In this document: one piece after another, positions 1 through 17,807 of the stretch
Numbering within the stretch: the first letter of the stretch is position 1
How the letters are laid out: each line of letters opens with the position of its first letter
DNA from: a virus
DNA length: 17,807 bases
Reading direction: 5' to 3' (one strand)
Virus genome (UHGV): UHGV-1943956
The notes under the pieces: model-generated
What the model was told of the DNA's origin: nothing
The model's input: only the letters and a program-made list of their open reading frames with translations
Databases searched by the model: none
Translations under genes and position numbers: made by a program

Positions 1-189
1 ACAGGGGGATTCACCATGCCAGTTTCTTTTAACAAACTCCCCGCAAACCAGACAACAGTCAACCGCCTGAATTGTGAGGTATTTAAAAATTTCTCCAGAT
101 AACTGATACCCGGCTAACAGTCTGGCGTTTTCTTTTTCAGCAACGGGAAAGCAACAACCACCACACCCACCAGCAGCCCATTTACCACA

Positions 190-216
190 AATAAAAAAGC
201 CTTCAGGACTGAAGGT
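190..216 (-). terminator. Candidate intrinsic terminator after the 203-400 ORF
   Basis: On the minus strand a short GC-containing hairpin (plus-strand ccttcag..ctgaagg, ~201-216) is followed by a T-run (complement of the A-run at 192-198). Found by eye; no folding energy computed. Confidence 0.35.
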
Positions 217-400
217 GTCTGTAACAACCAAACTGATAGTCTGCCAGACCCGCCATAACAAGCTGGGTCAGTATTAACTGGCAGCGTTCGCGTGAAAGGT
301 AAGTATTCTGCGCTATCTCCCCGACTGTCGCCGGTTCGGTAACGCTTAATTCATTAAACACCACTCTGGCGGTTTCTGTCATATCCTGCTGTTTTAGCAT
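203..400 (-). CDS. Hypothetical small protein (65 aa from the ATG at 400), possible winged-helix DNA-binding fold
   Basis: Belongs to track ORF 203..487. The internal ATG at 400 has a purine-rich stretch (aaagggaaaaag) upstream and lies downstream of the candidate tR' hairpin. The segment TVGEIAQNTYLSRERCQLILTQLV looks like an HTH or winged helix. No family recognised. Confidence 0.4.
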   Translation of the reverse strand: MLKQQDMTETARVVFNELSVTEPATVGEIAQNTYLSRERCQLILTQLVMAGLADYQFGCYRHLQS

Positions 401-520
401 GTCTTTTTCCCTTTTCCGGTTAACGTGACACACCAATAACTCTTGTCGAAAAAGCCAGCAAGCTGAAAGACAGGTATTCACCGCCACCAGCGCGTTTACT
501 GTACTGACGCGATTTCAGTC

Positions 521-544
521 ATAAAAAACCCGCCAGGCGGCGGG
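521..544 (-). terminator. Intrinsic terminator, candidate tR' downstream of Q
   Basis: Minus strand reads CCCGCC-gcct-GGCGGG followed by TTTTTTAT: a 6-bp GC stem, 4-nt loop and U-tract. It sits about 80 bp downstream of the Q stop codon, where lambdoid phages place tR'. Confidence 0.55.
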
Positions 545-593
545 GTGTAAAAAATCTTCTAACGTCAGGCATAAAACGCCCATCGTTAGAGCA

Positions 594-621
594 AATTTAC
601 CACAGATTCGGGAAAAATCAA
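594..621 (-). promoter_or_regulatory. Candidate late promoter (PR'-like) with presumed qut region
   Basis: Minus strand has TTGATT (-35, ~621-616), a 16-bp spacer and TAAATT (-10, ~599-594), between the Q stop (627) and the hairpin at 544-521. Hexamers matched by eye only. Confidence 0.3.
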
Positions 622-626
622 CAACA

Positions 627-1448
627 CTATCGCGTTACCCTCTTTAACTGCCGCTCCGCCCATGCCTCTTCAATGTCAAACCGAACCACCAACGTATCGT
701 AAAAGCGTTTCACTGATTTTTTCCACGTATCAAGCGTGATAGCACTCGTCACTTTGCATATGGCATTAAATGCCTCCGTTGATGGCAGCCTTTCACAGCC
801 ACGACCACCACAACGCTGGCAATCTCTGATAACAGGCATACCACGTTTTACCGACTCTTCACGATGAATGGCGACACCACGCCCACGGCAATCCTTACAG
901 GCGGTGGAAACCTCACCCTTTCCGCCACACTCCGGACAGGCAACTTTTACCACCTCCCTGACTTTTTTCCATTCTTCCCAGTAAGACGGATACACGCCTT
1001 TTGTGCACTTTGCCCACACTGGTGGCTTACCATCCGGATACTGGATCTTGTTTGTAAAAACCTCGCTTTCAATAAATTTTTTTCCGTGACAGCAGGGGCA
1101 CTGTTTTTTGCTCGCCGCGCTACGGGCATAATCTTCAAACGCATACGAAGCCATAATGCGCATCACTACCGGTTTTATTTCTGCCGGAAGTTTTCTCAAC
1201 GCCGCCACACGATCGCACCGACTGAGTGCATAATCTGCCAGTAATTCTGTTGCCCGCGCCCTGTCATTCATACTGATGCCCATTTTCCCCAGGAACGCAG
1301 AAAACCCCATCTCAGCCCGATTCTGTGTCATGCCCTGCGCGGCCATCACATCAGTGATACTCAGCGCATCTTTTGACGTTGAGGCCGATACATCGGTCAG
1401 GCCAGGGGATTTTGGGGAGTAGTATTTCGGTAAATCTTCCAGTTTCAT
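627..1448 (-). CDS. Antitermination protein Q, long form (QuuQ-like) with four CxxCxGxG zinc-finger repeats
   Basis: 273-aa ORF whose ATG overlaps the rusA stop (ATGA). Contains CPCCHGKK, CPECGGKG, CKDCRGRG and CQRCGGRG. Follows DUF968 and rusA as in lambdoid nin-Q regions, and is followed by promoter and terminator candidates. Family call from recalled similarity to Qin-type Q proteins. Confidence 0.75.
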   Translation of the reverse strand: MKLEDLPKYYSPKSPGLTDVSASTSKDALSITDVMAAQGMTQNRAEMGFSAFLGKMGISMNDRARATELLADYALSRCDRVAALRKLPAEIKPVVMRIMASYAFEDYARSAASKKQCPCCHGKKFIESEVFTNKIQYPDGKPPVWAKCTKGVYPSYWEEWKKVREVVKVACPECGGKGEVSTACKDCRGRGVAIHREESVKRGMPVIRDCQRCGGRGCERLPSTEAFNAICKVTSAITLDTWKKSVKRFYDTLVVRFDIEEAWAERQLKRVTR

Positions 1449-1819
1449 TTTTTGACCTGCTCTTCATGCATTATGGGGTAAATCTTCACCCCCATACGTC
1501 CACCAGATACTGGCTGACCACGAACGATATTGATTTCATCAAACTGCTCATCGTCCATTAACACTCCCGCATGCGTCAGCGCATCCAGCGGTGCTTTCAG
1601 GATATTGTCCAGGTCGCGACGACGCTTATCCGGTGGCTCTGCAATCACCTTTATCGCCAGCCTTCCGGACAGGCTTAATTTCAGCCGCTGCTGGCGAACA
1701 ATAAGCGCCACAGCCCGGCGATAACGCTTTCCCTCCTCCGAGATAAAATATGTGCTGCCACGGCGTCGCCAGTAAGTGTTCACCGTCGGCGGGTAAGGTA
1801 AAACCAAATCTATGAGCAT
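1445..1819 (-). CDS. rusA: Crossover junction endodeoxyribonuclease RusA (Holliday junction resolvase)
   Basis: 124 aa. Carries the acidic-core motif PPDKRRRDLDNILKAPLDALTHAGVLMDDEQ typical of RusA. SD agaggtg upstream of the ATG at 1819. Conserved nin-region position. Confidence 0.85.
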   Translation of the reverse strand: MLIDLVLPYPPTVNTYWRRRGSTYFISEEGKRYRRAVALIVRQQRLKLSLSGRLAIKVIAEPPDKRRRDLDNILKAPLDALTHAGVLMDDEQFDEINIVRGQPVSGGRMGVKIYPIMHEEQVKK

Positions 1820-1831
1820 CAGTCACCTCTT

Positions 1832-2878
1832 TTACCCAAGCACGCCAGTTGCAAAGGCGTGATCAAGAAAACGAAAAATTAAATCAACCTGAGAACCATG
1901 CTTTTCTTCGAACGCCAGAGGATCCGCATGAAGCTCGTTGTGATGCTCCCGACACAGCGGTAGCGTGAAAATATCGTGAGATTTTGTCCCCATTCCGCCC
2001 TGACCATGACCAATCAGGTGATGGGGATCGTCGGCTGGCTTACCACAACACGCACACGGCTGTGTCTTCACCCAGCGTGTGTATTTCTCGTTAACCCAGC
2101 GGCGACGTTTAGGTCGTTTCATGAAAGATTCCGGAGACTCAGGATCAACGGCAATGCTGACCACCGTCTCTTCCTGTGGCGGGTTTTGCTGGTGGGCGTG
2201 AGGCAGCGGCGCAAGATTTTTTGTGCGCTGCTTCAGTATGCTGGTGGCGGTCTGCTCTCCCGGTACGATGTCGCTTTCACGGTACATTGAGCGGATTTTT
2301 TCCGCACGCAACCCCAGCGAACGACGTAATACCGCTTCCGGTAGCGCGTCCGCCACCTGATTGCGGACCGCCCACCAGGATAATTCAGCCAGCGATAATT
2401 CCCGCTCCTGCGAGCCATTCATTGCATGGCGTATGACGTCAATCATCCATGCAGACAGGTTTTGGTGAGCAAGTTGCCCGAGTGATTCGGAGGTCTGGTC
2501 GCGCAGCTGGTTGTCGCAGTGCCAGCACAACACCATTGCGCCGGTACCATAACGGTGAATGACGGTTTCACTGTGGTGATAATCGCCGTGTGGCCACTGG
2601 CAGGATTTAACATGGCGCAGTAACCAGTCAGACAATGCGCCAGCGCCACCAGCAGCACGAATCACTCGTTCGTCGCTGAAAAATGGCAGTAATGATTTAT
2701 CCTCCGCCAGCGGCTGGCGAACGGCAGGAACGACCCCGGACGGCAGATTACGCATGCTTTTCGGTTCCGGCTCCACCAGTACCCGGGTATTGTGGAATAC
2801 CGGCATGGATTCACGGCCCGGCTTAACGATCACCAGCCCGAGTTCCGGTACCAGAACAGGTCGAAGTAATACCCGCAC
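1832..2878 (-). CDS. DUF968-family protein (YdfU-like) with C-terminal Cys/His-rich HNH-like motif
   Basis: 348 aa with GTG start at 2878 preceded by ggagg. C-terminal block [28 protein letters not shown]...LCREHHNELH. Paralogous to 16423-17412. Confidence 0.8.
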   Translation of the reverse strand: MRVLLRPVLVPELGLVIVKPGRESMPVFHNTRVLVEPEPKSMRNLPSGVVPAVRQPLAEDKSLLPFFSDERVIRAAGGAGALSDWLLRHVKSCQWPHGDYHHSETVIHRYGTGAMVLCWHCDNQLRDQTSESLGQLAHQNLSAWMIDVIRHAMNGSQERELSLAELSWWAVRNQVADALPEAVLRRSLGLRAEKIRSMYRESDIVPGEQTATSILKQRTKNLAPLPHAHQQNPPQEETVVSIAVDPESPESFMKRPKRRRWVNEKYTRWVKTQPCACCGKPADDPHHLIGHGQGGMGTKSHDIFTLPLCREHHNELHADPLAFEEKHGSQVDLIFRFLDHAFATGVLG

Positions 2879-2879
2879 G

Positions 2880-3152
2880 TTACCTCCAGATGCGTTGCTG
2901 GAATGTGCGGGACGGACGCGGTGGGCGTTCAGAGTAAGGAAGCCTGACGGAGATTATCCAGTGACGATAATCGAGGCTGAGGGCTTTCTTAATCTCGTAT
3001 CCGCGTCTGCGGTAGTTATGAATTAGCCATTCGGCCTGTTCTTCAGTACATGGTGGGTGTTGGTACCAGTCGGTTTTAAATGCGTGTGAACGCCGCCCAT
3101 GCCGGATGGCAAGGTCGGTATCAGAATTGTGAAATTTGGTTTTGTGCGCCAT
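2880..3152 (-). CDS. Hypothetical 90-aa protein at the position Rem occupies in the Qin prophage
   Basis: ORF stop overlaps the DUF968 start region. Lies between hok and DUF968 as in the Qin order quuQ-ydfU-rem-hokD. I cannot confirm sequence identity to Rem from memory. Confidence 0.5.
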   Translation of the reverse strand: MAHKTKFHNSDTDLAIRHGRRSHAFKTDWYQHPPCTEEQAEWLIHNYRRRGYEIKKALSLDYRHWIISVRLPYSERPPRPSRTFQQRIWR

Positions 3153-3221
3153 CTGTTTTCTCTGCTGGCGCAGCAGGTGTCAGGTGTTCAGGCTGACGTG
3201 CGAATTGTAAACCAGAATGCC

Positions 3222-3250
3222 AGAAAAAAACAAAACCCGCCGAAGCGGGT
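3222..3250 (-). terminator. Intrinsic terminator downstream of hok
   Basis: Minus strand reads aaCCCGCttcgGCGGGttttgttttttt: a GC stem-loop followed by a long U-tract, about 70 nt after the hok stop codon. Confidence 0.55.
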
Positions 3251-3319
3251 TAAGTGCGGGTGCGTTGAGGATGCCTGACACATCAGAGGTGGCGAGGGAT
3301 TTCTCCCCCGCCAGGTCTC

Positions 3320-3475
3320 TTACTCCTCAGGTTCGTAAGCTGTGAAGACAGCGACCTCCGTCTGGCCGGTTCGGAGTCGTACCTCGCAGAGGTCTTTCCT
3401 CGTTACCAGTGCCGTCACTATGACGGTTAAACAGATGACGATCAGGGCGATTAACATCGCCTTTTGCTGCTTCAT
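3320..3475 (-). CDS. hokD: Hok-family type I toxin (HokD/RelF-like), 51 aa
   Basis: Hand translation of the reverse complement gives MKQQKAMLIALIVICLTVIVTALVTRKDLCEVRLRTGQTEVAVFTAYEPEE. This is a single transmembrane helix followed by the Hok signature LCEVR.R.G..EVA. SD aaggag lies 8 nt upstream. Absent from the ORF track because it is under 60 aa. Confidence 0.85.
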   Translation of the reverse strand: MKQQKAMLIALIVICLTVIVTALVTRKDLCEVRLRTGQTEVAVFTAYEPEE

Positions 3476-3488
3476 AGCCTGCTTCTCC

Positions 3489-3518
3489 TTGACCTTTCGG
3501 TCCGTAAGAGGCTAATCT
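3489..3518 (+). promoter_or_regulatory. Candidate promoter for a Sok-like antisense RNA
   Basis: Plus strand has TTGACC (3489-3494), an 18-bp spacer and TAATCT (3513-3518), directly upstream of and antisense to the hok translation-initiation region. This matches hok/sok architecture. The 3' end of the antisense RNA is undefined. Confidence 0.3.
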
Positions 3519-3733
3519 CTATGTGTCGCATAGATATGGCCTCAGATTAATGTTAAGCGTCTTGCAGGACGCGTAATGTTAACTGGGGCTTTTCTCTATC
3601 TGCCTTTTGGTGTTCATGCCTGAGACAGATAGCCTCAAGCACCCGCAGTTATTCTACTTAACTAAGATTTCCCCGCAAACCGTTTTTGTCCGGCACAGTA
3701 AATATCCAACTAAACCAATGGCGTTCGCTGTAT

Positions 3734-3952
3734 TTACCGCCAGTATTCAATGCACATGACCGCCATGAACACCCCTAAAAAAAGGGCATTTATATGTCCA
3801 AACATTAATATCAAAACATCAATTTTTTCCATATACCTTGCTGTGAAGATGATGGGCATACATGATGCGAACAACCAGAACGCAACAAACAAAAACTGCA
3901 ATGCGTTTTTCATTATTCCCCCTACAATCAATGTGCAATAACATTTAAACAC
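3734..3952 (-). CDS. Small hydrophobic membrane protein (72 aa) in an AT-rich island
   Basis: Strong SD (agggggaa) 5-6 nt upstream of the ATG at 3952. Sequence is highly hydrophobic with two predicted TM segments. Local AT content is clearly higher than the flanks. Confidence 0.5.
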   Translation of the reverse strand: MFKCYCTLIVGGIMKNALQFLFVAFWLFASCMPIIFTARYMEKIDVLILMFGHINALFLGVFMAVMCIEYWR

Positions 3953-4033
3953 ACCTCAATTTGGCCGGACATATAAATATCTAAACCAGAAAAAATCACT
4001 TACATAGCGTTACAAACTCTTTAGTCTAAATAT

Positions 4034-4549
4034 TCATCGTAAAACATCCTCCACGCTTATCAGTCCATTTCGTTTCAGGTAATCCATCGCCTTCTCCGGT
4101 AATTTGCAGTCCGGCTGAGCTTTTTTCAGTTGACTGACCAGTCGTTTAACCCACATTGTTAATTCGCTAACCTGATTGCCGGATGCTGGTGGATTGTCGG
4201 CTTTACCCAGAATGGCAGCGCAGCAGGCCTCTCTGAGCACCCAGTCAACAGCATCCTTCCATGCTCCTGTTTCGACTGGCGGATTCTCACGCTTTACCTG
4301 TTCATAAAAGCGCACGGCTTTAACCAGTCCTTCTGATGTCACCGGGACTGGCGGGCCGATGAATAAGGCCTGAATTTCATAGTTCGGCCTGTCGTTACAA
4401 TCCTCTTTTGTCGGTACATATTTCCAGTCACCAGCCCACGGCTTCCCCTGAAAGTCTGTAACGTCTTTTTTCACGTAGCGATATCGCCATGCAACTGGTT
4501 TTGCCTGCCCTGCCGTTTCATGCCCTTCCTGATAATTAATCTCGCTCAT
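4034..4549 (-). CDS. Ea22-like family protein, paralog 1
   Basis: 171 aa starting MSEINYQ, the N-terminal signature shared with 5459-5881 and 5878-6564 and resembling lambda Ea22. ATGA overlap with the upstream small ORF. Confidence 0.7.
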   Translation of the reverse strand: MSEINYQEGHETAGQAKPVAWRYRYVKKDVTDFQGKPWAGDWKYVPTKEDCNDRPNYEIQALFIGPPVPVTSEGLVKAVRFYEQVKRENPPVETGAWKDAVDWVLREACCAAILGKADNPPASGNQVSELTMWVKRLVSQLKKAQPDCKLPEKAMDYLKRNGLISVEDVLR

Positions 4550-4722
4550 TCATCGCCCCACTCATCACAATATGCTTCGACCGGAGTTTTTCCTGCTTCA
4601 TAATCATCACGCCATGCTTCAGCATCAGCAGCACTGCCACCACGTAACTCTGCATAGTCCATTAACAGTTCATGCCATGCTTCAAAACTGACGTTGTATT
4701 TAGTTGAACCAAAATCAGCCAT
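4546..4722 (-). CDS. Hypothetical small acidic protein (58 aa), not in the ORF track
   Basis: Hand translation gives MADFGSTKYNVSFEAWHELLMDYAELRGGSAADAEAWRDDYEAGKTPVEAYCDEWGDE. SD-like gaggaag upstream. Stop overlaps the next start (ATGA). Fills an otherwise empty 165-bp gap in a tightly packed operon. Confidence 0.4.
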   Translation of the reverse strand: MADFGSTKYNVSFEAWHELLMDYAELRGGSAADAEAWRDDYEAGKTPVEAYCDEWGDE

Positions 4723-4897
4723 TTTGCTCTTCCTCTTCGTCTTTTATTTCGTGATATGAGTAATTGCAGTAGTTAAAGAAAATATCTTTTGCTTCGTCAT
4801 GTATTTCATCAGGCGTCGCATCATCATCCACTTCGAATTCATCCTCGAAATCTCCACCGGCTATTTCCGTTTCAATAATTATTTTAAACTTTCGCAT
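4715..4897 (-). CDS. Hypothetical small acidic protein (60 aa)
   Basis: ORF within the leftward operon, rich in Asp/Glu. Its start is preceded by an unusual hairpin between the SD and the ATG. Confidence 0.45.
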   Translation of the reverse strand: MRKFKIIIETEIAGGDFEDEFEVDDDATPDEIHDEAKDIFFNYCNYSYHEIKDEEEEQNG

Positions 4898-4990
4898 TTA
4901 ACTACCGCCCTTTCGGGCGGCCTCCTGATGTTCTGAGGGTGCAGAAATCCCTCCGGTTAAGGATTAAATTTTTAACAGAGCTAAATTTAA

Positions 4991-5347
4991 TTATTCAGTT
5001 CTGGATTTTGTCGCCCTGCGTATCCGCGCTTTCGCGTTACGCTCAATCTGAATTAGCTTTTCTATATTTTTTCGCCTTTCCCGCTCCTCCTGGCGCAAGT
5101 GCCTTACATCATCTGCCAGTCTGGTTTCTCTTTTCGCCACAGAGAGCATCCAGTCAAATGGCTCCACAACTGCACCGCAGATTTTACAGCGGACCTGACG
5201 CTCTTTTTCGTCAACCCGGACAGAGGCGTGATGACAATATGGTCTTTCCGATGGCTCATAAAGAAAATTAACCTGATTACGAGGGTCATCCTCTTTTACC
5301 GGAAATAAAACGATATTGCTTAACTCATCCTCTGGTTTTATTTCCAT
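4991..5347 (-). CDS. Hypothetical protein with Cys/His zinc-ribbon-like motif (118 aa)
   Basis: Strong SD aaggagagg upstream of the ATG at 5347. Motif CHH...CKIC followed by a basic, coiled-coil-like C-terminus. Confidence 0.65.
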   Translation of the reverse strand: MEIKPEDELSNIVLFPVKEDDPRNQVNFLYEPSERPYCHHASVRVDEKERQVRCKICGAVVEPFDWMLSVAKRETRLADDVRHLRQEERERRKNIEKLIQIERNAKARIRRATKSRTE

Positions 5348-5458
5348 GCTCCTCTCCTTTGATGCGAATGCCAGAGACGCGTAATGCGTGTTCTAGGTCA
5401 ATCAGGTAAAGCCAACTGCCATTTTCTTTAGGTATCATGACTTGTCGCTCATCTGCAT

Positions 5459-5881
5459 TTATCGGGTGTCCATATCGAAGGTCGTAGCGAGTCGGTAATT
5501 GAACTTCCCGCGCTTCCAGTTCAGCAATACGCTTGCACCCATCAGAGATAACTCCCTCGTAATACTCGCGCTGCTCGTTGAGTTNNNNNNNNNNNNNNNN
5601 NNNNNNNNNNNNNNNNNNNNNNNNNNNNNNNNNNNNNNNNNNNNNNNNNNNNNNNNNNNNNNNNNNNNNNNNNNTCTTTCCCGTTCATCCAGTAGTGCCA
5701 GCACGGTTTCTGGTCCGGTCAGAAATTTGAAGGCATTGAGCGCATCAATATCCACACCGTAATCTTTAAGTTCCTGTTCACTTAACAAATCATCATCAGC
5801 TGGCAACATTAACAGGCGTTCCATTGCTGGAATTGCACGTTCCGCCACCTCACGCAGTGACTGGTAATTAATTTCGCTCAC
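5459..5881 (-). CDS. Ea22-like family protein, paralog 2, interrupted by an assembly gap
   Basis: GTG start preceded by aaggagg. N-terminus MSEINYQSLREVAE... and LALLDERER, which resembles lambda Ea22. The reading frame crosses a 90-nt N run, so the 3' part and true length are unverified. Confidence 0.45.
   Translation of the reverse strand: MSEINYQSLREVAERAIPAMERLLMLPADDDLLSEQELKDYGVDIDALNAFKFLTGPETVLALLDERERXXXXXXXXXXXXXXXXXXXXXXXXXXXXXXNSTSSASITRELSLMGASVLLNWKRGKFNYRLATTFDMDTR
5585..5674. other. Assembly gap (run of 90 N)
   Basis: Ninety consecutive ambiguous bases. The real length and sequence are unknown. Confidence 0.99.
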
Positions 5882-6564
5882 TGGTTGCCTCCTTTGCGAA
5901 GCTGGGCAGCAAAGTCAACTAACCACTCCGTCATTTCAACCTTCCCTACCAGGTCTGAACCAGGGTGCATACAGCAATCACTCTGCGCCGCTTTGAAATC
6001 CTTATACTCATATTCTTGGGCCACCAGATTTTTTGCAGCTTCTATAGCAGCATCCACCCCCTGCGCCCGGACTTCAGCCAGGAAAGCATCAGTGGTTGGC
6101 GTTTCAGGTATCTGTCTCCTCATCCGTTCTATTGCATGATTGAACCCGAAGTCTTCCGCGAGAGATACGTCATCCATATTGTCATTGTCATCCTCAATAT
6201 CCCGTGATTCTGGAATTGCAGACTTTATTCCTGCATTCTCCGCTGTCAGCGCCGCGCACTTGGCCTCAAGAGCGGCAACCACTTCCTGATGGTCTTTGTA
6301 CTTAACGTATGAGCCGGAGATGTCATCACCTTCGGTGTTTAGCCATGCGTCATTGCAATTCACTGCGTAGGTTCTGATGCTCATGTTGATGCTCTCCCGC
6401 CCCTGACAGACGCCAGGCCAGTCAATAAAGTATCCGCAATGCCTACCCTCAGACGTGCGCGCAGGATAAATGCCGTTATGACCCGGCATAATATATGCTA
6501 CCCATTCATCTTGCGTTGCCTGTTCCGCCGCCTCGCGCAGTGCCTGATAGTCAATCTTGCTCAC
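5878..6564 (-). CDS. Ea22-like family protein, paralog 3
   Basis: 228 aa with GTG start preceded by aaggagg. N-terminus MSKIDYQALREAAEQATQDEW resembles lambda Ea22. Its stop overlaps the start of paralog 2 (GTGA). Confidence 0.7.
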   Translation of the reverse strand: MSKIDYQALREAAEQATQDEWVAYIMPGHNGIYPARTSEGRHCGYFIDWPGVCQGRESINMSIRTYAVNCNDAWLNTEGDDISGSYVKYKDHQEVVAALEAKCAALTAENAGIKSAIPESRDIEDDNDNMDDVSLAEDFGFNHAIERMRRQIPETPTTDAFLAEVRAQGVDAAIEAAKNLVAQEYEYKDFKAAQSDCCMHPGSDLVGKVEMTEWLVDFAAQLRKGGNQ

Positions 6565-6865
6565 TGGCAGCCTCCTTTGCCGGGATTTCTAACTTTTGAG
6601 TGGTTGTATCAAATTCAAACAACTTAACCACGTCATCAAACAGGACATAATCACCATCAGGATCTTCAGTCATATCTGCGCCACAATCCTGACCGCACGA
6701 GTCGCAACCATCCATATCAAGCTCGTATCGCTTCAGGTTTGCGATATTTGATAAATTCAGCGCCAGTACAGCCAGGTCATAAACCTCTTCGGCAGTGACA
6801 TCGCTGTTCAGTCCCATTTCATGGCGATATATGATTTTTTCTACTCGTTGTTTTGTGATCGTCAT
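6551..6865 (-). CDS. Hypothetical protein (104 aa from the ATG at 6865)
   Basis: Track ORF 6551..6889 begins at a TTG. The ATG at 6865 has a ggag SD upstream. The C-terminal region is acidic with a CDSCGQDCG motif. Start choice is uncertain; ATG 6817 is an alternative. Confidence 0.45.
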   Translation of the reverse strand: MTITKQRVEKIIYRHEMGLNSDVTAEEVYDLAVLALNLSNIANLKRYELDMDGCDSCGQDCGADMTEDPDGDYVLFDDVVKLFEFDTTTQKLEIPAKEAASEQD

Positions 6866-7136
6866 TTTTCTCTTCACTCCGATATACAAGGATTACTACA
6901 CCCCCTCTGCTGATTGCGCGAGCTGGATCCCCTGGTTCCATGCCGTCAATTCCGAAGGCTTCGGAAAACGCATTCATTGCCTTCTGGCGTTCATCCTGCT
7001 TACGGCGTTTATTCCATTTTTTCAGGAACAACAGCGACAGCCACCGTCCGCTGCAGAACACGATGTAAAAATAACCAAGGAGCGCCAGGCCGACATTCAG
7101 GGCCGTTTCTATGGTTAGTTGTGAGTCAGTTGCCAT
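6819..7136 (-). CDS. Hypothetical single-pass membrane protein (105 aa)
   Basis: Hydrophobic segment LNVGLALLGYFYIVFCSG followed by a basic KKWNKRRKQDERQK stretch. SD-like aggtaag upstream. Confidence 0.5.
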   Translation of the reverse strand: MATDSQLTIETALNVGLALLGYFYIVFCSGRWLSLLFLKKWNKRRKQDERQKAMNAFSEAFGIDGMEPGDPARAISRGGVVILVYRSEEKNDDHKTTSRKNHISP

Positions 7137-7374
7137 TTCTTACCTGTTTAAGTAACTGGTTGAACATAACACTTAGGGGATTGCTGTATCCAAACGGCAG
7201 ATTGTTTACGCAGTACAGAATCATTTTGTTTTTTTCTCCAGTTCGTACTATTAACCCATTCCACAATAACCGTGATAATTCATTACTGATAGAAGTTGCG
7301 CTTCTTCCAAGTGCGAGGGATATATCTTCTCTACTGCAATCTGGATTTTCCTGGATATACTCGATAACGGTCAT
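7126..7374 (-). CDS. Hypothetical small protein, possible winged-helix DNA-binding (82 aa)
   Basis: The ATG at 7374 has SD aaaggga 6 nt upstream, which I prefer over the track start at 7416 that has no SD. Segment SREDISLALGRSATSISNELSRLL is HTH-like. Confidence 0.5.
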   Translation of the reverse strand: MTVIEYIQENPDCSREDISLALGRSATSISNELSRLLWNGLIVRTGEKNKMILYCVNNLPFGYSNPLSVMFNQLLKQVRNGN

Positions 7375-7384
7375 GTGGTCCCTT

Positions 7385-7966
7385 TTACTTAATATCTGTT
7401 TCGGATTGCATGCCATGAGTATTCATTTCGTTAATAATTTCATCCAGAAGGATTTCAAGCCCTTCTCGACCCATATCTGAAAGAATGAAACCTTTATCAG
7501 GGGAAGTAGTGAGCATTTTCTGATAAAGAAACAGCGCTCTTCCCATTCCTTCAGTTTCGCCGTATTTTTGAATTAAATTCCATTCAATATACTGTTGTAA
7601 GGCAAATCGAATGGGGCCGGGATATATCGTCATAAACCCATACATCCCGTTATATACCACGGCGTGTTCAGTTGTTCCGTGTTCATTCAGGATATCAATT
7701 GTGCCGTTCTTGTCTTCTTCTTCGTTGATGAATGTCGTCACATACAACCATCGCCACTGAGCAACCTTCATCTCAACCGGAAGTTTACCCAGTAATCCTG
7801 CTTCGTCGGCTTGCGCCAGACACTGAAGGATACGTAAACCTCGCACATTAGGAGTATCGAATTCTCCGGCATCCAGACGACGTATGGCGTCGTGATAATC
7901 AATCGTCATACTGCCAGTTCGTATACCATTGGCTGTTGCTTCAGCCTGGAATTCATCGTATTGCAT
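7385..7966 (-). CDS. Hypothetical protein (193 aa), no recognisable family
   Basis: SD gagga upstream of the ATG at 7966. Starts 5 nt after the stop of the upstream 62-aa acidic ORF. Confidence 0.6.
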   Translation of the reverse strand: MQYDEFQAEATANGIRTGSMTIDYHDAIRRLDAGEFDTPNVRGLRILQCLAQADEAGLLGKLPVEMKVAQWRWLYVTTFINEEEDKNGTIDILNEHGTTEHAVVYNGMYGFMTIYPGPIRFALQQYIEWNLIQKYGETEGMGRALFLYQKMLTTSPDKGFILSDMGREGLEILLDEIINEMNTHGMQSETDIK

Positions 7967-7971
7967 GATAT

Positions 7972-8160
7972 TTATTCCTCATCTTCATCTTCATCTGCTG
8001 GTGCAATAACGTCATATCCTGCCTTTTCTGCAATAAACAGGAATGTTGAAAGAGTTCCTACAAGTTCATCGTCATGAACATGGCGAATGAATATTACTTT
8101 CCCGTTTTTGATGGTCAGCAATATTCTGGTTTGTTCGTGTTCTGCTGTTTTCTGATGCAT
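7972..8160 (-). CDS. Hypothetical small protein with polyacidic C-terminal tail (62 aa)
   Basis: SD gggag upstream. C-terminus APADEDEDEE. Immediately precedes the 193-aa gene. Confidence 0.5.
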   Translation of the reverse strand: MHQKTAEHEQTRILLTIKNGKVIFIRHVHDDELVGTLSTFLFIAEKAGYDVIAPADEDEDEE

Positions 8161-8354
8161 TATTATCTCCCGTATGCTTTACGCAGAAATAAGCAGGCAA
8201 TATGCATGTAATTTTCACCGTATTGTGCAATAAGGCAGGCGGTCTTGTGTGATGCCATATTCTTTATAAAAGTCACAATAAAGCCTCCTGTGGTTTAAGG
8301 TTGTAACAATCCCCGGCGATAAAACCGCAATAAACGTTCAAGGCATATTTGTTG

Positions 8355-8720
8355 TTATTGCGCTAATTCTTTTTCGGCAGCAGCTTTTGTATACTCACAT
8401 GCAAAACTCAGAATTTCGCTGCCGAGTGTTTTCGTTTCGTGATTACTGGACATATGTAATACCTGTGTTGCATGCAATAAATGATAAACATTTACCGCAA
8501 ATGAATCAGGCTCCAGGCAAATGCCTTCGTAATTATCTTGCTGTGAGGTTGTTTCTGTCATTGCTCCTGAAGTGCATACGAGCCTGTTTTTGACAATTCT
8601 CTTTTCTCTAATCACTATATCGGCAACATCTATTGCCTTTACAACCTCCGGGAGAAGTTCCGGGTTTGTATAATCAAAGTCATCAACATGGAGAACAGTT
8701 ATGTTTTCGAACTTTTTCAT
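8355..8720 (-). CDS. Hypothetical protein (121 aa)
   Basis: SD gagga 5 nt upstream of the ATG at 8720. No family recognised. Confidence 0.55.
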   Translation of the reverse strand: MKKFENITVLHVDDFDYTNPELLPEVVKAIDVADIVIREKRIVKNRLVCTSGAMTETTSQQDNYEGICLEPDSFAVNVYHLLHATQVLHMSSNHETKTLGSEILSFACEYTKAAAEKELAQ

Positions 8721-8848
8721 GGTTTCCTCAGCTGACTTATATGTTCTGCTATATAGCGAGTCTCAGAAGTGTTTTCATATTGAGACTGTTTCCGCAATGA
8801 TTGATAAAAATGTTCGCATGTACCTTGAGGGGCGAAGCGGCGATTATG

Positions 8849-9352
8849 TCACCATTGGTATTGGTTCTTCCGTAGAAGAGCTTCGCGAGATAAGGGGCAA
8901 ACTTGTTGAGATGCGTCATGGTGTTGCTGCTCCTCACTTTTTGGTTGCTCCGGAGGAGTAACCTCACCAGTTAACAGCCACATCGGATCGCAGCCAAGAA
9001 TATTTGCCAGTGGGATAAGCATACTGATAGTTGGTTCATACTCTCCGCTCTCCCACTGGATGATAATTTCTTCATCGAGATCGAGCAGCCTGGCGAGTTC
9101 GGCGGTTGTTAAGCCGCAGGCTTCGCGTTGGGTGCGAAGACGGGTGTTGATTGCAGAATTTTTGTTCTGTAAAAGCATTGCTGACGATAGCTTTCTGGAT
9201 ATGCTATTTGTCATATCCCATGCCAGTCCTGCGCATGACTCTATATCGCTAGAGAGCGTAGCATCAGGTGTTGCTTTTGCTATTAGTGTAATGAGGCTGC
9301 CGAGGTTTTTCAGTTCTTCGAGACAGTCAAGAGTTGTAGCTTTATTGATCAT
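8849..9352 (-). CDS. HTH (XRE-type) DNA-binding protein with N-terminal extension (167 aa); first gene after the left operator
   Basis: Central HTH segment LRTQREACGLTTAELARLLDLDEEIIIQWESGEYEPTISMLIPLANILG. SD-like gaggt upstream of the ATG at 9352. The internal ATG at 9178 is an alternative start. Confidence 0.55.
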   Translation of the reverse strand: MINKATTLDCLEELKNLGSLITLIAKATPDATLSSDIESCAGLAWDMTNSISRKLSSAMLLQNKNSAINTRLRTQREACGLTTAELARLLDLDEEIIIQWESGEYEPTISMLIPLANILGCDPMWLLTGEVTPPEQPKSEEQQHHDASQQVCPLSREALLRKNQYQW

Positions 9353-9392
9353 GAGATGATACCTCAGTTACGAACTTTGTTTTATGGTAACT

Positions 9393-9431
9393 AAGGTATC
9401 AAGGTGTGGCAAGTGATTTTTGATACTTTGG
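9393..9431. promoter_or_regulatory. Left operator/promoter region (OL/PL-like)
   Basis: Inverted pair AAGGTATCAA (9393-9402) and TTGATACTTTGG (9420-9431) shares the TTGATAC core with the sites near OR. It lies directly downstream of the repressor gene and upstream of the leftward operon. Candidate -35 and -10 hexamers on the minus strand overlap it. Confidence 0.45.
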
Positions 9432-9455
9432 TTTCTTTTTGTGTTTTGTGTCTGG

Positions 9456-10112
9456 TCAGAAAATATCCCACCTGGCATCAACCACAACACCTACTATTTC
9501 GCAATCATTGTCCATTTCTATGATTGGATATTGTGGATTAAGGGGCTTTAGAAACGCCTTTCCCATGTCAGAAATATATTTTTTGAATGTTGCTTCATTG
9601 GTAGATTTTTTTCTGGCGATGACGTAACACCCTGAAAAAACTTCTTTATCTGGGTTGACAAGGATCGACATTCCTTCAGGAAATGTTATTCCTACGGGCG
9701 AAGTCATTGAGTCTCCGTGCACTTCCAGCCAGAACCCCCTCTCACCAGCGTATTTTACAGAATGCCTCCAATTATCCTGATCATACATGTTGTAGTCATC
9801 ACCAGAAGTTGCGAATAATCCTGCCTGAACCCAGTTAATTACAGGGTAAGAGTGTGCTGTGTCTCTCTGTGGGCAGCTCTTAACATTATTTTCCCAATGC
9901 TTATCTTTTTCATCTCCGTTCTGAAGCCACTGCGGTGAACACCGCAGTGCAGCTGCAACTTTAAAAAGGGTGTCACCGTTGAAACTTTTTGTAAGGCCTT
10001 GCTCGGCTTTACTGATTGCAACTCTGGTGATCCCAGCTTTTTTAGCCAACGCATCTTGTGTTAACCCAGCTTTTTGCCGTGCGTTGATGAGACGTTCACC
10101 TAAAGACTTCAT
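9456..10112 (-). CDS. CI/LexA-type phage repressor (N-terminal HTH_XRE, C-terminal S24 peptidase)
   Basis: The ATG at 10112 has SD aggag 7 nt upstream. HTH segment LTQDALAKKAGITRVAISKAEQG. Ala-Gly candidate cleavage site in VQAGL. S24 catalytic motifs GDSM (Ser) and FKKY (Lys). Flanked on both sides by operator repeats. Confidence 0.85.
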   Translation of the reverse strand: MKSLGERLINARQKAGLTQDALAKKAGITRVAISKAEQGLTKSFNGDTLFKVAAALRCSPQWLQNGDEKDKHWENNVKSCPQRDTAHSYPVINWVQAGLFATSGDDYNMYDQDNWRHSVKYAGERGFWLEVHGDSMTSPVGITFPEGMSILVNPDKEVFSGCYVIARKKSTNEATFKKYISDMGKAFLKPLNPQYPIIEMDNDCEIVGVVVDARWDIF

Positions 10113-10134
10113 TTTTCTTCTCCTCTCATGGCTG

Positions 10135-10208
10135 TTGATACTAAAGTAACAGAATTTCTTGATACTTTGGATTCCTGTGGTTAACATCGTTGAATAACAA
10201 AGTATCTG
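10135..10208. promoter_or_regulatory. Right operator/promoter region (OR with divergent PR and PRM-like promoters)
   Basis: Three copies of the operator core: TTGATACTAAAG (10135-10146), TTGATACTTTGG (10159-10170) and an inverted GATACTTTG (10198-10206). A plus-strand candidate PR has TTGATA (10159-10164), a 17-bp spacer and TAACAT (10182-10187). Confidence 0.5.
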
Positions 10209-10223
10209 GTGTGAGACTAAAGA

Positions 10224-10451
10224 ATGACCCTTTATGAAATATTAAAAATTCAATTTAAAACCAATGCCGCTATTGGTCGCAGGTTCCCAAAGAAAGGAAG
10301 GCCTCGTGGCAGTCAAGGTGTTGGAAAGTGGAAAACGCGAGGTGTTCCGGAGGATGTTGCCATTCTTTGTCATCTGGATCCGAGCATTCCATATACACAC
10401 CCAAGTCTAGCGAATACAGAAGATGACAAGCCCACAGGAGACCAACAATGA
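10224..10451 (+). CDS. Hypothetical small basic protein at the cro position (75 aa)
   Basis: Its stop overlaps the start of the next gene (ATGA). It has a weak SD and no obvious HTH, and could instead be an untranslated leader. Confidence 0.3.
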   Translation: MTLYEILKIQFKTNAAIGRRFPKKGRPRGSQGVGKWKTRGVPEDVAILCHLDPSIPYTHPSLANTEDDKPTGDQQ

Positions 10452-11155
10452 ACACCGCAATTTTTAACGGCAAAGCATCCATGACCAGCGTTGAGATCGC
10501 AGAGCTGGTGGGAAGCCGACCAGATAGTGTTAAGAGAACTATTGAAACACTGGCTAAAAAGGGAATCATCCAATTTCCACAGACTGTGGAAATTGAGAAT
10601 AAACAATCACTTGGGCCTCGCCGATTTTCTAGCGCGTATGTATTCGAAGGTGAACGAGGTAAGCGCGACAGCATCATTGTCGTCGCACAGCTCTGTCCTG
10701 AATTCACATCTCGCCTGGTAGATCGCTGGCGCGAACTGGAAGAACAGATCCGTAAGCCAATGAGCGAAATCGAAATGGTTGCCGCGATGGCTCTTGAAGC
10801 CGTTCGCCAACAGAAACGGATCACTCAGGTGGAAGAAAAAGTCAGCCACGTTGCTGAAACAGTCGAGCAAATTAAAAAGGGCACTATTCGTGAGGGCTAT
10901 GCCGGATATCGCCAACTGAAAGCAAAAACCGGTTTGTCAGATGATAAATGCCGCAATCTGGTGAACGCCTATCAAATTCCTACAGACACCCATGAGTTCA
11001 TGACGCCGGACGGATTGTTGTCACGTCGCGCAATTGTTGCTGTGGAACCGTTTATGGCTGCTTTTTATCGGGTTATGGAGGAAGCAGAACCGCGAGGGAC
11101 TCGCTGGTATCACCCGAAAATGGGGTTATTTCAGGTTATTGGTTGGCAGCGGTGA
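10448..11155 (+). CDS. Putative phage regulatory protein with Rha-like N-terminal DNA-binding domain (235 aa)
   Basis: SD aggag 9 nt upstream. N-terminal MTSVEIAELVGSRPDSVKRTIETL matches the pattern of the Rha N-terminus seen in the next gene. Confidence 0.6.
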   Translation: MNTAIFNGKASMTSVEIAELVGSRPDSVKRTIETLAKKGIIQFPQTVEIENKQSLGPRRFSSAYVFEGERGKRDSIIVVAQLCPEFTSRLVDRWRELEEQIRKPMSEIEMVAAMALEAVRQQKRITQVEEKVSHVAETVEQIKKGTIREGYAGYRQLKAKTGLSDDKCRNLVNAYQIPTDTHEFMTPDGLLSRRAIVAVEPFMAAFYRVMEEAEPRGTRWYHPKMGLFQVIGWQR

Positions 11156-11343
11156 AAAAAAGCCGGGAGTAACCCGGCTCACTCAACATCAATAACGGGG
11201 AGCTGTTTCGCATAAAACGGCTCCGAAACATCCAAGAACAGTTCTAAAGATATCAGCAGCTATATGATCATTTCAAGACCAAATATTGATTCTGCAATTT
11301 CGGGACGTTACACTGTCTCCGCACCTTATAAAGCGGGTGCCGG

Positions 11344-11369
11344 GATTGGCGTCCTGAAATTCGCACATG
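11344..11369. repeat. Direct repeat copy 1 (GATTGGCGTCC...AAATTCGCACATG)
   Basis: GATTGGCGTCC at 11344-11354 and AAATTCGCACATG at 11357-11369. Both segments recur at 11509-11549. Confidence 0.6.
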
Positions 11370-11374
11370 CGCAT

Positions 11375-11397
11375 AACCGCGCTTCAGCGGTTTTTTT
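11375..11397 (+). terminator. Candidate intrinsic terminator inside the rightward operon
   Basis: AACCGC-gcttca-GCGGTT stem-loop followed by TTTTT, lying between the two direct-repeat copies. Confidence 0.4.
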
Positions 11398-11508
11398 GCG
11401 CACGTTTCCTCACATCCAAATTATGGTGGGGCGTGCAGGGGCATCGAAAGATGCGCCGGGGTCATGTGCGACCGGTTACGCCAACCCTGTACGTCTCACC
11501 ACCTCTGT

Positions 11509-11549
11509 GATTGGCGTCCCATGTGGTGAGTTTTCAAAATTCGCACATG
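11509..11549. repeat. Direct repeat copy 2 (with 15-nt insertion)
   Basis: GATTGGCGTCC at 11509-11519 and AAATTCGCACATG at 11537-11549, ending 12 nt before the Rha start codon. Confidence 0.6.
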
Positions 11550-11560
11550 AGGATGTCACT

Positions 11561-12112
11561 ATGGCAACCACCCCTACCCAAACTCACCCTAAAATTGATG
11601 TTATCCATGGGAAGGCTGTTACCTCTTCTTTGGCCGTTGCCGAATATTTCTGCAAGCAGCACAAAAACGTTATTCAAAAAATCCAGACGCTTGAGTGCTC
11701 TGTTGAATTCACTGAGCTGAATTTTCAGCCCAGTGATTACACCGATTGCACAGGCCGCAAACTACCTTGCTATCAAATCACCCGCGATGGCTTCGCGTTC
11801 CTTGCTATGGGCTTTACTGGCAAACGTGCAGCCCGGTTCAAAGAGGCATACATCAACGCCTTTAACCAGATGGAGAAGAATTTATCTGGTGCTGACGCGG
11901 TTGATATGTCAGCTGTCGCACGAAACGCCAGAGGCGTATACCTGCATTTGCGTGAAATCCATCAAATCTGGACAAGCCAGCTTTATCCAATGCTTAAGGC
12001 CGTTGAATCTCCGCTGGCTAGCAAACTGTACGACCGTGTTGGTGATGCTGTTTTTGGCGCTGCACTTGTTGATTCCAGGCTGAATGGTTCTGACAAGGAG
12101 GTTCGCCCATGA
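11561..12112 (+). CDS. Phage regulatory protein, Rha family
   Basis: The ATG at 11561 has SD gagga 8 nt upstream. Sequence VTSSLAVAEYFCKQHKNVIQKIQTL...GRKLPCYQITRDGFAFLAMGFTGKRAARFKEAYINAFNQMEK matches the Rha family signature. The 99 upstream in-frame codons of the track ORF are treated as non-coding. Confidence 0.8.
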   Translation: MATTPTQTHPKIDVIHGKAVTSSLAVAEYFCKQHKNVIQKIQTLECSVEFTELNFQPSDYTDCTGRKLPCYQITRDGFAFLAMGFTGKRAARFKEAYINAFNQMEKNLSGADAVDMSAVARNARGVYLHLREIHQIWTSQLYPMLKAVESPLASKLYDRVGDAVFGAALVDSRLNGSDKEVRP

Positions 12113-12303
12113 TTAGTTACGAAATCATCATCTCCACTACGGAATACAGAAACGATGTATCAGTTCGCACGGATGTATCTGTCTGGCACCGTCGCTATAA
12201 ATCCAGAAAAACAGCGGAACTGAAAGCGGCAGAGATGTGTGAAACCATCTCAATGAAAGGTAGCCCGGTTAAATACGTAACTACGGCGGAGGTGCGTCCA
12301 TGA
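12109..12303 (+). CDS. Hypothetical small protein (64 aa)
   Basis: ATGA overlap with the Rha stop. Part of a tightly coupled operon. Confidence 0.5.
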   Translation: MISYEIIISTTEYRNDVSVRTDVSVWHRRYKSRKTAELKAAEMCETISMKGSPVKYVTTAEVRP

Positions 12304-12524
12304 TCCGCCACATCGTTAATTCCCTGTATCACCGATACAACCGTTGCCCCCGTGTGGGGCAGTGGTTCGCCACCAGCAACGGTCACGTTCTGCGGGTTTG
12401 CCTAGTCAACGCTGAAAGCCAGAAAGTCGTGTGCGAACTACAGGGGCGTAGCTACACCATCAGTTACCCTCTGGCGGTATTTCTGTCTGGAAAAATGTTT
12501 AAGCGTCTGGGAGGTGTGGCGTGA
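12300..12524 (+). CDS. Hypothetical small protein (74 aa)
   Basis: Start overlaps the upstream stop. In-operon position. Confidence 0.5.
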   Translation: MIRHIVNSLYHRYNRCPRVGQWFATSNGHVLRVCLVNAESQKVVCELQGRSYTISYPLAVFLSGKMFKRLGGVA

Positions 12525-12820
12525 ACTGTTTTCAGTTTGTGTGCGGATGTGCTTTCGATAACCCGATTCAGCGCCTGATTATGTTGCGTGTTTTGATGTC
12601 GGGTTCTTCAGACGGTGAAGGCGAGAGAGTTATTGATCATCAGGTGCTTGCTGATTTCTGCTGTTGTTCTAAGCAAGCGATATTCAGGGAAACCCTGGCA
12701 CTGGAAAGAGCTGGTTATCTTCATATCCGAAAAATTGCAACGCTTACTATTGATGCAAAAGCCAGACTACAACCTGCGCGTGGCTACACAATTCTCATGC
12801 CGCGGAAGGAGGTTGTATGA
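12521..12820 (+). CDS. Hypothetical protein, possible DNA-binding (99 aa)
   Basis: GTG start preceded by ggagg. Its stop overlaps the start of the O-like gene. Confidence 0.55.
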   Translation: MNCFQFVCGCAFDNPIQRLIMLRVLMSGSSDGEGERVIDHQVLADFCCCSKQAIFRETLALERAGYLHIRKIATLTIDAKARLQPARGYTILMPRKEVV

Positions 12821-13809
12821 GCCGTTACGCCCCCACACCGGAAGTTATGGCTATTGGTCAAATTAATATTTCCGGCAATGTTACACCTGCGAACTGGTGG
12901 AAATATATTCGACTACCCAGTGGGCGTCCGGATGCGACGGCTATCGCTCTGCTTTCAGAGATCGTTTACTGGTACCGCCCGACAGAGGTCAGGGATGAGC
13001 ACACCGGAGCGTTGCTGGGATATCGCAAGCGTTTTCAGGGCGACAAACTGCAAAGAAGCTACCAGGCGTTTGCTGAGCAGTTTGGTTTCGGGAAAAGGGA
13101 AACCGCAGATGCGCTGAAGCGTCTGCGCGATGCAGGGTTTATTACTCTGGATTTACGCACGGTGGAAATGCTCGATGGGGTGAAATGCAGCAATATTTTG
13201 TTTGTCGGGATCAACCCACAGGCAATTGCGGCCATCACCACACCTTCTTCTGTTTCGCCAGAAAGTAACAGCAATAATGCAATCAGCGATACAGCTATTA
13301 CGTTAAAACGGAACACCCCCCGACGTCATAACGGAACAGGGGATACGCCGAATGTTGATACAAATACAGAGATTACTACAGAGATTACAACGGAGACTAA
13401 AAACACTATTGATGCGTCCGCTGACGCGTCTGCGCCAGCGCGTTCTGCCCGACAGGAATATTCACCGGAATTTGAACAGGCCTGGCAGGAATATCCCAAA
13501 CGTGCTGGTGGCAATTCCAAGTCAGCAGCCTTCAAAGCCTGGAAAGCCCGTATCAGGGAGGGAATAAAACCGGAGACCATGCTTGATGGCGTGAAGCGGT
13601 ATGCCGCTTGGGTACGTGCTACAGGAAATACCGGCACACAGTTCGTGAAGCAGGCTGCGACGTTCTTTGGACCCGATCGTCACTTCGAAGATTACTGGCA
13701 ACAGCCAGCCGCTCACGGAGGTGGGCGACAGCGACAGGTCGATGTCCTGGCTGGCCTGGGAGCCATGTCTGACAAATTCGGTAAATCCAGTAACAAATTG
13801 ACATTCTGA
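12817..13809 (+). CDS. Putative replication initiation protein (O-like replisome organiser)
   Basis: Strong SD ggaaggagg. Directly precedes the DnaC-like and DnaB-like genes. Has a low-complexity linker (TEITTEITTETK, DASADASA) and a conserved-looking C-terminal block EFEQAWQEYPKRAGGNSKSAAFKAWKARI. Function assigned from position and architecture. Confidence 0.65.
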   Translation: MSRYAPTPEVMAIGQINISGNVTPANWWKYIRLPSGRPDATAIALLSEIVYWYRPTEVRDEHTGALLGYRKRFQGDKLQRSYQAFAEQFGFGKRETADALKRLRDAGFITLDLRTVEMLDGVKCSNILFVGINPQAIAAITTPSSVSPESNSNNAISDTAITLKRNTPRRHNGTGDTPNVDTNTEITTEITTETKNTIDASADASAPARSARQEYSPEFEQAWQEYPKRAGGNSKSAAFKAWKARIREGIKPETMLDGVKRYAAWVRATGNTGTQFVKQAATFFGPDRHFEDYWQQPAAHGGGRQRQVDVLAGLGAMSDKFGKSSNKLTF

Positions 13810-13819
13810 GGTGACAGCG

Positions 13820-14719
13820 ATGATGACGATTGACCAACGTGAGAAACAAACAAGACTACAGGCGCGAATGGATGAGTTACGGGCAGAAATGGATGAGTTA
13901 CGGGCAGAGATTGCATTTGCTCAGAAGGGCGAAAAGCCATGGCCTTATCGTTCCTGCCTGATGCGTGAAGGTCGCGGATATTGCGAAAAACACGGTAAAT
14001 ATCGTACGCATATACTGGTGTGGATCGATCGTAATGGCGAGGACAGAGAAAAAATTTCATGCTGCCCTGACTGCTTGATCGCTGAGGCCAGTGATTTGAC
14101 CATGGAACTGTCGTCCCTCAAGGCGGAAGAACTGACTGATAACGCCGGAATTGCTCTGCGTTTTCGGGACTGCGAGTTTGATAATTATCTGGAGGTTAAT
14201 CCTGACGCAGCCAGAAATCTTGCGGCCTGTCGCCGCTATGCGGAGAACTGGCCAGATATGCTGGAGAACGGTACCAGTCTTGTTATGACCGGCAGTTGCG
14301 GTACCGGGAAAAATCATCTGGCGGTATCAATGGCAAAACACATCATCCGTAACTATCTGGCCAGTGTGGAGATCACCGACGTGATGCGCCTTACCCGGGC
14401 TGTGAAAAACTGCTGGCGGAATGACAGTGAAAAAACAGCGGATGACGTCATTGAGCATTATGCGTCACTGGATTTGCTGATTGTCGACGAAGTCGGCGTT
14501 CAGTTTGGCAGTGCGGCTGAAATGGCCATTTTGCAGGAAATTATCAATGCCCGGTATGAGGGTATTTTGCCAACTATCCTGATCAGCAACCTTTCACCGG
14601 AAGAATTGTGGGCGTTCATCAGTCCCCGGATTGCCGACAGAATCACCGATGGCGGGCGCAACTGGTTGTCGTTTAACTGGCCCAGCTACCGTTCTCGTAT
14701 CGGAGGTGTTGCCGCATGA
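13820..14719 (+). CDS. DnaC-like helicase loader (AAA+ ATPase) with N-terminal Cys-cluster extension
   Basis: Walker A GSCGTGKNHLA and Walker B LLIVDEVG. The ATG at 13820 is preceded by gaggtg. N-terminal cysteines (C..C...CC..C). Confidence 0.85.
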   Translation: MMTIDQREKQTRLQARMDELRAEMDELRAEIAFAQKGEKPWPYRSCLMREGRGYCEKHGKYRTHILVWIDRNGEDREKISCCPDCLIAEASDLTMELSSLKAEELTDNAGIALRFRDCEFDNYLEVNPDAARNLAACRRYAENWPDMLENGTSLVMTGSCGTGKNHLAVSMAKHIIRNYLASVEITDVMRLTRAVKNCWRNDSEKTADDVIEHYASLDLLIVDEVGVQFGSAAEMAILQEIINARYEGILPTILISNLSPEELWAFISPRIADRITDGGRNWLSFNWPSYRSRIGGVAA

Positions 14720-16116
14720 CCAGCCAGAACACCCCGGCATGGCGTAACGATGACCTGGAAGGCGCTGTCATCGGTGCGTTTTTTCTGCGTGGGGCCGATC
14801 CGGAAGTGATGGATATTCTGGCCACACTTCCGGCGGATGTATTTTTTGTGCGTCAGTACCGGGATATTTACGCGGGGATTTGCAGACAGGCTCGCATATC
14901 CGGCGTCATTGACCCCGTACTGCTGTGCAATGAGATGCCGGAACTTGCCCCGGTGATTACCGACACCGGACGCAAAACCTGGGTGAAGTCTTCACTGGAG
15001 CACTATGTCGCAGCGTTGCGGCGCAATGCCGCACTGCGCGATGCAGAAAAAACACTGACTGAAGCATTACAGAATTTACGTGATGCGTATACCTGTGAAG
15101 CAGCCGAGGATGCCCTGAAGGATGTGCAGAACATGATGGCCTCACTGTCGACCGGAAAGGGCGTCATTCAGCCGGTTCACATTGATGATGTCCTTCCGGA
15201 AGTGGTCGACCGTGTTGAATGCCGCAATCAGGGACTGGAGAAATCCAGGGCGCTGATGACCGGTATTGATGAACTGGACGCAAAAACGGGCGGTATGGAG
15301 CCCGGAGACCTGGTATTCATTGCCGCCCGTCCTTCGATGGGGAAAACCGAACTTGCGCTGGACATCATCGACAAGGTGACTGAGCAGGGGCATGGCGTGC
15401 TTCTGTTCACCATGGAGATGGCGAACATCCAGATTGGTGAACGTATGGTGTCTGCTGCCGGTGGAATGCCGGTATCCCGTCTTAAGTCTGTTGCCCGTTT
15501 TGAAGATGAAGACTGGGCGCGTTTCTCGCAGGGCGTGGGACGAATGACGGGGCGTAATATCTGGATGGTGGATCAGGCAAACCTGACCATTGATGAGATA
15601 TGTGCAACCACGAAGCACCACCGGATGAAACACCCGGAAACGGCGCTGGTGGTGGTCGATTACCTCGGTCTGATTAAAACCCGCAGCACGGGGCGTCACG
15701 ACCTTGCTGTGGGGGAAATCTCAAAGGGACTTAAAAGCCTGGCAAAATCCGGCGGTTTCCCGCTGATTGCTCTGAGCCAGCTCTCCCGAGGCGTGGAATC
15801 CAGACCCAATAAACGTCCCATGAACTCAGACCTGAAAAACTCCGGGGAAATAGAGGCTGATGCCGACATCATTCTGATGCTTTACAGGGATGAGGTGTAT
15901 AACCCGGATACACAGGCCAGAGGCATAGCAGAAATCAACATCACGAAACAGCGTAATGGCACACTCGGGACCATTTACCGGCGTTTTCATAACGGACATT
16001 TTCTGCCTGTGGACCAGGAGAGTGCCCGGGTTCTTTCCACACCCATGACGCCGGGCAATCCGCGCAGATACAGCAATAACCGCATGTCGGGCAGTAAAAC
16101 GGAGCGTTTATTTTGA
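14716..16116 (+). CDS. Replicative DNA helicase, DnaB family
   Basis: 466 aa. Walker A ARPSMGKTELALD, Walker B-like VVVDYLGLI, and DnaB-like C-terminal motifs. SD ggaggtg. Confidence 0.9.
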   Translation: MTSQNTPAWRNDDLEGAVIGAFFLRGADPEVMDILATLPADVFFVRQYRDIYAGICRQARISGVIDPVLLCNEMPELAPVITDTGRKTWVKSSLEHYVAALRRNAALRDAEKTLTEALQNLRDAYTCEAAEDALKDVQNMMASLSTGKGVIQPVHIDDVLPEVVDRVECRNQGLEKSRALMTGIDELDAKTGGMEPGDLVFIAARPSMGKTELALDIIDKVTEQGHGVLLFTMEMANIQIGERMVSAAGGMPVSRLKSVARFEDEDWARFSQGVGRMTGRNIWMVDQANLTIDEICATTKHHRMKHPETALVVVDYLGLIKTRSTGRHDLAVGEISKGLKSLAKSGGFPLIALSQLSRGVESRPNKRPMNSDLKNSGEIEADADIILMLYRDEVYNPDTQARGIAEINITKQRNGTLGTIYRRFHNGHFLPVDQESARVLSTPMTPGNPRRYSNNRMSGSKTERLF

Positions 16117-16370
16117 ACAACAGAACAATCACTGTTTCACCGGAACAACTTCGTCGGCAGGCGCAGGAGATGCTTCGTTGTGCTGAACAGATGGAAAAAA
16201 CGAGCGTGAAAAAAGATACGCTCCGCAAGCAGCTTACTCCGGCGCTTCGTGATCTGCTGCAGGCAAAACACCGCACACAAAAGGCGGTGGATGAGCTGGT
16301 GGATTGCGTGGCGGAACTGGAAGGACAGGTAAGCCAGTTTGAAACGCTGGTGAAGGAGTTTACTGCGTGA
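16113..16370 (+). CDS. Hypothetical coiled-coil protein (85 aa)
   Basis: TTG start overlapping the dnaB-like stop. Heptad-like charged sequence. Confidence 0.5.
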   Translation: MNNRTITVSPEQLRRQAQEMLRCAEQMEKTSVKKDTLRKQLTPALRDLLQAKHRTQKAVDELVDCVAELEGQVSQFETLVKEFTA

Positions 16371-16422
16371 TGGCTGAATTTTTTTCTCCTGCGTTCATGC
16401 AATACCGTTCGCTGAGGTGACC

Positions 16423-17412
16423 GTGAGAGCACTGCTGACCCCTGAAATTGCCCCGCGTATGGGGATCGTCTTGTTCAGACCCGGTTCAGAGCTGATGCCC
16501 CTGTTTATGCAGGGGCGTGTCCTGCTGGAGCCTGAGCCGGAACGTTATTCATCTTTTGCCAGTGGTGCCGTTCCGGCAGCATCACAACCGCTGGCGGATG
16601 ATCCTGCCGTTCGGGCCGTGTTCCGCCATGAGGCGGTGATCCGTCGTGCTGGTGGCGTGGAATGCCTTGAGAGCTGGTTACTTCGTGAAAAAGGCTGCCA
16701 GTGGCCTCATTCCGGATGGCACAGCGAGAACATGACCACAATGCGACACGCGCCGGGCGCAATCCGTCTGTGCTGGCACTGCGATAACCTGCTTCGCGAT
16801 CAGTTCACGGAACGTCTGGAATCAATGGCAACGGATAACTGTGCCCGCTGGGTGTTGTCCGTAGTCCGTCGTGATCTCGGTTTTGATGACAGCCACGTTG
16901 TGACAATGCCGGAACTGTGCTGGTGGCTGGTTCGTAATGACCTGGCGGATGCCTTACCGGAAAGTGCAGCCCGTAAGGCACTGAGATTACCGAAGCCTGT
17001 TGTGCCGTCTGTCACCCGGGAAAGTGACCTTGTGCCTTCGGTTCCTGCCACCAGCATCATCCGGGATAAGGCGAAAAAGGTGCTGGCGCTGAAAGTGGAT
17101 CCGGAGTCGCCGGAGTCTTTTATGTTACGCCCCAAACGTCGTCGCTGGGTTAATGAAAAGTACACGCGCTGGGTTAAGACGCAGCCGTGTGCATGTTGTG
17201 GTAAGCCAGCCGACGATCCTCATCACCTGATTGGTCATGGTCAGGGTGGAATGGGTACAAAAGCGCATGACCTTTTTGTGTTGCCTTTGTGCAGAAAACA
17301 CCATGACGGACTGCATGCGGATACCGTGGCATTTGAAGAGAAGTATGGTTCCCAACTGGAGCTGATATTTCGTTTTATCGATCGCGCGCTGGCGATTGGT
17401 GTGCTGTCCTGA
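16423..17412 (+). CDS. DUF968-family protein, paralog 2, with C-terminal Cys/His HNH-like motif
   Basis: I prefer the GTG at 16423 (SD gagg 5 nt upstream); it aligns with the MRVLL start of the paralog at 1832-2878. The C-terminal ~100 aa are nearly identical to that paralog. Confidence 0.8.
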
Positions 17413-17429
17413 TTTTGTGGAGAAAGTTG

Positions 17430-17807
17430 ATGCGTGATATTCAGATGGTTCTCGAACGCTGGGGAGCATGGGCGGCAAATAATCATGAGGATGTGACCTG
17501 GTCGTCCATTGCTGCCGGTTTTAAGGGATTAATTCCTTCAAAAGTAAAATCTCGCCCGCAATGTTGTGACGATGACGCGATGATCATTTGCGGGTGCATG
17601 GCCCGTCTGAAAAAGAACAACAGCGATTTGCATGATTTATTGGTGGACTATTATGTCGGCGGCATGACTTTTATGGCGCTTGCACGTAAGCATGGGCGAT
17701 CTGATTGTTGGGTTGGCAGGATGCTCCAGAAAGCTGAGGGCGTAGTGGAGGGTATGCTGATGGTGTTGGATCTCCGATTGGAGATGGATGGTGATTGTTC
17801 GAAATAA
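17430..17807 (+). CDS. Antitermination protein Q, short form (QuuD-like)
   Basis: The ATG at 17430 is preceded by ggagaaag. Sequence [24 protein letters not shown]...[17 protein letters not shown] matches my recollection of DLP12-type QuuD. It follows DUF968, which fits nin-Q order. Confidence 0.7.

Follow-up and report, generated by a model that had tools for sequence, protein, structure and literature searches.

The window, the whole 17,807-nt stretch of virus genome UHGV-1943956 that we analysed, is in our estimate, at a probability of about three in four, a chimeric short-read assembly product of four Escherichia coli prophages joined at short common repeats, and there is probably no genome with such a structure. 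The closed genome of E. coli AR_0013 matches 17,717 of the 17,717 non-N window bases exactly, via four prophages, and leaves no private SNPs. Along the window the sources follow in the order prophage A (4.58 Mb), D (3.65 Mb), A again, B (4.85 Mb) and C (5.25 Mb). Prophage B is matched exactly at 5376-5584 and again at 5675-17629, on either side of a run of N. The segments and the join between A and B are as follows.

1-2404, no strand: prophage A segment (tRNA-Ser/mtfA site), a 2404-nt exact match with a small ORF, the long Q gene, RusA and most of DUF968.
2171-3485, no strand: prophage D segment (ompW site), a 1315-nt exact match with the 5' part of DUF968, a 90-aa gene and hokD/sok.
3377-5441, no strand: prophage A segment, a 2065-nt exact match running from nin-like small genes as far as the 3' end of the ead/Ea22-like gene of A.
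5352-5594, minus strand: ead/Ea22 homology patch of ~235 nt, the A-to-B join, defined by a three-way alignment and a SNP table.
5585-5674, no strand: run of 90 N (assembly or scaffold gap, or mask), inside the A-B join tract.
5675-17629, no strand: prophage B segment (mlrA site), an 11,955-nt exact match to AR_0013.
17514-17807, plus strand: prophage C segment (DLP12-like, argU site), a 294-nt exact match with the 3' part of the short Q gene.

All four switches between sources sit within stretches that are identical in both, of 234, 109, 66 and 116 nt. The D segment overlaps identically with the left A segment over 234 nt and with the right A segment over 109 nt, and prophage A differs from the window within the D segment by at least 27 SNPs and a 373-nt indel. 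Likewise, the C segment has a 116-nt identical stretch in common with the B segment, and prophage B differs from the window at 46 positions in 17630-17783. By annotation and Pfam, the B segment carries, in its first part, Ead_Ea22, DUF4752, early-left genes, a cI-type repressor and a cro-like gene, followed by Rha, Ash/Rha, replication genes (a DnaC-like loader and the DnaB helicase), DUF968 and the 5' part of Q. In AR_0013 itself, prophages A and B are both complete and canonical, each with its own integrase, immunity region, replication genes, Q and late genes, and they occupy different attachment sites ~275 kb apart. E. coli O7:K1 CE10 has the same prophage B early region, including the B copy of DUF968, over the part of that genome retrieved.

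The arrangement that drew attention to the window is set by six genes and by the two arms of an inverted repeat in the DUF968 genes.

627-1448, minus strand: long Q-type antiterminator of prophage A (Pfam Antiterm PF03589, E=2e-49).
1445-1819, minus strand: RusA Holliday-junction resolvase (Pfam PF05866, E=2.6e-17).
1832-2878, minus strand: DUF968 (YdfU-like), 348 aa, with an HNH-like C-terminal motif (Pfam PF06147, E=1.4e-76).
1839-2149, minus strand: left repeat arm, the 3' end of the left DUF968 gene, wholly within 1-2404 (100% identical to AR_0013 prophage A).
9456-10187, minus strand: cI-type repressor of prophage B (HTH_3 and Peptidase_S24, Pfam PF01381 and PF00717), the window's single immunity region.
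16417-17412, plus strand: DUF968 of prophage B, 331 aa (Pfam PF06147, E=2.8e-80).
17095-17405, plus strand: right repeat arm, the 3' end of the right DUF968 gene, wholly within 5675-17629 (100% identical to AR_0013 prophage B).
17415-17807, plus strand: short Q antiterminator (Pfam Phage_antitermQ PF06530, E=2.5e-51), also delimited as 17430-17807.

Both DUF968 genes pass the PF06147 gathering threshold of 27.8 bits, with scores of 256.7 and 268.8 bits, and the left protein has an additional sub-threshold match to HNHc_6. The collection indexes the exact left DUF968 protein in 6570 blocks, and the 10 contexts listed are all canonical prophages. The short Q protein is identical to the Q of prophage C, although the nucleotide sequence changes from B to C within the gene, and an exact-protein look-up of it returned DLP12-like contexts only. 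The window holds no integrase gene. Pfam bears out the gene identities given in the initial annotation, and its view that the two DUF968-Q modules derive from two different prophages is correct: in AR_0013 the left module belongs to A, at tRNA-Ser/mtfA, and the right one to B, at mlrA. The run of 90 N at 5585-5674 had been overlooked.

The same annotation described the ends of the two DUF968 genes as a near-identical inverted repeat, read the layout as either two prophages fused back to back or a past inversion by homologous recombination, and suggested that the repeat could still flip the ~15 kb in between. A repeat search of the window confirms an ungapped inverted repeat of 311 nt (1839-2149 on the minus strand against 17095-17405 on the plus strand), at an identity of 78.5% (244/311 nt), which is well short of near-identical. 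Rather than several exact blocks of 26 nt or more, it contains exactly two, both of 26 nt, at 17194-17219 and 17221-17246, the next longest being 11 nt; the quoted 26-mer, tgttgtggtaagccagccgacgatcc, is indeed found at 17194-17219. Because the longest inverted exact matches in shuffled controls (n=10) reached only 12-20 nt, the repeat reflects homology and not chance. Of its 67 mismatches, 46 fall at third codon positions; 87 of 104 codons specify the same residue, and the differences are synonymous in 39 cases and non-synonymous in 17. Upstream of the repeat the two genes have a nucleotide identity of only ~55%, and the two proteins are 54% identical overall. Judged from its sequence, the repeat is the conserved HNH-like C-terminal coding end of two diverged DUF968 homologues, which would account for the mostly synonymous differences; these, together with the 78% identity, argue for old divergence and not for a recent duplication. 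Aligned arm to arm, the similarity is largely of the protein-level kind that the initial annotation had itself named as refuting its reading, with the two exact 26-nt blocks remaining.

True inverted homology with two exact 26-nt blocks is what a recombination substrate would offer, and the blocks lie at the 23-27 bp given for Red-beta. The minimal efficient pairing segment is 31-34 bp for RecA and 23-27 bp for Red-beta (PMC3945230). At 26 nt the blocks fall below the RecA figure and reach only that of Red-beta, in a repeat with 22% divergence, and a continuing flip of the ~15 kb is for these reasons implausible. A past inversion at the repeat is contradicted by colinearity. A crossover footprint, that is, flanks from different parents, was sought at the repeat and not found: each arm, together with the sequence on both sides of it, follows one AR_0013 prophage at 100% identity, from which it follows that no exchange took place there. 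No invertase or site-specific recombinase is encoded among the 20 ORFs of the window scanned with Pfam, nor among the genes that RefSeq annotates in the corresponding AR_0013 regions. AR_0013 has both of these DUF968 genes, and the rearranged layout occurs in none of the 5,426 closed genomes. We consider it very improbable that the DUF968 repeat served, or serves, as a recombination substrate. The two arms are each embedded in a long segment with 100% identity to one prophage only, and the actual join is at 5352-5594. The tiling indicates that the back-to-back layout of the modules stems from the ead/Ea22 join and not from the DUF968 repeat, which would have had no part in the join and is predicted to have no switching function.

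The ead/Ea22 patch lies in the nin region in prophage A and in the early-left operon in prophage B. The A-to-B switch falls in the 66 nt at 5376-5441 that are identical in both prophages: 5371 C and 5375 A are of A type and 5442 T is of B type, while positions 5537-5577 are not diagnostic. The longest stretch of the patch that is identical in A and B measures 94 nt (5443-5536), and the exact match to B from the switch up to the gap is 209 nt (5376-5584). Four reference sequences all carry 94 nt where the window has 90 N, so the N run does not replace the sequence base for base, barring a 4-nt deletion in the source; it could be the data provider's mask and not a scaffold gap. In AR_0013 the ead/Ea22 tracts have opposite orientations, on the plus strand in A and on the minus strand in B.

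None of the switch junctions was recovered from the closed genomes. In 0 of 5,426 closed E. coli genomes was the whole window, or the junction-centred region 3400-7600, found in one place at 80% or more; over the A-D-A patch (2100-3560) no closed genome exceeded 98.9% identity, and over the B-C switch (17250-17807) none exceeded 97.0% (n=5,426 in both cases). The closest relatives among these genomes, AR_0013, CE10, N32 and OZ546943, lack every switch junction. Nor does the A-B join occur in any of 50,697 phage records, none of which covers at least 80% of either the window or the junction region, and the exact A-B junction was not found in genome_contigs, viral_contigs or metagenome_contigs. 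The best phage matches cover the B part only, in canonical order. For a single phage that naturally carries two divergent late-control modules, the window itself is all that speaks; we rejected this reading, which is extremely improbable, on the 0 of 50,697 phage records at 80% or more, the B-only best matches and the missing integrase.

A chimeric assembly would arise as follows. The source strain would be of the same clone as AR_0013 (and CE10), with several lambdoid prophages that have short identical stretches in common, and the assembler would presumably be of the de Bruijn-graph type, one that removes bubbles, resolves repeats and then scaffolds with paired reads. The assembly path may have run along prophage A, taken D's allele where A and D form bubbles and returned to A. 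It would then have crossed from A to B inside the ~235-nt ead/Ea22 patch, leaving the 90-N gap in the same patch, followed B for 12 kb after the gap and slid into C's allele within the Q gene. The A-B crossing would set the Q-RusA-DUF968 arm of A back to back with the early-left, immunity, replication, DUF968 and Q genes of B, and would thereby yield the apparent single immunity region between two outward-facing late-control modules. The DUF968 copies would be in opposite orientation because of this join, the repeat itself being a by-product. The B-to-C switch connects direct repeats ~404 kb apart and the A-D-A switches connect loci ~937 kb apart; over such distances neither is a simple crossover in a viable chromosome. 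A single cause, the assembler, explains the four switch points, and we infer, again at odds of about three to one, that it and not the cell produced them.

The join could instead be physical. A crossover between the inverted ead/Ea22 tracts would have flipped the ~275-kb segment between A and B, and two gene conversions in the same lineage, D into A at 2405-3376 and C into B from 17630, would have added the remaining patches. This would leave a hybrid that lacks an integrase and has a late module facing outward on each side of the B immunity region, and its reciprocal, elsewhere in the chromosome, would have two integrases and no late genes. With the tracts on opposite strands in AR_0013, one crossover predicts exactly the observed A-B junction, and the 66-209 nt of perfect identity at the switch exceed the minimal pairing length of RecA. 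That 5442 T puts the switch in continuous sequence before the gap is compatible with a true recombinant and a graph chimera alike, and the absence of private SNPs is equally expected from a very recent real rearrangement. Ead/Ea22 modules are seen in both transcriptional contexts among different prophages, and E. coli is known to undergo both inversions bounded by prophages and exchanges between prophages. Prophage-prophage exchange driven by phage recombinases is common in this species (PMC3945230), which makes it conceivable that a single strain carries several patches of gene conversion.

Against such a history, it requires three independent events with four switch points in 18 kb, none of which is seen in the 5,426 closed genomes, and the assembly gap lies in the same ead/Ea22 tract as the join. 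The ~235 nt of homology is ~20-fold shorter than the repeats of at least 5 kb at known inversions. On the K-12 map we take mtfA (b1976) to be at ~2.04 Mb, mlrA (b2127) at ~2.21 Mb, dif at ~1.59 Mb and oriC at ~3.92 Mb, which would place the A and B sites on the same replichore and the inversion within it. This full course of one inversion and two gene conversions is unlikely, and we regard the join itself, as a physically real ~275-kb intra-replichore inversion through ~235 nt of ead/Ea22 homology that fused two prophages, as improbable. The fusion of two prophages back to back, one of the two readings in the initial annotation, is doubtful given the exact four-prophage patchwork, the run of N at the join and the absence of the switch junctions from all 5,426 closed genomes.

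If the join were real, the leftward early promoter of one repressor region would read into a second nin-DUF968-RusA-Q module, one immunity region would control two divergent late regions in an integrase-less element, and small accessory modules in opposite contexts would constitute hidden inverted repeats between prophages of the same orientation. Ead/Ea22-type modules are found both in the nin region (toward Q) and in the early-left operon (toward int) of different lambdoid prophages; same-orientation prophages can thus still have inverted homology, which could serve real inversions as a substrate, though a weak one, and is a genuine pitfall for assemblers. If the window is an assembly chimera, it carries a caution: draft assemblies of multi-prophage genomes can yield plausible hybrid prophages, which scans of raw sequence flag as unusual architecture. 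Painting a window with exact matches to a same-clone closed genome is a cheap general diagnostic, and perfect identity that jumps between distant loci at common identical stretches, together with an N gap in one of these stretches, implicates the assembler rather than the cell.

Among known systems, the window most resembles the repeat-induced chimeric contigs and collapsed repeats of short-read de Bruijn assemblies of bacteria, above all where several lambdoid prophages are present; its segments are identical to different repeat copies of a same-clone closed genome. In keeping with this, its switches lie in identical stretches of 66-234 nt, the N gap falls in a repeat, and closed genomes lack the junctions; the case here is made by sequence tiling. 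The prophage-bounded inversions of E. coli O157:H7 were mapped to repeats at least 5 kb long and at least 98% identical that flank Ter, and were verified by long reads or optical maps (bioRxiv 10.1101/2020.12.02.407981). As in those rearrangements, inverted homology between two lambdoid prophages might in principle turn round the segment that separates them, and the AR_0013 geometry fits; in contrast, the homology here is ~235 nt, both sites apparently lie on one replichore and the arrangement recurs in 0 of 5,426 closed genomes. The Gin/Hin/Cin and fimS switches likewise have a segment between two inverted sequence copies. The window differs from them in having no invertase and in that its repeats are 311 nt of coding sequence, 22% diverged and 15 kb apart. 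Taken singly, either half of the window is an ordinary lambdoid module, of the Qin/Rac type (YdfU/DUF968-RusA-Q) or of the phiP27/Stx-phage type (DnaB-DUF968-QuuD), and matches hundreds of prophages and phages in the canonical order cro - replication - nin - DUF968 - (RusA) - Q. Compared with lambdoid late-control modules, nothing differs within either half, and it is their juxtaposition alone that is unusual.

Pfam searches upheld the gene calls of the initial annotation, which had described one immunity region flanked by two late-control modules on opposite strands. The domain matches are as follows:

Left side, minus strand: long Q (PF03589), RusA and DUF968
9456-10187: cI-type repressor (HTH_3 and Peptidase_S24), the sole one
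Right side, plus strand: DUF968 and short Q (PF06530)

None of 5,426 closed E. coli genomes holds at least 80% of the window in one place. The stretch 5352-17789 matches one prophage at 99.6% in E. coli AR_0013 (NZ_CP032204.1), O7:K1 CE10, N32 and OZ546943, and the match to 1-5584 is elsewhere in AR_0013, ~275 kb off and on the other strand. The annotated AR_0013 regions contain two complete, canonical lambdoid prophages, referred to here as A (4.58 Mb) and B (4.85 Mb), with these gene orders:

Prophage A, adjoining tRNA-Ser/mtfA: late genes, Q, RusA, DUF968, nin-like genes, ead/Ea22, DUF4406, DUF977, DUF1627, P, O-like, YdaT, Cro; cI-like, DicB, exonuclease, int
Prophage B, adjoining mlrA: int, xis, several genes, two ead/Ea22, DUF4752, several genes, LexA-family repressor; Rha, Rha, replication genes, DUF968, QuuD, porin, late genes

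Thus, the window joins the Q-to-nin arm of A to the early-left, immunity, replication and Q region of B. Mismatch mapping against AR_0013 revealed zero mismatches over 5675-17629 (11,955 nt), 1-2404 and 3377-5441, with all differences from A and B located in sharp patches at 2405-3376, the junction and 17630-17807. Positions 2860-3420 are 100% identical to a third AR_0013 prophage, D (3.65 Mb, beside ompW), and 17560-17807 are 100% identical to the Q gene of a fourth, the DLP12-like prophage C (5.25 Mb, beside argU). Exact-match painting against AR_0013 tiles every non-N base, leaving no private SNPs, and at the four switches the two sources share identical stretches of 234, 109, 66 and 116 nt.

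Sources of the window in AR_0013 by exact-match painting
1-2404: prophage A
2171-3485: prophage D
3377-5441: prophage A
5376-5584, then 5675-17629: prophage B
17514-17807: prophage C

The short Q gene (17430-17807) encodes a protein identical to the Q of prophage C, yet its first ~200 nt have the nucleotide sequence of B. Within the left arm, the nin-like region contains a type I pair, a hokD-type toxin gene and its sok antitoxin RNA (Rfam RF01794, 106.7 bits), at 3320-3475 and 3473-3644 (both minus strand), the allele being that of D and not of A. Matches to isrK (RF01394, 11321-11397, plus strand) and to the C4 antisense RNA (RF01695, 11419-11506, plus strand) lie inside the 5′ part of an Ash/Rha-family gene (11264-12112), directly downstream of the cro-like gene of B, and are reminiscent of an antirepressor control module, either of the P1/P7 c4-ant type or of the Gifsy isrK type. 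A tandem pair of 21-nt direct repeats, TACAGGCGCGAATGGATGAGT and TACGGGCAGAAATGGATGAGT, which are 81% identical (13857-13898), is found at the start of a DnaC-like loader gene, right after a 330-aa gene without a Pfam match (12817-13809); the pair may represent iteron-like repeats of an origin or may be due to chance. In the AR_0013 chromosome, C and D are each accompanied by one and the same reverse transcriptase of a group II intron (ltrA, WP_001189111.1; L017 5966-7474 and L018 1-1271, in the fetched loci holding these prophages), inserted at both copies in an IS3/IS629-family element, which adds another multi-copy repeat at which short-read assemblies would break up or go wrong. A and B encode identical proteins in several late genes (SASA esterase WP_000874509.1, DUF1378, DUF826 and holin; L001 12261-14222 and L002 31021-32982, in the loci holding A and B), which form kilobase-scale repeats outside the region covered by the window, on both outer sides.

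Across the 5,426 closed E. coli genomes, the A-D-A segment (2100-3560) has no match above 98.9% and the B-C segment (17250-17807) none above 97.0%. The junction-centred stretch 3400-7600 is present in one place in none of these genomes and in none of 50,697 phage records, and exact-pattern scans of GTDB representative genomes, IMG/VR and JGI metagenomes returned 0 matches to the exact junction sequence. In exact-protein look-ups, the left DUF968 protein proved to be a natural allele that is very common (6570 index blocks), with canonical prophages in 10 of the 10 contexts shown, and that the short Q is DLP12-like in all nine contexts shown. The possibility that the A-D-A patch is itself a natural allele, given how common this DUF968 protein is, was rejected at the nucleotide level: 0 of 10 fetched loci and no closed genome matched across the switch points. 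The window begins 17 nt into a 95-nt stretch that A and D share without mismatch, and it ends exactly on the stop codon of the short Q gene, an end point that may be due to nothing more than the way windows were cut.

In a three-way alignment, A and B of AR_0013 share only ~235 nt, at window positions 5352-5594, corresponding to the 3′ part of an ead/Ea22-like gene. Because this gene is located in the nin region of A and in the early-left operon of B, the patch lies on opposite chromosome strands despite the same integration orientation of the two prophages. Two operon contexts are seen for ead/Ea22, DUF4752 and their small neighbours (5352-7136; 16115-16786 and 15117-16549 of two other fetched loci, L003 and L004): in B-type prophages they belong to the early-left operon and are transcribed towards int, and in A-type prophages they lie in the nin region and are transcribed towards Q. 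The A-type prophages of O104:H4 strains and of GN02050 have ead/Ea22 modules of this kind in the nin region. Such modules are mobile and mosaic and occur in either transcriptional context, which generates inverted homology patches between prophages of the same integration orientation. Deletion between adjacent prophages was rejected as the origin of the join, as ~275 kb of chromosome would have been lost on the AR_0013 backbone.

The ead/Ea22-like gene also contains 90 N (5585-5674), overlooked in the initial annotation; an ORF listed at 5459-5881 spans this run and is an unreliable gene call. All four reference sequences have 94 nt at this position, and since the run is 4 nt shorter than each of them, it would more likely be an estimated scaffold gap than a base-for-base mask. 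A switch well before the gap, deduced from six "B-type" SNPs (5442-5577), was dropped: the ordinary A-type prophages of GN02050 and Eco889 carry five of the six states, with an ead/Ea22 gene that is B-like up to ~5712, leaving 5442 T as the sole diagnostic SNP. Thus, against the wider A-type set, the switch is placed only within 5376-5686, an interval containing the N run.

The two DUF968 genes had been proposed to share a near-identical inverted repeat, and the layout had been put down to two prophages fused back to back or to a past inversion by homologous recombination. The repeat is real and inverted (arms 1839-2149 and 17095-17405, 311 nt; 78% complementary in a repeat search, confirmed by alignment), but its identity is 78.5% (244/311), and in place of the several long exact blocks reported (26 nt or longer) it has exactly two, each of 26 nt (17194-17219 and 17221-17246, with one mismatch between them), after which the longest exact runs are 11 nt. 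Third codon positions take 46 of the 67 mismatches, and the last 104 codons of the pair specify the same residue in 87 cases, with 39 synonymous and 17 non-synonymous differences. The genes are only ~55% identical in nucleotides 5′ of the repeat, and the proteins 54% identical overall. The repeat maps to the C-terminal half of the DUF968 domain (Pfam), where a CxxC...HH...CxxHH motif produces a sub-threshold HNHc_6 match. The two copies diverged long ago, with purifying selection acting on a conserved nuclease-like domain, and do not stem from a recent duplication.

Each arm, together with both flanks, belongs to an extended segment that follows a single AR_0013 prophage with 100% colinearity, and the repeat had no part in the join. 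The proposed model is right that two prophages are involved, but they were not joined at the DUF968 repeat, and their physical fusion is doubtful. The suggested capacity to flip the intervening 15 kb would be negligible, given 22% divergence, longest exact blocks of 26 nt, and no invertase encoded in the window by Pfam on 20 ORFs or by annotation of the matching AR_0013 regions. The 26-nt blocks fall below the RecA minimal efficient pairing segment of 31-34 bp and only reach the 23-27 bp given for Red-beta (PMC3945230). In addition, both DUF968 genes coexist in AR_0013, and the rearranged layout was seen in 0 of the 5,426 closed genomes. The repeat is not plausible as a switch.

We favor, at a probability of about three in four, the reading that the window is a chimeric short-read assembly artefact. 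An assembler moving between near-identical prophage copies would provide a single cause for all switches and the gap: judging from the behaviour of de Bruijn-graph assemblers, it would have picked one allele through bubbles (A-D-A and B-C) and mis-resolved an X-shaped repeat at A-B, leaving the scaffold gap in that repeat. Short-read assembly of bacterial genomes is known to be limited by repeats (for example, PMC2821320). The alternative, with a real inversion joining A and B, is unlikely. In a strain that otherwise cannot be told apart from AR_0013, three independent real events would have to fall within the same 18 kb, namely a 275-kb inversion via ~235 nt of homology and two gene conversions, one drawing on a locus at a distance of ~937 kb and the other on a direct repeat at ~404 kb. 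With mtfA and mlrA on what we take, from K-12 map positions, to be one replichore, the inversion would be within one replichore, and such inversions are generally disfavoured. Moreover, the documented inversions bounded by prophages in E. coli O157 map to repeats of at least 5 kb and at least 98% identity, either side of Ter (bioRxiv 10.1101/2020.12.02.407981). In favor of real events, the ead/Ea22 tracts are correctly oriented for an inversion, 66-209 nt of identity suffices for RecA, the absence of SNPs is also expected of recent events, and phage recombinases commonly drive prophage-prophage exchange (PMC3945230). The back-to-back layout, the headline feature of the initial annotation, most likely does not exist; the observation is confirmed in part and its interpretation partly supported.

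Compared with an invertible switch, the window fails the defining features tested, and compared with documented prophage-bounded inversions it fails in homology length and independent support. Its left half is an ordinary lambdoid late-control module of the Qin/Rac-like YdfU(DUF968)-RusA-Q type, and its right half an ordinary one of the phiP27/Stx-phage-like DnaB-DUF968-QuuD type. What is unusual is only that the two stand side by side, an arrangement that comes closest to a chimeric contig induced by repeats.

What the first reader, a model, noticed from the sequence alone, without database searches (positions are those of the whole stretch)
3222..3620. Unannotated hok/sok-like type I toxin-antitoxin locus inside the early-left operon
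The ORF track misses a 51-aa Hok-family toxin at 3320-3475 (minus) because of its size. It has a strong SD, an intrinsic terminator downstream (3222-3250), and a plus-strand TTGACC-N18-TAATCT promoter (3489-3518) oriented antisense to the hok translation-initiation region, where a Sok-like RNA would start. Unlike K-12 hokD, which sits next to relBE, this copy keeps its upstream leader and so may be a functional post-segregational killing or abortive-infection module. I could not identify a convincing overlapping mok frame or the 3' end of the antisense RNA.
Basis: partly seen in the sequence, partly recalled or inferred. Interest (0 to 1): 0.55.

Follow-up and report, generated by a model that had tools for sequence, protein, structure and literature searches.

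The report
Complete prophage hok/mok/sok toxin-antitoxin module

Summary
Window 3475-3320 (-) encodes a 51-aa Hok toxin (Pfam HOK_GEF, E 6e-23; PHROG "MokW-like host killing", E 4e-33).

The 172 nt upstream match the whole Rfam hok-leader model RF01794 (106.7 bits, positions 1-157 of 157). So the leader is intact, unlike K-12 hokD, where homology starts only at the hok Shine-Dalgarno (SD).

I located every canonical element:
- the hok promoter -10 box
- tac, ucb, dcb and fbi
- a mok leader ORF
- the Sok promoter and a 69-nt Sok RNA (3525-3593) with a terminator hairpin

Folding reproduces the published full-length/truncated conformational switch. Sixteen diverse loci show compensatory changes that support it.

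The locus is about 99.5% identical to loci annotated hokD in many E. coli genomes. It is 91% identical to hokW-sokW of 933W/Sp5, which has been validated experimentally.

Its native context is the nin/Q region of the early-right operon. It lies downstream of early-left genes here only because the window is chimeric near 5350.

Verdict: correct identification, already known, low interest.

The parts
3674..3679 (-). Candidate hok/mok promoter -35 box (TTTGCG), a weak match
   Evidence: Sequence. It lies 17 nt upstream of the -10 box. It is conserved in 933W but not in more distant loci.
3651..3656 (-). hok/mok promoter -10 box (TAGAAT)
   Evidence: A TAnnnT-type hexamer sits at a fixed 6-7 nt upstream of the conserved GGGYGC 5' end in all 17 loci compared. 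The sequence further upstream is unrelated between loci.
3224..3644 (-). Predicted full-length mok-hok mRNA, about 421 nt
   Evidence: The 5' end is taken from position 1 of RF01794 and from alignment with 933W and R1-type loci. The 3' end is the intrinsic terminator. The minimum-free-energy (MFE) fold is -175 kcal/mol, z -8.4. Covariation across 16 loci supports the fold.
3633..3644 (-). tac (translational activator element), GGGUGCUUGAGG
   Evidence: It pairs with fbi in the full-length fold. It pairs with ucb in the 3'-truncated fold. Three pairs of the tac/fbi helix show compensatory changes.
3583..3590 (-). ucb (upstream complementary box, the anti-SD of mok), AGCCCCAG
   Evidence: It pairs with the mok SD region in the full-length fold and with tac in the truncated fold. 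This helix is 90% paired across 16 loci, with 5 compensatory pairs (helix 4).
3540..3543 (-). mok Shine-Dalgarno (GAGG)
   Evidence: It lies 8 nt upstream of the mok ATG. GAGGC is invariant in 16 loci.
3472..3531 (-). mok leader ORF: 19 codons (MRHIEISLLRTERSRRSRL), with a UGA stop that overlaps the hok AUG (cuAUGAag)
   Evidence: The ATG aligns with mokW of 933W. The start sits at -56, -57 or -58 in almost all relatives compared.
3508..3514 (-). dcb (downstream complementary box), uaGCCUC
   Evidence: It pairs with the mok SD (GAGGC) in the truncated-mRNA fold, forming the Sok target hairpin. GCCUCUUAC is invariant or nearly so.
3485..3490 (-). hok Shine-Dalgarno (AAGGAG)
   Evidence: Homology with K-12 hokD begins at this point.
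3320..3475 (-). hok CDS: 51-aa membrane toxin with a hydrophobic helix at about residues 6-24, Cys15, Cys30 and Tyr47 (codon inside the TACG motif)
   Evidence: Pfam PF01848 E 6.3e-23. phrog_251 E 4e-33. It differs from K-12 HokD by one residue (I34L) and is 46/51 identical to HokW.
3291..3312 (-). Stable 3' stem-loop (GGCGGGGGAGAAAUCCCUCGCC), the likely protective 3' end of the processed (truncated) mRNA
   Evidence: It is predicted in both folds and conserved with compensatory changes (helices 17-18). Its role is inferred from the R1 model (PMC9841398).
3258..3270 (-). fbi (fold-back inhibition element), CCUCAACGCACCC
   Evidence: It is complementary to tac with one bulge and pairs with it in the MFE fold. 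In 17 of the 19 loci compared it lies 45-56 nt after the hok stop, and it co-varies with tac (U-A to C-G, G-C to A-U).
3224..3251 (-). Intrinsic terminator of the hok mRNA (stem 3251-3234, T run 3233-3224)
   Evidence: also conserved in K-12 hokD.
3489..3518 (+). Sok promoter: TTGACC (3489-3494), N18, TAATCT (3513-3518)
   Evidence: It aligns with the sokW promoter of 933W (TTGCCT...TAACCT) and with that of an R1-type plasmid (TTGCGC...TATCCT). Mutating the sokW promoter abolished antitoxin activity (PMC8621323).
3525..3593 (+). Predicted Sok antisense RNA, about 69-73 nt: a 13-nt 5' tail, a long hairpin (3538-3590), then a U-rich tail (UUUUCUCU to 3597)
   Evidence: The annotated sokW (AF125520) maps to 3525-3593. 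The fold is -32.2 kcal/mol, z -5.6. The RNA is complementary to the mok start codon, the mok SD and ucb.

Best explanation
Window 3224-3679 is a structurally complete hok/mok/sok type I toxin-antitoxin module. It belongs to the prophage hokD/hokW lineage and most likely works like the R1 paradigm.

Proposed mechanism:
1. A weak constitutive promoter (-10 box TAGAAT) makes a mok-hok mRNA of about 420 nt.
2. In the full-length RNA the 5' tac element pairs with the 3' fbi element. The ucb box sequesters the mok SD, so the RNA is neither translated nor bound by Sok.
3. Slow 3' trimming removes fbi. tac then pairs with ucb, and the mok SD moves into a hairpin with dcb. That hairpin presents the mok start region.
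4. Ribosomes that translate the 19-codon mok ORF run through the hok SD and terminate on a UGA overlapping the hok AUG. This allows hok to be translated.
5. Hok, a 51-aa inner-membrane peptide, then depolarises the membrane and kills the cell.
6. A convergent promoter makes the roughly 69-nt Sok RNA. Sok is complementary to the mok start and SD, blocks mok translation (and therefore hok translation), and marks the duplex for degradation.
7. When Sok synthesis stops, the stable processed hok mRNA is translated. Sok synthesis would stop on loss of the element, on a transcription block, or on prophage induction.

What is shown here: sequence homology, all the elements, both predicted conformations and covariation.

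What is inferred: expression, the relative RNA stabilities, toxicity, and the physiological role. The role shown for the closest characterised homologue is help with host lysis and phage release after induction. Prophage maintenance and phage exclusion remain possible.
For: - Toxin: Hok family.
- Leader: full-length RF01794 match on the hok strand, ending at the hok AUG. The validated 933W locus scores 113.5 bits and an R1-type locus 87.2 bits. The leaderless K-12 hokD gives no hit.
- Full-length fold: tac/fbi closure and ucb/mok-SD pairing, z -8.4.
- Truncated fold: deleting the 3' end switches the MFE fold to tac/ucb plus mok-SD/dcb. This is the switch described for R1 (PMC9841398).
- Covariation in 16 loci from Escherichia, Kluyvera, Pseudocitrobacter, Photorhabdus, Pantoea and an R1-type plasmid: 87% of cells are paired, against 38-46% when partners are slid. 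37 pairs have changes on both sides, against 12-17 when slid. 0 of 500 shuffles reach the observed values.
- mok: the SD and ATG are conserved in position. Published mutagenesis shows mok translation is needed only as far as the hok initiation region (PMC9841398).
- Sok: the promoter, start site and terminator hairpin are homologous to annotated sokW.
- Homologue: hokW-sokW (91% DNA identity, Hok 46/51) has been shown to be a working type I TA with an effect on lysis and phage release (PMC8621323).
- Prevalence: the same allele occurs at about 99.5% identity in many E. coli genomes and in 9 of 80 sampled phage contigs.
Against: - Nothing was measured for this copy: no transcript, toxicity or stability data.
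- The Sok -10 box is a poor consensus match (3 of 6) with an 18-nt spacer, and a generic scan does not find it.
- The mok ORF is 19 codons rather than the roughly 70 of R1 and 933W. Coupling by termination and reinitiation is inferred, not shown.
- Hok has Tyr, not Cys, at position 47. For K-12 hokD the recoding of this Tyr to Cys by mRNA editing is reported as low, 6% (PMC12214031).
- The chromosomal loci hokA, hokB and hokC were reported not to mediate PSK (cited in bioRxiv 10.1101/2025.08.07.668861).
- The structure I tested for covariation was derived from the window sequence itself, which inflates the 'paired' measure relative to the slid controls.
Confidence: 0.88

Rival explanations
1. 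The locus is structurally intact but physiologically silent: a passenger in prophages that makes too little active Hok to matter. Possible causes are weak promoters, the shortened mok, and the need for Tyr47-to-Cys mRNA editing.
For: [quoted passage not shown]
- hokD editing is reported at only 6% in K-12 (PMC12214031).
- Both promoters match the consensus poorly.
- Only 9 of 80 sampled phage contigs carry the 19-codon mok allele.
Against: - All regulatory helices are maintained by compensatory changes across genera. That argues for selection on regulated expression of a dangerous product.
- The 91%-identical hokW-sokW is toxic, is neutralised by its Sok, and has a phenotype on induction (PMC8621323).
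- Diverse Hok homologues were toxic wherever they were encoded (abstract of bioRxiv 10.1101/2025.08.07.668861).
- The CDS is intact, and its first 100 nt are identical to 933W.
Confidence: 0.25
2. The 19-codon mok is a frameshift remnant that uncouples or weakens hok translation, so this allele is a decaying copy of the in-frame 70-codon mokW-type locus.
For: - Relative to 933W the mok region has a 2-nt deletion and a 1-nt insertion.
- 69 of 80 close phage-borne relatives have the 70-codon in-frame mok.
Against: - The indels fall in hairpins whose pairing is preserved (CUAUG/CAUAG and GACC/GGUC here, against UGCC/GGCA in 933W).
- The ORF still runs through the hok SD and stops exactly on the hok AUG.
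- An independent -56, 19-codon mok with a different sequence occurs in E. ruysiae and E. whittamii loci.
- All three relative frames occur among relatives, so the Mok peptide is not conserved anyway.
- R1 mutagenesis shows that translation beyond the hok start is dispensable (PMC9841398).
- The allele is widespread at about 99.5% identity.
Confidence: 0.1
3. It is a chance small ORF with a fortuitous SD and terminator, not a gene.
For: None beyond its small size. ORF lists at this length contain many spurious frames.
Against: - Pfam E 6e-23, PHROG E 4e-33 and Rfam leader E 9e-24.
- Homologues are found in 4939 of 5426 E. coli genomes.
Confidence: 0.01

Closest known systems
hokW-sokW (mokW/hokW/sokW) of Stx2 phage 933W / Sakai prophage Sp5
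   Same: - 91% DNA identity over the mRNA, and Hok 46/51 identical.
- The same tac, ucb, mok SD and ATG, dcb and fbi elements.
- The Sok promoter and Sok RNA align position for position: sokW maps to window 3525-3593.
- The leader scores similarly in Rfam (113.5 against 106.7 bits).
- It is carried by a lambdoid prophage.
   Different: - mokW is a 70-codon in-frame N-terminal extension of hokW. Here mok is 19 codons in another frame and stops on the hok AUG.
- The Sok -35/-10 boxes are TTGACC/TAATCT with an 18-nt spacer here, against TTGCCT/TAACCT with 17 nt in 933W.
- In 933W the locus lies near attR, after the late genes. Here and in most relatives it lies upstream of rem-like, DUF968, RusA and Q.
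- The terminator region is unrelated.
hokD (relF) of E. coli K-12 cryptic prophage Qin
   Same: - The CDS differs by one nucleotide (I34L).
- The 3' UTR, including fbi and the terminator, is nearly identical.
- The downstream neighbours are the same: rem, ydfU (DUF968) and a Q-like gene.
   Different: - K-12 homology starts at the hok SD, and relE/relB lie upstream.
- tac, ucb, mok, the Sok gene and the Sok -10 box are all missing.
- There is no RF01794 hit.
- The window copy has the full leader.
hok/sok (parB) of plasmid R1 and other IncF plasmids, the mechanistic paradigm
   Same: - The architecture and order of all elements are the same.
- The predicted full-length and truncated conformations are the same (PMC9841398).
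- The leader matches the same Rfam model.
- mok starts 56-58 nt before hok.
- The Sok promoter overlaps the hok SD region.
   Different: - The Hok protein is only distantly similar (HokW and R1 Hok are 44% identical, per PMC8621323).
- The R1 leader has an extra insertion of about 16 nt.
- R1 mok is about 70 codons.
- The carrier is a plasmid with demonstrated PSK, not a prophage.

Membership tests
[quoted passage not shown] | Small (about 50 aa) hydrophobic Hok/Gef-family toxin | tested here: met
   Pfam PF01848 E 6.3e-23, covering profile positions 1-42 of 42. phrog_251 E 4e-33.
[quoted passage not shown] | Long structured 5' leader of the hok mRNA, homologous to known loci | tested here: met
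   RF01794 at 106.7 bits (gathering score 59), model positions 1-157 of 157, not truncated, on the hok strand and ending at the AUG. Positive controls are 933W and an R1-type plasmid; the negative control is K-12 hokD.
[quoted passage not shown] | Long-range tac (5') and fbi (3') pairing that closes the full-length mRNA | tested here: met
   It is present in the MFE fold. It is 12 bp with one bulge. fbi lies 45-56 nt after the stop in 17 of the 19 loci compared, with compensatory U-A/C-G and G-C/A-U changes.
[quoted passage not shown] | Conformational switch after 3' trimming: ucb releases the mok SD, and tac/ucb and SD/dcb stems form | tested here: met
   In silico only. The full-length fold pairs ucb with the mok SD. 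The fold of 3644-3283 pairs tac with ucb and GAGGC with GCCUC. Actual processing cannot be tested here.
[quoted passage not shown] | mok leader ORF with its own SD, whose translation reaches the hok initiation region | tested here: met
   The mok ATG is at 3531 with a GAGG SD 8 nt upstream. The ORF is 19 codons and its UGA overlaps the hok AUG. It differs from the classical 70-codon overlapping mok. The published requirement is translation only up to the hok SD and start (PMC9841398).
[quoted passage not shown] | Cis-encoded antisense Sok RNA (about 65-70 nt) with its own promoter, complementary to the mok initiation region | tested here: met
   These are sequence features only. The promoter is homologous to the sokW and R1 promoters. 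The RNA has a 5' tail, a hairpin and a U tract, z -5.6. Annotated sokW maps to 3525-3593. Expression was not tested.
[quoted passage not shown] | Hok toxicity neutralised by Sok; a stable toxin mRNA and a labile antitoxin RNA; killing when Sok synthesis stops | not testable with these tools
   Shown only for homologues: hokW-sokW (PMC8621323) and R1 (PMC9841398).
K-12-type truncated hokD (relF) downstream of relBE | No leader, mok or sok; relE immediately upstream of the hok SD | tested here: not met
   The window has the full leader. K-12 aligns only from AGGAGAAGCAGGCTATG onward. RefSeq nevertheless names near-identical full-length loci 'hokD'.

The most novel reading that the evidence does not exclude
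The module sits sense-oriented inside a prophage early operon, just upstream of rem-like, DUF968, RusA and Q. At induction, antiterminated early transcription would run through the locus head-on against the Sok promoter. That could switch Sok off and supply extra hok message. hok/sok would then act as an induction-coupled helper of lysis rather than as a maintenance or exclusion device. The 19-codon mok ending in AUGA would be a distinct termination-reinitiation form of mok-hok coupling.
Probability: 0.2. Interest if true: 0.4.

Novelty: already known. Interest (0 to 1): 0.1.

Why it matters
Mainly for annotation.
- Genome pipelines label only the hok CDS (as 'hokD') and leave out mok, Sok and the mRNA boundaries. 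This report gives all of them for a very common E. coli prophage allele.
- The comparison also shows that the mok start is fixed 56-58 nt before hok while its reading frame varies among close relatives (in frame, overlapping out of frame, or a 19-codon ORF). This agrees with published evidence that translation of mok, not the Mok peptide, is what matters.
- A recent survey of Hok diversity left mok unanalysed because it is hard to call.
- None of this changes what is understood about hok/sok.

Tried and rejected
- Generic promoter scan: it did not report either the Sok or the hok promoter. Both rest on positional homology, not on consensus strength.
- Rfam search for a Sok model on the plus strand: none exists. 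RF01794, named 'sok', actually models the hok-sense leader, and it hit the hok strand in all 22 loci with a hit. A permissive Rfam scan of 3150-3760 added only sub-threshold noise (isrK-like at 27 bits over the 3' UTR hairpins, a snoRNA, CRISPR repeats).
- tac/fbi duplex energy against mononucleotide shuffles: not discriminating, because the 3' UTR is GC-rich. I relied instead on conserved position and compensatory changes.
- Distant DNA search of plasmids: it did not reach R1-type hok/sok. I retrieved an R1-type locus through the Hok protein instead.
- Pedersen & Gerdes 1999: I could not find the paper in the library and cite it only through later papers.
- Readings considered and rejected: a chance ORF, a K-12-type truncated hokD, and a long overlapping mok frame (absent here; the frame closes at the hok start).

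Full report

Yes.
- The minus strand carries a 51-aa ORF at 3475-3320. It matches the whole Pfam Hok/Gef profile (E 6.3e-23) and the phage family phrog_251, "MokW-like host killing" (E 4e-33).
- AAGGAG lies 9 nt before its ATG.
- An intrinsic terminator follows, with a stem at 3251-3234 and a T run at 3233-3224.
- By consensus this promoter is weak. The -10 box matches at 3 of 6 positions, and the generic scan did not list it. Its support comes from homology, described below.
- The strongest evidence against chance is the Rfam covariance model RF01794. It matches 3644-3473 (-) over its full length (positions 1-157 of 157) at 106.7 bits, against a gathering score of 59.
- RF01794 is named "sok", but it models the hok-sense leader. 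It ends on the hok AUG, and it hit the hok strand in every locus where it matched.

**2. Anatomy**

hok/mok mRNA (minus strand):
- The -10 box TAGAAT is at 3656-3651. A TAnnnT hexamer sits 6-7 nt upstream of the conserved GGGYGC 5' end in all 17 loci compared, although the sequence further upstream is unrelated between them.
- The predicted mRNA runs from about 3644 to about 3224.
- Its elements are: tac 3644-3633; ucb 3590-3583; mok SD GAGG 3543-3540; mok ORF 3531-3472; dcb 3514-3508; hok SD 3490-3485; hok CDS 3475-3320; a stable 3' stem-loop 3312-3291; fbi 3270-3258; terminator 3251-3224.

Sok RNA (plus strand):
- The Sok promoter is at 3489-3518.
- The GenBank annotation of sokW in phage 933W (AF125520) maps, through the alignment, to window 3525-3593. 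That is 69 nt ending in GGGGCUUUU.
- This RNA folds into a 13-nt single-stranded 5' tail and a long hairpin (3538-3590), followed by UUUUCUCU. The fold is -32.2 kcal/mol, z -5.6.

**3. The missing mok**

- The ATG at 3531-3529 has a GAGG SD 8 nt upstream and aligns with the mokW start of 933W.
- In the window the frame runs for 19 codons (MRHIEISLLRTERSRRSRL). It stops at a UGA that overlaps the hok AUG (cuAUGAag). At 19 codons it also falls below the 20-aa minimum of the ORF listing used here.
- Across relatives the mok start is fixed 56, 57 or 58 nt before hok, and all three relative frames occur:
  - in frame, giving a 70-codon N-terminally extended Hok (933W and most phage copies);
  - out of frame, with a long overlap of 55-69 codons;
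  - the 19-codon form (the window, E. coli strain 4/0, and, with a different sequence, E. ruysiae and E. whittamii).
- Among the 80 closest IMG/VR loci, 69 have the in-frame form, 9 have exactly the window's form together with its TTGACC...TAATCT Sok promoter, and 2 have no leader.
- Saturation mutagenesis of R1 hok/sok showed that mok must be translated up to the hok initiation region, and that translation beyond the hok start is dispensable (PMC9841398).
- A 19-codon mok that reads through the hok SD and terminates on the hok start is therefore compatible with function. This is an inference, not a test.

**4. RNA mechanics**

- Full-length RNA (3644-3224): the MFE fold pairs the first 12 nt (tac) with CCUCAACGCACCC (fbi). 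It also pairs ucb with the mok SD region. The z-score is -8.4, and 0 of 100 shuffles fold as well.
- After removing the 3' end (3644-3283), the MFE fold switches. tac now pairs with ucb, and the mok SD GAGGC pairs with the dcb GCCUC. This forms a hairpin whose apical loop is complementary to the Sok 5' end.
- This is the closed-to-open switch described for R1 (PMC9841398).
- I aligned 16 diverse loci: E. coli, E. albertii, E. ruysiae, Kluyvera, Pseudocitrobacter, unnamed Enterobacteriaceae, Photorhabdus, Pantoea, 933W and an R1-type IncF plasmid.
- On that alignment the full-length structure is kept in 87.1% of cells, against 38-46% when partners are slid. It has 37 pairs with changes on both sides, against 12-17 when slid and 17.6 ± 2.9 in shuffles. 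0 of 500 shuffles reach the observed values.
- The tac/fbi helix has three compensatory pairs, for example U-A to C-G in Photorhabdus, Pantoea and R1.
- Caveat: the structure came from the window sequence itself, which favours it over the slid controls on the "paired" measure.

**5. Relation to known loci**

- The 611-nt region is about 99.5% identical, over its full length, to loci whose CDS RefSeq annotates as "type I toxin-antitoxin system toxin HokD". Examples are ETEC H10407, EC958 and JJ1886.
- 2391 of 5426 complete E. coli genomes hold at least 80% of the region, and 482 records match at 99% or better.
- It is 91% identical to mokW/hokW/sokW of phages 933W and VT2-Sakai.
- HokW-SokW has been shown experimentally to be a type I TA (PMC8621323):
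  - HokW is toxic.
  - sokW, expressed from its own promoter, neutralises it.
  - Mutating that promoter abolishes the protection.
  - After mitomycin C, sokW RNA disappears and HokW accumulates in the inner membrane.
  - Phage release halves when the locus is deleted.
K-12 hokD aligns only from AGGAGAAGCAGGCTATG onward, with relE immediately upstream, and it gives no RF01794 hit.
- The window's Hok differs from K-12 HokD only by I34L. Fourteen IMG/VR contigs encode the identical 51-aa protein.
- A recent survey found Hok in almost 80% of Enterobacteriaceae genomes and enriched in prophages (bioRxiv 10.1101/2025.08.07.668861).

**6. Context**

- In E. coli 4/0, O104:H4 and K-12 Qin, hokD lies on the cro side of the immunity region. 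It sits downstream of the replication genes and directly upstream of a rem-like gene, DUF968, RusA and the Q antiterminator. That is the nin/Q part of the early-right operon.
- Among the 80 phage contigs, the rem-like gene follows hok on the same strand in 69, DUF968 in 61 and RusA in 47.
- The window has the same block on the minus strand: rem-like 3152-2880, DUF968 2878-1832, RusA 1819-1445, Q 1448-627.
- From 5352 rightward, however, the window is 99.6% identical to the mlrA-integrated prophage of E. coli CE10. This stretch holds that phage's early-left genes on the minus strand, a LexA-like repressor at 10187-9456 (-), and then cro-like, Rha, replication and a second DUF968 gene on the plus strand.
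- The switch falls inside Ead/Ea22-like genes. These occur in the early-left operon of CE10 and in the nin region of O104:H4-type prophages.
- So "inside the early-left operon" describes the geometry of this recombinant window, not the module's usual home.
- No complete E. coli genome in the collection holds 80% or more of the whole window in one place.

**7. Function**

- I commit to the R1-type regulatory mechanism with high confidence. Every defining sequence and structure feature that can be tested in silico is met.
- The physiological role is uncertain. The only direct evidence for a prophage-borne close homologue points to help with lysis and phage release after induction (PMC8621323).
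- R1 hok/sok on a high-copy plasmid partly excludes T4 (cited in PMC8621323).
- The chromosomal loci hokA, hokB and hokC did not mediate PSK (cited).
- The hok Tyr47 codon sits in a TACG motif (3340-3332, GCUUACGAA). That is the context in which TadA edits hokC, hokD and hokE mRNAs to encode Cys, reportedly at 6% for K-12 hokD (PMC12214031). This may add a further layer of control. In the predicted full-length ensemble the ACGAA bases are unpaired.

**8. Verdict**

The locus is a common, already described prophage hok/sok module. Novelty: already known. Interest: low.

Noticed in passing
window 11321-11397 (+) and 11419-11506 (+), inside ORF 11264-12112 (+): Rfam finds an isrK Hfq-binding RNA (62.3 bits) and a C4 antisense RNA (75.1 bits) in tandem. 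Both lie inside the N-terminal 'Ash' part of an ORF that RefSeq annotates as a 282-aa Rha-family regulator. This looks like a P1/P7-type c4 or Gifsy-type isrK control region ahead of an antirepressor-like gene. Either the RNA genes and the CDS truly overlap, or the N-terminus of the annotated CDS (and the Pfam Ash family hit) is a translated RNA gene.
   Followed up: partly
window ~5350 (junction); 1-5351 versus 5352-17789: The window is a chimera of two lambdoid prophage types joined inside Ead/Ea22-like genes. A nin/Q block (hok, rem-like, DUF968, RusA, Q) lies where the CE10-type prophage has xis/int. As a result there are two DUF968 genes in opposite orientation (1832-2878 - and 16417-17412 +), and a Q antiterminator lies downstream of the early-left genes. 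No complete E. coli genome in the collection contains the whole arrangement.
   Followed up: partly
window 3700-4100, ORF 3734-3952 (-): An AT-rich island (34-39% GC, against about 50% on either side) lies directly upstream of the hok promoter. It holds a 72-aa strongly hydrophobic ORF with no Pfam or PHROG match. It could be a small membrane-protein moron or non-coding spacer.
   Followed up: partly
window 3332-3340 (-), hok codon 47: Tyr47 of Hok is encoded within GCUUACGAA, which carries the TACG motif of TadA A-to-I editing. [quoted passage not shown] The Tyr and the TACGA context are invariant in all 16 aligned loci. The ACGAA bases are predicted to be unpaired in the full-length mRNA.
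   Followed up: partly
window 3099-3278 (+): RefSeq relatives annotate a 59-aa 'hypothetical protein' (WP_001112736.1 in strain 4/0) on the strand opposite hok. It overlaps the hok terminator, the fbi element and the start of the rem-like gene. It is probably a spurious call over the hok 3' UTR.
   Followed up: no
Rfam RF01794, hits at window 3644-3473 (-) and in 21 related loci: The Rfam family named 'sok antitoxin (CssrC)' matches the hok-sense strand and ends at the hok AUG in every case. In practice it is a model of the hok mRNA leader, and the Sok RNA is its partial reverse complement. Annotations that transfer its name and strand would place 'sok' on the wrong strand.
   Followed up: yes
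L029 771-940 and 1333-1503 (Enterobacteriaceae MGYG-HGUT-00110): Two full-length RF01794 hits lie about 560 nt apart on the same strand, which suggests tandem hok loci in this genome.
   Followed up: no
L020 (Acinetobacter idrijaensis), L024 (Xanthomonas pisi), L052 (Candidatus Scatousia MAG): Near-identical hokD sequences sit on very short contigs (275 nt, 431 nt and 2995 nt) of assemblies from unrelated taxa. They look like E. coli or phage contamination rather than genuine occurrences.
   Followed up: no

Follow-up and report, generated by a model that had tools for sequence, protein, structure and literature searches.

The stretch between positions 7385 and 9352 of the DNA analysed here (the window, all 17,807 nucleotides of virus genome UHGV-1943956) is probably, in our moderately confident reading, the promoter-proximal part of a CI-repressed PL early operon in a phiP27-like lambdoid E. 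coli prophage without N and without a Rec module. The block contains six conserved genes, not four: five are leftward (an HTH regulator, L08, orf37, L07 and L06) and one is convergent and rightward (the + ORF). The four leftward ORFs originally predicted are real genes with the coordinates and strand assigned to them; one antisense gene and one micro-protein gene had been missed. A role can be assigned only to the first gene, a predicted DNA-binding regulator. The block is ordinary for the early-left region of a lambdoid phage: many of its small genes are uncharacterised, and nothing in it points to a new type of system. Its features, and those of its immediate surroundings, are as follows.

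9353–9455, minus strand: OL/PL control region between cI and the first ORF, with operator-like sites and a PL-like promoter
9420–9433: third operator-like 15-mer site, in the OL spacer
9387–9401: operator-like 15-mer site, reverse complement of the site at 9357–9371 with one mismatch
9357–9371: operator-like 15-mer site, TGATACCTCAGTTAC, from an inverted-repeat search
9412–9384, minus strand: PL-like promoter from a promoter scan, -35 TTGCCA (9412–9407), 17-nt spacing, -10 TACCAT (9389–9384)
8849–9352, minus strand: HTH regulator ORF, 167 aa, first gene of PL
8701–8961, plus strand: + ORF, 86 aa, convergent, absent from the earlier gene list
8590–8618, plus strand: candidate promoter for the + ORF, TTGACA-17-CACTAT, predicted from a consensus match inside coding sequence
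8355–8720, minus strand: L08, 121 aa
8163–8276, minus strand: orf37, 37-aa micro-protein, absent from the earlier gene list
7972–8160, minus strand: L07, 62 aa
7385–7966, minus strand: L06, 193 aa
7126–7416, minus strand: MarR-like winged-helix gene, 96 aa (phrog_1687, E 1e-24; MarR_2, E 1e-4)

Control region and prophage setting

The spacer between cI (9456–10112/10187) and the first leftward ORF is 104 bp long. The WARGTATCW core motif occurs five times in the window compared to 0.63 expected, and four of the five occurrences lie at OL and OR. The operator-like sites, the PL-like promoter and this clustering of the motif bear out the original placement of the block directly downstream of OL/PL, and the block, which adjoins OL/PL and runs leftward, does occupy the early-left position where lambda carries N. 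The scan that gave the PL-like promoter found no terminators, and no RNA families were found in an Rfam scan of positions 7000–10600. No recognisable CII is present in the right operon.

Two prophages are combined in the window: the PL operon lacks xis/int and runs into the nin/Q region of another prophage. The interval from cI to the Ea22 genes of this partial, hybrid window contains no Rec genes, and Chi sites number 14 in 17.8 kb compared to 0.57 expected. A class of lambdoid phages that lack the Rec module and are rich in Chi has been described (PMC12315714), and, as judged on a partial and hybrid sequence, the window belongs to it: no exo/bet/gam-type genes are seen in the early-left region, and Chi is in excess. 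The early-left genes of LLS (yfbR/yfdQ/yfdP type) belong to families different from those of the block.

Conservation and synteny

Third-position substitution bias and conservation of length were found in all six genes in comparisons with homologues of 32–77% identity, and on this comparative evidence all six are protein-coding genes on which purifying selection acts. Against diverged homologues, the substitutions at the first, second and third codon positions are 46/31/91 for L06, 27/14/36 for L07 and 60/45/78 for L08.

By sequence comparison, the block is orthologous to genes L06–L10 of the Stx2e phage phiP27 (NC_003356) and represents a phiP27-type block. The region is 100% identical in strain CE10, 99.5% identical to PhiR49_2 and about 88% identical to phiP27 L06–L10 and to Stx1/Stx2 phages, and the block was found in 380 of 5426 complete E. 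coli genomes (about 7%). phiP27, the Stx1a/Stx2a phages (LC5678xx), ASU11 and PhiR49_2 share its gene order, its position immediately left of an S24-type CI, and its operators; their orthologues are 95% (L08), 95% (HTH protein), 65–91% (L06) and 49–95% (L07) identical and are all annotated as hypothetical. The Stx phages differ in having a tandem-HTH regulator and only the core of L08, and in lacking the + ORF and the N-domain of L08. We found no functional study of phiP27 genes L06–L10 or of their PHROG families in the literature. The suggestion that the block might be undescribed was too strong: its genes are uncharacterised, but they correspond to phiP27 L06–L10, have PHROG members and are present as hypothetical genes in hundreds of genomes.

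The syntenic set formed by the regulator, the + ORF, L08, orf37, L07 and L06 extends to temperate phages of Escherichia, Citrobacter, Salmonella and Klebsiella at 30–65% protein identity. The order L08-orf37-L07-L06 is kept in Citrobacter and Salmonella, orf37-L07-L06 in CharmingMan, and L07-L06 in Klebsiella phages, while the triad of regulator, + ORF and L08 has identical overlaps in Citrobacter and Salmonella prophages with unrelated repressors. A layout that starts with a repressor and an N-extended HTH protein and leads to L06 recurs even in a prophage whose L06 is only 32–34% identical. Such synteny across genera appears more typical of core early functions than of sporadic cargo.

The first gene encodes an XRE/Cro-C1 regulator

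The first gene product consists of an N-terminal helical domain (residues 1–65) and an HTH domain (72–126), followed by a conserved end ...MWLLTG at about residue 128. HTH_3 matches residues 72–126 with 43.3 bits against a Pfam cut-off of 23, which places the protein in the XRE/Cro-C1 family, and the PHROG matches are phrog_4739 (E 1e-98) and phrog_4836 (E 4e-40). Residues 68–132 align with P22 C2 and the 434 repressor/Cro over the whole domain; the best PDB matches are P22 C2 (E 4e-6) and the 434 repressor, in a range from E 4e-6 to 2e-3. Unlike P22 C2 and the 434 proteins, the regulator has no S24 cleavage or dimerisation domain and carries an exchangeable N-terminal helical domain instead. 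Peptidase_S24 has no match in the 167-aa protein, whereas the neighbouring cI (9456–10187) matches it with 78.5 bits.

Conservation of the 167-aa ORF is limited to residues ~1–131. Residues 132–167 (8849–8957) lie antisense to the + ORF and are not conserved: they differ in P27, Citrobacter and Salmonella, and in ASU11 the minus-strand frame of the tail is interrupted by stop codons. This tail is spurious read-through. The HTH domain and the N-terminal extension of the originally described 167-aa protein are thus real, but its last 36 residues (132–167) are not part of the conserved protein. Relatives of the regulator contain tandem HTH domains, and a deletion junction can be seen; the regulator is a single-HTH deletion derivative of these relatives, in a form common to phiP27 and PhiR49_2. 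Its N-domain is replaced when the immunity region is, whereas the HTH domain stays nearly identical.

Several more specific identities were considered for the regulator. A LexA/CI-type autocleavable repressor was ruled out, as there is no C-terminal Peptidase_S24. The DicA subfamily (NCBIfam NF007257) was also rejected: the protein scores 48.6 bits where the cut-off is 101, in an alignment that covers only the HTH. Lambda CII is not a candidate either, with no Pfam or NCBIfam CII match and a gene located in the left operon, not in the right operon after cro; the label "CII-like regulator" stems only from the PHROG annotation of phrog_4836. Apart from that label, what recalls lambda cII/OOP is that the 3' end of the regulator gene is overlapped by a convergent transcription unit. 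The differences are that the regulator has no sequence match to CII, that the block is in the left operon, and that the antisense unit encodes a conserved protein. No DNA target of the regulator was found.

The convergent + ORF and L08

The + ORF (phrog_6104, E 5e-49) encodes a small protein of predicted beta-beta-alpha-beta-alpha structure, 86 aa long or, if translation starts at the ATG at 8719, 80 aa long. The gene shares 20 nt with the start of L08 and 113 nt with the tail of the HTH ORF. Its exact length is kept in ASU11, with 16/12/35 substitutions by codon position. The hexamers and spacing of its candidate promoter are kept in ASU11, P27, Citrobacter and Salmonella, a conservation that is confounded with the coding of L08 on the opposite strand (IVKNR / ADIVI). 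In phiP27 an insertion of ~430 bp disrupts the + ORF; since phiP27 is a viable phage, the + ORF is dispensable. A GIY-YIG nuclease assignment was rejected as not significant, and a Pfam scan of 15 members of the + ORF family gave only noise.

L08 (phrog_5451, E 5e-83) consists of a conserved N-domain (residues 1–47) and a variable C-domain (about 57–121, phrog_4587) that occurs alone, as proteins of 66–80 aa, in Stx phages. In strain CE10, PGAP gives the ORF a length of only 68 aa; the 121-aa form is probably right because homologues of 32–67% identity show protein-level conservation of the first 47 codons. The N-terminal domain of the PhiR49_2 regulator shares 43% identity with the C-domain (E 8e-9), and that of ASU11 gp50 shares 31% (E 3e-4). 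The variable C-domain thus belongs to one family with the N-terminal domains of alternative regulator alleles, which makes L08 a candidate partner or modulator of the regulators. Homology between this C-domain and the N-domain of the regulator in the window was rejected (no BLAST match, -1.5 bits with hmmsearch, hhalign probability 0.45%), so the partner idea is drawn from the other alleles.

orf37, L07 and L06

The micro-protein gene orf37, VTFIKNMASHKTACLIAQYGENYMHIACLFLRKAYGR, has a GTG start with an AGGAGG Shine-Dalgarno sequence upstream and is conserved in seven phages or prophages. Its matches in P27, ASU11, Stx1_14040, Citrobacter, Salmonella and CharmingMan are full-length and mostly ungapped, and three comparisons gave substitutions by codon position of 10/3/17, 10/4/20 and 12/5/20. 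The annotations of Stx1_14040 and PhiR49_2 list it as a hypothetical protein.

L07 matches phrog_340 (E 3e-22) and, weakly, two "anti-repressor" PHROGs in their C-terminal parts (E 5e-6 and 5e-4), with no match in Pfam or PDB; its core is predicted by eye to be a beta-hairpin followed by a helix. The 62-aa protein with a polyacidic tail that had been singled out is a real gene product, but the tail, ADEDEDEE, is confined to one lineage: the P27 and ASU11 orthologues (49–56% identity) lack it and end in ...PPAKEQTL. The idea of the tail as a DNA-mimic feature was ruled out, as the tail is not conserved.

For L06, the AlphaFold model is a confidently predicted alpha/beta fold (pLDDT 94), for which no structural relatives were found in PDB or BFVD. 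A Pfam scan of 55 L06 members gave only noise, with DUF1980_C in 8 of the 55 at E of at least 0.0035. A three-fold internal repeat, considered on account of MTIDYHDAIRRL and MTIYPGPIRFAL and the pattern of secondary structure, was rejected (hhalign E 0.07–0.55). The neighbours of L06 homologues are further PHROGs of unknown function (1886, 1737) or Ant/Bro-N/Rha-type proteins, and one homologue is located in a P4/PICI-like satellite, upstream of the satellite primase. The presence of L06 in a satellite is as compatible with an accessory or host-directed function as with a core phage function.

Function searches and alternative explanations

Profile searches in Pfam, PHROGs and NCBIfam matched no block protein to the N, Kil, CIII, Ral, SieB, Gam, Bet or Exo families, in agreement with the original prediction. 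Block proteins other than the regulator matched only PHROG families of unknown function, with no match in Pfam, NCBIfam or PADLOC, and PDB sequence searches with L06, L08 and L07 returned nothing. The expectation that the products would fall outside characterised families was confirmed, with the exception of the generic XRE HTH of the first protein. In PADLOC-DB v2 only generic HTH matches were obtained (RmrA, CapH, HTH_VI), for the regulator and CI, and nothing for L06, L07, L08, orf37, the + ORF or their distant homologues.

Some or all of these genes, especially L06, L07, orf37 and the + ORF, could be cargo for exclusion, anti-defence or host takeover, with expression in the lysogen or at a very early stage. 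Genes of this kind typically lie beside the repressor, as these do, they have no characterised homologues, L06 has a confident fold without a known relative and is found in a P4/PICI-like satellite like many host- or helper-directed proteins, and the + ORF opposes PL, so that it could be expressed in the lysogen. Lambda Kil and CIII represent a class of host-directed peptides, and orf37 and L07 are comparable to them in size. However, the PADLOC matches are confined to generic HTH domains, the genes are conserved and syntenic across genera and not sporadic, and the acidic tail of L07, a possible DNA mimic, is not conserved. The original proposal of exclusion or anti-defence cargo was therefore not substantiated, and we regard this explanation as rather unlikely. 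The chance that the block is a toxin-antitoxin or abortive-infection module, with the HTH protein as antitoxin or regulator and L08 or the + ORF as toxin, is slim. The three genes are tightly packed and overlapping, their packing is conserved, and the HTH has weak NCBIfam/PADLOC matches to MqsA, HipB, Y4mF, CapH and RmrA; these matches, however, fall far short of the family cut-offs and are confined to the generic HTH. Moreover, the genes are convergent or divergent with no co-directional pair, phiP27 keeps the regulator despite its disrupted + ORF, and the Stx phages lack both the + ORF and the N-domain of L08.

It is highly improbable that the block is a decaying remnant of a cryptic or rearranged prophage in which some ORFs are fortuitous. 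The regulator has lost one HTH domain and gained a spurious tail, the PL operon without xis/int joins the nin/Q region of another prophage, and PGAP truncates or omits some ORFs, all of which could be signs of decay. Against this, third-position bias and length conservation extend to all six genes, intact copies of the genes occur in phages that have been isolated as particles (phiP27, ASU11, PhiR49_2 and Stx phages), and the single-HTH form is common to phiP27 and PhiR49_2.

Proposed role in the early operon

Under the preferred interpretation of the block as the start of a CI-repressed PL operon, PL would fire when CI leaves OL and the regulator would be made first, probably tuning early-left or lysis-lysogeny transcription. 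As its HTH is nearly identical across phages of different immunity, the regulator probably binds a target outside the immunity region. orf37, L07 and L06 may be produced early and target processes of the host or the phage. The + ORF faces PL and is therefore placed for expression when PL is silent, as in the lysogen, and for shut-off by convergent PL transcription after induction. The block resembles the lambda PL operon in being leftward, directly downstream of a tripartite operator by cI and ahead of Ea22-like genes, and differs from it in lacking any homologue of a lambda PL gene and a Rec module. The first PL product of lambda, N, is an RNA-binding antiterminator, whereas here the first product is a predicted DNA-binding HTH protein.

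We further speculate that the regulator, the + ORF and L08 could form a conserved overlapping-gene switch at the immunity border and that L06 could found a new family of host- or helper-directed folds, a combination that we consider unlikely. In such a switch, production of the antisense 86-aa protein would be restricted to the lysogen, with convergent transcription from PL silencing it on induction, and L08 would titrate the regulator via the common helical domain; L06-type early proteins, with anti-defence or takeover functions for example, would be common to temperate phages and P4/PICI-like satellites.

The block represents a compact "known-unknown" set of early genes that is also present in Shiga-toxin phages. 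A regulator in the place of N at the PL of N-less lambdoid phages could affect induction and therefore toxin expression, and L06 offers a confidently modelled protein without a structural relative. The antisense gene and the 37-aa micro-protein exemplify genes often missed by annotation pipelines. PGAP shortens or skips some ORFs of the block in strain CE10. Downstream of the block, in the same operon, the 96-aa MarR-like gene has a 32-nt overlap with the end of L06 and is annotated in Stx1_14040 but unannotated in CE10.

Organization of the block

The original prediction placed four leftward genes directly after a left operator, and all four ORFs were recovered at their coordinates. The block lies downstream of a genuine left control region with operator-like sites and a PL-like promoter. 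The block is a variant lambdoid early-left operon whose gene families are already catalogued, and uncharacterised. The features discussed below are as follows.

Features of the block and the adjoining control region
7385-7966, −, L06, 193 aa
7972-8160, −, L07, 62 aa
8163-8276, −, orf37, 37 aa, GTG start with AGGAGG upstream, missing from the original prediction
8277-8354, sole non-coding stretch within the block
8355-8720, −, L08, 121 aa
8701-8961, +, antisense gene (+ ORF), 86 aa, missing from the original prediction
8849-9352, −, regulator (HTH protein), 167-aa ORF
9357-9371, 9387-9401 and 9420-9433, operator-like sites
9456-10187, −, cI
10224-10451, +, protein at the cro position, 75 aa

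The spacer between the S24-type cI and the first ORF is 104 bp long and contains three operator-like 15-mers, with the PL-like promoter TTGCCA-17-TACCAT situated among them. Five copies of the core motif WARGTATCW are present in the window, with 0.63 expected, and four of them are at the left and right operators. The cI start is more likely the ATG at 10112 (218 aa) than 10187; the shorter form agrees with P27 L11 and has a GAGGAG Shine–Dalgarno sequence. The protein at the cro position gave no HTH match in a Pfam search and only phrog_4749, a family of unknown function, in a PHROG search.

The regulator, the antisense gene and L08

The HTH of the regulator is real: it scores above the Pfam HTH_3 cut-off and aligns full-length with the DNA-binding domains of P22 C2 and the 434 repressor; no S24 domain is present. 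The predicted length of 167 residues did not hold, as conservation ends at about residue 131 (...MWLLTG) and the tail differs among P27, ASU11, Citrobacter and Salmonella. The tail is read-through: the + ORF is coding, and phage ASU11 has stop codons in the − frame matching the last 36 residues. Two HTH domains are present in each of the related proteins of Stx1_14040 (216 aa) and ASU11 (237 aa). DNA alignment reveals, in the window, P27 and PhiR49_2, a deletion joining HTH1 to the end of HTH2. The N-terminal domain (~65 residues) is of one type in the window, P27 and Stx1 and of other types in ASU11 and PhiR49_2; it is swapped along with the immunity region, while the HTH is nearly identical throughout. 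From this pattern we infer that the predicted DNA target would be located beyond the immunity region.

The + ORF matches phrog_6104 (E 5e-49). In ASU11, at 24% nucleotide divergence, its length of 86 codons is exactly preserved; 25 codon changes are synonymous, and the substitutions at the three codon positions number 16/12/35. Homologues of 57–97% identity in E. albertii, Salmonella and Citrobacter exhibit third-position bias too. A candidate promoter (TTGACA-17-CACTAT, 8590-8618) is conserved, which proves nothing because it sits within the L08 coding sequence. In phiP27 (L001 about 5086-5575, compared with window 8808-8960) a ~430-bp insertion that includes the + strand ORF L09 splits the + ORF after codon 36; as phiP27 is viable, the + ORF is dispensable.

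L08 is called as 68 aa by PGAP in strain CE10, and Stx phages have the core alone (66–80 aa). Its first 47 codons are conserved at the protein level in homologues of 32–67% identity, making L08 a two-domain protein. The C-domain (phrog_4587) resembles the N-terminal domains of the PhiR49_2 regulator (43% identical, E 8e-9) and ASU11 gp50 (31%, E 3e-4), and the homologue P0062 joins the L08 N-domain to an ASU11-type domain. L08 and the regulators thus take their small helical domains from a common pool, and L08 may therefore be a physical partner of these regulators. However, the link fails for the window's own regulator, whose N-domain does not resemble the L08 C-domain in BLAST, HMM or profile–profile comparisons. 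Citrobacter and Salmonella prophages whose repressors are unrelated and non-S24 have regulator, + ORF and L08 in an identical layout, including divergent start codons overlapping by 20 nt and a convergent overlap of ~100 nt.

orf37, L07 and L06

The micro-protein orf37 is conserved over its full length in P27, ASU11, Stx1_14040, Citrobacter, Salmonella and phage CharmingMan, with the consensus MTF[IL]K..A..KTA.L.A..G..Y..IA.L[FY]L[RK]KAYGR and substitutions by codon position of 10/3/17, 10/4/20 and 12/5/20. L07 was predicted to be acidic-tailed; the ORF is present, but its P27 and ASU11 orthologues have no such tail. L07 itself hits only phrog_340 and, weakly, C-terminal portions of two "anti-repressor" PHROGs. 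The 8277-8354 stretch includes, on the + strand, the segment AATCCCCGGCGAT(A/T)AA(A/G)CCG(C/T)AATA, kept also in the otherwise diverged Stx1 phage and with no Rfam match.

The L06 family is small, with 75 clusters (50% identity) in a set of 1.84 billion proteins, and its members, mostly 190–220 aa, contain no Pfam domain. An AlphaFold model from a 55-sequence alignment (pLDDT 93.9, pTM 0.88) predicts three beta-meander-plus-helix segments, with no Foldseek match in BFVD under E 0.1. An internal repeat, once suspected, was unsupported on comparison. Homologues occur in early-left operons of temperate phages of Klebsiella, Aeromonas and E. coli, and in a prophage that repeats the layout "repressor, N-extended HTH, ..., L06". 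Another homologue (L008 5001-5612, 37% identity) lies a short way upstream of the primase in a P4/PICI-like satellite ordered integrase, Rha-like, Ash-family, small genes, L06-like, 118-aa protein, primase (Zn-ribbon/Toprim/DUF927), PerC. The end of L06 is overlapped by 32 nt by a 96-aa MarR-like winged-helix ORF (7126-7416, −; phrog_1687, E 1e-24), annotated in Stx1 phages and absent from the CE10 PGAP annotation.

Conservation and possible function

The block is ~88% identical to phiP27 (genes L06–L10) and a series of Stx1a/Stx2a phages, 99.5% identical to PhiR49_2 as far as position 9139, and a perfect (100%) match in strains CE10 and AR_0013. Of 5426 complete E. coli genomes, 380 carry it, on the chromosome in every case. 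At 30–65% identity, the order L08, orf37, L07, L06 is kept in Citrobacter and Salmonella, orf37, L07, L06 in CharmingMan, and L07, L06 in Klebsiella phages. This order argues for core early functions, as sporadically acquired defence cargo would not give such a pattern.

The original prediction, whose observation and interpretation each stood in part, had proposed exclusion, anti-defence or host-takeover genes. No result supports exclusion or anti-defence: among the non-HTH proteins of the block and their distant homologues, none matches a PADLOC model, and multi-gene order conserved across enterobacterial phages is unlike sporadic defence cargo. That individual genes have such functions we consider rather unlikely, at about one chance in four. 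The evidence establishes anatomy, coding status, conservation and HTH assignment; beyond these, we infer a CI-repressed early operon in which a DNA-binding regulator at its head would occupy the position of N. L08 could modulate this regulator, the convergent + ORF would be placed for expression in the lysogen, and orf37, L07 and L06 would be three more conserved early proteins. L06, with a fold without known relative, and the triad of regulator, antisense gene and L08 most deserve experiment.

Chi sites and hybrid structure

Chi (GCTGGTGG) occurs 14 times in 17.8 kb compared to 0.57 expected from shuffles (167, 484, 2188, 2240, 2646, 4185, 10504, 12370, 13504, 15645, 16295, 16648, 16919 and 17048), with 0 of 14 in 7385-9352. 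The early-left region has no Rec module, and the phage fits the "no Rec module, high Chi" class of lambdoid phages (PMC12315714), which accounts for the missing Gam, Bet and Exo.

Two prophages have contributed to the window, a hybrid: 5352-17789 is 99.6% identical to the CE10 P27-like prophage, and 163-5374 matches, at 97% identity, the nin/Q region of another lambdoid prophage, found in O104:H4. Consequently, the PL operon lacks xis/int and continues into DUF968 (1832-2878), RusA (1445-1819) and antiterminator Q (627-1448). A second, oppositely oriented DUF968 near the right end creates inverted repeats (1839-2149 / 17095-17405, 78% complementary); in CE10 the right-end DUF968 is followed by antiterminator QuuD. 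Recombination or inversion between prophages is the probable origin of this arrangement. A 51-aa Hok-family type I toxin ORF at 3320-3475 (−), MKQQKAMLIALIVICLTVIVTALVTRKDLCEVRLRTGQTEVAVFTAYEPEE, is the counterpart of hokD in the O104:H4 prophage.

What the first reader, a model, noticed from the sequence alone, without database searches (positions are those of the whole stretch)
9393..10208. Repressor gene bracketed by five operator-like repeats with a TTGATAC core
The dodecamer TTGATACTTTGG occurs identically at 9420-9431 and 10159-10170. Variants occur at 10135-10146 (TTGATACTAAAG), 10198-10206 (inverted GATACTTTG) and 9393-9402 (inverted). Two sites lie downstream of the repressor gene and three upstream, overlapping candidate divergent promoters. 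This mirrors the lambda OL/OR layout and defines a specific immunity specificity for this element.
Basis: seen in the sequence. Interest (0 to 1): 0.45.

Follow-up and report, generated by a model that had tools for sequence, protein, structure and literature searches.

The report
Prophage repressor flanked by six operators
The repeats are very probably the binding sites (operators) of a lambda/P22-type prophage repressor, three on each side of its gene and covering the two early promoters. This is a textbook immunity switch whose operator sequence had not turned up in the papers I could search.

Summary
All five TTGATAC-type repeats are at the stated coordinates. A sixth copy (9357-9372) lies just left of the reported interval.

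Each copy is a 16-bp partly dyad-symmetric site, TGATAC-N4-GTWWCn. Three sites (A, B, C) lie between the repressor stop codon and the first leftward gene. Three (D, E, F) lie between the repressor start and a divergent cro-like gene. B sits in the spacer and -10 of a predicted leftward promoter. E covers the -35 and F the start region of a predicted rightward promoter.

The repressor (9456-10112, minus strand) has an HTH domain plus an S24 autocleavage domain. It is 44% identical to P22 c2 and clearly related to lambda CI.

The same sites, with OR spacings of exactly 24 and 32 bp, recur in immunity regions from E. coli phages (phiP27, Stx1a and Stx2a phages) and seven other enterobacterial genera. 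All of these keep the recognition helix [VI][TS]RVAISKAE[QL]G.

A motif-first scan of 2.9 million viral contigs gave 80 loci, and every one adjoins such a repressor.

Binding itself is untested, and the maintenance promoter is not located.

Verdict: an ordinary lambdoid immunity region, and a new member of a known kind.

The parts
9357..9372 (+). Operator A (OL side): TGATACCTCAGTTACG. Lies in the predicted 5' leader of the leftward transcript and overlaps the Shine-Dalgarno sequence (CCTC at 9362-9365, GAGG on the minus strand) of the leftward gene.
   Evidence: (I1). Identical in 44 of 47 distinct close relatives. Present in the E. coli/Stx, Xenorhabdus, Photorhabdus and Providencia groups. 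Absent in the Salmonella, Citrobacter, Klebsiella and Yersinia relatives.
9386..9401 (-). Operator B (OL side): TGATACCTTAGTTACC on the minus strand. Occupies the spacer and -10 of the predicted PL.
   Evidence: Nearly invariant in relatives. Present in all 11 immunity regions compared.
9421..9436 (+). Operator C (OL side): TGATACTTTGGTTTCT. Lies just upstream of the PL -35 and 19 bp from the repressor stop codon.
   Evidence: In relative L106 this site is the near-perfect dyad TGATACTAAAGTATCT.
9384..9412 (-). Predicted early leftward promoter PL: -35 TTGCCA (9412-9407), 17-bp spacer, -10 TACCAT (9389-9384).
   Evidence: Consensus scan. Equivalent TTGACA/TTGCNN -35 and TAC(C/A)(A/T)T -10 elements sit at fixed distance from B in all relatives. 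The transcript start is not mapped.
9456..10112 (-). Repressor gene, 218 aa: HTH_3 N-terminal domain plus Peptidase_S24 C-terminal domain. Recognition helix ITRVAISKAEQG. The Ala-Gly (VQAG), GDSM and FKK motifs align with the corresponding lambda CI stretches, which I recall as its cleavage site, catalytic Ser149 and Lys192.
   Evidence: Pfam. Lambda CI 3bdn E = 8.7e-34, with alignment. P22 c2 44% identity, E = 7e-64. RefSeq annotates it as 'LexA family protein'.
10136..10151 (+). Operator D (OR side, nearest the repressor start): TGATACTAAAGTAACA, 12 of 16 positions self-complementary. Contains the only conserved -10-like hexamer (TAGTAT, reverse complement of 10138-10143) that could serve a maintenance promoter.
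   Evidence: The promoter assignment is inference only; the scan found no leftward promoter here.
10160..10175 (+). Operator E (OR side): TGATACTTTGGATTCC. Covers the -35 and spacer of PR.
   Evidence: TGATACTTTGG is invariant, apart from one TGATACTTTAG variant, across the relatives from other genera.
10192..10207 (-). Operator F (OR side): AGATACTTTGTTATTC on the minus strand, just downstream of the PR -10 over the expected start site. It is the weakest match in this window. In most close relatives it reads ...TTATCC, and in the Stx2a phage it is the perfect dyad GGATACTTAAGTATCC.
10159..10187 (+). Predicted early rightward promoter PR: -35 TTGATA (10159-10164), 17-bp spacer, -10 TAACAT (10182-10187).
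   Evidence: Consensus scan. TTGATA-17-TAnnnT is conserved in all relatives in an ungapped anchored alignment.
10224..10451 (+). cro-like gene, 75 aa, first gene of the rightward operon and divergent from the repressor.
   Evidence: Position. Its homologues always sit divergently next to an HTH + S24 repressor. The AlphaFold model has pLDDT 84. The best PDB fold matches are all-alpha Cro proteins but are weak (E = 0.6, TM 0.51-0.57). No Pfam, NCBIfam or PDB sequence match.
8849..9352 (-). First gene of the leftward operon, 167 aa, with an HTH_3 domain at residues 72-126. This is the gene the OL sites would control.
   Evidence: Pfam. PHROG 'CII-like regulator' E = 4e-40. Function not established.
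10212..10227 (+). Possible weak fourth OR site, TGAGACTAAAGAATGA, over the cro ribosome-binding site and start codon.
   Evidence: Repeat D10; matrix score 8.9. Seen only in the window/phiP27 group and not conserved in L002, L003 or L106. Low confidence.

Best explanation
The repeats are the operators of a P22/lambda-type immunity switch in an E. coli lambdoid prophage related to phiP27.

Dimers of the repressor encoded at 9456-10112 would bind six 16-bp partly symmetric sites (consensus TGATACTTTAGTTTCA; symmetric core G-N2-AC ... GT-N2-C). On the right, E covers the -35 and F the start region of PR, shutting off cro and the replication genes. D lies next to the repressor's own start and probably autoregulates it. 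On the left, B sits in the spacer and -10 of PL, C lies upstream of it and A in the leader, shutting off the leftward operon.

The C-terminal domain keeps motifs that align with the lambda CI stretches I recall as the Ala-Gly cleavage site and the Ser/Lys dyad, so RecA-stimulated self-cleavage after DNA damage would free both promoters. The small cro-like protein would then presumably act on the same sites.

Shown here: the sites, their statistics, their conservation, their overlap with consensus promoters, and the repressor homology. Inferred: binding itself, order of occupancy, cooperativity, OL-OR looping (715 bp apart), the role of Cro, and the maintenance promoter.
For: 1. Sites are real and non-random.
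2. The gene between them is a CI/c2 homologue with HTH + S24 domains: Pfam; lambda CI E = 8.7e-34, with VQAG, GDSM and FKK aligned to the corresponding lambda CI stretches; P22 c2 44% identity.
3. A consensus scan finds exactly one outward-facing promoter in each gap, each overlapped by sites.
4. Phylogenetic footprint in 47 distinct close relatives: 28 of 96 site columns vary against 88 of 118 other intergenic columns, Fisher p = 4e-11.
5. Relatives from Salmonella, Citrobacter, Klebsiella, Yersinia, Xenorhabdus, Photorhabdus and Providencia have repressors 62-74% identical with the helix [VI][TS]RVAISKAE[QL]G retained. They keep three OR sites at centre spacings of exactly 24 and 32 bp, and two or three OL sites.
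6. In ten loci not used to build the matrix, hits scoring 13 or more run at 22.5 per kb in the two flanks against 0.05 per kb elsewhere.
7. A motif-first scan of the viral collection with the D-E pair gave 80 loci. All 80 adjoin a repressor with that helix, and 79 have the cro-family gene.
8. Dyad symmetry: 4.28 of 8 complementary pairs per site against 2.10 +/- 0.17 in shuffles.
9. A Serratia relative (51% identity, helix VSRMAISKIEMG) keeps the 24/32 layout but with different half-sites (TGTAAAC...GTTTA).
10. P22, the closest characterised relative, has c2 directly flanked by annotated OL1-3 and OR1-3.
Against: - No binding data exist here, and none turned up in the searchable literature.
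- In this window most sites are only weakly symmetric, with 3-4 of 8 complementary pairs; only D reaches 6.
- Conservation of E and B is confounded with the PR -35 and PL -10 elements they overlap.
- The matrix and site orientation were derived from the window's own sites, so the consensus is partly circular.
- The distant relatives were retrieved through the cro-like gene, so repressor and Cro cannot be separated as the binding protein except in the single Serratia case.
- The footprint test does not correct for relatedness of the sequences.
- No convincing maintenance promoter was found. The only conserved -10-like element lies inside D, with its -35 inside E. That would not allow lambda-style activation from the middle operator.
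Confidence: 0.85

Rival explanations
1. The sites are recognised mainly by another regulator of the region rather than by the S24 repressor. Candidates are the cro-like protein, the 167-aa HTH protein encoded leftward, and a Rha/Ant-like protein.
For: The cro-like gene co-occurs with the sites in every locus examined. The distant relatives were found through it. The leftward gene carries an HTH domain.
Against: - The leftward 167-aa HTH gene is absent from most relatives that keep the sites.
- The Serratia element keeps a cro homologue at 69% identity, a level typical of the family. Its repressor helix and operator half-sites have both changed, so the sites track the repressor.
- In lambda, 434 and P22, Cro and repressor share operators (established knowledge). 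Cro binding would therefore add to repressor binding rather than replace it.
Confidence: 0.05
2. The repeats are only promoter elements (TTGATA resembles the -35 consensus TTGACA), or leftovers of a local duplication, with no dedicated binding protein.
For: E's TTGATA is the predicted PR -35. C and E share a 26-nt direct repeat at 81% identity (D2).
Against: - Only one of the six copies coincides with a -35 element.
- A lies in a leader, F lies downstream of a -10, and B and F are inverted.
- Conservation extends over 16 bp with a dyad partner.
- Conservation persists across genera while the spacers diverge.
- The motif is exclusive to this repressor family in the viral collection.
Confidence: 0.03
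3. Sites A and B act mainly as an RNA (or cruciform) hairpin rather than as operators. Their 15-bp inverted repeat would occlude the ribosome-binding site of the leftward gene or pause transcription.
For: The minus-strand RNA folds at -20 kcal/mol, z = -5.1, in the window and at -22.9 kcal/mol, z = -6.6, in the Stx2a phage. The Shine-Dalgarno sequence lies in the 3' arm. This lineage lacks the terminator that other genera have between the repressor gene and OL.
Against: - Each arm is by itself a full match to the operator consensus found at the other four positions.
- B is present in all relatives, including those where A is absent or where the pair does not fold (z about -1).
- The predicted PL start lies in the loop, so PL transcripts would lack the 5' arm.
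- The few natural variants are transitions to G-U pairs or a mismatch. None is compensatory.
- A dual role is more likely than an RNA-only role.
Confidence: 0.05

Closest known systems
Salmonella phage P22 c2 repressor with OL1-3 / OR1-3
   Same: - It is the closest characterised protein: 44% identity over 211 aa, E = 7e-64.
- The repressor gene is flanked directly by three annotated operators on each side, with no gene in between.
- cro is divergent, PR lies within OR and PL within OL.
- The HTH domain is of the same class as P22 c2 and 434 (PDB matches 1adr, 2r1j, 1zug).
   Different: - P22 operators are 18 bp of the type ATTTAAG-N4-CTTAAAT, with centre spacings of 25 and 23 bp as read from the record. 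Here they are 16 bp, TGATAC-N4-GTWWC, with spacings of 24 and 32 bp.
- The recognition helix differs: VSNVAISQWERS in P22 against ITRVAISKAEQG here.
- The P22 maintenance transcript is annotated to start 4 nt upstream of the c2 start codon. Here the gene has an AGGAG ribosome-binding site and needs a leader.
- In P22 the leftward operon leads to the N-like gene 24 through nutL. Here the first leftward gene is an HTH regulator 100 bp away, and no N-like gene was seen.
Phage lambda CI with OL / OR
   Same: - Whole-protein homology (3bdn E = 8.7e-34) is strongest in the C-terminal domain. VQAG, GDSM and FKK align with the corresponding lambda CI stretches.
- Three operators on each side.
- The D-E spacing of 24 bp equals lambda OR1-OR2 (the lambda value is from my own knowledge).
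   Different: - Lambda operators are 17 bp with a different sequence, and rexA and rexB lie between cI and OL, giving an OL-OR distance of about 2.4 kb (lambda details from my own knowledge). Here the distance is 715 bp.
- The N-terminal domain here is nearer to the 434/P22 class.
- The geometry needed for lambda-style activation of the maintenance promoter from the middle operator was not found.
Operator regions of Shiga-toxin phages 933W and H-19B
   Same: These are lambdoid E. coli phages whose number of operators departs from 3 + 3. 933W has three OR and two OL sites, and H-19B has four OR sites (review PMC8065619). In this family too, some relatives have two OL sites and others three. Stx1a and Stx2a phages carry this very immunity region.
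   Different: Those phages have different repressors and different operator sequences. No experimental work on the phiP27-type repressor or its sites was found.

Membership tests
Lambdoid CI/c2-type immunity repressor (HTH + S24 autopeptidase) | N-terminal Cro/CI-type helix-turn-helix domain | tested here: met
   Pfam HTH_3 E = 1.7e-14, residues 10-63. PDB matches to 434 Cro, P22 c2 and 434 repressor N-terminal domains.
Lambdoid CI/c2-type immunity repressor (HTH + S24 autopeptidase) | C-terminal S24 domain with Ala-Gly cleavage site and Ser/Lys catalytic dyad | tested here: met
   Peptidase_S24 E = 3.2e-22. The alignment to lambda CI puts VQAG, GDSM and FKK opposite VQAG, GNSM and FKK, which I recall as the lambda cleavage site, Ser149 and Lys192. 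Cleavage itself was not tested.
Lambdoid CI/c2-type immunity repressor (HTH + S24 autopeptidase) | Specific binding of the repressor to the flanking operators | not testable with these tools
   Indirect support only: the sites co-occur with the recognition helix in 80 of 80 motif-first loci and across genera.
Lambda/P22-type bipartite operator layout (OL and OR) | Multiple related, dyad-symmetric sites in both gaps flanking the repressor gene | tested here: met
   Three sites on each side. Partial dyad symmetry of 4.28 of 8 pairs against 2.10 in shuffles.
Lambda/P22-type bipartite operator layout (OL and OR) | Sites overlap outward early promoters PL and PR | tested here: met
   The consensus scan finds PR at 10159-10187 (+) and PL at 9412-9384 (-), overlapped by E and F and by B. 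Both are conserved in relatives. The promoters are predicted, not mapped.
Lambda/P22-type bipartite operator layout (OL and OR) | Divergent cro gene as first gene of the PR operon | tested here: inconclusive
   A 75-aa gene occupies the cro position in every relative. The confident model (pLDDT 84) has all-alpha Cro proteins as best fold matches, but at E = 0.6. No sequence-family match.
Lambda/P22-type bipartite operator layout (OL and OR) | Maintenance promoter within OR, regulated by the repressor | tested here: inconclusive
   No leftward promoter in OR passed the scan. The only conserved -10-like hexamer lies inside D.
Lambda/P22-type bipartite operator layout (OL and OR) | Cooperative binding to adjacent sites and OL-OR looping | not testable with these tools
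   Only suggestive evidence: invariant 24- and 32-bp spacings and homology of the C-terminal domain to lambda CI.
P22 c2 immunity specificity (same operators as P22) | Operators of the type ATTTAAG-N4-CTTAAAT and the c2 recognition helix | tested here: not met
   The operator sequences and helix differ. This is a distinct immunity specificity.

The most novel reading that the evidence does not exclude
In the E. coli/Stx lineage, the inverted operator pair A/B may have a second role as an RNA hairpin. This lineage has no terminator between the repressor gene and OL. Maintenance transcripts that read through the repressor gene would carry both arms and fold a -20 kcal/mol stem that buries the ribosome-binding site of the leftward HTH regulator. 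Transcripts started at PL begin inside the loop and would be translatable. The leftward regulator would then be kept silent at the translational level in lysogens, without a terminator. A related unexcluded point is that the switch logic may differ from lambda, because the only candidate maintenance promoter has both of its hexamers inside D and E.
Probability: 0.12. Interest if true: 0.45.

Novelty: new member of a known kind. Interest (0 to 1): 0.25.

Why it matters
The result gives a concrete operator consensus, site map and promoter assignment for the phiP27-type immunity group. This group is carried by 283 of 5,426 complete E. coli genomes and by Stx1a- and Stx2a-converting phages.

Three practical uses follow:
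- predicting which prophages are homo-immune;
- designing reporter or induction assays for Shiga-toxin phages of this group;
- annotating equivalent regions in Salmonella, Klebsiella, Yersinia, Providencia, Photorhabdus and Xenorhabdus prophages.

Conceptually it adds nothing new to the lambda/P22 paradigm.

Tried and rejected
- **17-bp register.** I first read the sites as 17-bp palindromes like lambda's. That fits A and B (10 and 12 of 17 self-complementary) but not C, D or E (2-4 of 17). The 16-bp register fits D, the perfect dyad at F in the Stx2a phage, and C in L106, so I kept it.
- **Loose 12-mer scan.** Enrichment shows only with the core or the refined pattern.
- **Literature.** Searches for phiP27 with operator and repressor, and for eight sequence strings on both strands, found nothing relevant. 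The phiP27 genome paper (PMID 11895953, PMC127862) is not held, so I cannot exclude that it mentions these repeats.
- **Repressor-based search of one genome per species.** This reached only relatives at 51% identity or less with other specificities. The informative cross-genus relatives came from the cro-like protein.
- **Family searches for the cro-like protein.** Pfam, NCBIfam and PDB sequence searches were empty. The fold search gave only weak Cro matches.
- **Maintenance promoter.** No candidate passed the scan, and manual candidates are weak.
- **Covariation in the A/B hairpin.** The natural variants are too few, and none is compensatory.
- **Whole-chromosome motif density.** This could not be measured, because only the window and the fetched loci are available.

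Full report
**1. The observation**

- TTGATACTTTGG at 9420-9431 and at 10159-10170
- TTGATACTAAAG at 10135-10146
- CAAAGTATC at 10198-10206
- AAGGTATCAA at 9393-9402

The heptamer TTGATAC occurs 8 times in the window against 1.9 expected. None of 200 shuffles reached 8. Four of the eight copies lie in the two ~100-bp gaps that flank one gene.

The 12-mer with three mismatches allowed is not enriched (22 hits against 17), so the signal is in the core and its context.

It forms a 15-nt inverted repeat with 9387-9401 (I1).

**2. What the unit is**

I first tried a 17-bp lambda-like register, but it fits only two sites. A weight matrix hit site D on both strands one base apart, which pointed to a 16-bp dyad.

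In this register the six window sites are:

| Site | Coordinates | Strand | Sequence |
|---|---|---|---|
| A | 9357-9372 | + | TGATACCTCAGTTACG |
| B | 9386-9401 | - | TGATACCTTAGTTACC |
| C | 9421-9436 | + | TGATACTTTGGTTTCT |
| D | 10136-10151 | + | TGATACTAAAGTAACA |
| E | 10160-10175 | + | TGATACTTTGGATTCC |
| F | 10192-10207 | - | AGATACTTTGTTATTC |

- The pattern GATACNNNNGWWWC has 5 hits in 17.8 kb, all at these sites, against 0.18 expected.
- In relatives some sites are near-perfect dyads. F in the Stx2a phage reads GGATACTTAAGTATCC, and C in L106 reads TGATACTAAAGTATCT.
- Over 47 distinct sites from 11 immunity regions the consensus is TGATACTTTAGTTTCA.
- Symmetry is partial but real: 4.28 of 8 complementary pairs per site against 2.10 +/- 0.17 in shuffles. 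It is carried by pairs 2/15, 5/12 and 6/11.
- As I recall for lambda operators, one half (TGATAC) is much better conserved than the other.

**3. The genes**

The repressor:
- The gene between the two clusters (9456-10112, minus strand, 218 aa) has HTH_3 and Peptidase_S24 domains.
- It matches lambda CI at E = 8.7e-34. Its VQAG, GDSM and FKK motifs align with VQAG, GNSM and FKK of lambda CI. I recall these as lambda's Ala-Gly cleavage site, catalytic serine and catalytic lysine.
- It is 44% identical to P22 c2.

Neighbouring genes:
- Rightward and divergent from the repressor lies a 75-aa gene (10224-10451) with no family match.
- Homologues of this 75-aa gene always sit divergently next to an HTH + S24 repressor.
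- Its model is confident (pLDDT 84). The best fold matches are all-alpha Cro proteins, but only weakly (E = 0.6, TM 0.51-0.57).
- Leftward, the first gene (8849-9352) is a 167-aa HTH protein.

Context:
- The region is 100% identical to a prophage at the mlrA site of E. coli AR_0013, 95% to phage phiP27, and 87% to Stx1a and Stx2a phages.
- 283 of 5,426 complete E. coli genomes carry a match.

**4. Promoters**

A consensus scan of 9200-10400 finds one outward promoter in each gap:
- PR: TTGATA (10159-10164), 17-bp spacer, TAACAT (10182-10187), plus strand.
- PL: TTGCCA (9412-9407), 17-bp spacer, TACCAT (9389-9384), minus strand.

E covers the PR -35 and spacer, and F the expected start. B fills the PL spacer and -10, C lies just upstream of its -35, and A lies in the leader over the ribosome-binding site of the leftward gene. 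Both promoters recur at fixed distance from the sites in all relatives.

I could not locate a maintenance promoter. The only conserved -10-like hexamer (TAGTAT/TAGTTT) lies inside D, and its -35 would fall inside E. That geometry does not fit lambda-style activation.

**5. Comparative evidence**

*Close relatives.* Among 47 distinct sequences (IMG/VR loci and phages, 74-100% DNA identity), 28 of 96 site columns vary against 88 of 118 other intergenic columns (Fisher p = 4e-11). This test ignores relatedness.

*Distant relatives.* Elements from Salmonella, Citrobacter, Klebsiella, Yersinia, Xenorhabdus, Photorhabdus and Providencia were reached through the cro-like protein.
- Their repressors are 62-74% identical and retain the helix [VI][TS]RVAISKAE[QL]G.
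- All have three OR sites with centre spacings of exactly 24 and 32 bp.
- All have two or three OL sites, with B-C spacings of 34-36 bp and A-B spacings of 24-29 bp.
- An ungapped alignment anchored on E shows conserved D, E and F blocks in otherwise diverged DNA.
- In the ten loci not used for training, strong matrix hits occur at 22.5 per kb in the two flanks against 0.05 per kb elsewhere.

*Motif-first test.* I scanned the viral collection for the D-E pair (ACTAAAGTARCA-N8-TGATACTTTGG). It gave 80 loci. All 80 adjoin a repressor with that helix, and 79 have the cro-family gene; the remaining locus is cut by the contig end.

*A single covariation case.* A Serratia relative (51% identity, helix VSRMAISKIEMG) keeps the 24/32 layout and a 69%-identical cro homologue. 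Its half-sites have changed to TGTAAAC...GTTTA, and E has lost GATAC. This suggests that the sites follow the repressor rather than Cro.

**6. Mechanism**

The best-supported reading is a P22/lambda-type switch.
- Repressor dimers on E and F block PR, and on B (with C and A) block PL.
- D, next to the repressor's start, probably autoregulates it.
- RecA-stimulated self-cleavage lifts repression, and the cro-like protein probably uses the same sites.

Binding, affinity order, cooperativity and OL-OR looping over 715 bp are all inferred. Confidence that these are operators of this repressor is about 0.85.

**7. Comparison with known systems**

- *P22 (closest).* c2 is directly bracketed by annotated OL1-3 and OR1-3, as here. 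Its operators are 18 bp of a different sequence, with 25- and 23-bp spacings. Its maintenance transcript starts almost at the c2 start codon.
- *Lambda.* It shares the C-terminal domain and the 3 + 3 count. From my own knowledge, rexA and rexB lie between cI and OL.
- *Stx phages.* 933W has three OR and two OL sites, and H-19B has four OR sites (PMC8065619). This family likewise varies between two and three OL sites.
- *Literature.* No paper in the searchable library contains these operator strings or describes phiP27-type operators. The phiP27 genome paper is not held.

**8. Side observation**

In the E. coli/Stx lineage, A and B form a stable RNA hairpin on the minus strand. It folds at -20 kcal/mol (z = -5.1) in the window and at -22.9 kcal/mol (z = -6.6) in the Stx2a phage. 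The ribosome-binding site of the leftward gene lies in the 3' arm.

This lineage also lacks the terminator that the other genera have between the repressor gene and OL. In those genera the equivalent pair does not fold (z about -1). This may gate translation in read-through transcripts, but there is no compensatory variation to support it.

**9. Verdict**

This is an ordinary lambdoid immunity region with a distinct, apparently undescribed operator specificity that is shared across Enterobacterales. It is a new member of a known kind, of modest interest (0.25).

Noticed in passing
window 9357-9401 (minus-strand RNA): Operators A and B form a 15-bp inverted repeat that folds as RNA at -20 kcal/mol (z = -5.1). 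The Shine-Dalgarno sequence of the leftward gene (CCTC at 9362-9365 on the plus strand) lies in the 3' arm, and the predicted PL start falls in the loop. The fold is strong in the E. coli/Stx group and absent in Providencia, Photorhabdus and Xenorhabdus relatives.
   Followed up: partly
window 9402-9455; L121, L124, L126, L128-L131 downstream of the repressor: The window and its close relatives have no intrinsic terminator between the repressor stop codon and OL. Relatives from seven other genera all carry a GC hairpin plus T-run there. Transcripts of the repressor gene may therefore read into the leftward operon in this lineage.
   Followed up: partly
window 8849-9352 (-): The first gene under the predicted PL is a 167-aa protein with a C-terminal-half HTH_3 domain. 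It matches a PHROG labelled 'CII-like regulator' (E = 4e-40) rather than an N-type antiterminator. Its length varies among relatives (138 aa in phiP27, 215 aa in Stx phages), and it is absent in most other genera.
   Followed up: partly
window 10224-10451 (+): The cro-position protein belongs to a family with no Pfam, NCBIfam or PDB sequence match. The family is 61-95% identical across Enterobacterales, with an invariant QxVGKW...GVP..VAILCH core. It stays 69% identical even in the Serratia element, whose repressor helix and operators differ.
   Followed up: partly
window 10448-11155 and 11264-12112 (+): Two Rha/antirepressor-like genes follow cro directly, where lambda has cII. The second one also carries a Phage_ASH domain.
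   Followed up: no
window 10212-10227: A weak extra operator-like 16-mer, TGAGACTAAAGAATGA, lies over the cro ribosome-binding site and start codon. It is conserved only in the window/phiP27 group.
   Followed up: partly
window 5585-5674: A run of 90 N (masked or unresolved bases) lies inside the window.
   Followed up: no
window 1-9300: The left arm is mosaic. No complete E. coli genome covers 80% or more of it in one place, although 9300-10500 is 100% identical to several genomes.
   Followed up: no
window 10113-10187: The mechanical ORF list extends the repressor frame to an upstream ATG at 10187 (243 aa). RefSeq and all relatives use the start at 10112, which is preceded by AGGAG.
   Followed up: yes
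L106 (reverse-complement coordinate 960) and L129 (1941): There are two strong matrix hits outside the immediate flanks in relatives: AGATACTTTGTTTATT, about 240 bp beyond the repressor stop in L106, and TGAGACTTTGGTTGCC in the Yersinia locus. They could be extra sites or chance matches.
   Followed up: no

Follow-up and report, generated by a model that had tools for sequence, protein, structure and literature searches.

A probable RNA immunity cassette of the P4, P1 and Gifsy-1 type within a nested Ash-Rha gene of a lambdoid prophage

In the stretch of 17,807 nucleotides of the UHGV virus genome UHGV-1943956 that was analysed here (the window), a gap of 405 bp (positions 11156-11560) precedes a gene of the Rha family, and the question that it raises is what such a gap contains and what it may do. 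The initial annotation considered it a non-coding spacer with direct repeats around a terminator. The features that it listed, namely a hairpin, repeats, a terminator and an open frame, are all present, with small corrections. However, the designation of non-coding spacer could not be kept, as the gap carries two predicted small regulatory RNA genes, one IsrK-like and one C4-like, with target boxes that match them, and also a conserved read-through frame similar to Eta of P4 (Phage_ASH), which is open in 36 of 36 unique relatives. We consider it highly probable (about 0.85) that the gap is an RNA immunity/regulation cassette of the type found in P4, P1 and Gifsy-1, placed within the 5' part of a nested Ash-Rha gene. 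Three of its parts were absent from the initial annotation: a structured element of 88 nt (11419-11506), the complements of the repeated boxes (11462-11471 and 11478-11487) and a promoter of sigma-70 type (11286-11314). Genes for tRNA and tmRNA were also searched for in the window and none was found.

The first RNA, a small RNA of IsrK / P4 seqA type, occupies positions 11321-11397 of the plus strand. The Rfam model isrK (RF01394) matches it over the full model length (1-77 of 77) with 62.3 bits, above the gathering score, which is 50 (E-value 1.7e-11), while the c4-a1b1 model (RF03163) reaches only a sub-threshold 23.9 bits on the window, with a gathering score of 46.7; it is therefore the isrK model that properly describes this upstream element. 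It is composed of hairpin 1 (11321-11340), hairpin 2 (11341-11356), whose loop exposes box a1, a single-stranded linker with box b1, and an intrinsic terminator (11375-11397, plus strand) detected by the terminator scan, whose stem AACCGC/GCGGTT (11375-11380 with 11387-11392) encloses the loop GCTTCA and is followed by a run of seven T (11391-11397). The same stem-loop had been described with a tail of five T: the terminator is real, but the tail has seven T and the whole is part of an sRNA of IsrK/seqA type that has a putative promoter of its own. A hairpin and a T-run are found at this position in every related type, with stem sequences that differ.

Concerning the promoter, a putative sigma-70 site, equivalent to PisrK and to PLE of P4, was located at 11286-11314 of the plus strand, with -35 TTGATT (11286-11291), a spacer of 17 nt and -10 TACACT (11309-11314); the predicted transcription start is G11321. 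It was read from the sequence and has 8 of 12 consensus matches, which places it below the cut-off of the promoter scan (9 of 12). The promoter block ATATTGATTC..GGGACGTTACACTG varies very little among 37 related loci, also where the DNA farther upstream is unrelated, and the spacing between the putative promoter and the RNA 5' end is equal to that of the Gifsy-1 isrK and P4 seqA promoters. The element has, in this way, both features that were looked for in an IsrK/seqA RNA, its own promoter, assigned by consensus match, and a 3' intrinsic terminator.

A linker of 21 nt separates the IsrK terminator from the second RNA (11419-11506, plus strand), an antisense RNA of the type named C4 in P1/P7, CI in P4 and STnc1160 in Gifsy-1. 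Here the match is to RF01695 (clan CL00128), again over the full length (1-87 of 87), with 75.1 bits, while the gathering score is 45 (E-value 2e-13). RF01394 and RF01695 also match seqA/cI of P4 and isrK/STnc1160 of Gifsy-1, and RF01695 matches c4 of P1 as well. The predicted fold (-46.5 kcal/mol) has a closing stem of 17 bp (11424-11440 with 11485-11501), hairpin 1 (11441-11454) and hairpin 2 (11455-11476). From the register with the annotated c4 of P1 and from the Rfam alignment, the mature RNA is predicted to extend from 11425 to 11503 (about 79 nt). Pairing is kept at 99.8% in the closing stem, where both partners have changed in 4 pairs, and at 100% in hairpin 1, where this holds for 4 of 5 pairs; hairpin 2 is invariant, and the slid controls reach 36-46%. 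Taken together, the internal helices of C4 and IsrK are 95.2% paired across the related loci, and none of 500 shuffles reached the observed score. In RefSeq neither the IsrK-like nor the C4-like RNA gene is annotated at this locus.

The direct repeats reported by the initial annotation are real and bipartite, being made of a box of 11 nt and a box of 13 nt, each in two identical copies. The first, GATTGGCGTCC, is found at 11344-11354 and 11509-11519 (100% identical) and the second, AAATTCGCACATG, at 11357-11369 and 11537-11549 (13 nt identical); the two boxes are 2 nt apart in the upstream copy and 17 nt apart in the downstream one. These repeats do not flank the terminator, as had been stated, but the C4 RNA gene. 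Labels follow P1 usage, where b boxes pair with the hairpin loop and sit at the RBS. Within C4, the loop of hairpin 2 (TCATGTGCGA, 11462-11471, called b') is complementary to b1 and b2, and the internal single strand with the first 3 nt of the stem (ACGCCAACCC, 11478-11487, called a') is complementary to a1 and a2; all boxes and complements are read on the plus strand. For box a1 (11344-11354), positions 11342-11344 and 11346-11352 pair with a' in a duplex of -16.6 kcal/mol, and for box b1 (11357-11369), positions 11361-11369 pair with b' (-14.4 kcal/mol). Downstream, a2 (11509-11519) is the target of a' (-10.3 kcal/mol) and b2 (AAATTCGCACATGA, 11537-11550) that of b', with 10 nt at 100% complementarity (-16.6 kcal/mol). 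The pairing region of b2 (11541-11550) overlaps the first two bases of the Shine-Dalgarno sequence GAGGA (11549-11553), with the ATG at 11561, and the downstream box is thus on the RBS of Rha. In Gifsy-1 the pairs G28-C162 and G31-C159, homologous to the a' pairing, have been confirmed by compensatory mutation (PMC4825925). It had been proposed to look for the 13-mer elsewhere in the element; the 17.8-kb window holds no further copy of it, nor of the 11-mer.

The gene that follows is the short Rha gene (11561-12112, plus strand, 183 aa), which matches Pfam Phage_pRha (9.7e-33) and TIGR02681 and starts at the ATG 11561 behind the SD GAGGA. As previously noted, the second repeat adjoins this start, although the spacing is 11 nt and not 12. 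The N-terminus of Rha, MATTPTQTHP, is homologous to that of P4 Kil, MATTLTPSHP, and by analogy short Rha would be the regulated gene, equivalent to kil of P4, anrP of Gifsy-1 and icd/ant of P1. Its stop codon overlaps the next start (ATGA), and the chain of 4-nt overlaps runs on to the replication genes. In front of the gene, a local hairpin is predicted (11512-11558, plus strand, -24.3 kcal/mol, z -4.9), in which a2 and its flank pair with b2 and the SD, and the 3' half of box a2 doubles as the 5' arm of this structure. The hairpin recurs in the fold of the long transcript, and an equivalent one (-20 to -24 kcal/mol) was found in 14 of 14 distinct downstream types, whose sequences differ. According to this prediction the SD of short Rha is closed even without C4.

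Rha can also be read as the end of a longer gene. The initial annotation had observed that its frame stays open for 99 codons upstream, and indeed the frame is open from 11216 and its first ATG, at 11264, adds 99 codons, giving a nested ORF of 282 aa (11264-12112, plus strand), the equivalent of P4 eta. This ORF begins ahead of the internal promoter and, staying in the Rha frame, runs across IsrK, C4 and the boxes. It matches Pfam Phage_ASH (PF10554) at residues 16-110, with 53.8 bits against a cut-off of 26, and Phage_pRha at residues 120-205; Eta of P4 gives 82.2 bits with Phage_ASH (4.5e-23). The class of P4 eta/kil-type nested genes was taken here as a Phage_ASH (PF10554) match on a Bro-network gene, and the nested layout of a long ORF and a shorter gene is common to P4, Stx1_14040, P88 and Shae_phiSM. 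A further in-frame ATG, at 11423 (229 aa), falls within the 5' strand of the C4 stem and corresponds to the first AUG of Gifsy-1 orf45. In many relatives a strong SD (GGAGG) precedes the start of the long ORF, which overlaps the upstream gene by ATGA, or else the ORF is fused in frame to that gene. In the window no SD is recognisable before the ATG 11264, and this start lies 108 nt past the stop of the upstream gene, to which it is not coupled; an Eta-like bypass may therefore be weak here.

Since the RNAs and boxes occur together with an open but unconserved frame and with a Phage_ASH match as in P4 Eta, the locus is a homologue, in a lambdoid prophage, of the P4 immunity region (seqA-CI-seqC in nested eta/kil), of P1 immI and of isrK-orf45-anrP of Gifsy-1. 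From homology and covariation, on which each step depends, it is possible to propose how such a cassette might work at this locus. In a lysogen the internal promoter would be constitutive and, by homology, most transcripts would end at the IsrK terminator, while read-through transcripts would remain untranslated and be processed to the stable C4 RNA of about 79 nt, with an RNase P cut at 11424/11425 that would also destroy the in-frame AUG 11423. C4 would then pair with a2/b2, and with a1/b1 on nascent transcripts, and keep the Rha start shut; through loss of translation, Rho polarity and the ORFs coupled by 4 nt, these transcripts would fail to express Rha and the downstream replication genes. 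Because IsrK carries a copy of the targets, free IsrK could compete for C4 and so act as an activator. Upon derepression of the early rightward promoter, ribosomes from 11264 would translate through IsrK, C4 and the boxes and, since they would prevent structures and pairings, expression would become insensitive to RNA immunity, as with P4 eta. A frame held open while its peptide evolves freely would fit such a bypass. The module is found at the entrance of a run of genes overlapping by 4 nt (12109-16116) that leads into the replication genes; for this reason the earlier suggestion that the region controls entry into these genes is plausible as a gating role. The outcome of pairing differs among the studied systems: C4 blocks translation in P1 (PMC8198154, PMC12197685), premature termination is the outcome in P4 (eta/kil/CI/seqA, as reviewed in PMC10111431), and in Gifsy-1 IsrK activates through orf45 coupling, with Hfq binding and action in trans on the read-through transcript, both known from Gifsy-1 only (PMC4825925).

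The last case offers another way to see the locus, namely as a Gifsy-1-like activating switch for prophage induction more than a device of immunity, where IsrK would open a silent read-through mRNA and the AUG 11423 would give an extended Rha, an antirepressor-like inducer. Both isrK and C4 are homologous to those of Gifsy-1, including the AUG at the same site in the 5' strand of C4; activation has been demonstrated experimentally in Gifsy-1 (PMC4825925), and the SD of short Rha, being closed by a hairpin, suggests that upstream translation may be required. However, the window has a continuous frame of Eta type and a P4-like start of kil type instead of the orf45 stop/start overlap, and its position in the early right operon before the replication genes resembles P4. 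In addition the downstream protein is unrelated to AnrP: we found no similarity between Rha and this ORF6N protein. We regard the activating switch as possible but rather unlikely, and it should be noted that it overlaps the P4-type cassette rather than excluding it.

It could also be argued that the region is simply coding, being the N-terminal 'Ash' domain of a Rha-family protein of 282 aa, and that repeats and hairpins are incidental. The 282-aa form is annotated in RefSeq as a 'Rha family' CDS, the long form is annotated on at least 1000 contigs, and the ORF matches several PHROG families in addition to Pfam Phage_ASH. The initial annotation had itself named translation of the upstream codons as part of Rha as something that would speak against a spacer, and the RefSeq CDS includes these codons. 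Moreover the frame is open in all relatives: in the Rha phase there are 0 stops in 36 of 36 unique cassettes, compared with averages of 2.4 and 5.3 in the two remaining frames, and the length variants of the cassette are all equal modulo 3, which means that indels preserve the frame. A frame so conserved, with a peptide that matches Phage_ASH, is neither chance nor a decayed duplication, the two explanations offered earlier. On the other hand, pN/pS in the cassette is 0.88, with differences evenly spread over the three codon positions (0.32/0.33/0.35), whereas the adjoining Rha has a clear coding signature (0.29, with 57% of the differences at third positions), and the substitutions of the cassette are compensatory at the RNA level and alter the peptide freely. 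A protein domain leaves the covariation of three sites unexplained, and it does not agree with two Rfam matches above the gathering score nor with a conserved promoter and an intrinsic terminator inside the ORF. The frame is kept open across the cassette without selection on amino acids, and that the region serves only as a protein domain seems to us very improbable.

A similarly low confidence is given to the non-coding spacer in its original form, in which a protein would act at the terminator, or bind an array of sites, and so control entry into the replication genes. Part of that proposal holds, as the repeats are indeed sites of binding, the terminator between the repeated boxes is real, and the position is ahead of the coupled operon leading to the replication genes. 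In 37 related prophage loci the boxes occur in at least 7 b-types and 5 a-types, the two kinds reassort independently, and all three sites co-vary, with 0 of 500 shuffles reaching the score. For a1 with a', 98.5% of cells are paired and 6 of 10 pairs are changed on both sides; the values are 98.3% and 7 of 9 for b1 with b', and 97.6% and 7 of 10 for b2 with b'. When a1-a' and b1-b' are combined, 98.4% of positions are paired and both partners have changed in 13 pairs, and for b'-b2 and a'-a2 combined 90.4% are paired with 11 such pairs (score 0.68, against 0.21 for shuffles), while slid controls are all paired at 37-50%. Cognate duplexes of box and loop range from -10 to -19 kcal/mol across types, compared with -3 to -10 kcal/mol for non-cognate ones; these energies and the covariation rule out that the repeats arose by chance. 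The RNA structure and covariation analysis that the initial annotation had recommended thus supports the pairing. Each box has a perfectly placed complement in the RNA between the boxes, and box and complement change together across types, which is the mark of RNA-RNA pairing and not of protein-DNA binding; the boxes are pairing targets rather than a protein-binding array. Also, the boxes are present nowhere else in the window, and no CI-operator-like motif is found near 11286-11314; the motif TTGATACTTTG occurs in the window only at 9420, 10159 and 10198, which rules out a CI-operator array beside the cassette.

Finally, a functionless, decayed tandem duplication of the Rha 5' end can practically be discarded. 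In its favour, the bipartite repeat is present twice, with its second copy at the true start, and the open frame shares the phase of Rha. Against it, the 99 upstream codons translate to Phage_ASH only, without similarity to Rha, the repeats are limited to 11 + 13 nt with structured RNA between them, and P4, P1, Gifsy-1, P88-like and Stx phages have kept the arrangement, with covariation.

One of the features listed initially belongs elsewhere. The hairpin at 11161-11180 (GCCGGG-AGTAA-CCCGGC) is real, but it is a terminator of the minus strand, unrelated to the cassette (11180-11160 followed by TTTTTTT), and it is read as leftward because the A-run is on the plus strand and the run of seven T on the minus strand. 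The terminator scan reports it at 11154-11180 of the minus strand, as GAGCCGGG-TTACT-CCCGGCTT plus T7. Together with a promoter-like site at 11276-11247 of the minus strand it could define a leftward RNA of about 86 nt. This site has a TG extension, and the predicted fold has -30.4 kcal/mol (z -2.7). No Rfam family matched the minus-strand element (11154-11276), and its 9 full-length phage matches are all at least 99% identical, with too little variation for covariation.

As to the diffusion of the cassette, a match to the region is carried by 1170 of 5426 complete E. coli genomes. Lysogens of this prophage include E. coli CE10, 100% identical to the window over 11156-11600, and ECOR13 with PhiR49_2. 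The P4-type logic of RNA immunity, made of an internal constitutive promoter, a processed antisense RNA, decoy/target boxes and a bypass by upstream translation, would then be present also inside the early right operon of lambda-like prophages, directly before the replication genes. For annotation it matters that a segment which here is conserved as RNA has entered protein families, namely Pfam Phage_ASH and several PHROGs. The diversity of the boxes and the tandem orthogonal cassettes of relatives suggest a programmable specificity code, which might be used to predict cross-immunity among prophages. It is tempting, but doubtful, to join these observations in a picture where a second, RNA-coded layer of immunity gates the replication module, the boxes are a combinatorial address and Ash is a translated shadow of the RNA. 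The at least 7 b-types and 5 a-types would reassort freely, co-resident or tandem cassettes would be kept orthogonal, and the ORF would be open only so that ribosomes from the upstream promoter can erase RNA immunity. If this were true, resident prophages would block or permit each other's Rha/Ant and replication genes by shared box types, and an RNA cross-immunity network would exist among E. coli prophages.

Among the known systems, the P4 immunity region (PLE-seqA-cI with seqB-seqC in eta/kil) shares with the window the same two Rfam models in the same order, an internal promoter just upstream of seqA/IsrK and a three-way complementarity of boxes. Eta (Phage_ASH), like the long ORF of the window, starts before the promoter and crosses the RNAs in the frame of the nested gene, and seqC, SD, start and the first ~10 codons of P4 are homologous to b2, RBS and Rha start of the window (..CACAGGAGGCTGCCATCATGGCTACAACC). 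Both cassettes are ahead of replication genes. However, the window belongs to a lambdoid prophage whose CI repressor is a protein, and its cassette lies inside the early right operon; its nested gene has a Rha domain, which kil does not have, the linker between terminator and C4 is 107 nt in P4 instead of 21 nt, and the start of the long ORF is coupled to the upstream gene in P4 and not in the window. The box sequences also differ, and the a-type of P4, CGTGAGAA, occurs in relatives such as L023.

The isrK-orf45(STnc1160)-anrP locus of Gifsy-1 (Hershko-Shalev et al. 2016, PMC4825925) has an IsrK with a like promoter placement and a terminator, and a C4-like processed RNA whose a' sequence (ACGCCAACCC) and a boxes (GATTGGCG) are as in the window; the AUG occupies an identical position in the 5' strand of C4, and b2 abuts the SD of the downstream gene. 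It differs because orf45 is a separate ORF of 45 codons ending on the anrP start (AUGA), with no continuous ORF of Eta type, because AnrP is an ORF6N-domain protein without similarity to Rha of the window, and because the locus is downstream of Q and not before replication genes.

Concerning P1/P7 immI (a1 b1-c4-a2 b2-icd-ant1/2), the order of elements and the C4 family are as in the window, and the P1 record annotates the order a1-b1-c4-a2-b2 with b2 at the RBS. In P1/P7, too, the first gene downstream has b2 at its RBS, and the boxes that determine specificity differ between related phages. P1 has, however, no terminated sRNA of IsrK type, and its upstream part matches RF03163 c4-a1b1, which the window matches weakly (23.9 vs 46.7 bits). 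In P1 the C1 operator overlaps one promoter, while nothing operator-like is near 11286-11314 in the window, and the regulated protein is Ant in P1 and Rha in the window. P1 has icd between b2 and ant, whereas Rha of the window follows b2 directly; the window would work like immI, though strictly speaking it is no immI operon.

The sar RNA of P22 (with ant) and the OOP RNA of lambda (with cII) are likewise small phage RNAs that limit a regulator in the immunity/early region. They are cis-antisense RNAs from the opposite strand, while C4 of the window comes from the same strand and would act on short dispersed boxes; lambda OOP is relevant here only to the minus-strand terminator (11154-11180). 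The type of mechanism is already known from these comparisons, and the locus described here widens its reach and leaves the mechanism unchanged.

The gap at 11156-11560 separates a gene for a 235-aa DNA-binding protein (10448-11155) from the short Rha gene. The upstream protein gives a weak Phage_pRha/HTH match and is placed in PHROG 63 'anti-repressor Ant', near-identical records labelling its gene Roi or 'Rha family'; a clear Rha domain marks the downstream gene, whose canonical start, ATG 11561, is preceded by the Shine-Dalgarno sequence GAGGA (11549-11553). All the sequence features that the initial annotation listed in this gap (a hairpin, direct repeats and a stem-loop) were found when checked in the sequence, although two of them needed correction. 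The repeats are bipartite, with an 11-mer and a 13-mer each 100% identical between copies. The terminator-like stem-loop is present, but its tail, described as T5, counts seven T; the hairpin at 11161-11180 also exists but, because its T-run lies on the minus strand, it is a leftward terminator.

What the annotation overlooked is the C4 RNA. An Rfam scan of the gap returned two full-length matches above the curated thresholds, isrK (RF01394) at 11321-11397 (62.3 bits, gathering score 50) and the C4 antisense RNA (RF01695) at 11419-11506 (75.1 bits, gathering score 45). The terminator already noticed closes the IsrK-like RNA at its 3' end; of the repeat copies, the first falls within IsrK and the second in the stretch from C4 to the Rha start. 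The boxes were named as in the P1 record NC_005856: a1 (11344-11354), b1 (11357-11369), a2 (11509-11519) and b2 (11537-11550). Exposed segments of C4 are reverse-complementary to both types of box: b', in the loop of hairpin 2 (11462-11471, TCATGTGCGA), pairs with AAATTCGCACATG(A), and a', an internal single strand (11478-11487, ACGCCAACCC), pairs with GATTGGCGT. Directly 5' of IsrK stands a promoter-like TTGATT-17-TACACT (11286-11314); with 8/12 consensus matches it falls just under the 9/12 cut-off of our promoter scan and is therefore absent from its output.

The RNA structure and covariation analysis that the initial annotation had proposed was run on 80 loci from IMG/VR encoding relatives of the Rha protein, and the alignment comprised 37 distinct upstream regions. 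Almost no variation is seen in the promoter block, the 5' hairpin of IsrK or the C4 scaffold; the boxes are variable (at least seven b-types and at least five a-types), and the change of each type is echoed at all three sites, in the first box, in the C4 segment and in the second box. Mean duplex energies of cognate and non-cognate combinations were -12.5 and -3.2 kcal/mol for b'-b1, -15.7 and -5.5 for b'-b2, -17.0 and -10.4 for a'-a1, and -10.5 and -5.4 for a'-a2. In the alignment pair counts, 95.2% of cells are paired in the internal helices, 90.4% in b'-b2 plus a'-a2 (11 pairs changed on both sides; score 0.68 versus 0.21 shuffled) and 98.4% in a1-a' plus b1-b' (13 pairs changed on both sides; 0.69 versus 0.19), while slid controls reach only 36-50%. 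For each of the three structure sets the observed covariation score beat 500 of 500 shuffles. Moreover, a and b types reassort independently, as in loci L076 and L063. This comparison provides strong evolutionary evidence that the boxes are targets of RNA-RNA pairing by the RNA that lies between them. The earlier interpretation stands for the binding sites, the terminator and a gate in front of the replication genes, but not for the protein-binding array, since covariation with C4 identifies the sites as RNA targets.

Pairing in the same alignment is also systematically asymmetric. The C4 loop is perfectly complementary to b2 (11541-11550 in the window), whereas with b1 (11361-11369) it forms G-U wobbles in several types (mean -12.5 against -15.7 kcal/mol), and a' pairs better with a1 than with a2 (-17.0 against -10.5 kcal/mol), which suggests graded affinities for decoy and target sites.

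Downstream of C4, a hairpin is predicted at 11512-11558 (-24.3 kcal/mol, z -4.9), in which the Shine-Dalgarno sequence is paired with the 3' half of a2 and b2 lies in the 3' arm; an equivalent hairpin is predicted in 14/14 distinct downstream types, despite differing sequences. The short-Rha start is therefore predicted to be closed by default, and the C4 target overlaps it.

The gap is not purely non-coding, as had been assumed, since it carries an open frame in phase with Rha. In 44/44 unique loci this frame runs without a stop through at least 315 nt before the Rha ATG, while the other two close within 9-51 nt in most of them. Chance, proposed earlier for the 99 open codons, does not account for this: 36 unique cassettes contain no stop in the Rha phase (the other two frames average 2.4 and 5.3), and a given frame stays open in 2.3% of composition-matched shuffles of the window cassette. 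The three length classes, measured from a fixed anchor to the ATG (236, 239 and 242 nt), are equal modulo 3, and one lineage carries compensating -1/-2 indels. The peptide, freely rewritten by compensatory changes in the C4 hairpin, is not conserved (pN/pS 0.88; differences by codon position 0.32/0.33/0.35), in contrast to the adjoining Rha domain (0.29; 0.23/0.20/0.57). Selection therefore maintains the open frame and not the encoded peptide. In many relatives the ATG of the frame lies 16 nt upstream of the -35 box, with a strong Shine-Dalgarno sequence and an ATGA overlap with the preceding gene, and in others the frame is fused to that gene over 268-1066 nt; the homologous ATG 11264 of the window has no Shine-Dalgarno sequence and follows the upstream stop by 108 nt. 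The translated segment, like the P4 Eta ORF, matches Pfam Phage_ASH.

Phage_ASH (PF10554) and several PHROGs labelled transcriptional regulator or repressor (821, 995, 3960 and 6928) cover the translated IsrK and C4 region (11264-11560). Since close relatives display RNA covariation but no amino-acid-level selection here, these profile segments may largely reflect RNA conservation. In a deletion variant (L018:1214-1503) the microhomology ATGACGC links the 3' part of the roi-like gene directly to the IsrK terminator, so that the promoter and the bulk of IsrK are lost; the frame running through C4 to Rha remains open over 759 nt, in this case as a fusion with the upstream gene. An in-frame AUG (11423-11425), counterpart of the first Gifsy-1 orf45 start, straddles the predicted RNase P site of C4 (11424/11425, in register with P1 c4), and therefore C4 maturation and translation would be mutually exclusive on each transcript.

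The most likely mechanism, whose steps rest on homology plus covariation, would be as follows. In the lysogen the CI repressor (9456-10112, minus strand) would shut the early right promoter, leaving the internal promoter active. Its transcripts would mostly end as IsrK; those reading through, untranslated because they start inside the ORF, would fold and be processed to C4, which would pair with a2/b2, and also with a1/b1 on nascent RNA, keeping the Rha start closed. Because 4-nt overlaps link all the ORFs after Rha as far as the replication genes (initiator-like, 12817-13809; DnaC-like, 13811-14719; DnaB-like, 14716-16116), the replication module would not be expressed from these transcripts. 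IsrK, bearing a copy of the targets, could compete for C4, in line with the activation that it exerts in Gifsy-1. Once repression is lifted, ribosomes arriving from upstream would translate across the cassette, overriding the RNA control; this is the least certain step for this phage because the start at 11264 is weak.

Two further elements were observed. On the minus strand (11154-11276), a promoter-like TTGAAA-18-TATCTT with a TG extension (11276-11247) is followed about 60 nt downstream by a good intrinsic terminator (stem 11160-11180 plus T7); together they could define a leftward RNA of about 86 nt with two hairpins (-30.4 kcal/mol, z -2.7). This element has no Rfam family match. It would run against the early right transcript and lies immediately behind the gene at the cII/roi position, an arrangement reminiscent of lambda OOP; the Stx1_14040 locus, although homologous elsewhere, lacks the segment 11156-11283 as a module. 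An Rfam match to the sok antitoxin RNA (RF01794; 3473-3644, minus strand; 106.7 bits, gathering score 59) points to a putative hok/sok-type toxin-antitoxin locus in the left part of the window.

The element is widespread, since 1170 complete E. coli genomes out of 5426 contain a match; RefSeq carries no RNA annotation of it, and it is of a known kind and detectable by standard Rfam models. What may be new, for the most part outside the window, is the extent of the combinatorial box code, the tandem orthogonal cassettes, and the evidence for RNA-level rather than protein-level constraint on the Phage_ASH segment. Of 80 related prophage loci, 14 contain two or three IsrK-C4-(Rha-like gene) cassettes in tandem, spaced by 650-860 nt (L015, L023, L029, L032, L037, L041, L042, L044, L045, L048, L050, L057, L065 and L068), and in 13 of these 14 box specificity differs between co-resident cassettes, suggesting that they are orthogonal. 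The third cassette of L041 combines the IsrK and C4 of cassette 2 with a b2 box of a different type; gene conversion is the probable source of this mismatched chimera.

The same Rfam pair occurs in the same order in P4 (seqA, cI) and Gifsy-1 (isrK, STnc1160/orf45), and P1 has c4 with a1, b1, a2 and b2 annotated in its record. The P4 Eta ORF spans the P4 isrK and C4 matches as the long ORF of the window (11264-12112) does, and recognisable homology links the P4 seqC-SD-kil start with the b2-SD-Rha start. In Gifsy-1 IsrK, the pairs G28-C162 and G31-C159, proven by compensatory mutation (PMC4825925), fall exactly in the a1-a' helix defined from the window. According to a 2023 paper, the Rfam C4 and isrK profiles pick up relatives of CI and seqA inside genes of the Bro network, whose Pfam families include Phage_ASH and Phage_pRha (PMC10111431). 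In P4, eta contains a constitutive promoter; CI/seqA interactions terminate the transcript from it, which is processed to give CI, Kil is the truncated product, and full-length Eta is translated only from an upstream promoter, its translation preventing termination (PMC10111431). Also in the P2-like Xuanwuvirus phages P88 (L088) and Citrobacter phage Shae_phiSM (L089), the same cassette (~1215-1470) sits before a 'derepression protein' gene and a replication gene, a further case of the cassette ahead of a replication module. The shared Rfam pair, the homologous P4 start and the position of the Gifsy-1 pairs thus place the window in a known cassette family, as a lambdoid-prophage member with the continuous 'eta-type' architecture common to P4, Stx1_14040, P88 and Shae_phiSM, unlike the interrupted 'orf45-type' of Gifsy-1, phi296 and Stx2 phage 1717.

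Follow-up and report, generated by a model that had tools for sequence, protein, structure and literature searches.

A candidate replication origin inside the linker-coding part of a prophage initiator gene, with 22-23-bp iterons beside a 12-mer array conserved across phyla

Lactococcal phages of the P335 type carry their ori inside the organizer gene, and phage lambda uses lambda P together with the DnaB of its host. At bacterial oriC, the 13-mers and DnaA-trios are short conserved repeats that directly adjoin the initiator boxes and mark the site of duplex opening and helicase loading. [quoted passage not shown] The oriL of phage SPP1 lies inside gene 38 and is made of direct repeats and a DNA unwinding element (PMC6316719). 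Here we describe a locus of similar design in a 17.8-kb viral sequence (17,807 nucleotides, referred to below as the window). We consider it likely that positions 13297-13401 are the replication origin of the prophage, located in the linker-coding part of its initiator gene and composed of iterons and a conserved 12-mer element for melting and helicase loading. The original prediction had proposed a linker-embedded origin with iterons beside easily melted 12-mers, the same DNA possibly doubling as the code for the linker, and this core idea is supported by the matching architecture found throughout the family. The features are collected in Table 1.

Table 1. Features of the initiator gene, the candidate origin and the neighbouring replication genes (positions in the window).
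Feature	Position	Strand	Basis
Replication initiator / replisome-organizer gene, 330 aa, holds the candidate origin	12817..13809	+	ORF; PHROG 270
Coding part of N-terminal winged-helix domain, aa 1-141, presumed origin-binding domain	12817..13239	+	AF2 model
Iteron unit 1: core ACGTTAAAACGGAACA (13300-15) and variable C-rich spacer	13300..13322	+	Repeat analysis, relatives
Iteron unit 2: core ACGTCATAACGGAACA (13323-38)	13323..13344	+	14/16 vs unit 1; period of 22-23 bp usual in the family
Degenerate unit 3 (ACGCCGAATGTTGATACAAA), ends in family junction motif GA(g/t)AC(A/G)(A/T)A	13345..13364	+	Relatives
37-bp stretch with the lowest duplex stability in the gene	13351..13387		Nearest-neighbour profile
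12-mer array: TACAGAGATTAC x2 and terminal AACGGAGACTAA; proposed melting/helicase-loading site; encodes TEITTEITTETK	13365..13400	+	Tandem Repeats Finder, relatives
C-terminal module, presumed helicase-loader recruitment domain	13405..13809	+	Megablast, alignment, PHROG 1701
DnaC/IstB-like helicase loader gene	13820..14719	+	Pfam IstB_IS21 E 4e-14; PHROG 50 'DnaC-like helicase loader' E 1.4e-87
DnaB-family replicative helicase gene	14716..16116	+	Pfam DnaB_C E 1e-73; TIGR00665 DnaB E 2.9e-92

The initiator protein matches PHROG 270, 'replication initiation protein', with an E of 4.6e-78, and hmmscan gave no Pfam or NCBIfam match for it at E <= 0.01. In the AF2 model, an N-domain is followed by a disordered linker and then by a helical C-domain. 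The N-domain is modelled at pLDDT 93-98, with helices H82-89 and H93-105 and a beta wing at 109-132; an HTH together with a beta-hairpin wing (strands 109-117 and 123-132, pLDDT >93) gives it a winged-helix fold, and comparisons with solved structures and by Foldseek returned generic, weak winged-helix matches only (fold E >= 6e-3, sequence E >= 1.8e-3). The repeats encode aa 162-195, within a segment of pLDDT <50 between the two confident domains, and the predicted location in an inter-domain linker is thus borne out. The C-terminal module matches PHROG 1701, 'DnaD-like helicase loader' (E 1.3e-38), and its DNA is 92-98% identical to that of Stx-converting, phiP27 and PhiR49_2 phages, which have other N-domains; these megablast matches start at query 550 or 589-591, which is 13366 or 13405-7 of the window. 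The start of the loader gene that follows was set from the PGAP annotation of the alleles, and the NCBIfam DnaC match of its product was below the cutoff.

The first sign of iterons was a pair of 9-mers, AACGGAACA, described at 13307-13315 and 13330-13338 with an offset of 23 bp and flanked by a C6 run (13316-13321) and a G4 run (13339-13342); these coordinates are exact and the runs are as described. The pair extends to two 16-mers, those given as the cores of units 1 and 2 in Table 1, with 14 of 16 positions identical. The 23-bp offset is no multiple of 3, and one copy codes for TLKRNT, the other for (R)RHNGT; lying in different reading frames and coding for different peptides, the 16-mers are therefore a repeat at the DNA level and not a peptide repeat. 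A match of 14/16 at a distance of 8-30 bp was reached in none of 300 dinucleotide shuffles of the initiator gene. The iteron units are really about 22-23 bp long, and a degenerate third unit follows the two well-formed ones, which are the only such units in the window and have the core consensus ACGTYAWAACGGAACA. Unit 1 is homologous to ACGTTGAAACG(T/G)AACACCCCC in Serratia and Yersinia relatives, and its variation among E. coli alleles is confined to the spacer positions 13318 and 13322, so that the C6 run is not conserved. Unit 3, spaced by 22 bp, is the one-to-one counterpart of unit 3 in Rosenbergiella (locus L013), ACGCCGAAAAGTGAGACGTA, and the junction motif at its end is conserved at 0.65-0.87 in the family logo. 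In the window, the units have weak internal dyad symmetry: judged by eye, unit 1 reaches about 5/6 and unit 2 about 3/6, and a dyad scan confined to the 30 nt preceding the 12-mers gave 4/6. A search of the 17.8-kb window for a second site resembling the oriR of SPP1 found no further copy of either motif.

Directly 3' of the iterons are the three tandem 12-mers, which had been correctly placed at 13366-77, 13378-89 and 13390-401. Tandem Repeats Finder reports 13365-13396 with a period of 12 and 2.7 copies, and the natural register has TACAGAGATTAC at 13365-76 and at 13377-88. The third copy (13389-400) is degenerate, with a match of 8/12; it is two mismatches away from TACAGAGACTAA, a variant that is present four times in the family and forms the last array copy in loci L016, L018 and L020. 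Allowing at most one mismatch, TACAGAGAWTAC occurs twice in the window against an expectation of 0.07. The description of the tract as AT-rich was true to a moderate degree only, its GC content being 0.35-0.40 (about 60-65% AT); it lies, nevertheless, in the least stable stretch of the gene, 13351-13387, with a nearest-neighbour value of -40.6 kcal/mol where the mean for the gene is -51.9 (sd 3.9). Among non-overlapping stretches of the whole 17.8-kb window, 13351-13387 ranks with the ten least stable, several intergenic stretches being less stable. A tract of low stability, rich in A+T, is thus found 3' of the iterons, as in origins of the lambda type.

The same segment stands out when eight E. 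coli alleles of the gene are compared. Positions 13297-13401 are the least variable part of its first two thirds (12817-13480), with 2 variable sites in 105 bp; the part coding for the N-domain has 7-20 per 100 bp, and the flanks have about 9. A comparison of repeat copy number in related prophages, proposed earlier as a check, found 12-mers in 3, 4 or 6 copies, and the repeats were never absent. The low variability is seen despite the fact that the segment codes for a disordered linker.

The N-domain family is widespread, with 140 protein matches and 353 genomic loci, and our comparison set consisted of 80 genomic loci, 120 viral contigs (at least 120 are matching) and five cultured phages. 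The common architecture in these relatives is a group of 2-7 repeats, specific to the lineage and often dyad-symmetric, that recur every 22-23 bp (or 44-47 bp) and are followed directly by a near-invariant 12-mer array. Direct repeats of at least 12/14 within the 120 bp upstream of the 12-mers were found in 36 of 55 dereplicated genomic loci, compared to 3/55 and 4/54 control regions; the corresponding numbers for IMG/VR were 15 of 17 and 14 of 16 loci, with 0-2 in the controls. In both collections, the spacing between repeats takes discrete values, 22-24 or 44-48 bp. A perfect dyad with 6-bp arms is present in the last unit of 14 of the 55 loci (control windows: 5/275 and 9/269), and while the sequences of the arms vary between lineages, the symmetry is retained. 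Residues of the recognition helix and the wing were also set against the iteron arms; related proteins share iteron types, a relation that this comparison could not tell apart from shared phylogeny. Cultured Geobacillus, Bacillus, Acinetobacter and Eggerthella phages have the same layout, the repeat unit of Geobacillus phage PT9.1 being TGACGTTAGAACGTCA. We define here a grouping, the TACAGAGAWTAC-array initiator genes, by at least two coding-strand 12-mers directly 3' of 22-23-bp repeats in the linker of an initiator, and 13300-13400 of the window has this composition.

The 12-mer was found in 69 of the 80 genomic loci, spread over at least 7 phyla, and the second, unselected copy and the junction motif are conserved as well. 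Its synonymous positions are fixed. The invariant YWYRP motif, in contrast, is written with 5 Arg and 4 Pro codons in loci where the GC content of the N-domain lies between 29 and 62%. Besides this motif, R54, D76, L78, Y82, K93, R114 and N126 are invariant in the N-domain, which is strongly conserved across phyla; the surrounding protein falls to 35-55% identity among relatives while the 12-bp motif stays constant. Copies are also spaced by 11, 13, 23 or 25 bp and are then in other reading frames, an example being Acinetobacter L026, which reads IQRIH/TEIT. The exact 24-mer is present in at least 120 viral contigs and, among the matches listed, always within an initiator-like ORF; 87 of the listed contigs have the N-domain described here and about 26 have other winged-helix N-domains, and the reading frame is TEIT for all 120 listed copies. 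The 12-mer array is shared by at least three further types of N-domain, which the family HMM does not recognise, and, at its other side, one and the same N-domain runs on, right behind the array, into many different C-domains. Judged by these comparisons, the 12-mers are a sequence-specific motif conserved across phyla and more than AT-rich filler. Since the 12-mer is conserved both across phyla and across initiator subfamilies with differing iterons, sequence-specific recognition is probable: a conserved feature of the initiator probably recognises the motif itself, perhaps once melting has made it single-stranded, and not merely AT-rich DNA.

The likeness of this locus to the origins of lambda and SPP1 is, as far as the comparison goes, one of architecture only. 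The ori in gene O of lambda and of Stx phages likewise lies in the middle of an initiator gene, its dyad-symmetric iterons, 20-24 bp apart, resemble the direct repeats here in spacing and likewise have an A-rich, easily melted tract 3' of them, and the replication genes of lambda follow in the same early operon, as they do here. Lambda differs in having 4-6 iterons instead of two to three units, and a generic AT-rich tract instead of a tandem array of conserved sequence; also unlike lambda, the phage studied here encodes its own DnaC-like loader and DnaB helicase. When the A-rich tract of lambda was inspected as a possible degenerate 12-mer array, the best fit by eye was 6-7/12 with no 12-bp period, a resemblance only. 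In SPP1, the genes for the organizer G38P, the loader G39P and the helicase G40P come in the order found here (organizer, loader, DnaB-type helicase), and oriL is placed inside the organizer gene, with direct repeats and an unwinding element, like the present candidate; the linker-coding DNA of SPP1 also has short tandem 11-12-mers, and Geobacillus phage PT9.1, a member of the present family, has a G39P-like loader. The SPP1 repeats, however, are ACGAAAAAGAC and AACAATGATAAC, and TACAGAGAWTAC is absent.

The likeness does not extend to the proteins. For lambda O (Pfam PF04492, Phage_rep_O), no Pfam match was obtained at E <= 0.01, and hhalign of the family alignment against lambda O gave a probability of 0.3%; for homology of the N-domain to SPP1 G38P, the hhalign probability was also 0.3%. 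As hhalign gave no signal for either protein, we claim membership in neither family, and the earlier term 'O-like' holds for the design only. Weak PHROG 'O-like' matches (6e-07, 8e-05) span the low-complexity linker. The annotators of Bacillus phage 0105phi7-2, which belongs to the present N-domain family, noted that HHpred matches its N-domain with TIGR01714, and they named the protein 'replisome organizer and ori-binding protein'; the paper on this phage does not discuss its ori. That note is the sole link to the replisome organizer N-terminal domain family known from lactococcal P335-type phages (TIGR01714 / PF09681, Phage_rep_org_N), there being no Pfam or NCBIfam match at E <= 0.01, and the relationship would be remote if real. 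The 13-mers and DnaA-trios of bacterial oriC may be seen as an analogue of the 12-mer array in the way they work, although the AAA+ protein DnaA takes the place of a winged-helix organizer there and both motif and period are different. Primase trinucleotides and DnaA-trio patterns in the 12-mer were indistinguishable from chance, and no precedent for the 12-mer as an origin element was found in the literature searched.

From this layout we infer binding, melting and loading steps with a division of labour between two modules. The first, made up of two well-formed units of 22-23 bp and a degenerate one, would provide the lineage-specific binding sites of the N-domain, which probably binds them as a dimer since the sites are dyad-symmetric in relatives. 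The second, directly 3', would be the TACAGAGATTAC array, the easiest DNA of the gene to melt. Initiator bound to the iterons would destabilise the 12-mer array, its C-domain would recruit the products of the next two genes, the DnaC-like loader and the DnaB-like helicase, and the latter would then be loaded onto the opened 12-mers. We would go one step further only tentatively: the TACAGAGAWTAC array is possibly an ancient origin element, conserved at the nucleotide level, of a winged-helix organizer superfamily that Pfam does not describe and that covers at least 7 phyla, with recognition as ssDNA plausible and lineage specificity given by the 22-23-bp dyads.

The two modules could also have the reverse roles, still within an origin, the TACAGAGAWTAC 12-mers being the primary dsDNA sites of the N-domain and the 22-23-bp dyads serving autoregulation, the control of specificity or incompatibility, or a second factor. 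The co-occurrence across phyla of a near-invariant 12-mer with a strongly conserved N-domain would fit such an arrangement, as would the short tandem 11-12-mers that SPP1 oriL has inside gene 38. We regard it as unlikely, since at least three N-domain types outside the family HMM use the same array, the copy number of the 12-mers drifts (3, 4, 6) between near-identical prophages, and dyad repeats that recur about every two helical turns right next to a melting tract are the iteron arrangement of lambda. Another view would take the array mainly as micro-homology for the swapping of origin-specific N-terminal and loader-specific C-terminal modules. The mosaic breakpoints shared with Stx-type, phiP27 and PhiR49_2 phages, at 13366 and 13405-7, are indeed the two edges of the array, and one N-domain is joined to many C-domains right after it; but usefulness in recombination alone cannot fix a sequence across phyla that are unable to exchange phages, nor does it explain the fixed polarity and the obligatory adjacency to 22-23-bp repeats. 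The exchanges are better seen as the by-product of a conserved functional site, and as the main role of the array recombination is quite improbable.

The simplest alternative grants the segment no function in cis: it would be a slippage-prone, low-complexity tract coding for a TEIT linker, with a 9-mer pair that arose by chance. The tract does code for a disordered linker, its copy number is variable, and the TEIT frame is kept in all 120 listed exact 24-mers of viral contigs. This alternative is, however, strongly disfavoured by the synonymous sites, fixed over the GC range of 29-62% where invariant residues elsewhere use all their codons, by out-of-frame copies such as that of Acinetobacter L026, by 16-mers that lie in two reading frames and are matched in 0 of 300 shuffles, and by the position of the segment as the least variable in 12817-13480 among E. 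coli alleles. An element acting in the mRNA, for instance through its fold or by making translation pause, is hardly credible: the dyad-symmetric units of relatives could fold into hairpins, but the segment of the window folds no better than its shuffles (z = -0.14) and has no match in Rfam, its units are barely symmetric and its 12-mers are unstructured. A scan of the repeat region for promoters and terminators gave nothing above chance.

The origins of most temperate phages are unmapped, and the likely origin described here suggests a way to locate them. The signature, in which repeats with a 22-23-bp period precede copies of TACAGAGAWTAC within an initiator gene, would place the probable origin within about 100 bp, and it covers phages of Bacillus, Geobacillus, Acinetobacter and Eggerthella as well as many uncultured lineages. 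A 12-bp motif that is constant across phyla is unusual and would imply that origin opening involves an undescribed contact of protein with DNA (or ssDNA) that is itself conserved; if so, the 12-mer array would be the phage counterpart of the oriC 13-mers and DnaA-trios, and the 24-mer alone would be a one-line origin marker for many uncharacterised phages, being present in at least 120 viral contigs. One stretch of DNA would serve both as a cis element and as the code for a protein linker, and the edges of the array coincide with the points where origin-specificity and loader-specificity modules are exchanged. Possible uses of the motif are in origin prediction, in phage-derived replicons and in decoy-origin (Per-type) constructs for phage resistance. 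The E. coli prophage that carries this initiator occurs in hundreds of clinical genomes.

The stretch is part of an E. coli prophage, with 100% identity to part of strain AR_0013, and at least 80% of a 1.2-kb query is present in 220 of 5426 complete genomes. The initiator gene had been called O-like in the original prediction. As a family assignment this label did not survive: by Pfam and hhalign the protein shows no membership of the lambda O family or of the SPP1 G38P family. The ORF has no Pfam or NCBIfam family match, and fold and sequence searches returned generic winged-helix proteins and nothing more specific. An AlphaFold2 model was built with a 77-sequence alignment; its domains are listed in the table. 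All the repeats are encoded within aa 162-195, inside the predicted disordered linker, which is the inter-domain location originally proposed.

Features of the initiator gene and its surroundings
Feature	Position	Description
Run of 90 N	5585-5674	masked or unresolved bases
99-aa ORF	12521-12820	overlaps initiator start by ATGA; matches N-terminal part of PHROG 4617 'replication initiation protein' (E 2e-29); gene in this stretch named 'LvrA C-terminal domain-related protein' by PGAP in some genomes
Initiator ORF	12817-13809	PHROG 270 'replication initiation protein', E 4.6e-78
N-domain	aa 1-141	pLDDT 93-98, confident; winged-helix layout
Linker	~aa 145-210	pLDDT <50, disordered
C-domain	C-terminal to linker	helical
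Candidate origin segment	13297-13401	
16-mer, first copy	13300-13315	ACGTTAAAACGGAACA
16-mer, second copy	13323-13338	ACGTCATAACGGAACA
Least stable duplex stretch of gene	13351-13387	~2.9 sd off gene mean; within ten least stable stretches of window
12-mer array	13365-13396	Tandem Repeats Finder; natural register TACAGAGATTAC x2, then degenerate last copy
DnaC/IstB-like loader gene	13820-14719	downstream of initiator
DnaB-family helicase gene	14716-16116	after loader gene

Every position predicted for the 9-mer pair and the 12-mers was correct, and the flanking C6 and G4 runs are present. The AACGGAACA pair sits within a longer direct repeat whose two 16-mer copies are identical at 14 of 16 positions; 300 dinucleotide shuffles of the initiator gene yielded no such match at a spacing of 8-30 bp. 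The copies are offset by 23 bp and are thus read in different frames, coding for TLKRNT and RRHNGT, so the repeat exists at the DNA level and not at the peptide level. Allowing at most one mismatch, the window has two occurrences of TACAGAGAWTAC, where 0.07 would be expected. The 12-mer stretch had also been described as AT-rich. Its AT-richness is moderate (GC 0.35-0.40); even so, duplex stability in the gene is lowest at 13351-13387.

Near relatives were compared using eight E. coli alleles, with identity down to ~90%. The 12-mers are present in 3, 4 or 6 copies, the kind of copy-number comparison across related prophages that had been proposed, while both 16-mers are unchanged. Variation within 13297-13401 is confined to two sites (13318 and 13322, both in the spacer), which amounts to 1.9 variable sites per 100 bp versus 7-20 in the part coding for the N-domain and ~9 in the flanks. 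The segment is the most conserved DNA within the first two thirds of the gene (12817-13480) even though it codes for a disordered linker, and this points to a constraint on the DNA itself.

The winged-helix N-domain defines a widespread family for which Pfam has no model; it has 140 protein matches, fused to several different C-domains, and 353 loci in GTDB species genomes, 80 of which were fetched. A coding-strand 12-mer (at most two mismatches) lies 380-800 nt past the start of the N-domain match in 69 of these 80, where chance would give ~0.016 per locus. The loci come from Gammaproteobacteria, Rickettsiales, Bacillota, Atribacterota, Cyanobacteria, Chloroflexota and Thermodesulfobacteriota, and gammaproteobacterial members at 35-55% protein identity keep ...TAT ACA GAG ATT ACT ACA GAG... 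codon for codon. Among 55 dereplicated loci, per-position conservation of the unselected second 12-mer is 0.65-0.85, the variable ninth base excepted, and that of the junction motif AGAC(A/G)(A/T)A reaches 0.87. A pure linker role for the repeats, for which their place in the disordered linker might speak, is disfavoured. The invariant peptide YWYRP uses five Arg and four Pro codons (third-position maximum 0.34-0.38; loci GC 29-62%), and across the same loci the 12-mer holds ACA/GAG/A(T/A/C)T/ACT. Moreover, 13 of 119 copies are out of the main reading frame, as assigned from ungapped offsets with a codon print-out confirming some; an Acinetobacter locus (L026), for instance, has a 13-bp spacing and reads ...IQRIH TEITTE. 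The fixed codons and the out-of-frame copies together are decisive for selection on the 12-mer at the DNA level. A concerted variant, TACAAAGACTAC, was seen in three copies in L031 and two in L079, and heads a mixed array in L063 and L040; these lineages are uncultured Gammaproteobacteria, Rickettsiales and Thermodesulfobacteriota, and the variant may have co-evolved with the initiator or been homogenised by slippage.

The repeats directly 5' of the 12-mers differ lineage by lineage. Within the 120 bp upstream, 36 of 55 loci have a direct repeat matching at 12/14 or better, versus 3 of 55 and 4 of 54 in control regions; the periods are all either 22-23 bp (19 loci, one of them at 18 bp) or 44-47 bp (17 loci). 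The window's spacings of 23 and 22 bp are in line with this, and its three units pair one-to-one with those of Rosenbergiella (L013); its iterons are few and their dyad symmetry is weak. The last unit has a perfect dyad with 6-bp arms at 14 of 55 loci (control windows 5/275 and 9/269), and the symmetry is retained while the arms change between lineages (TACGTT/AACGTA, CATGTA/TACATG, GTCCTA/TAGGAC, CTGTGG/CCACAG, TCTCCC/GGGAGA, TATTAC/GTAATA). Covariation between N-domain residues and iterons gave a signal inseparable from phylogeny. The layout of ~22-23-bp repeats followed by 12-mers recurs in five cultured phages: Bacillus 0105phi7-2, Bacillus PM1, Acinetobacter 5W, Eggerthella LE2-3 from an Actinomycetota host, and Geobacillus PT9.1, where three 12-mers follow four 23-bp units (TGACGTTagAACGTCA).

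Viral contigs, as an independent replicate, gave a similar picture. At least 120 IMG/VR contigs contain the exact 24-mer TACAGAGAWTACTACAGAGAWTAC, and in 120 of the 120 matches listed it falls within an ORF and is read in the TEIT frame. Of these listed ORFs, 87 carry the family N-domain, seven are truncated and ~26 have winged-helix N-domains of other types, which the family HMM misses; one of the latter, the Stx-phage N-domain annotated 'O', reached an hhalign probability of only 20%. None of the N-domain types in the 24-mer ORFs has a Pfam family. Repeats of 22-24 or 44-48 bp occupy the 120 bp 5' of the 24-mer in 15 of 17 dereplicated family loci and 14 of 16 others, compared with 0-2 loci in control regions. 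Their recurrence in both groups indicates that the 12-mer array is common to an initiator superfamily with differing neighbouring repeats.

Some phages share only the C-terminal half of the gene. Their DNA matches at 92-98% identity, from 13366 onward in Stx1/Stx2-converting phages and from 13405-7 onward in phiP27 and PhiR49_2, with unrelated N-terminal halves. The breakpoints coincide with the two ends of the 12-mer array, and the linker with the candidate origin is where the initiator gene exchanges modules. A role in recombination only, which these breakpoints could suggest, is disfavoured. Each of these phages carries its own repeat set at the corresponding place. PhiR49_2 (L007 1040-1200) has ATTCACCAGGTGGTGCA-like repeats and then GAACCAGTCA at a 12-bp period; phiP27 (L008 1040-1200) has TCAGAATCTGAAC-like repeats and then AAAACATGATCCGCAAG twice. 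Both initiators join a Pfam HTH_36 N-domain to the window's C-module, and their repeats suggest that another family has a two-module origin design in parallel. In E. coli FDAARGOS_943 (L095), the initiator gene is truncated and lacks its N-terminus, with IS2 directly upstream. The break falls at the N-domain/linker boundary (~window 13239); the N-domain is gone, the candidate origin repeats and some of the C-module remain, and this locus is therefore regarded as a decayed prophage copy.

Segment 13297-13401 is very probably a replication origin, a function we infer; an RNA element in the segment is disfavoured. The variable dyad repeats would then be bound by the N-domain and set specificity, and the universal 12-mers would serve duplex melting or helicase loading. 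We consider this division of labour reasonably likely, though the two roles could be swapped. In lambda and Stx phages the origin lies mid-gene in O and consists of iterons and an AT-rich tract. Unwinding and replication in vitro need no more than two iterons together with this tract, whose single-stranded DNA is bound by O protein (PMC7466680). The lambda iterons are spaced at 20, 24 and 23 bp. SPP1 oriL lies within gene 38 and combines direct repeats with an unwinding element; a loader gene and a gene for a DnaB-type helicase follow downstream (PMC6316719). Its short tandem repeats (L092 7920-8040; ACGAAAAAGAC-like x4, then AACAATGATAAC-like x3), also in linker-coding DNA, are similar in general style to the window's array but unrelated in sequence. 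The candidate origin matches both in architecture and, by analogy, would work like them. An origin inside the initiator gene is an already known kind of system; new are the phylum-spanning, sequence-specific 12-mer array in place of a generic AT-rich tract, and the undescribed superfamily of winged-helix N-domains attached to it. No description of the motif was found in the searchable literature, outside which most subscription journals lie.

The loader gene has, near its start, a perfect 21-bp tandem duplication (13867-13908, AATGGATGAGTTACGGGCAGA x2), by which MDELRAE is coded twice. Among the E. coli alleles this gene is annotated as 879 or 900 bp (annotated lengths of unaligned alleles), and presence or absence of the duplication would fit the 21-bp difference.
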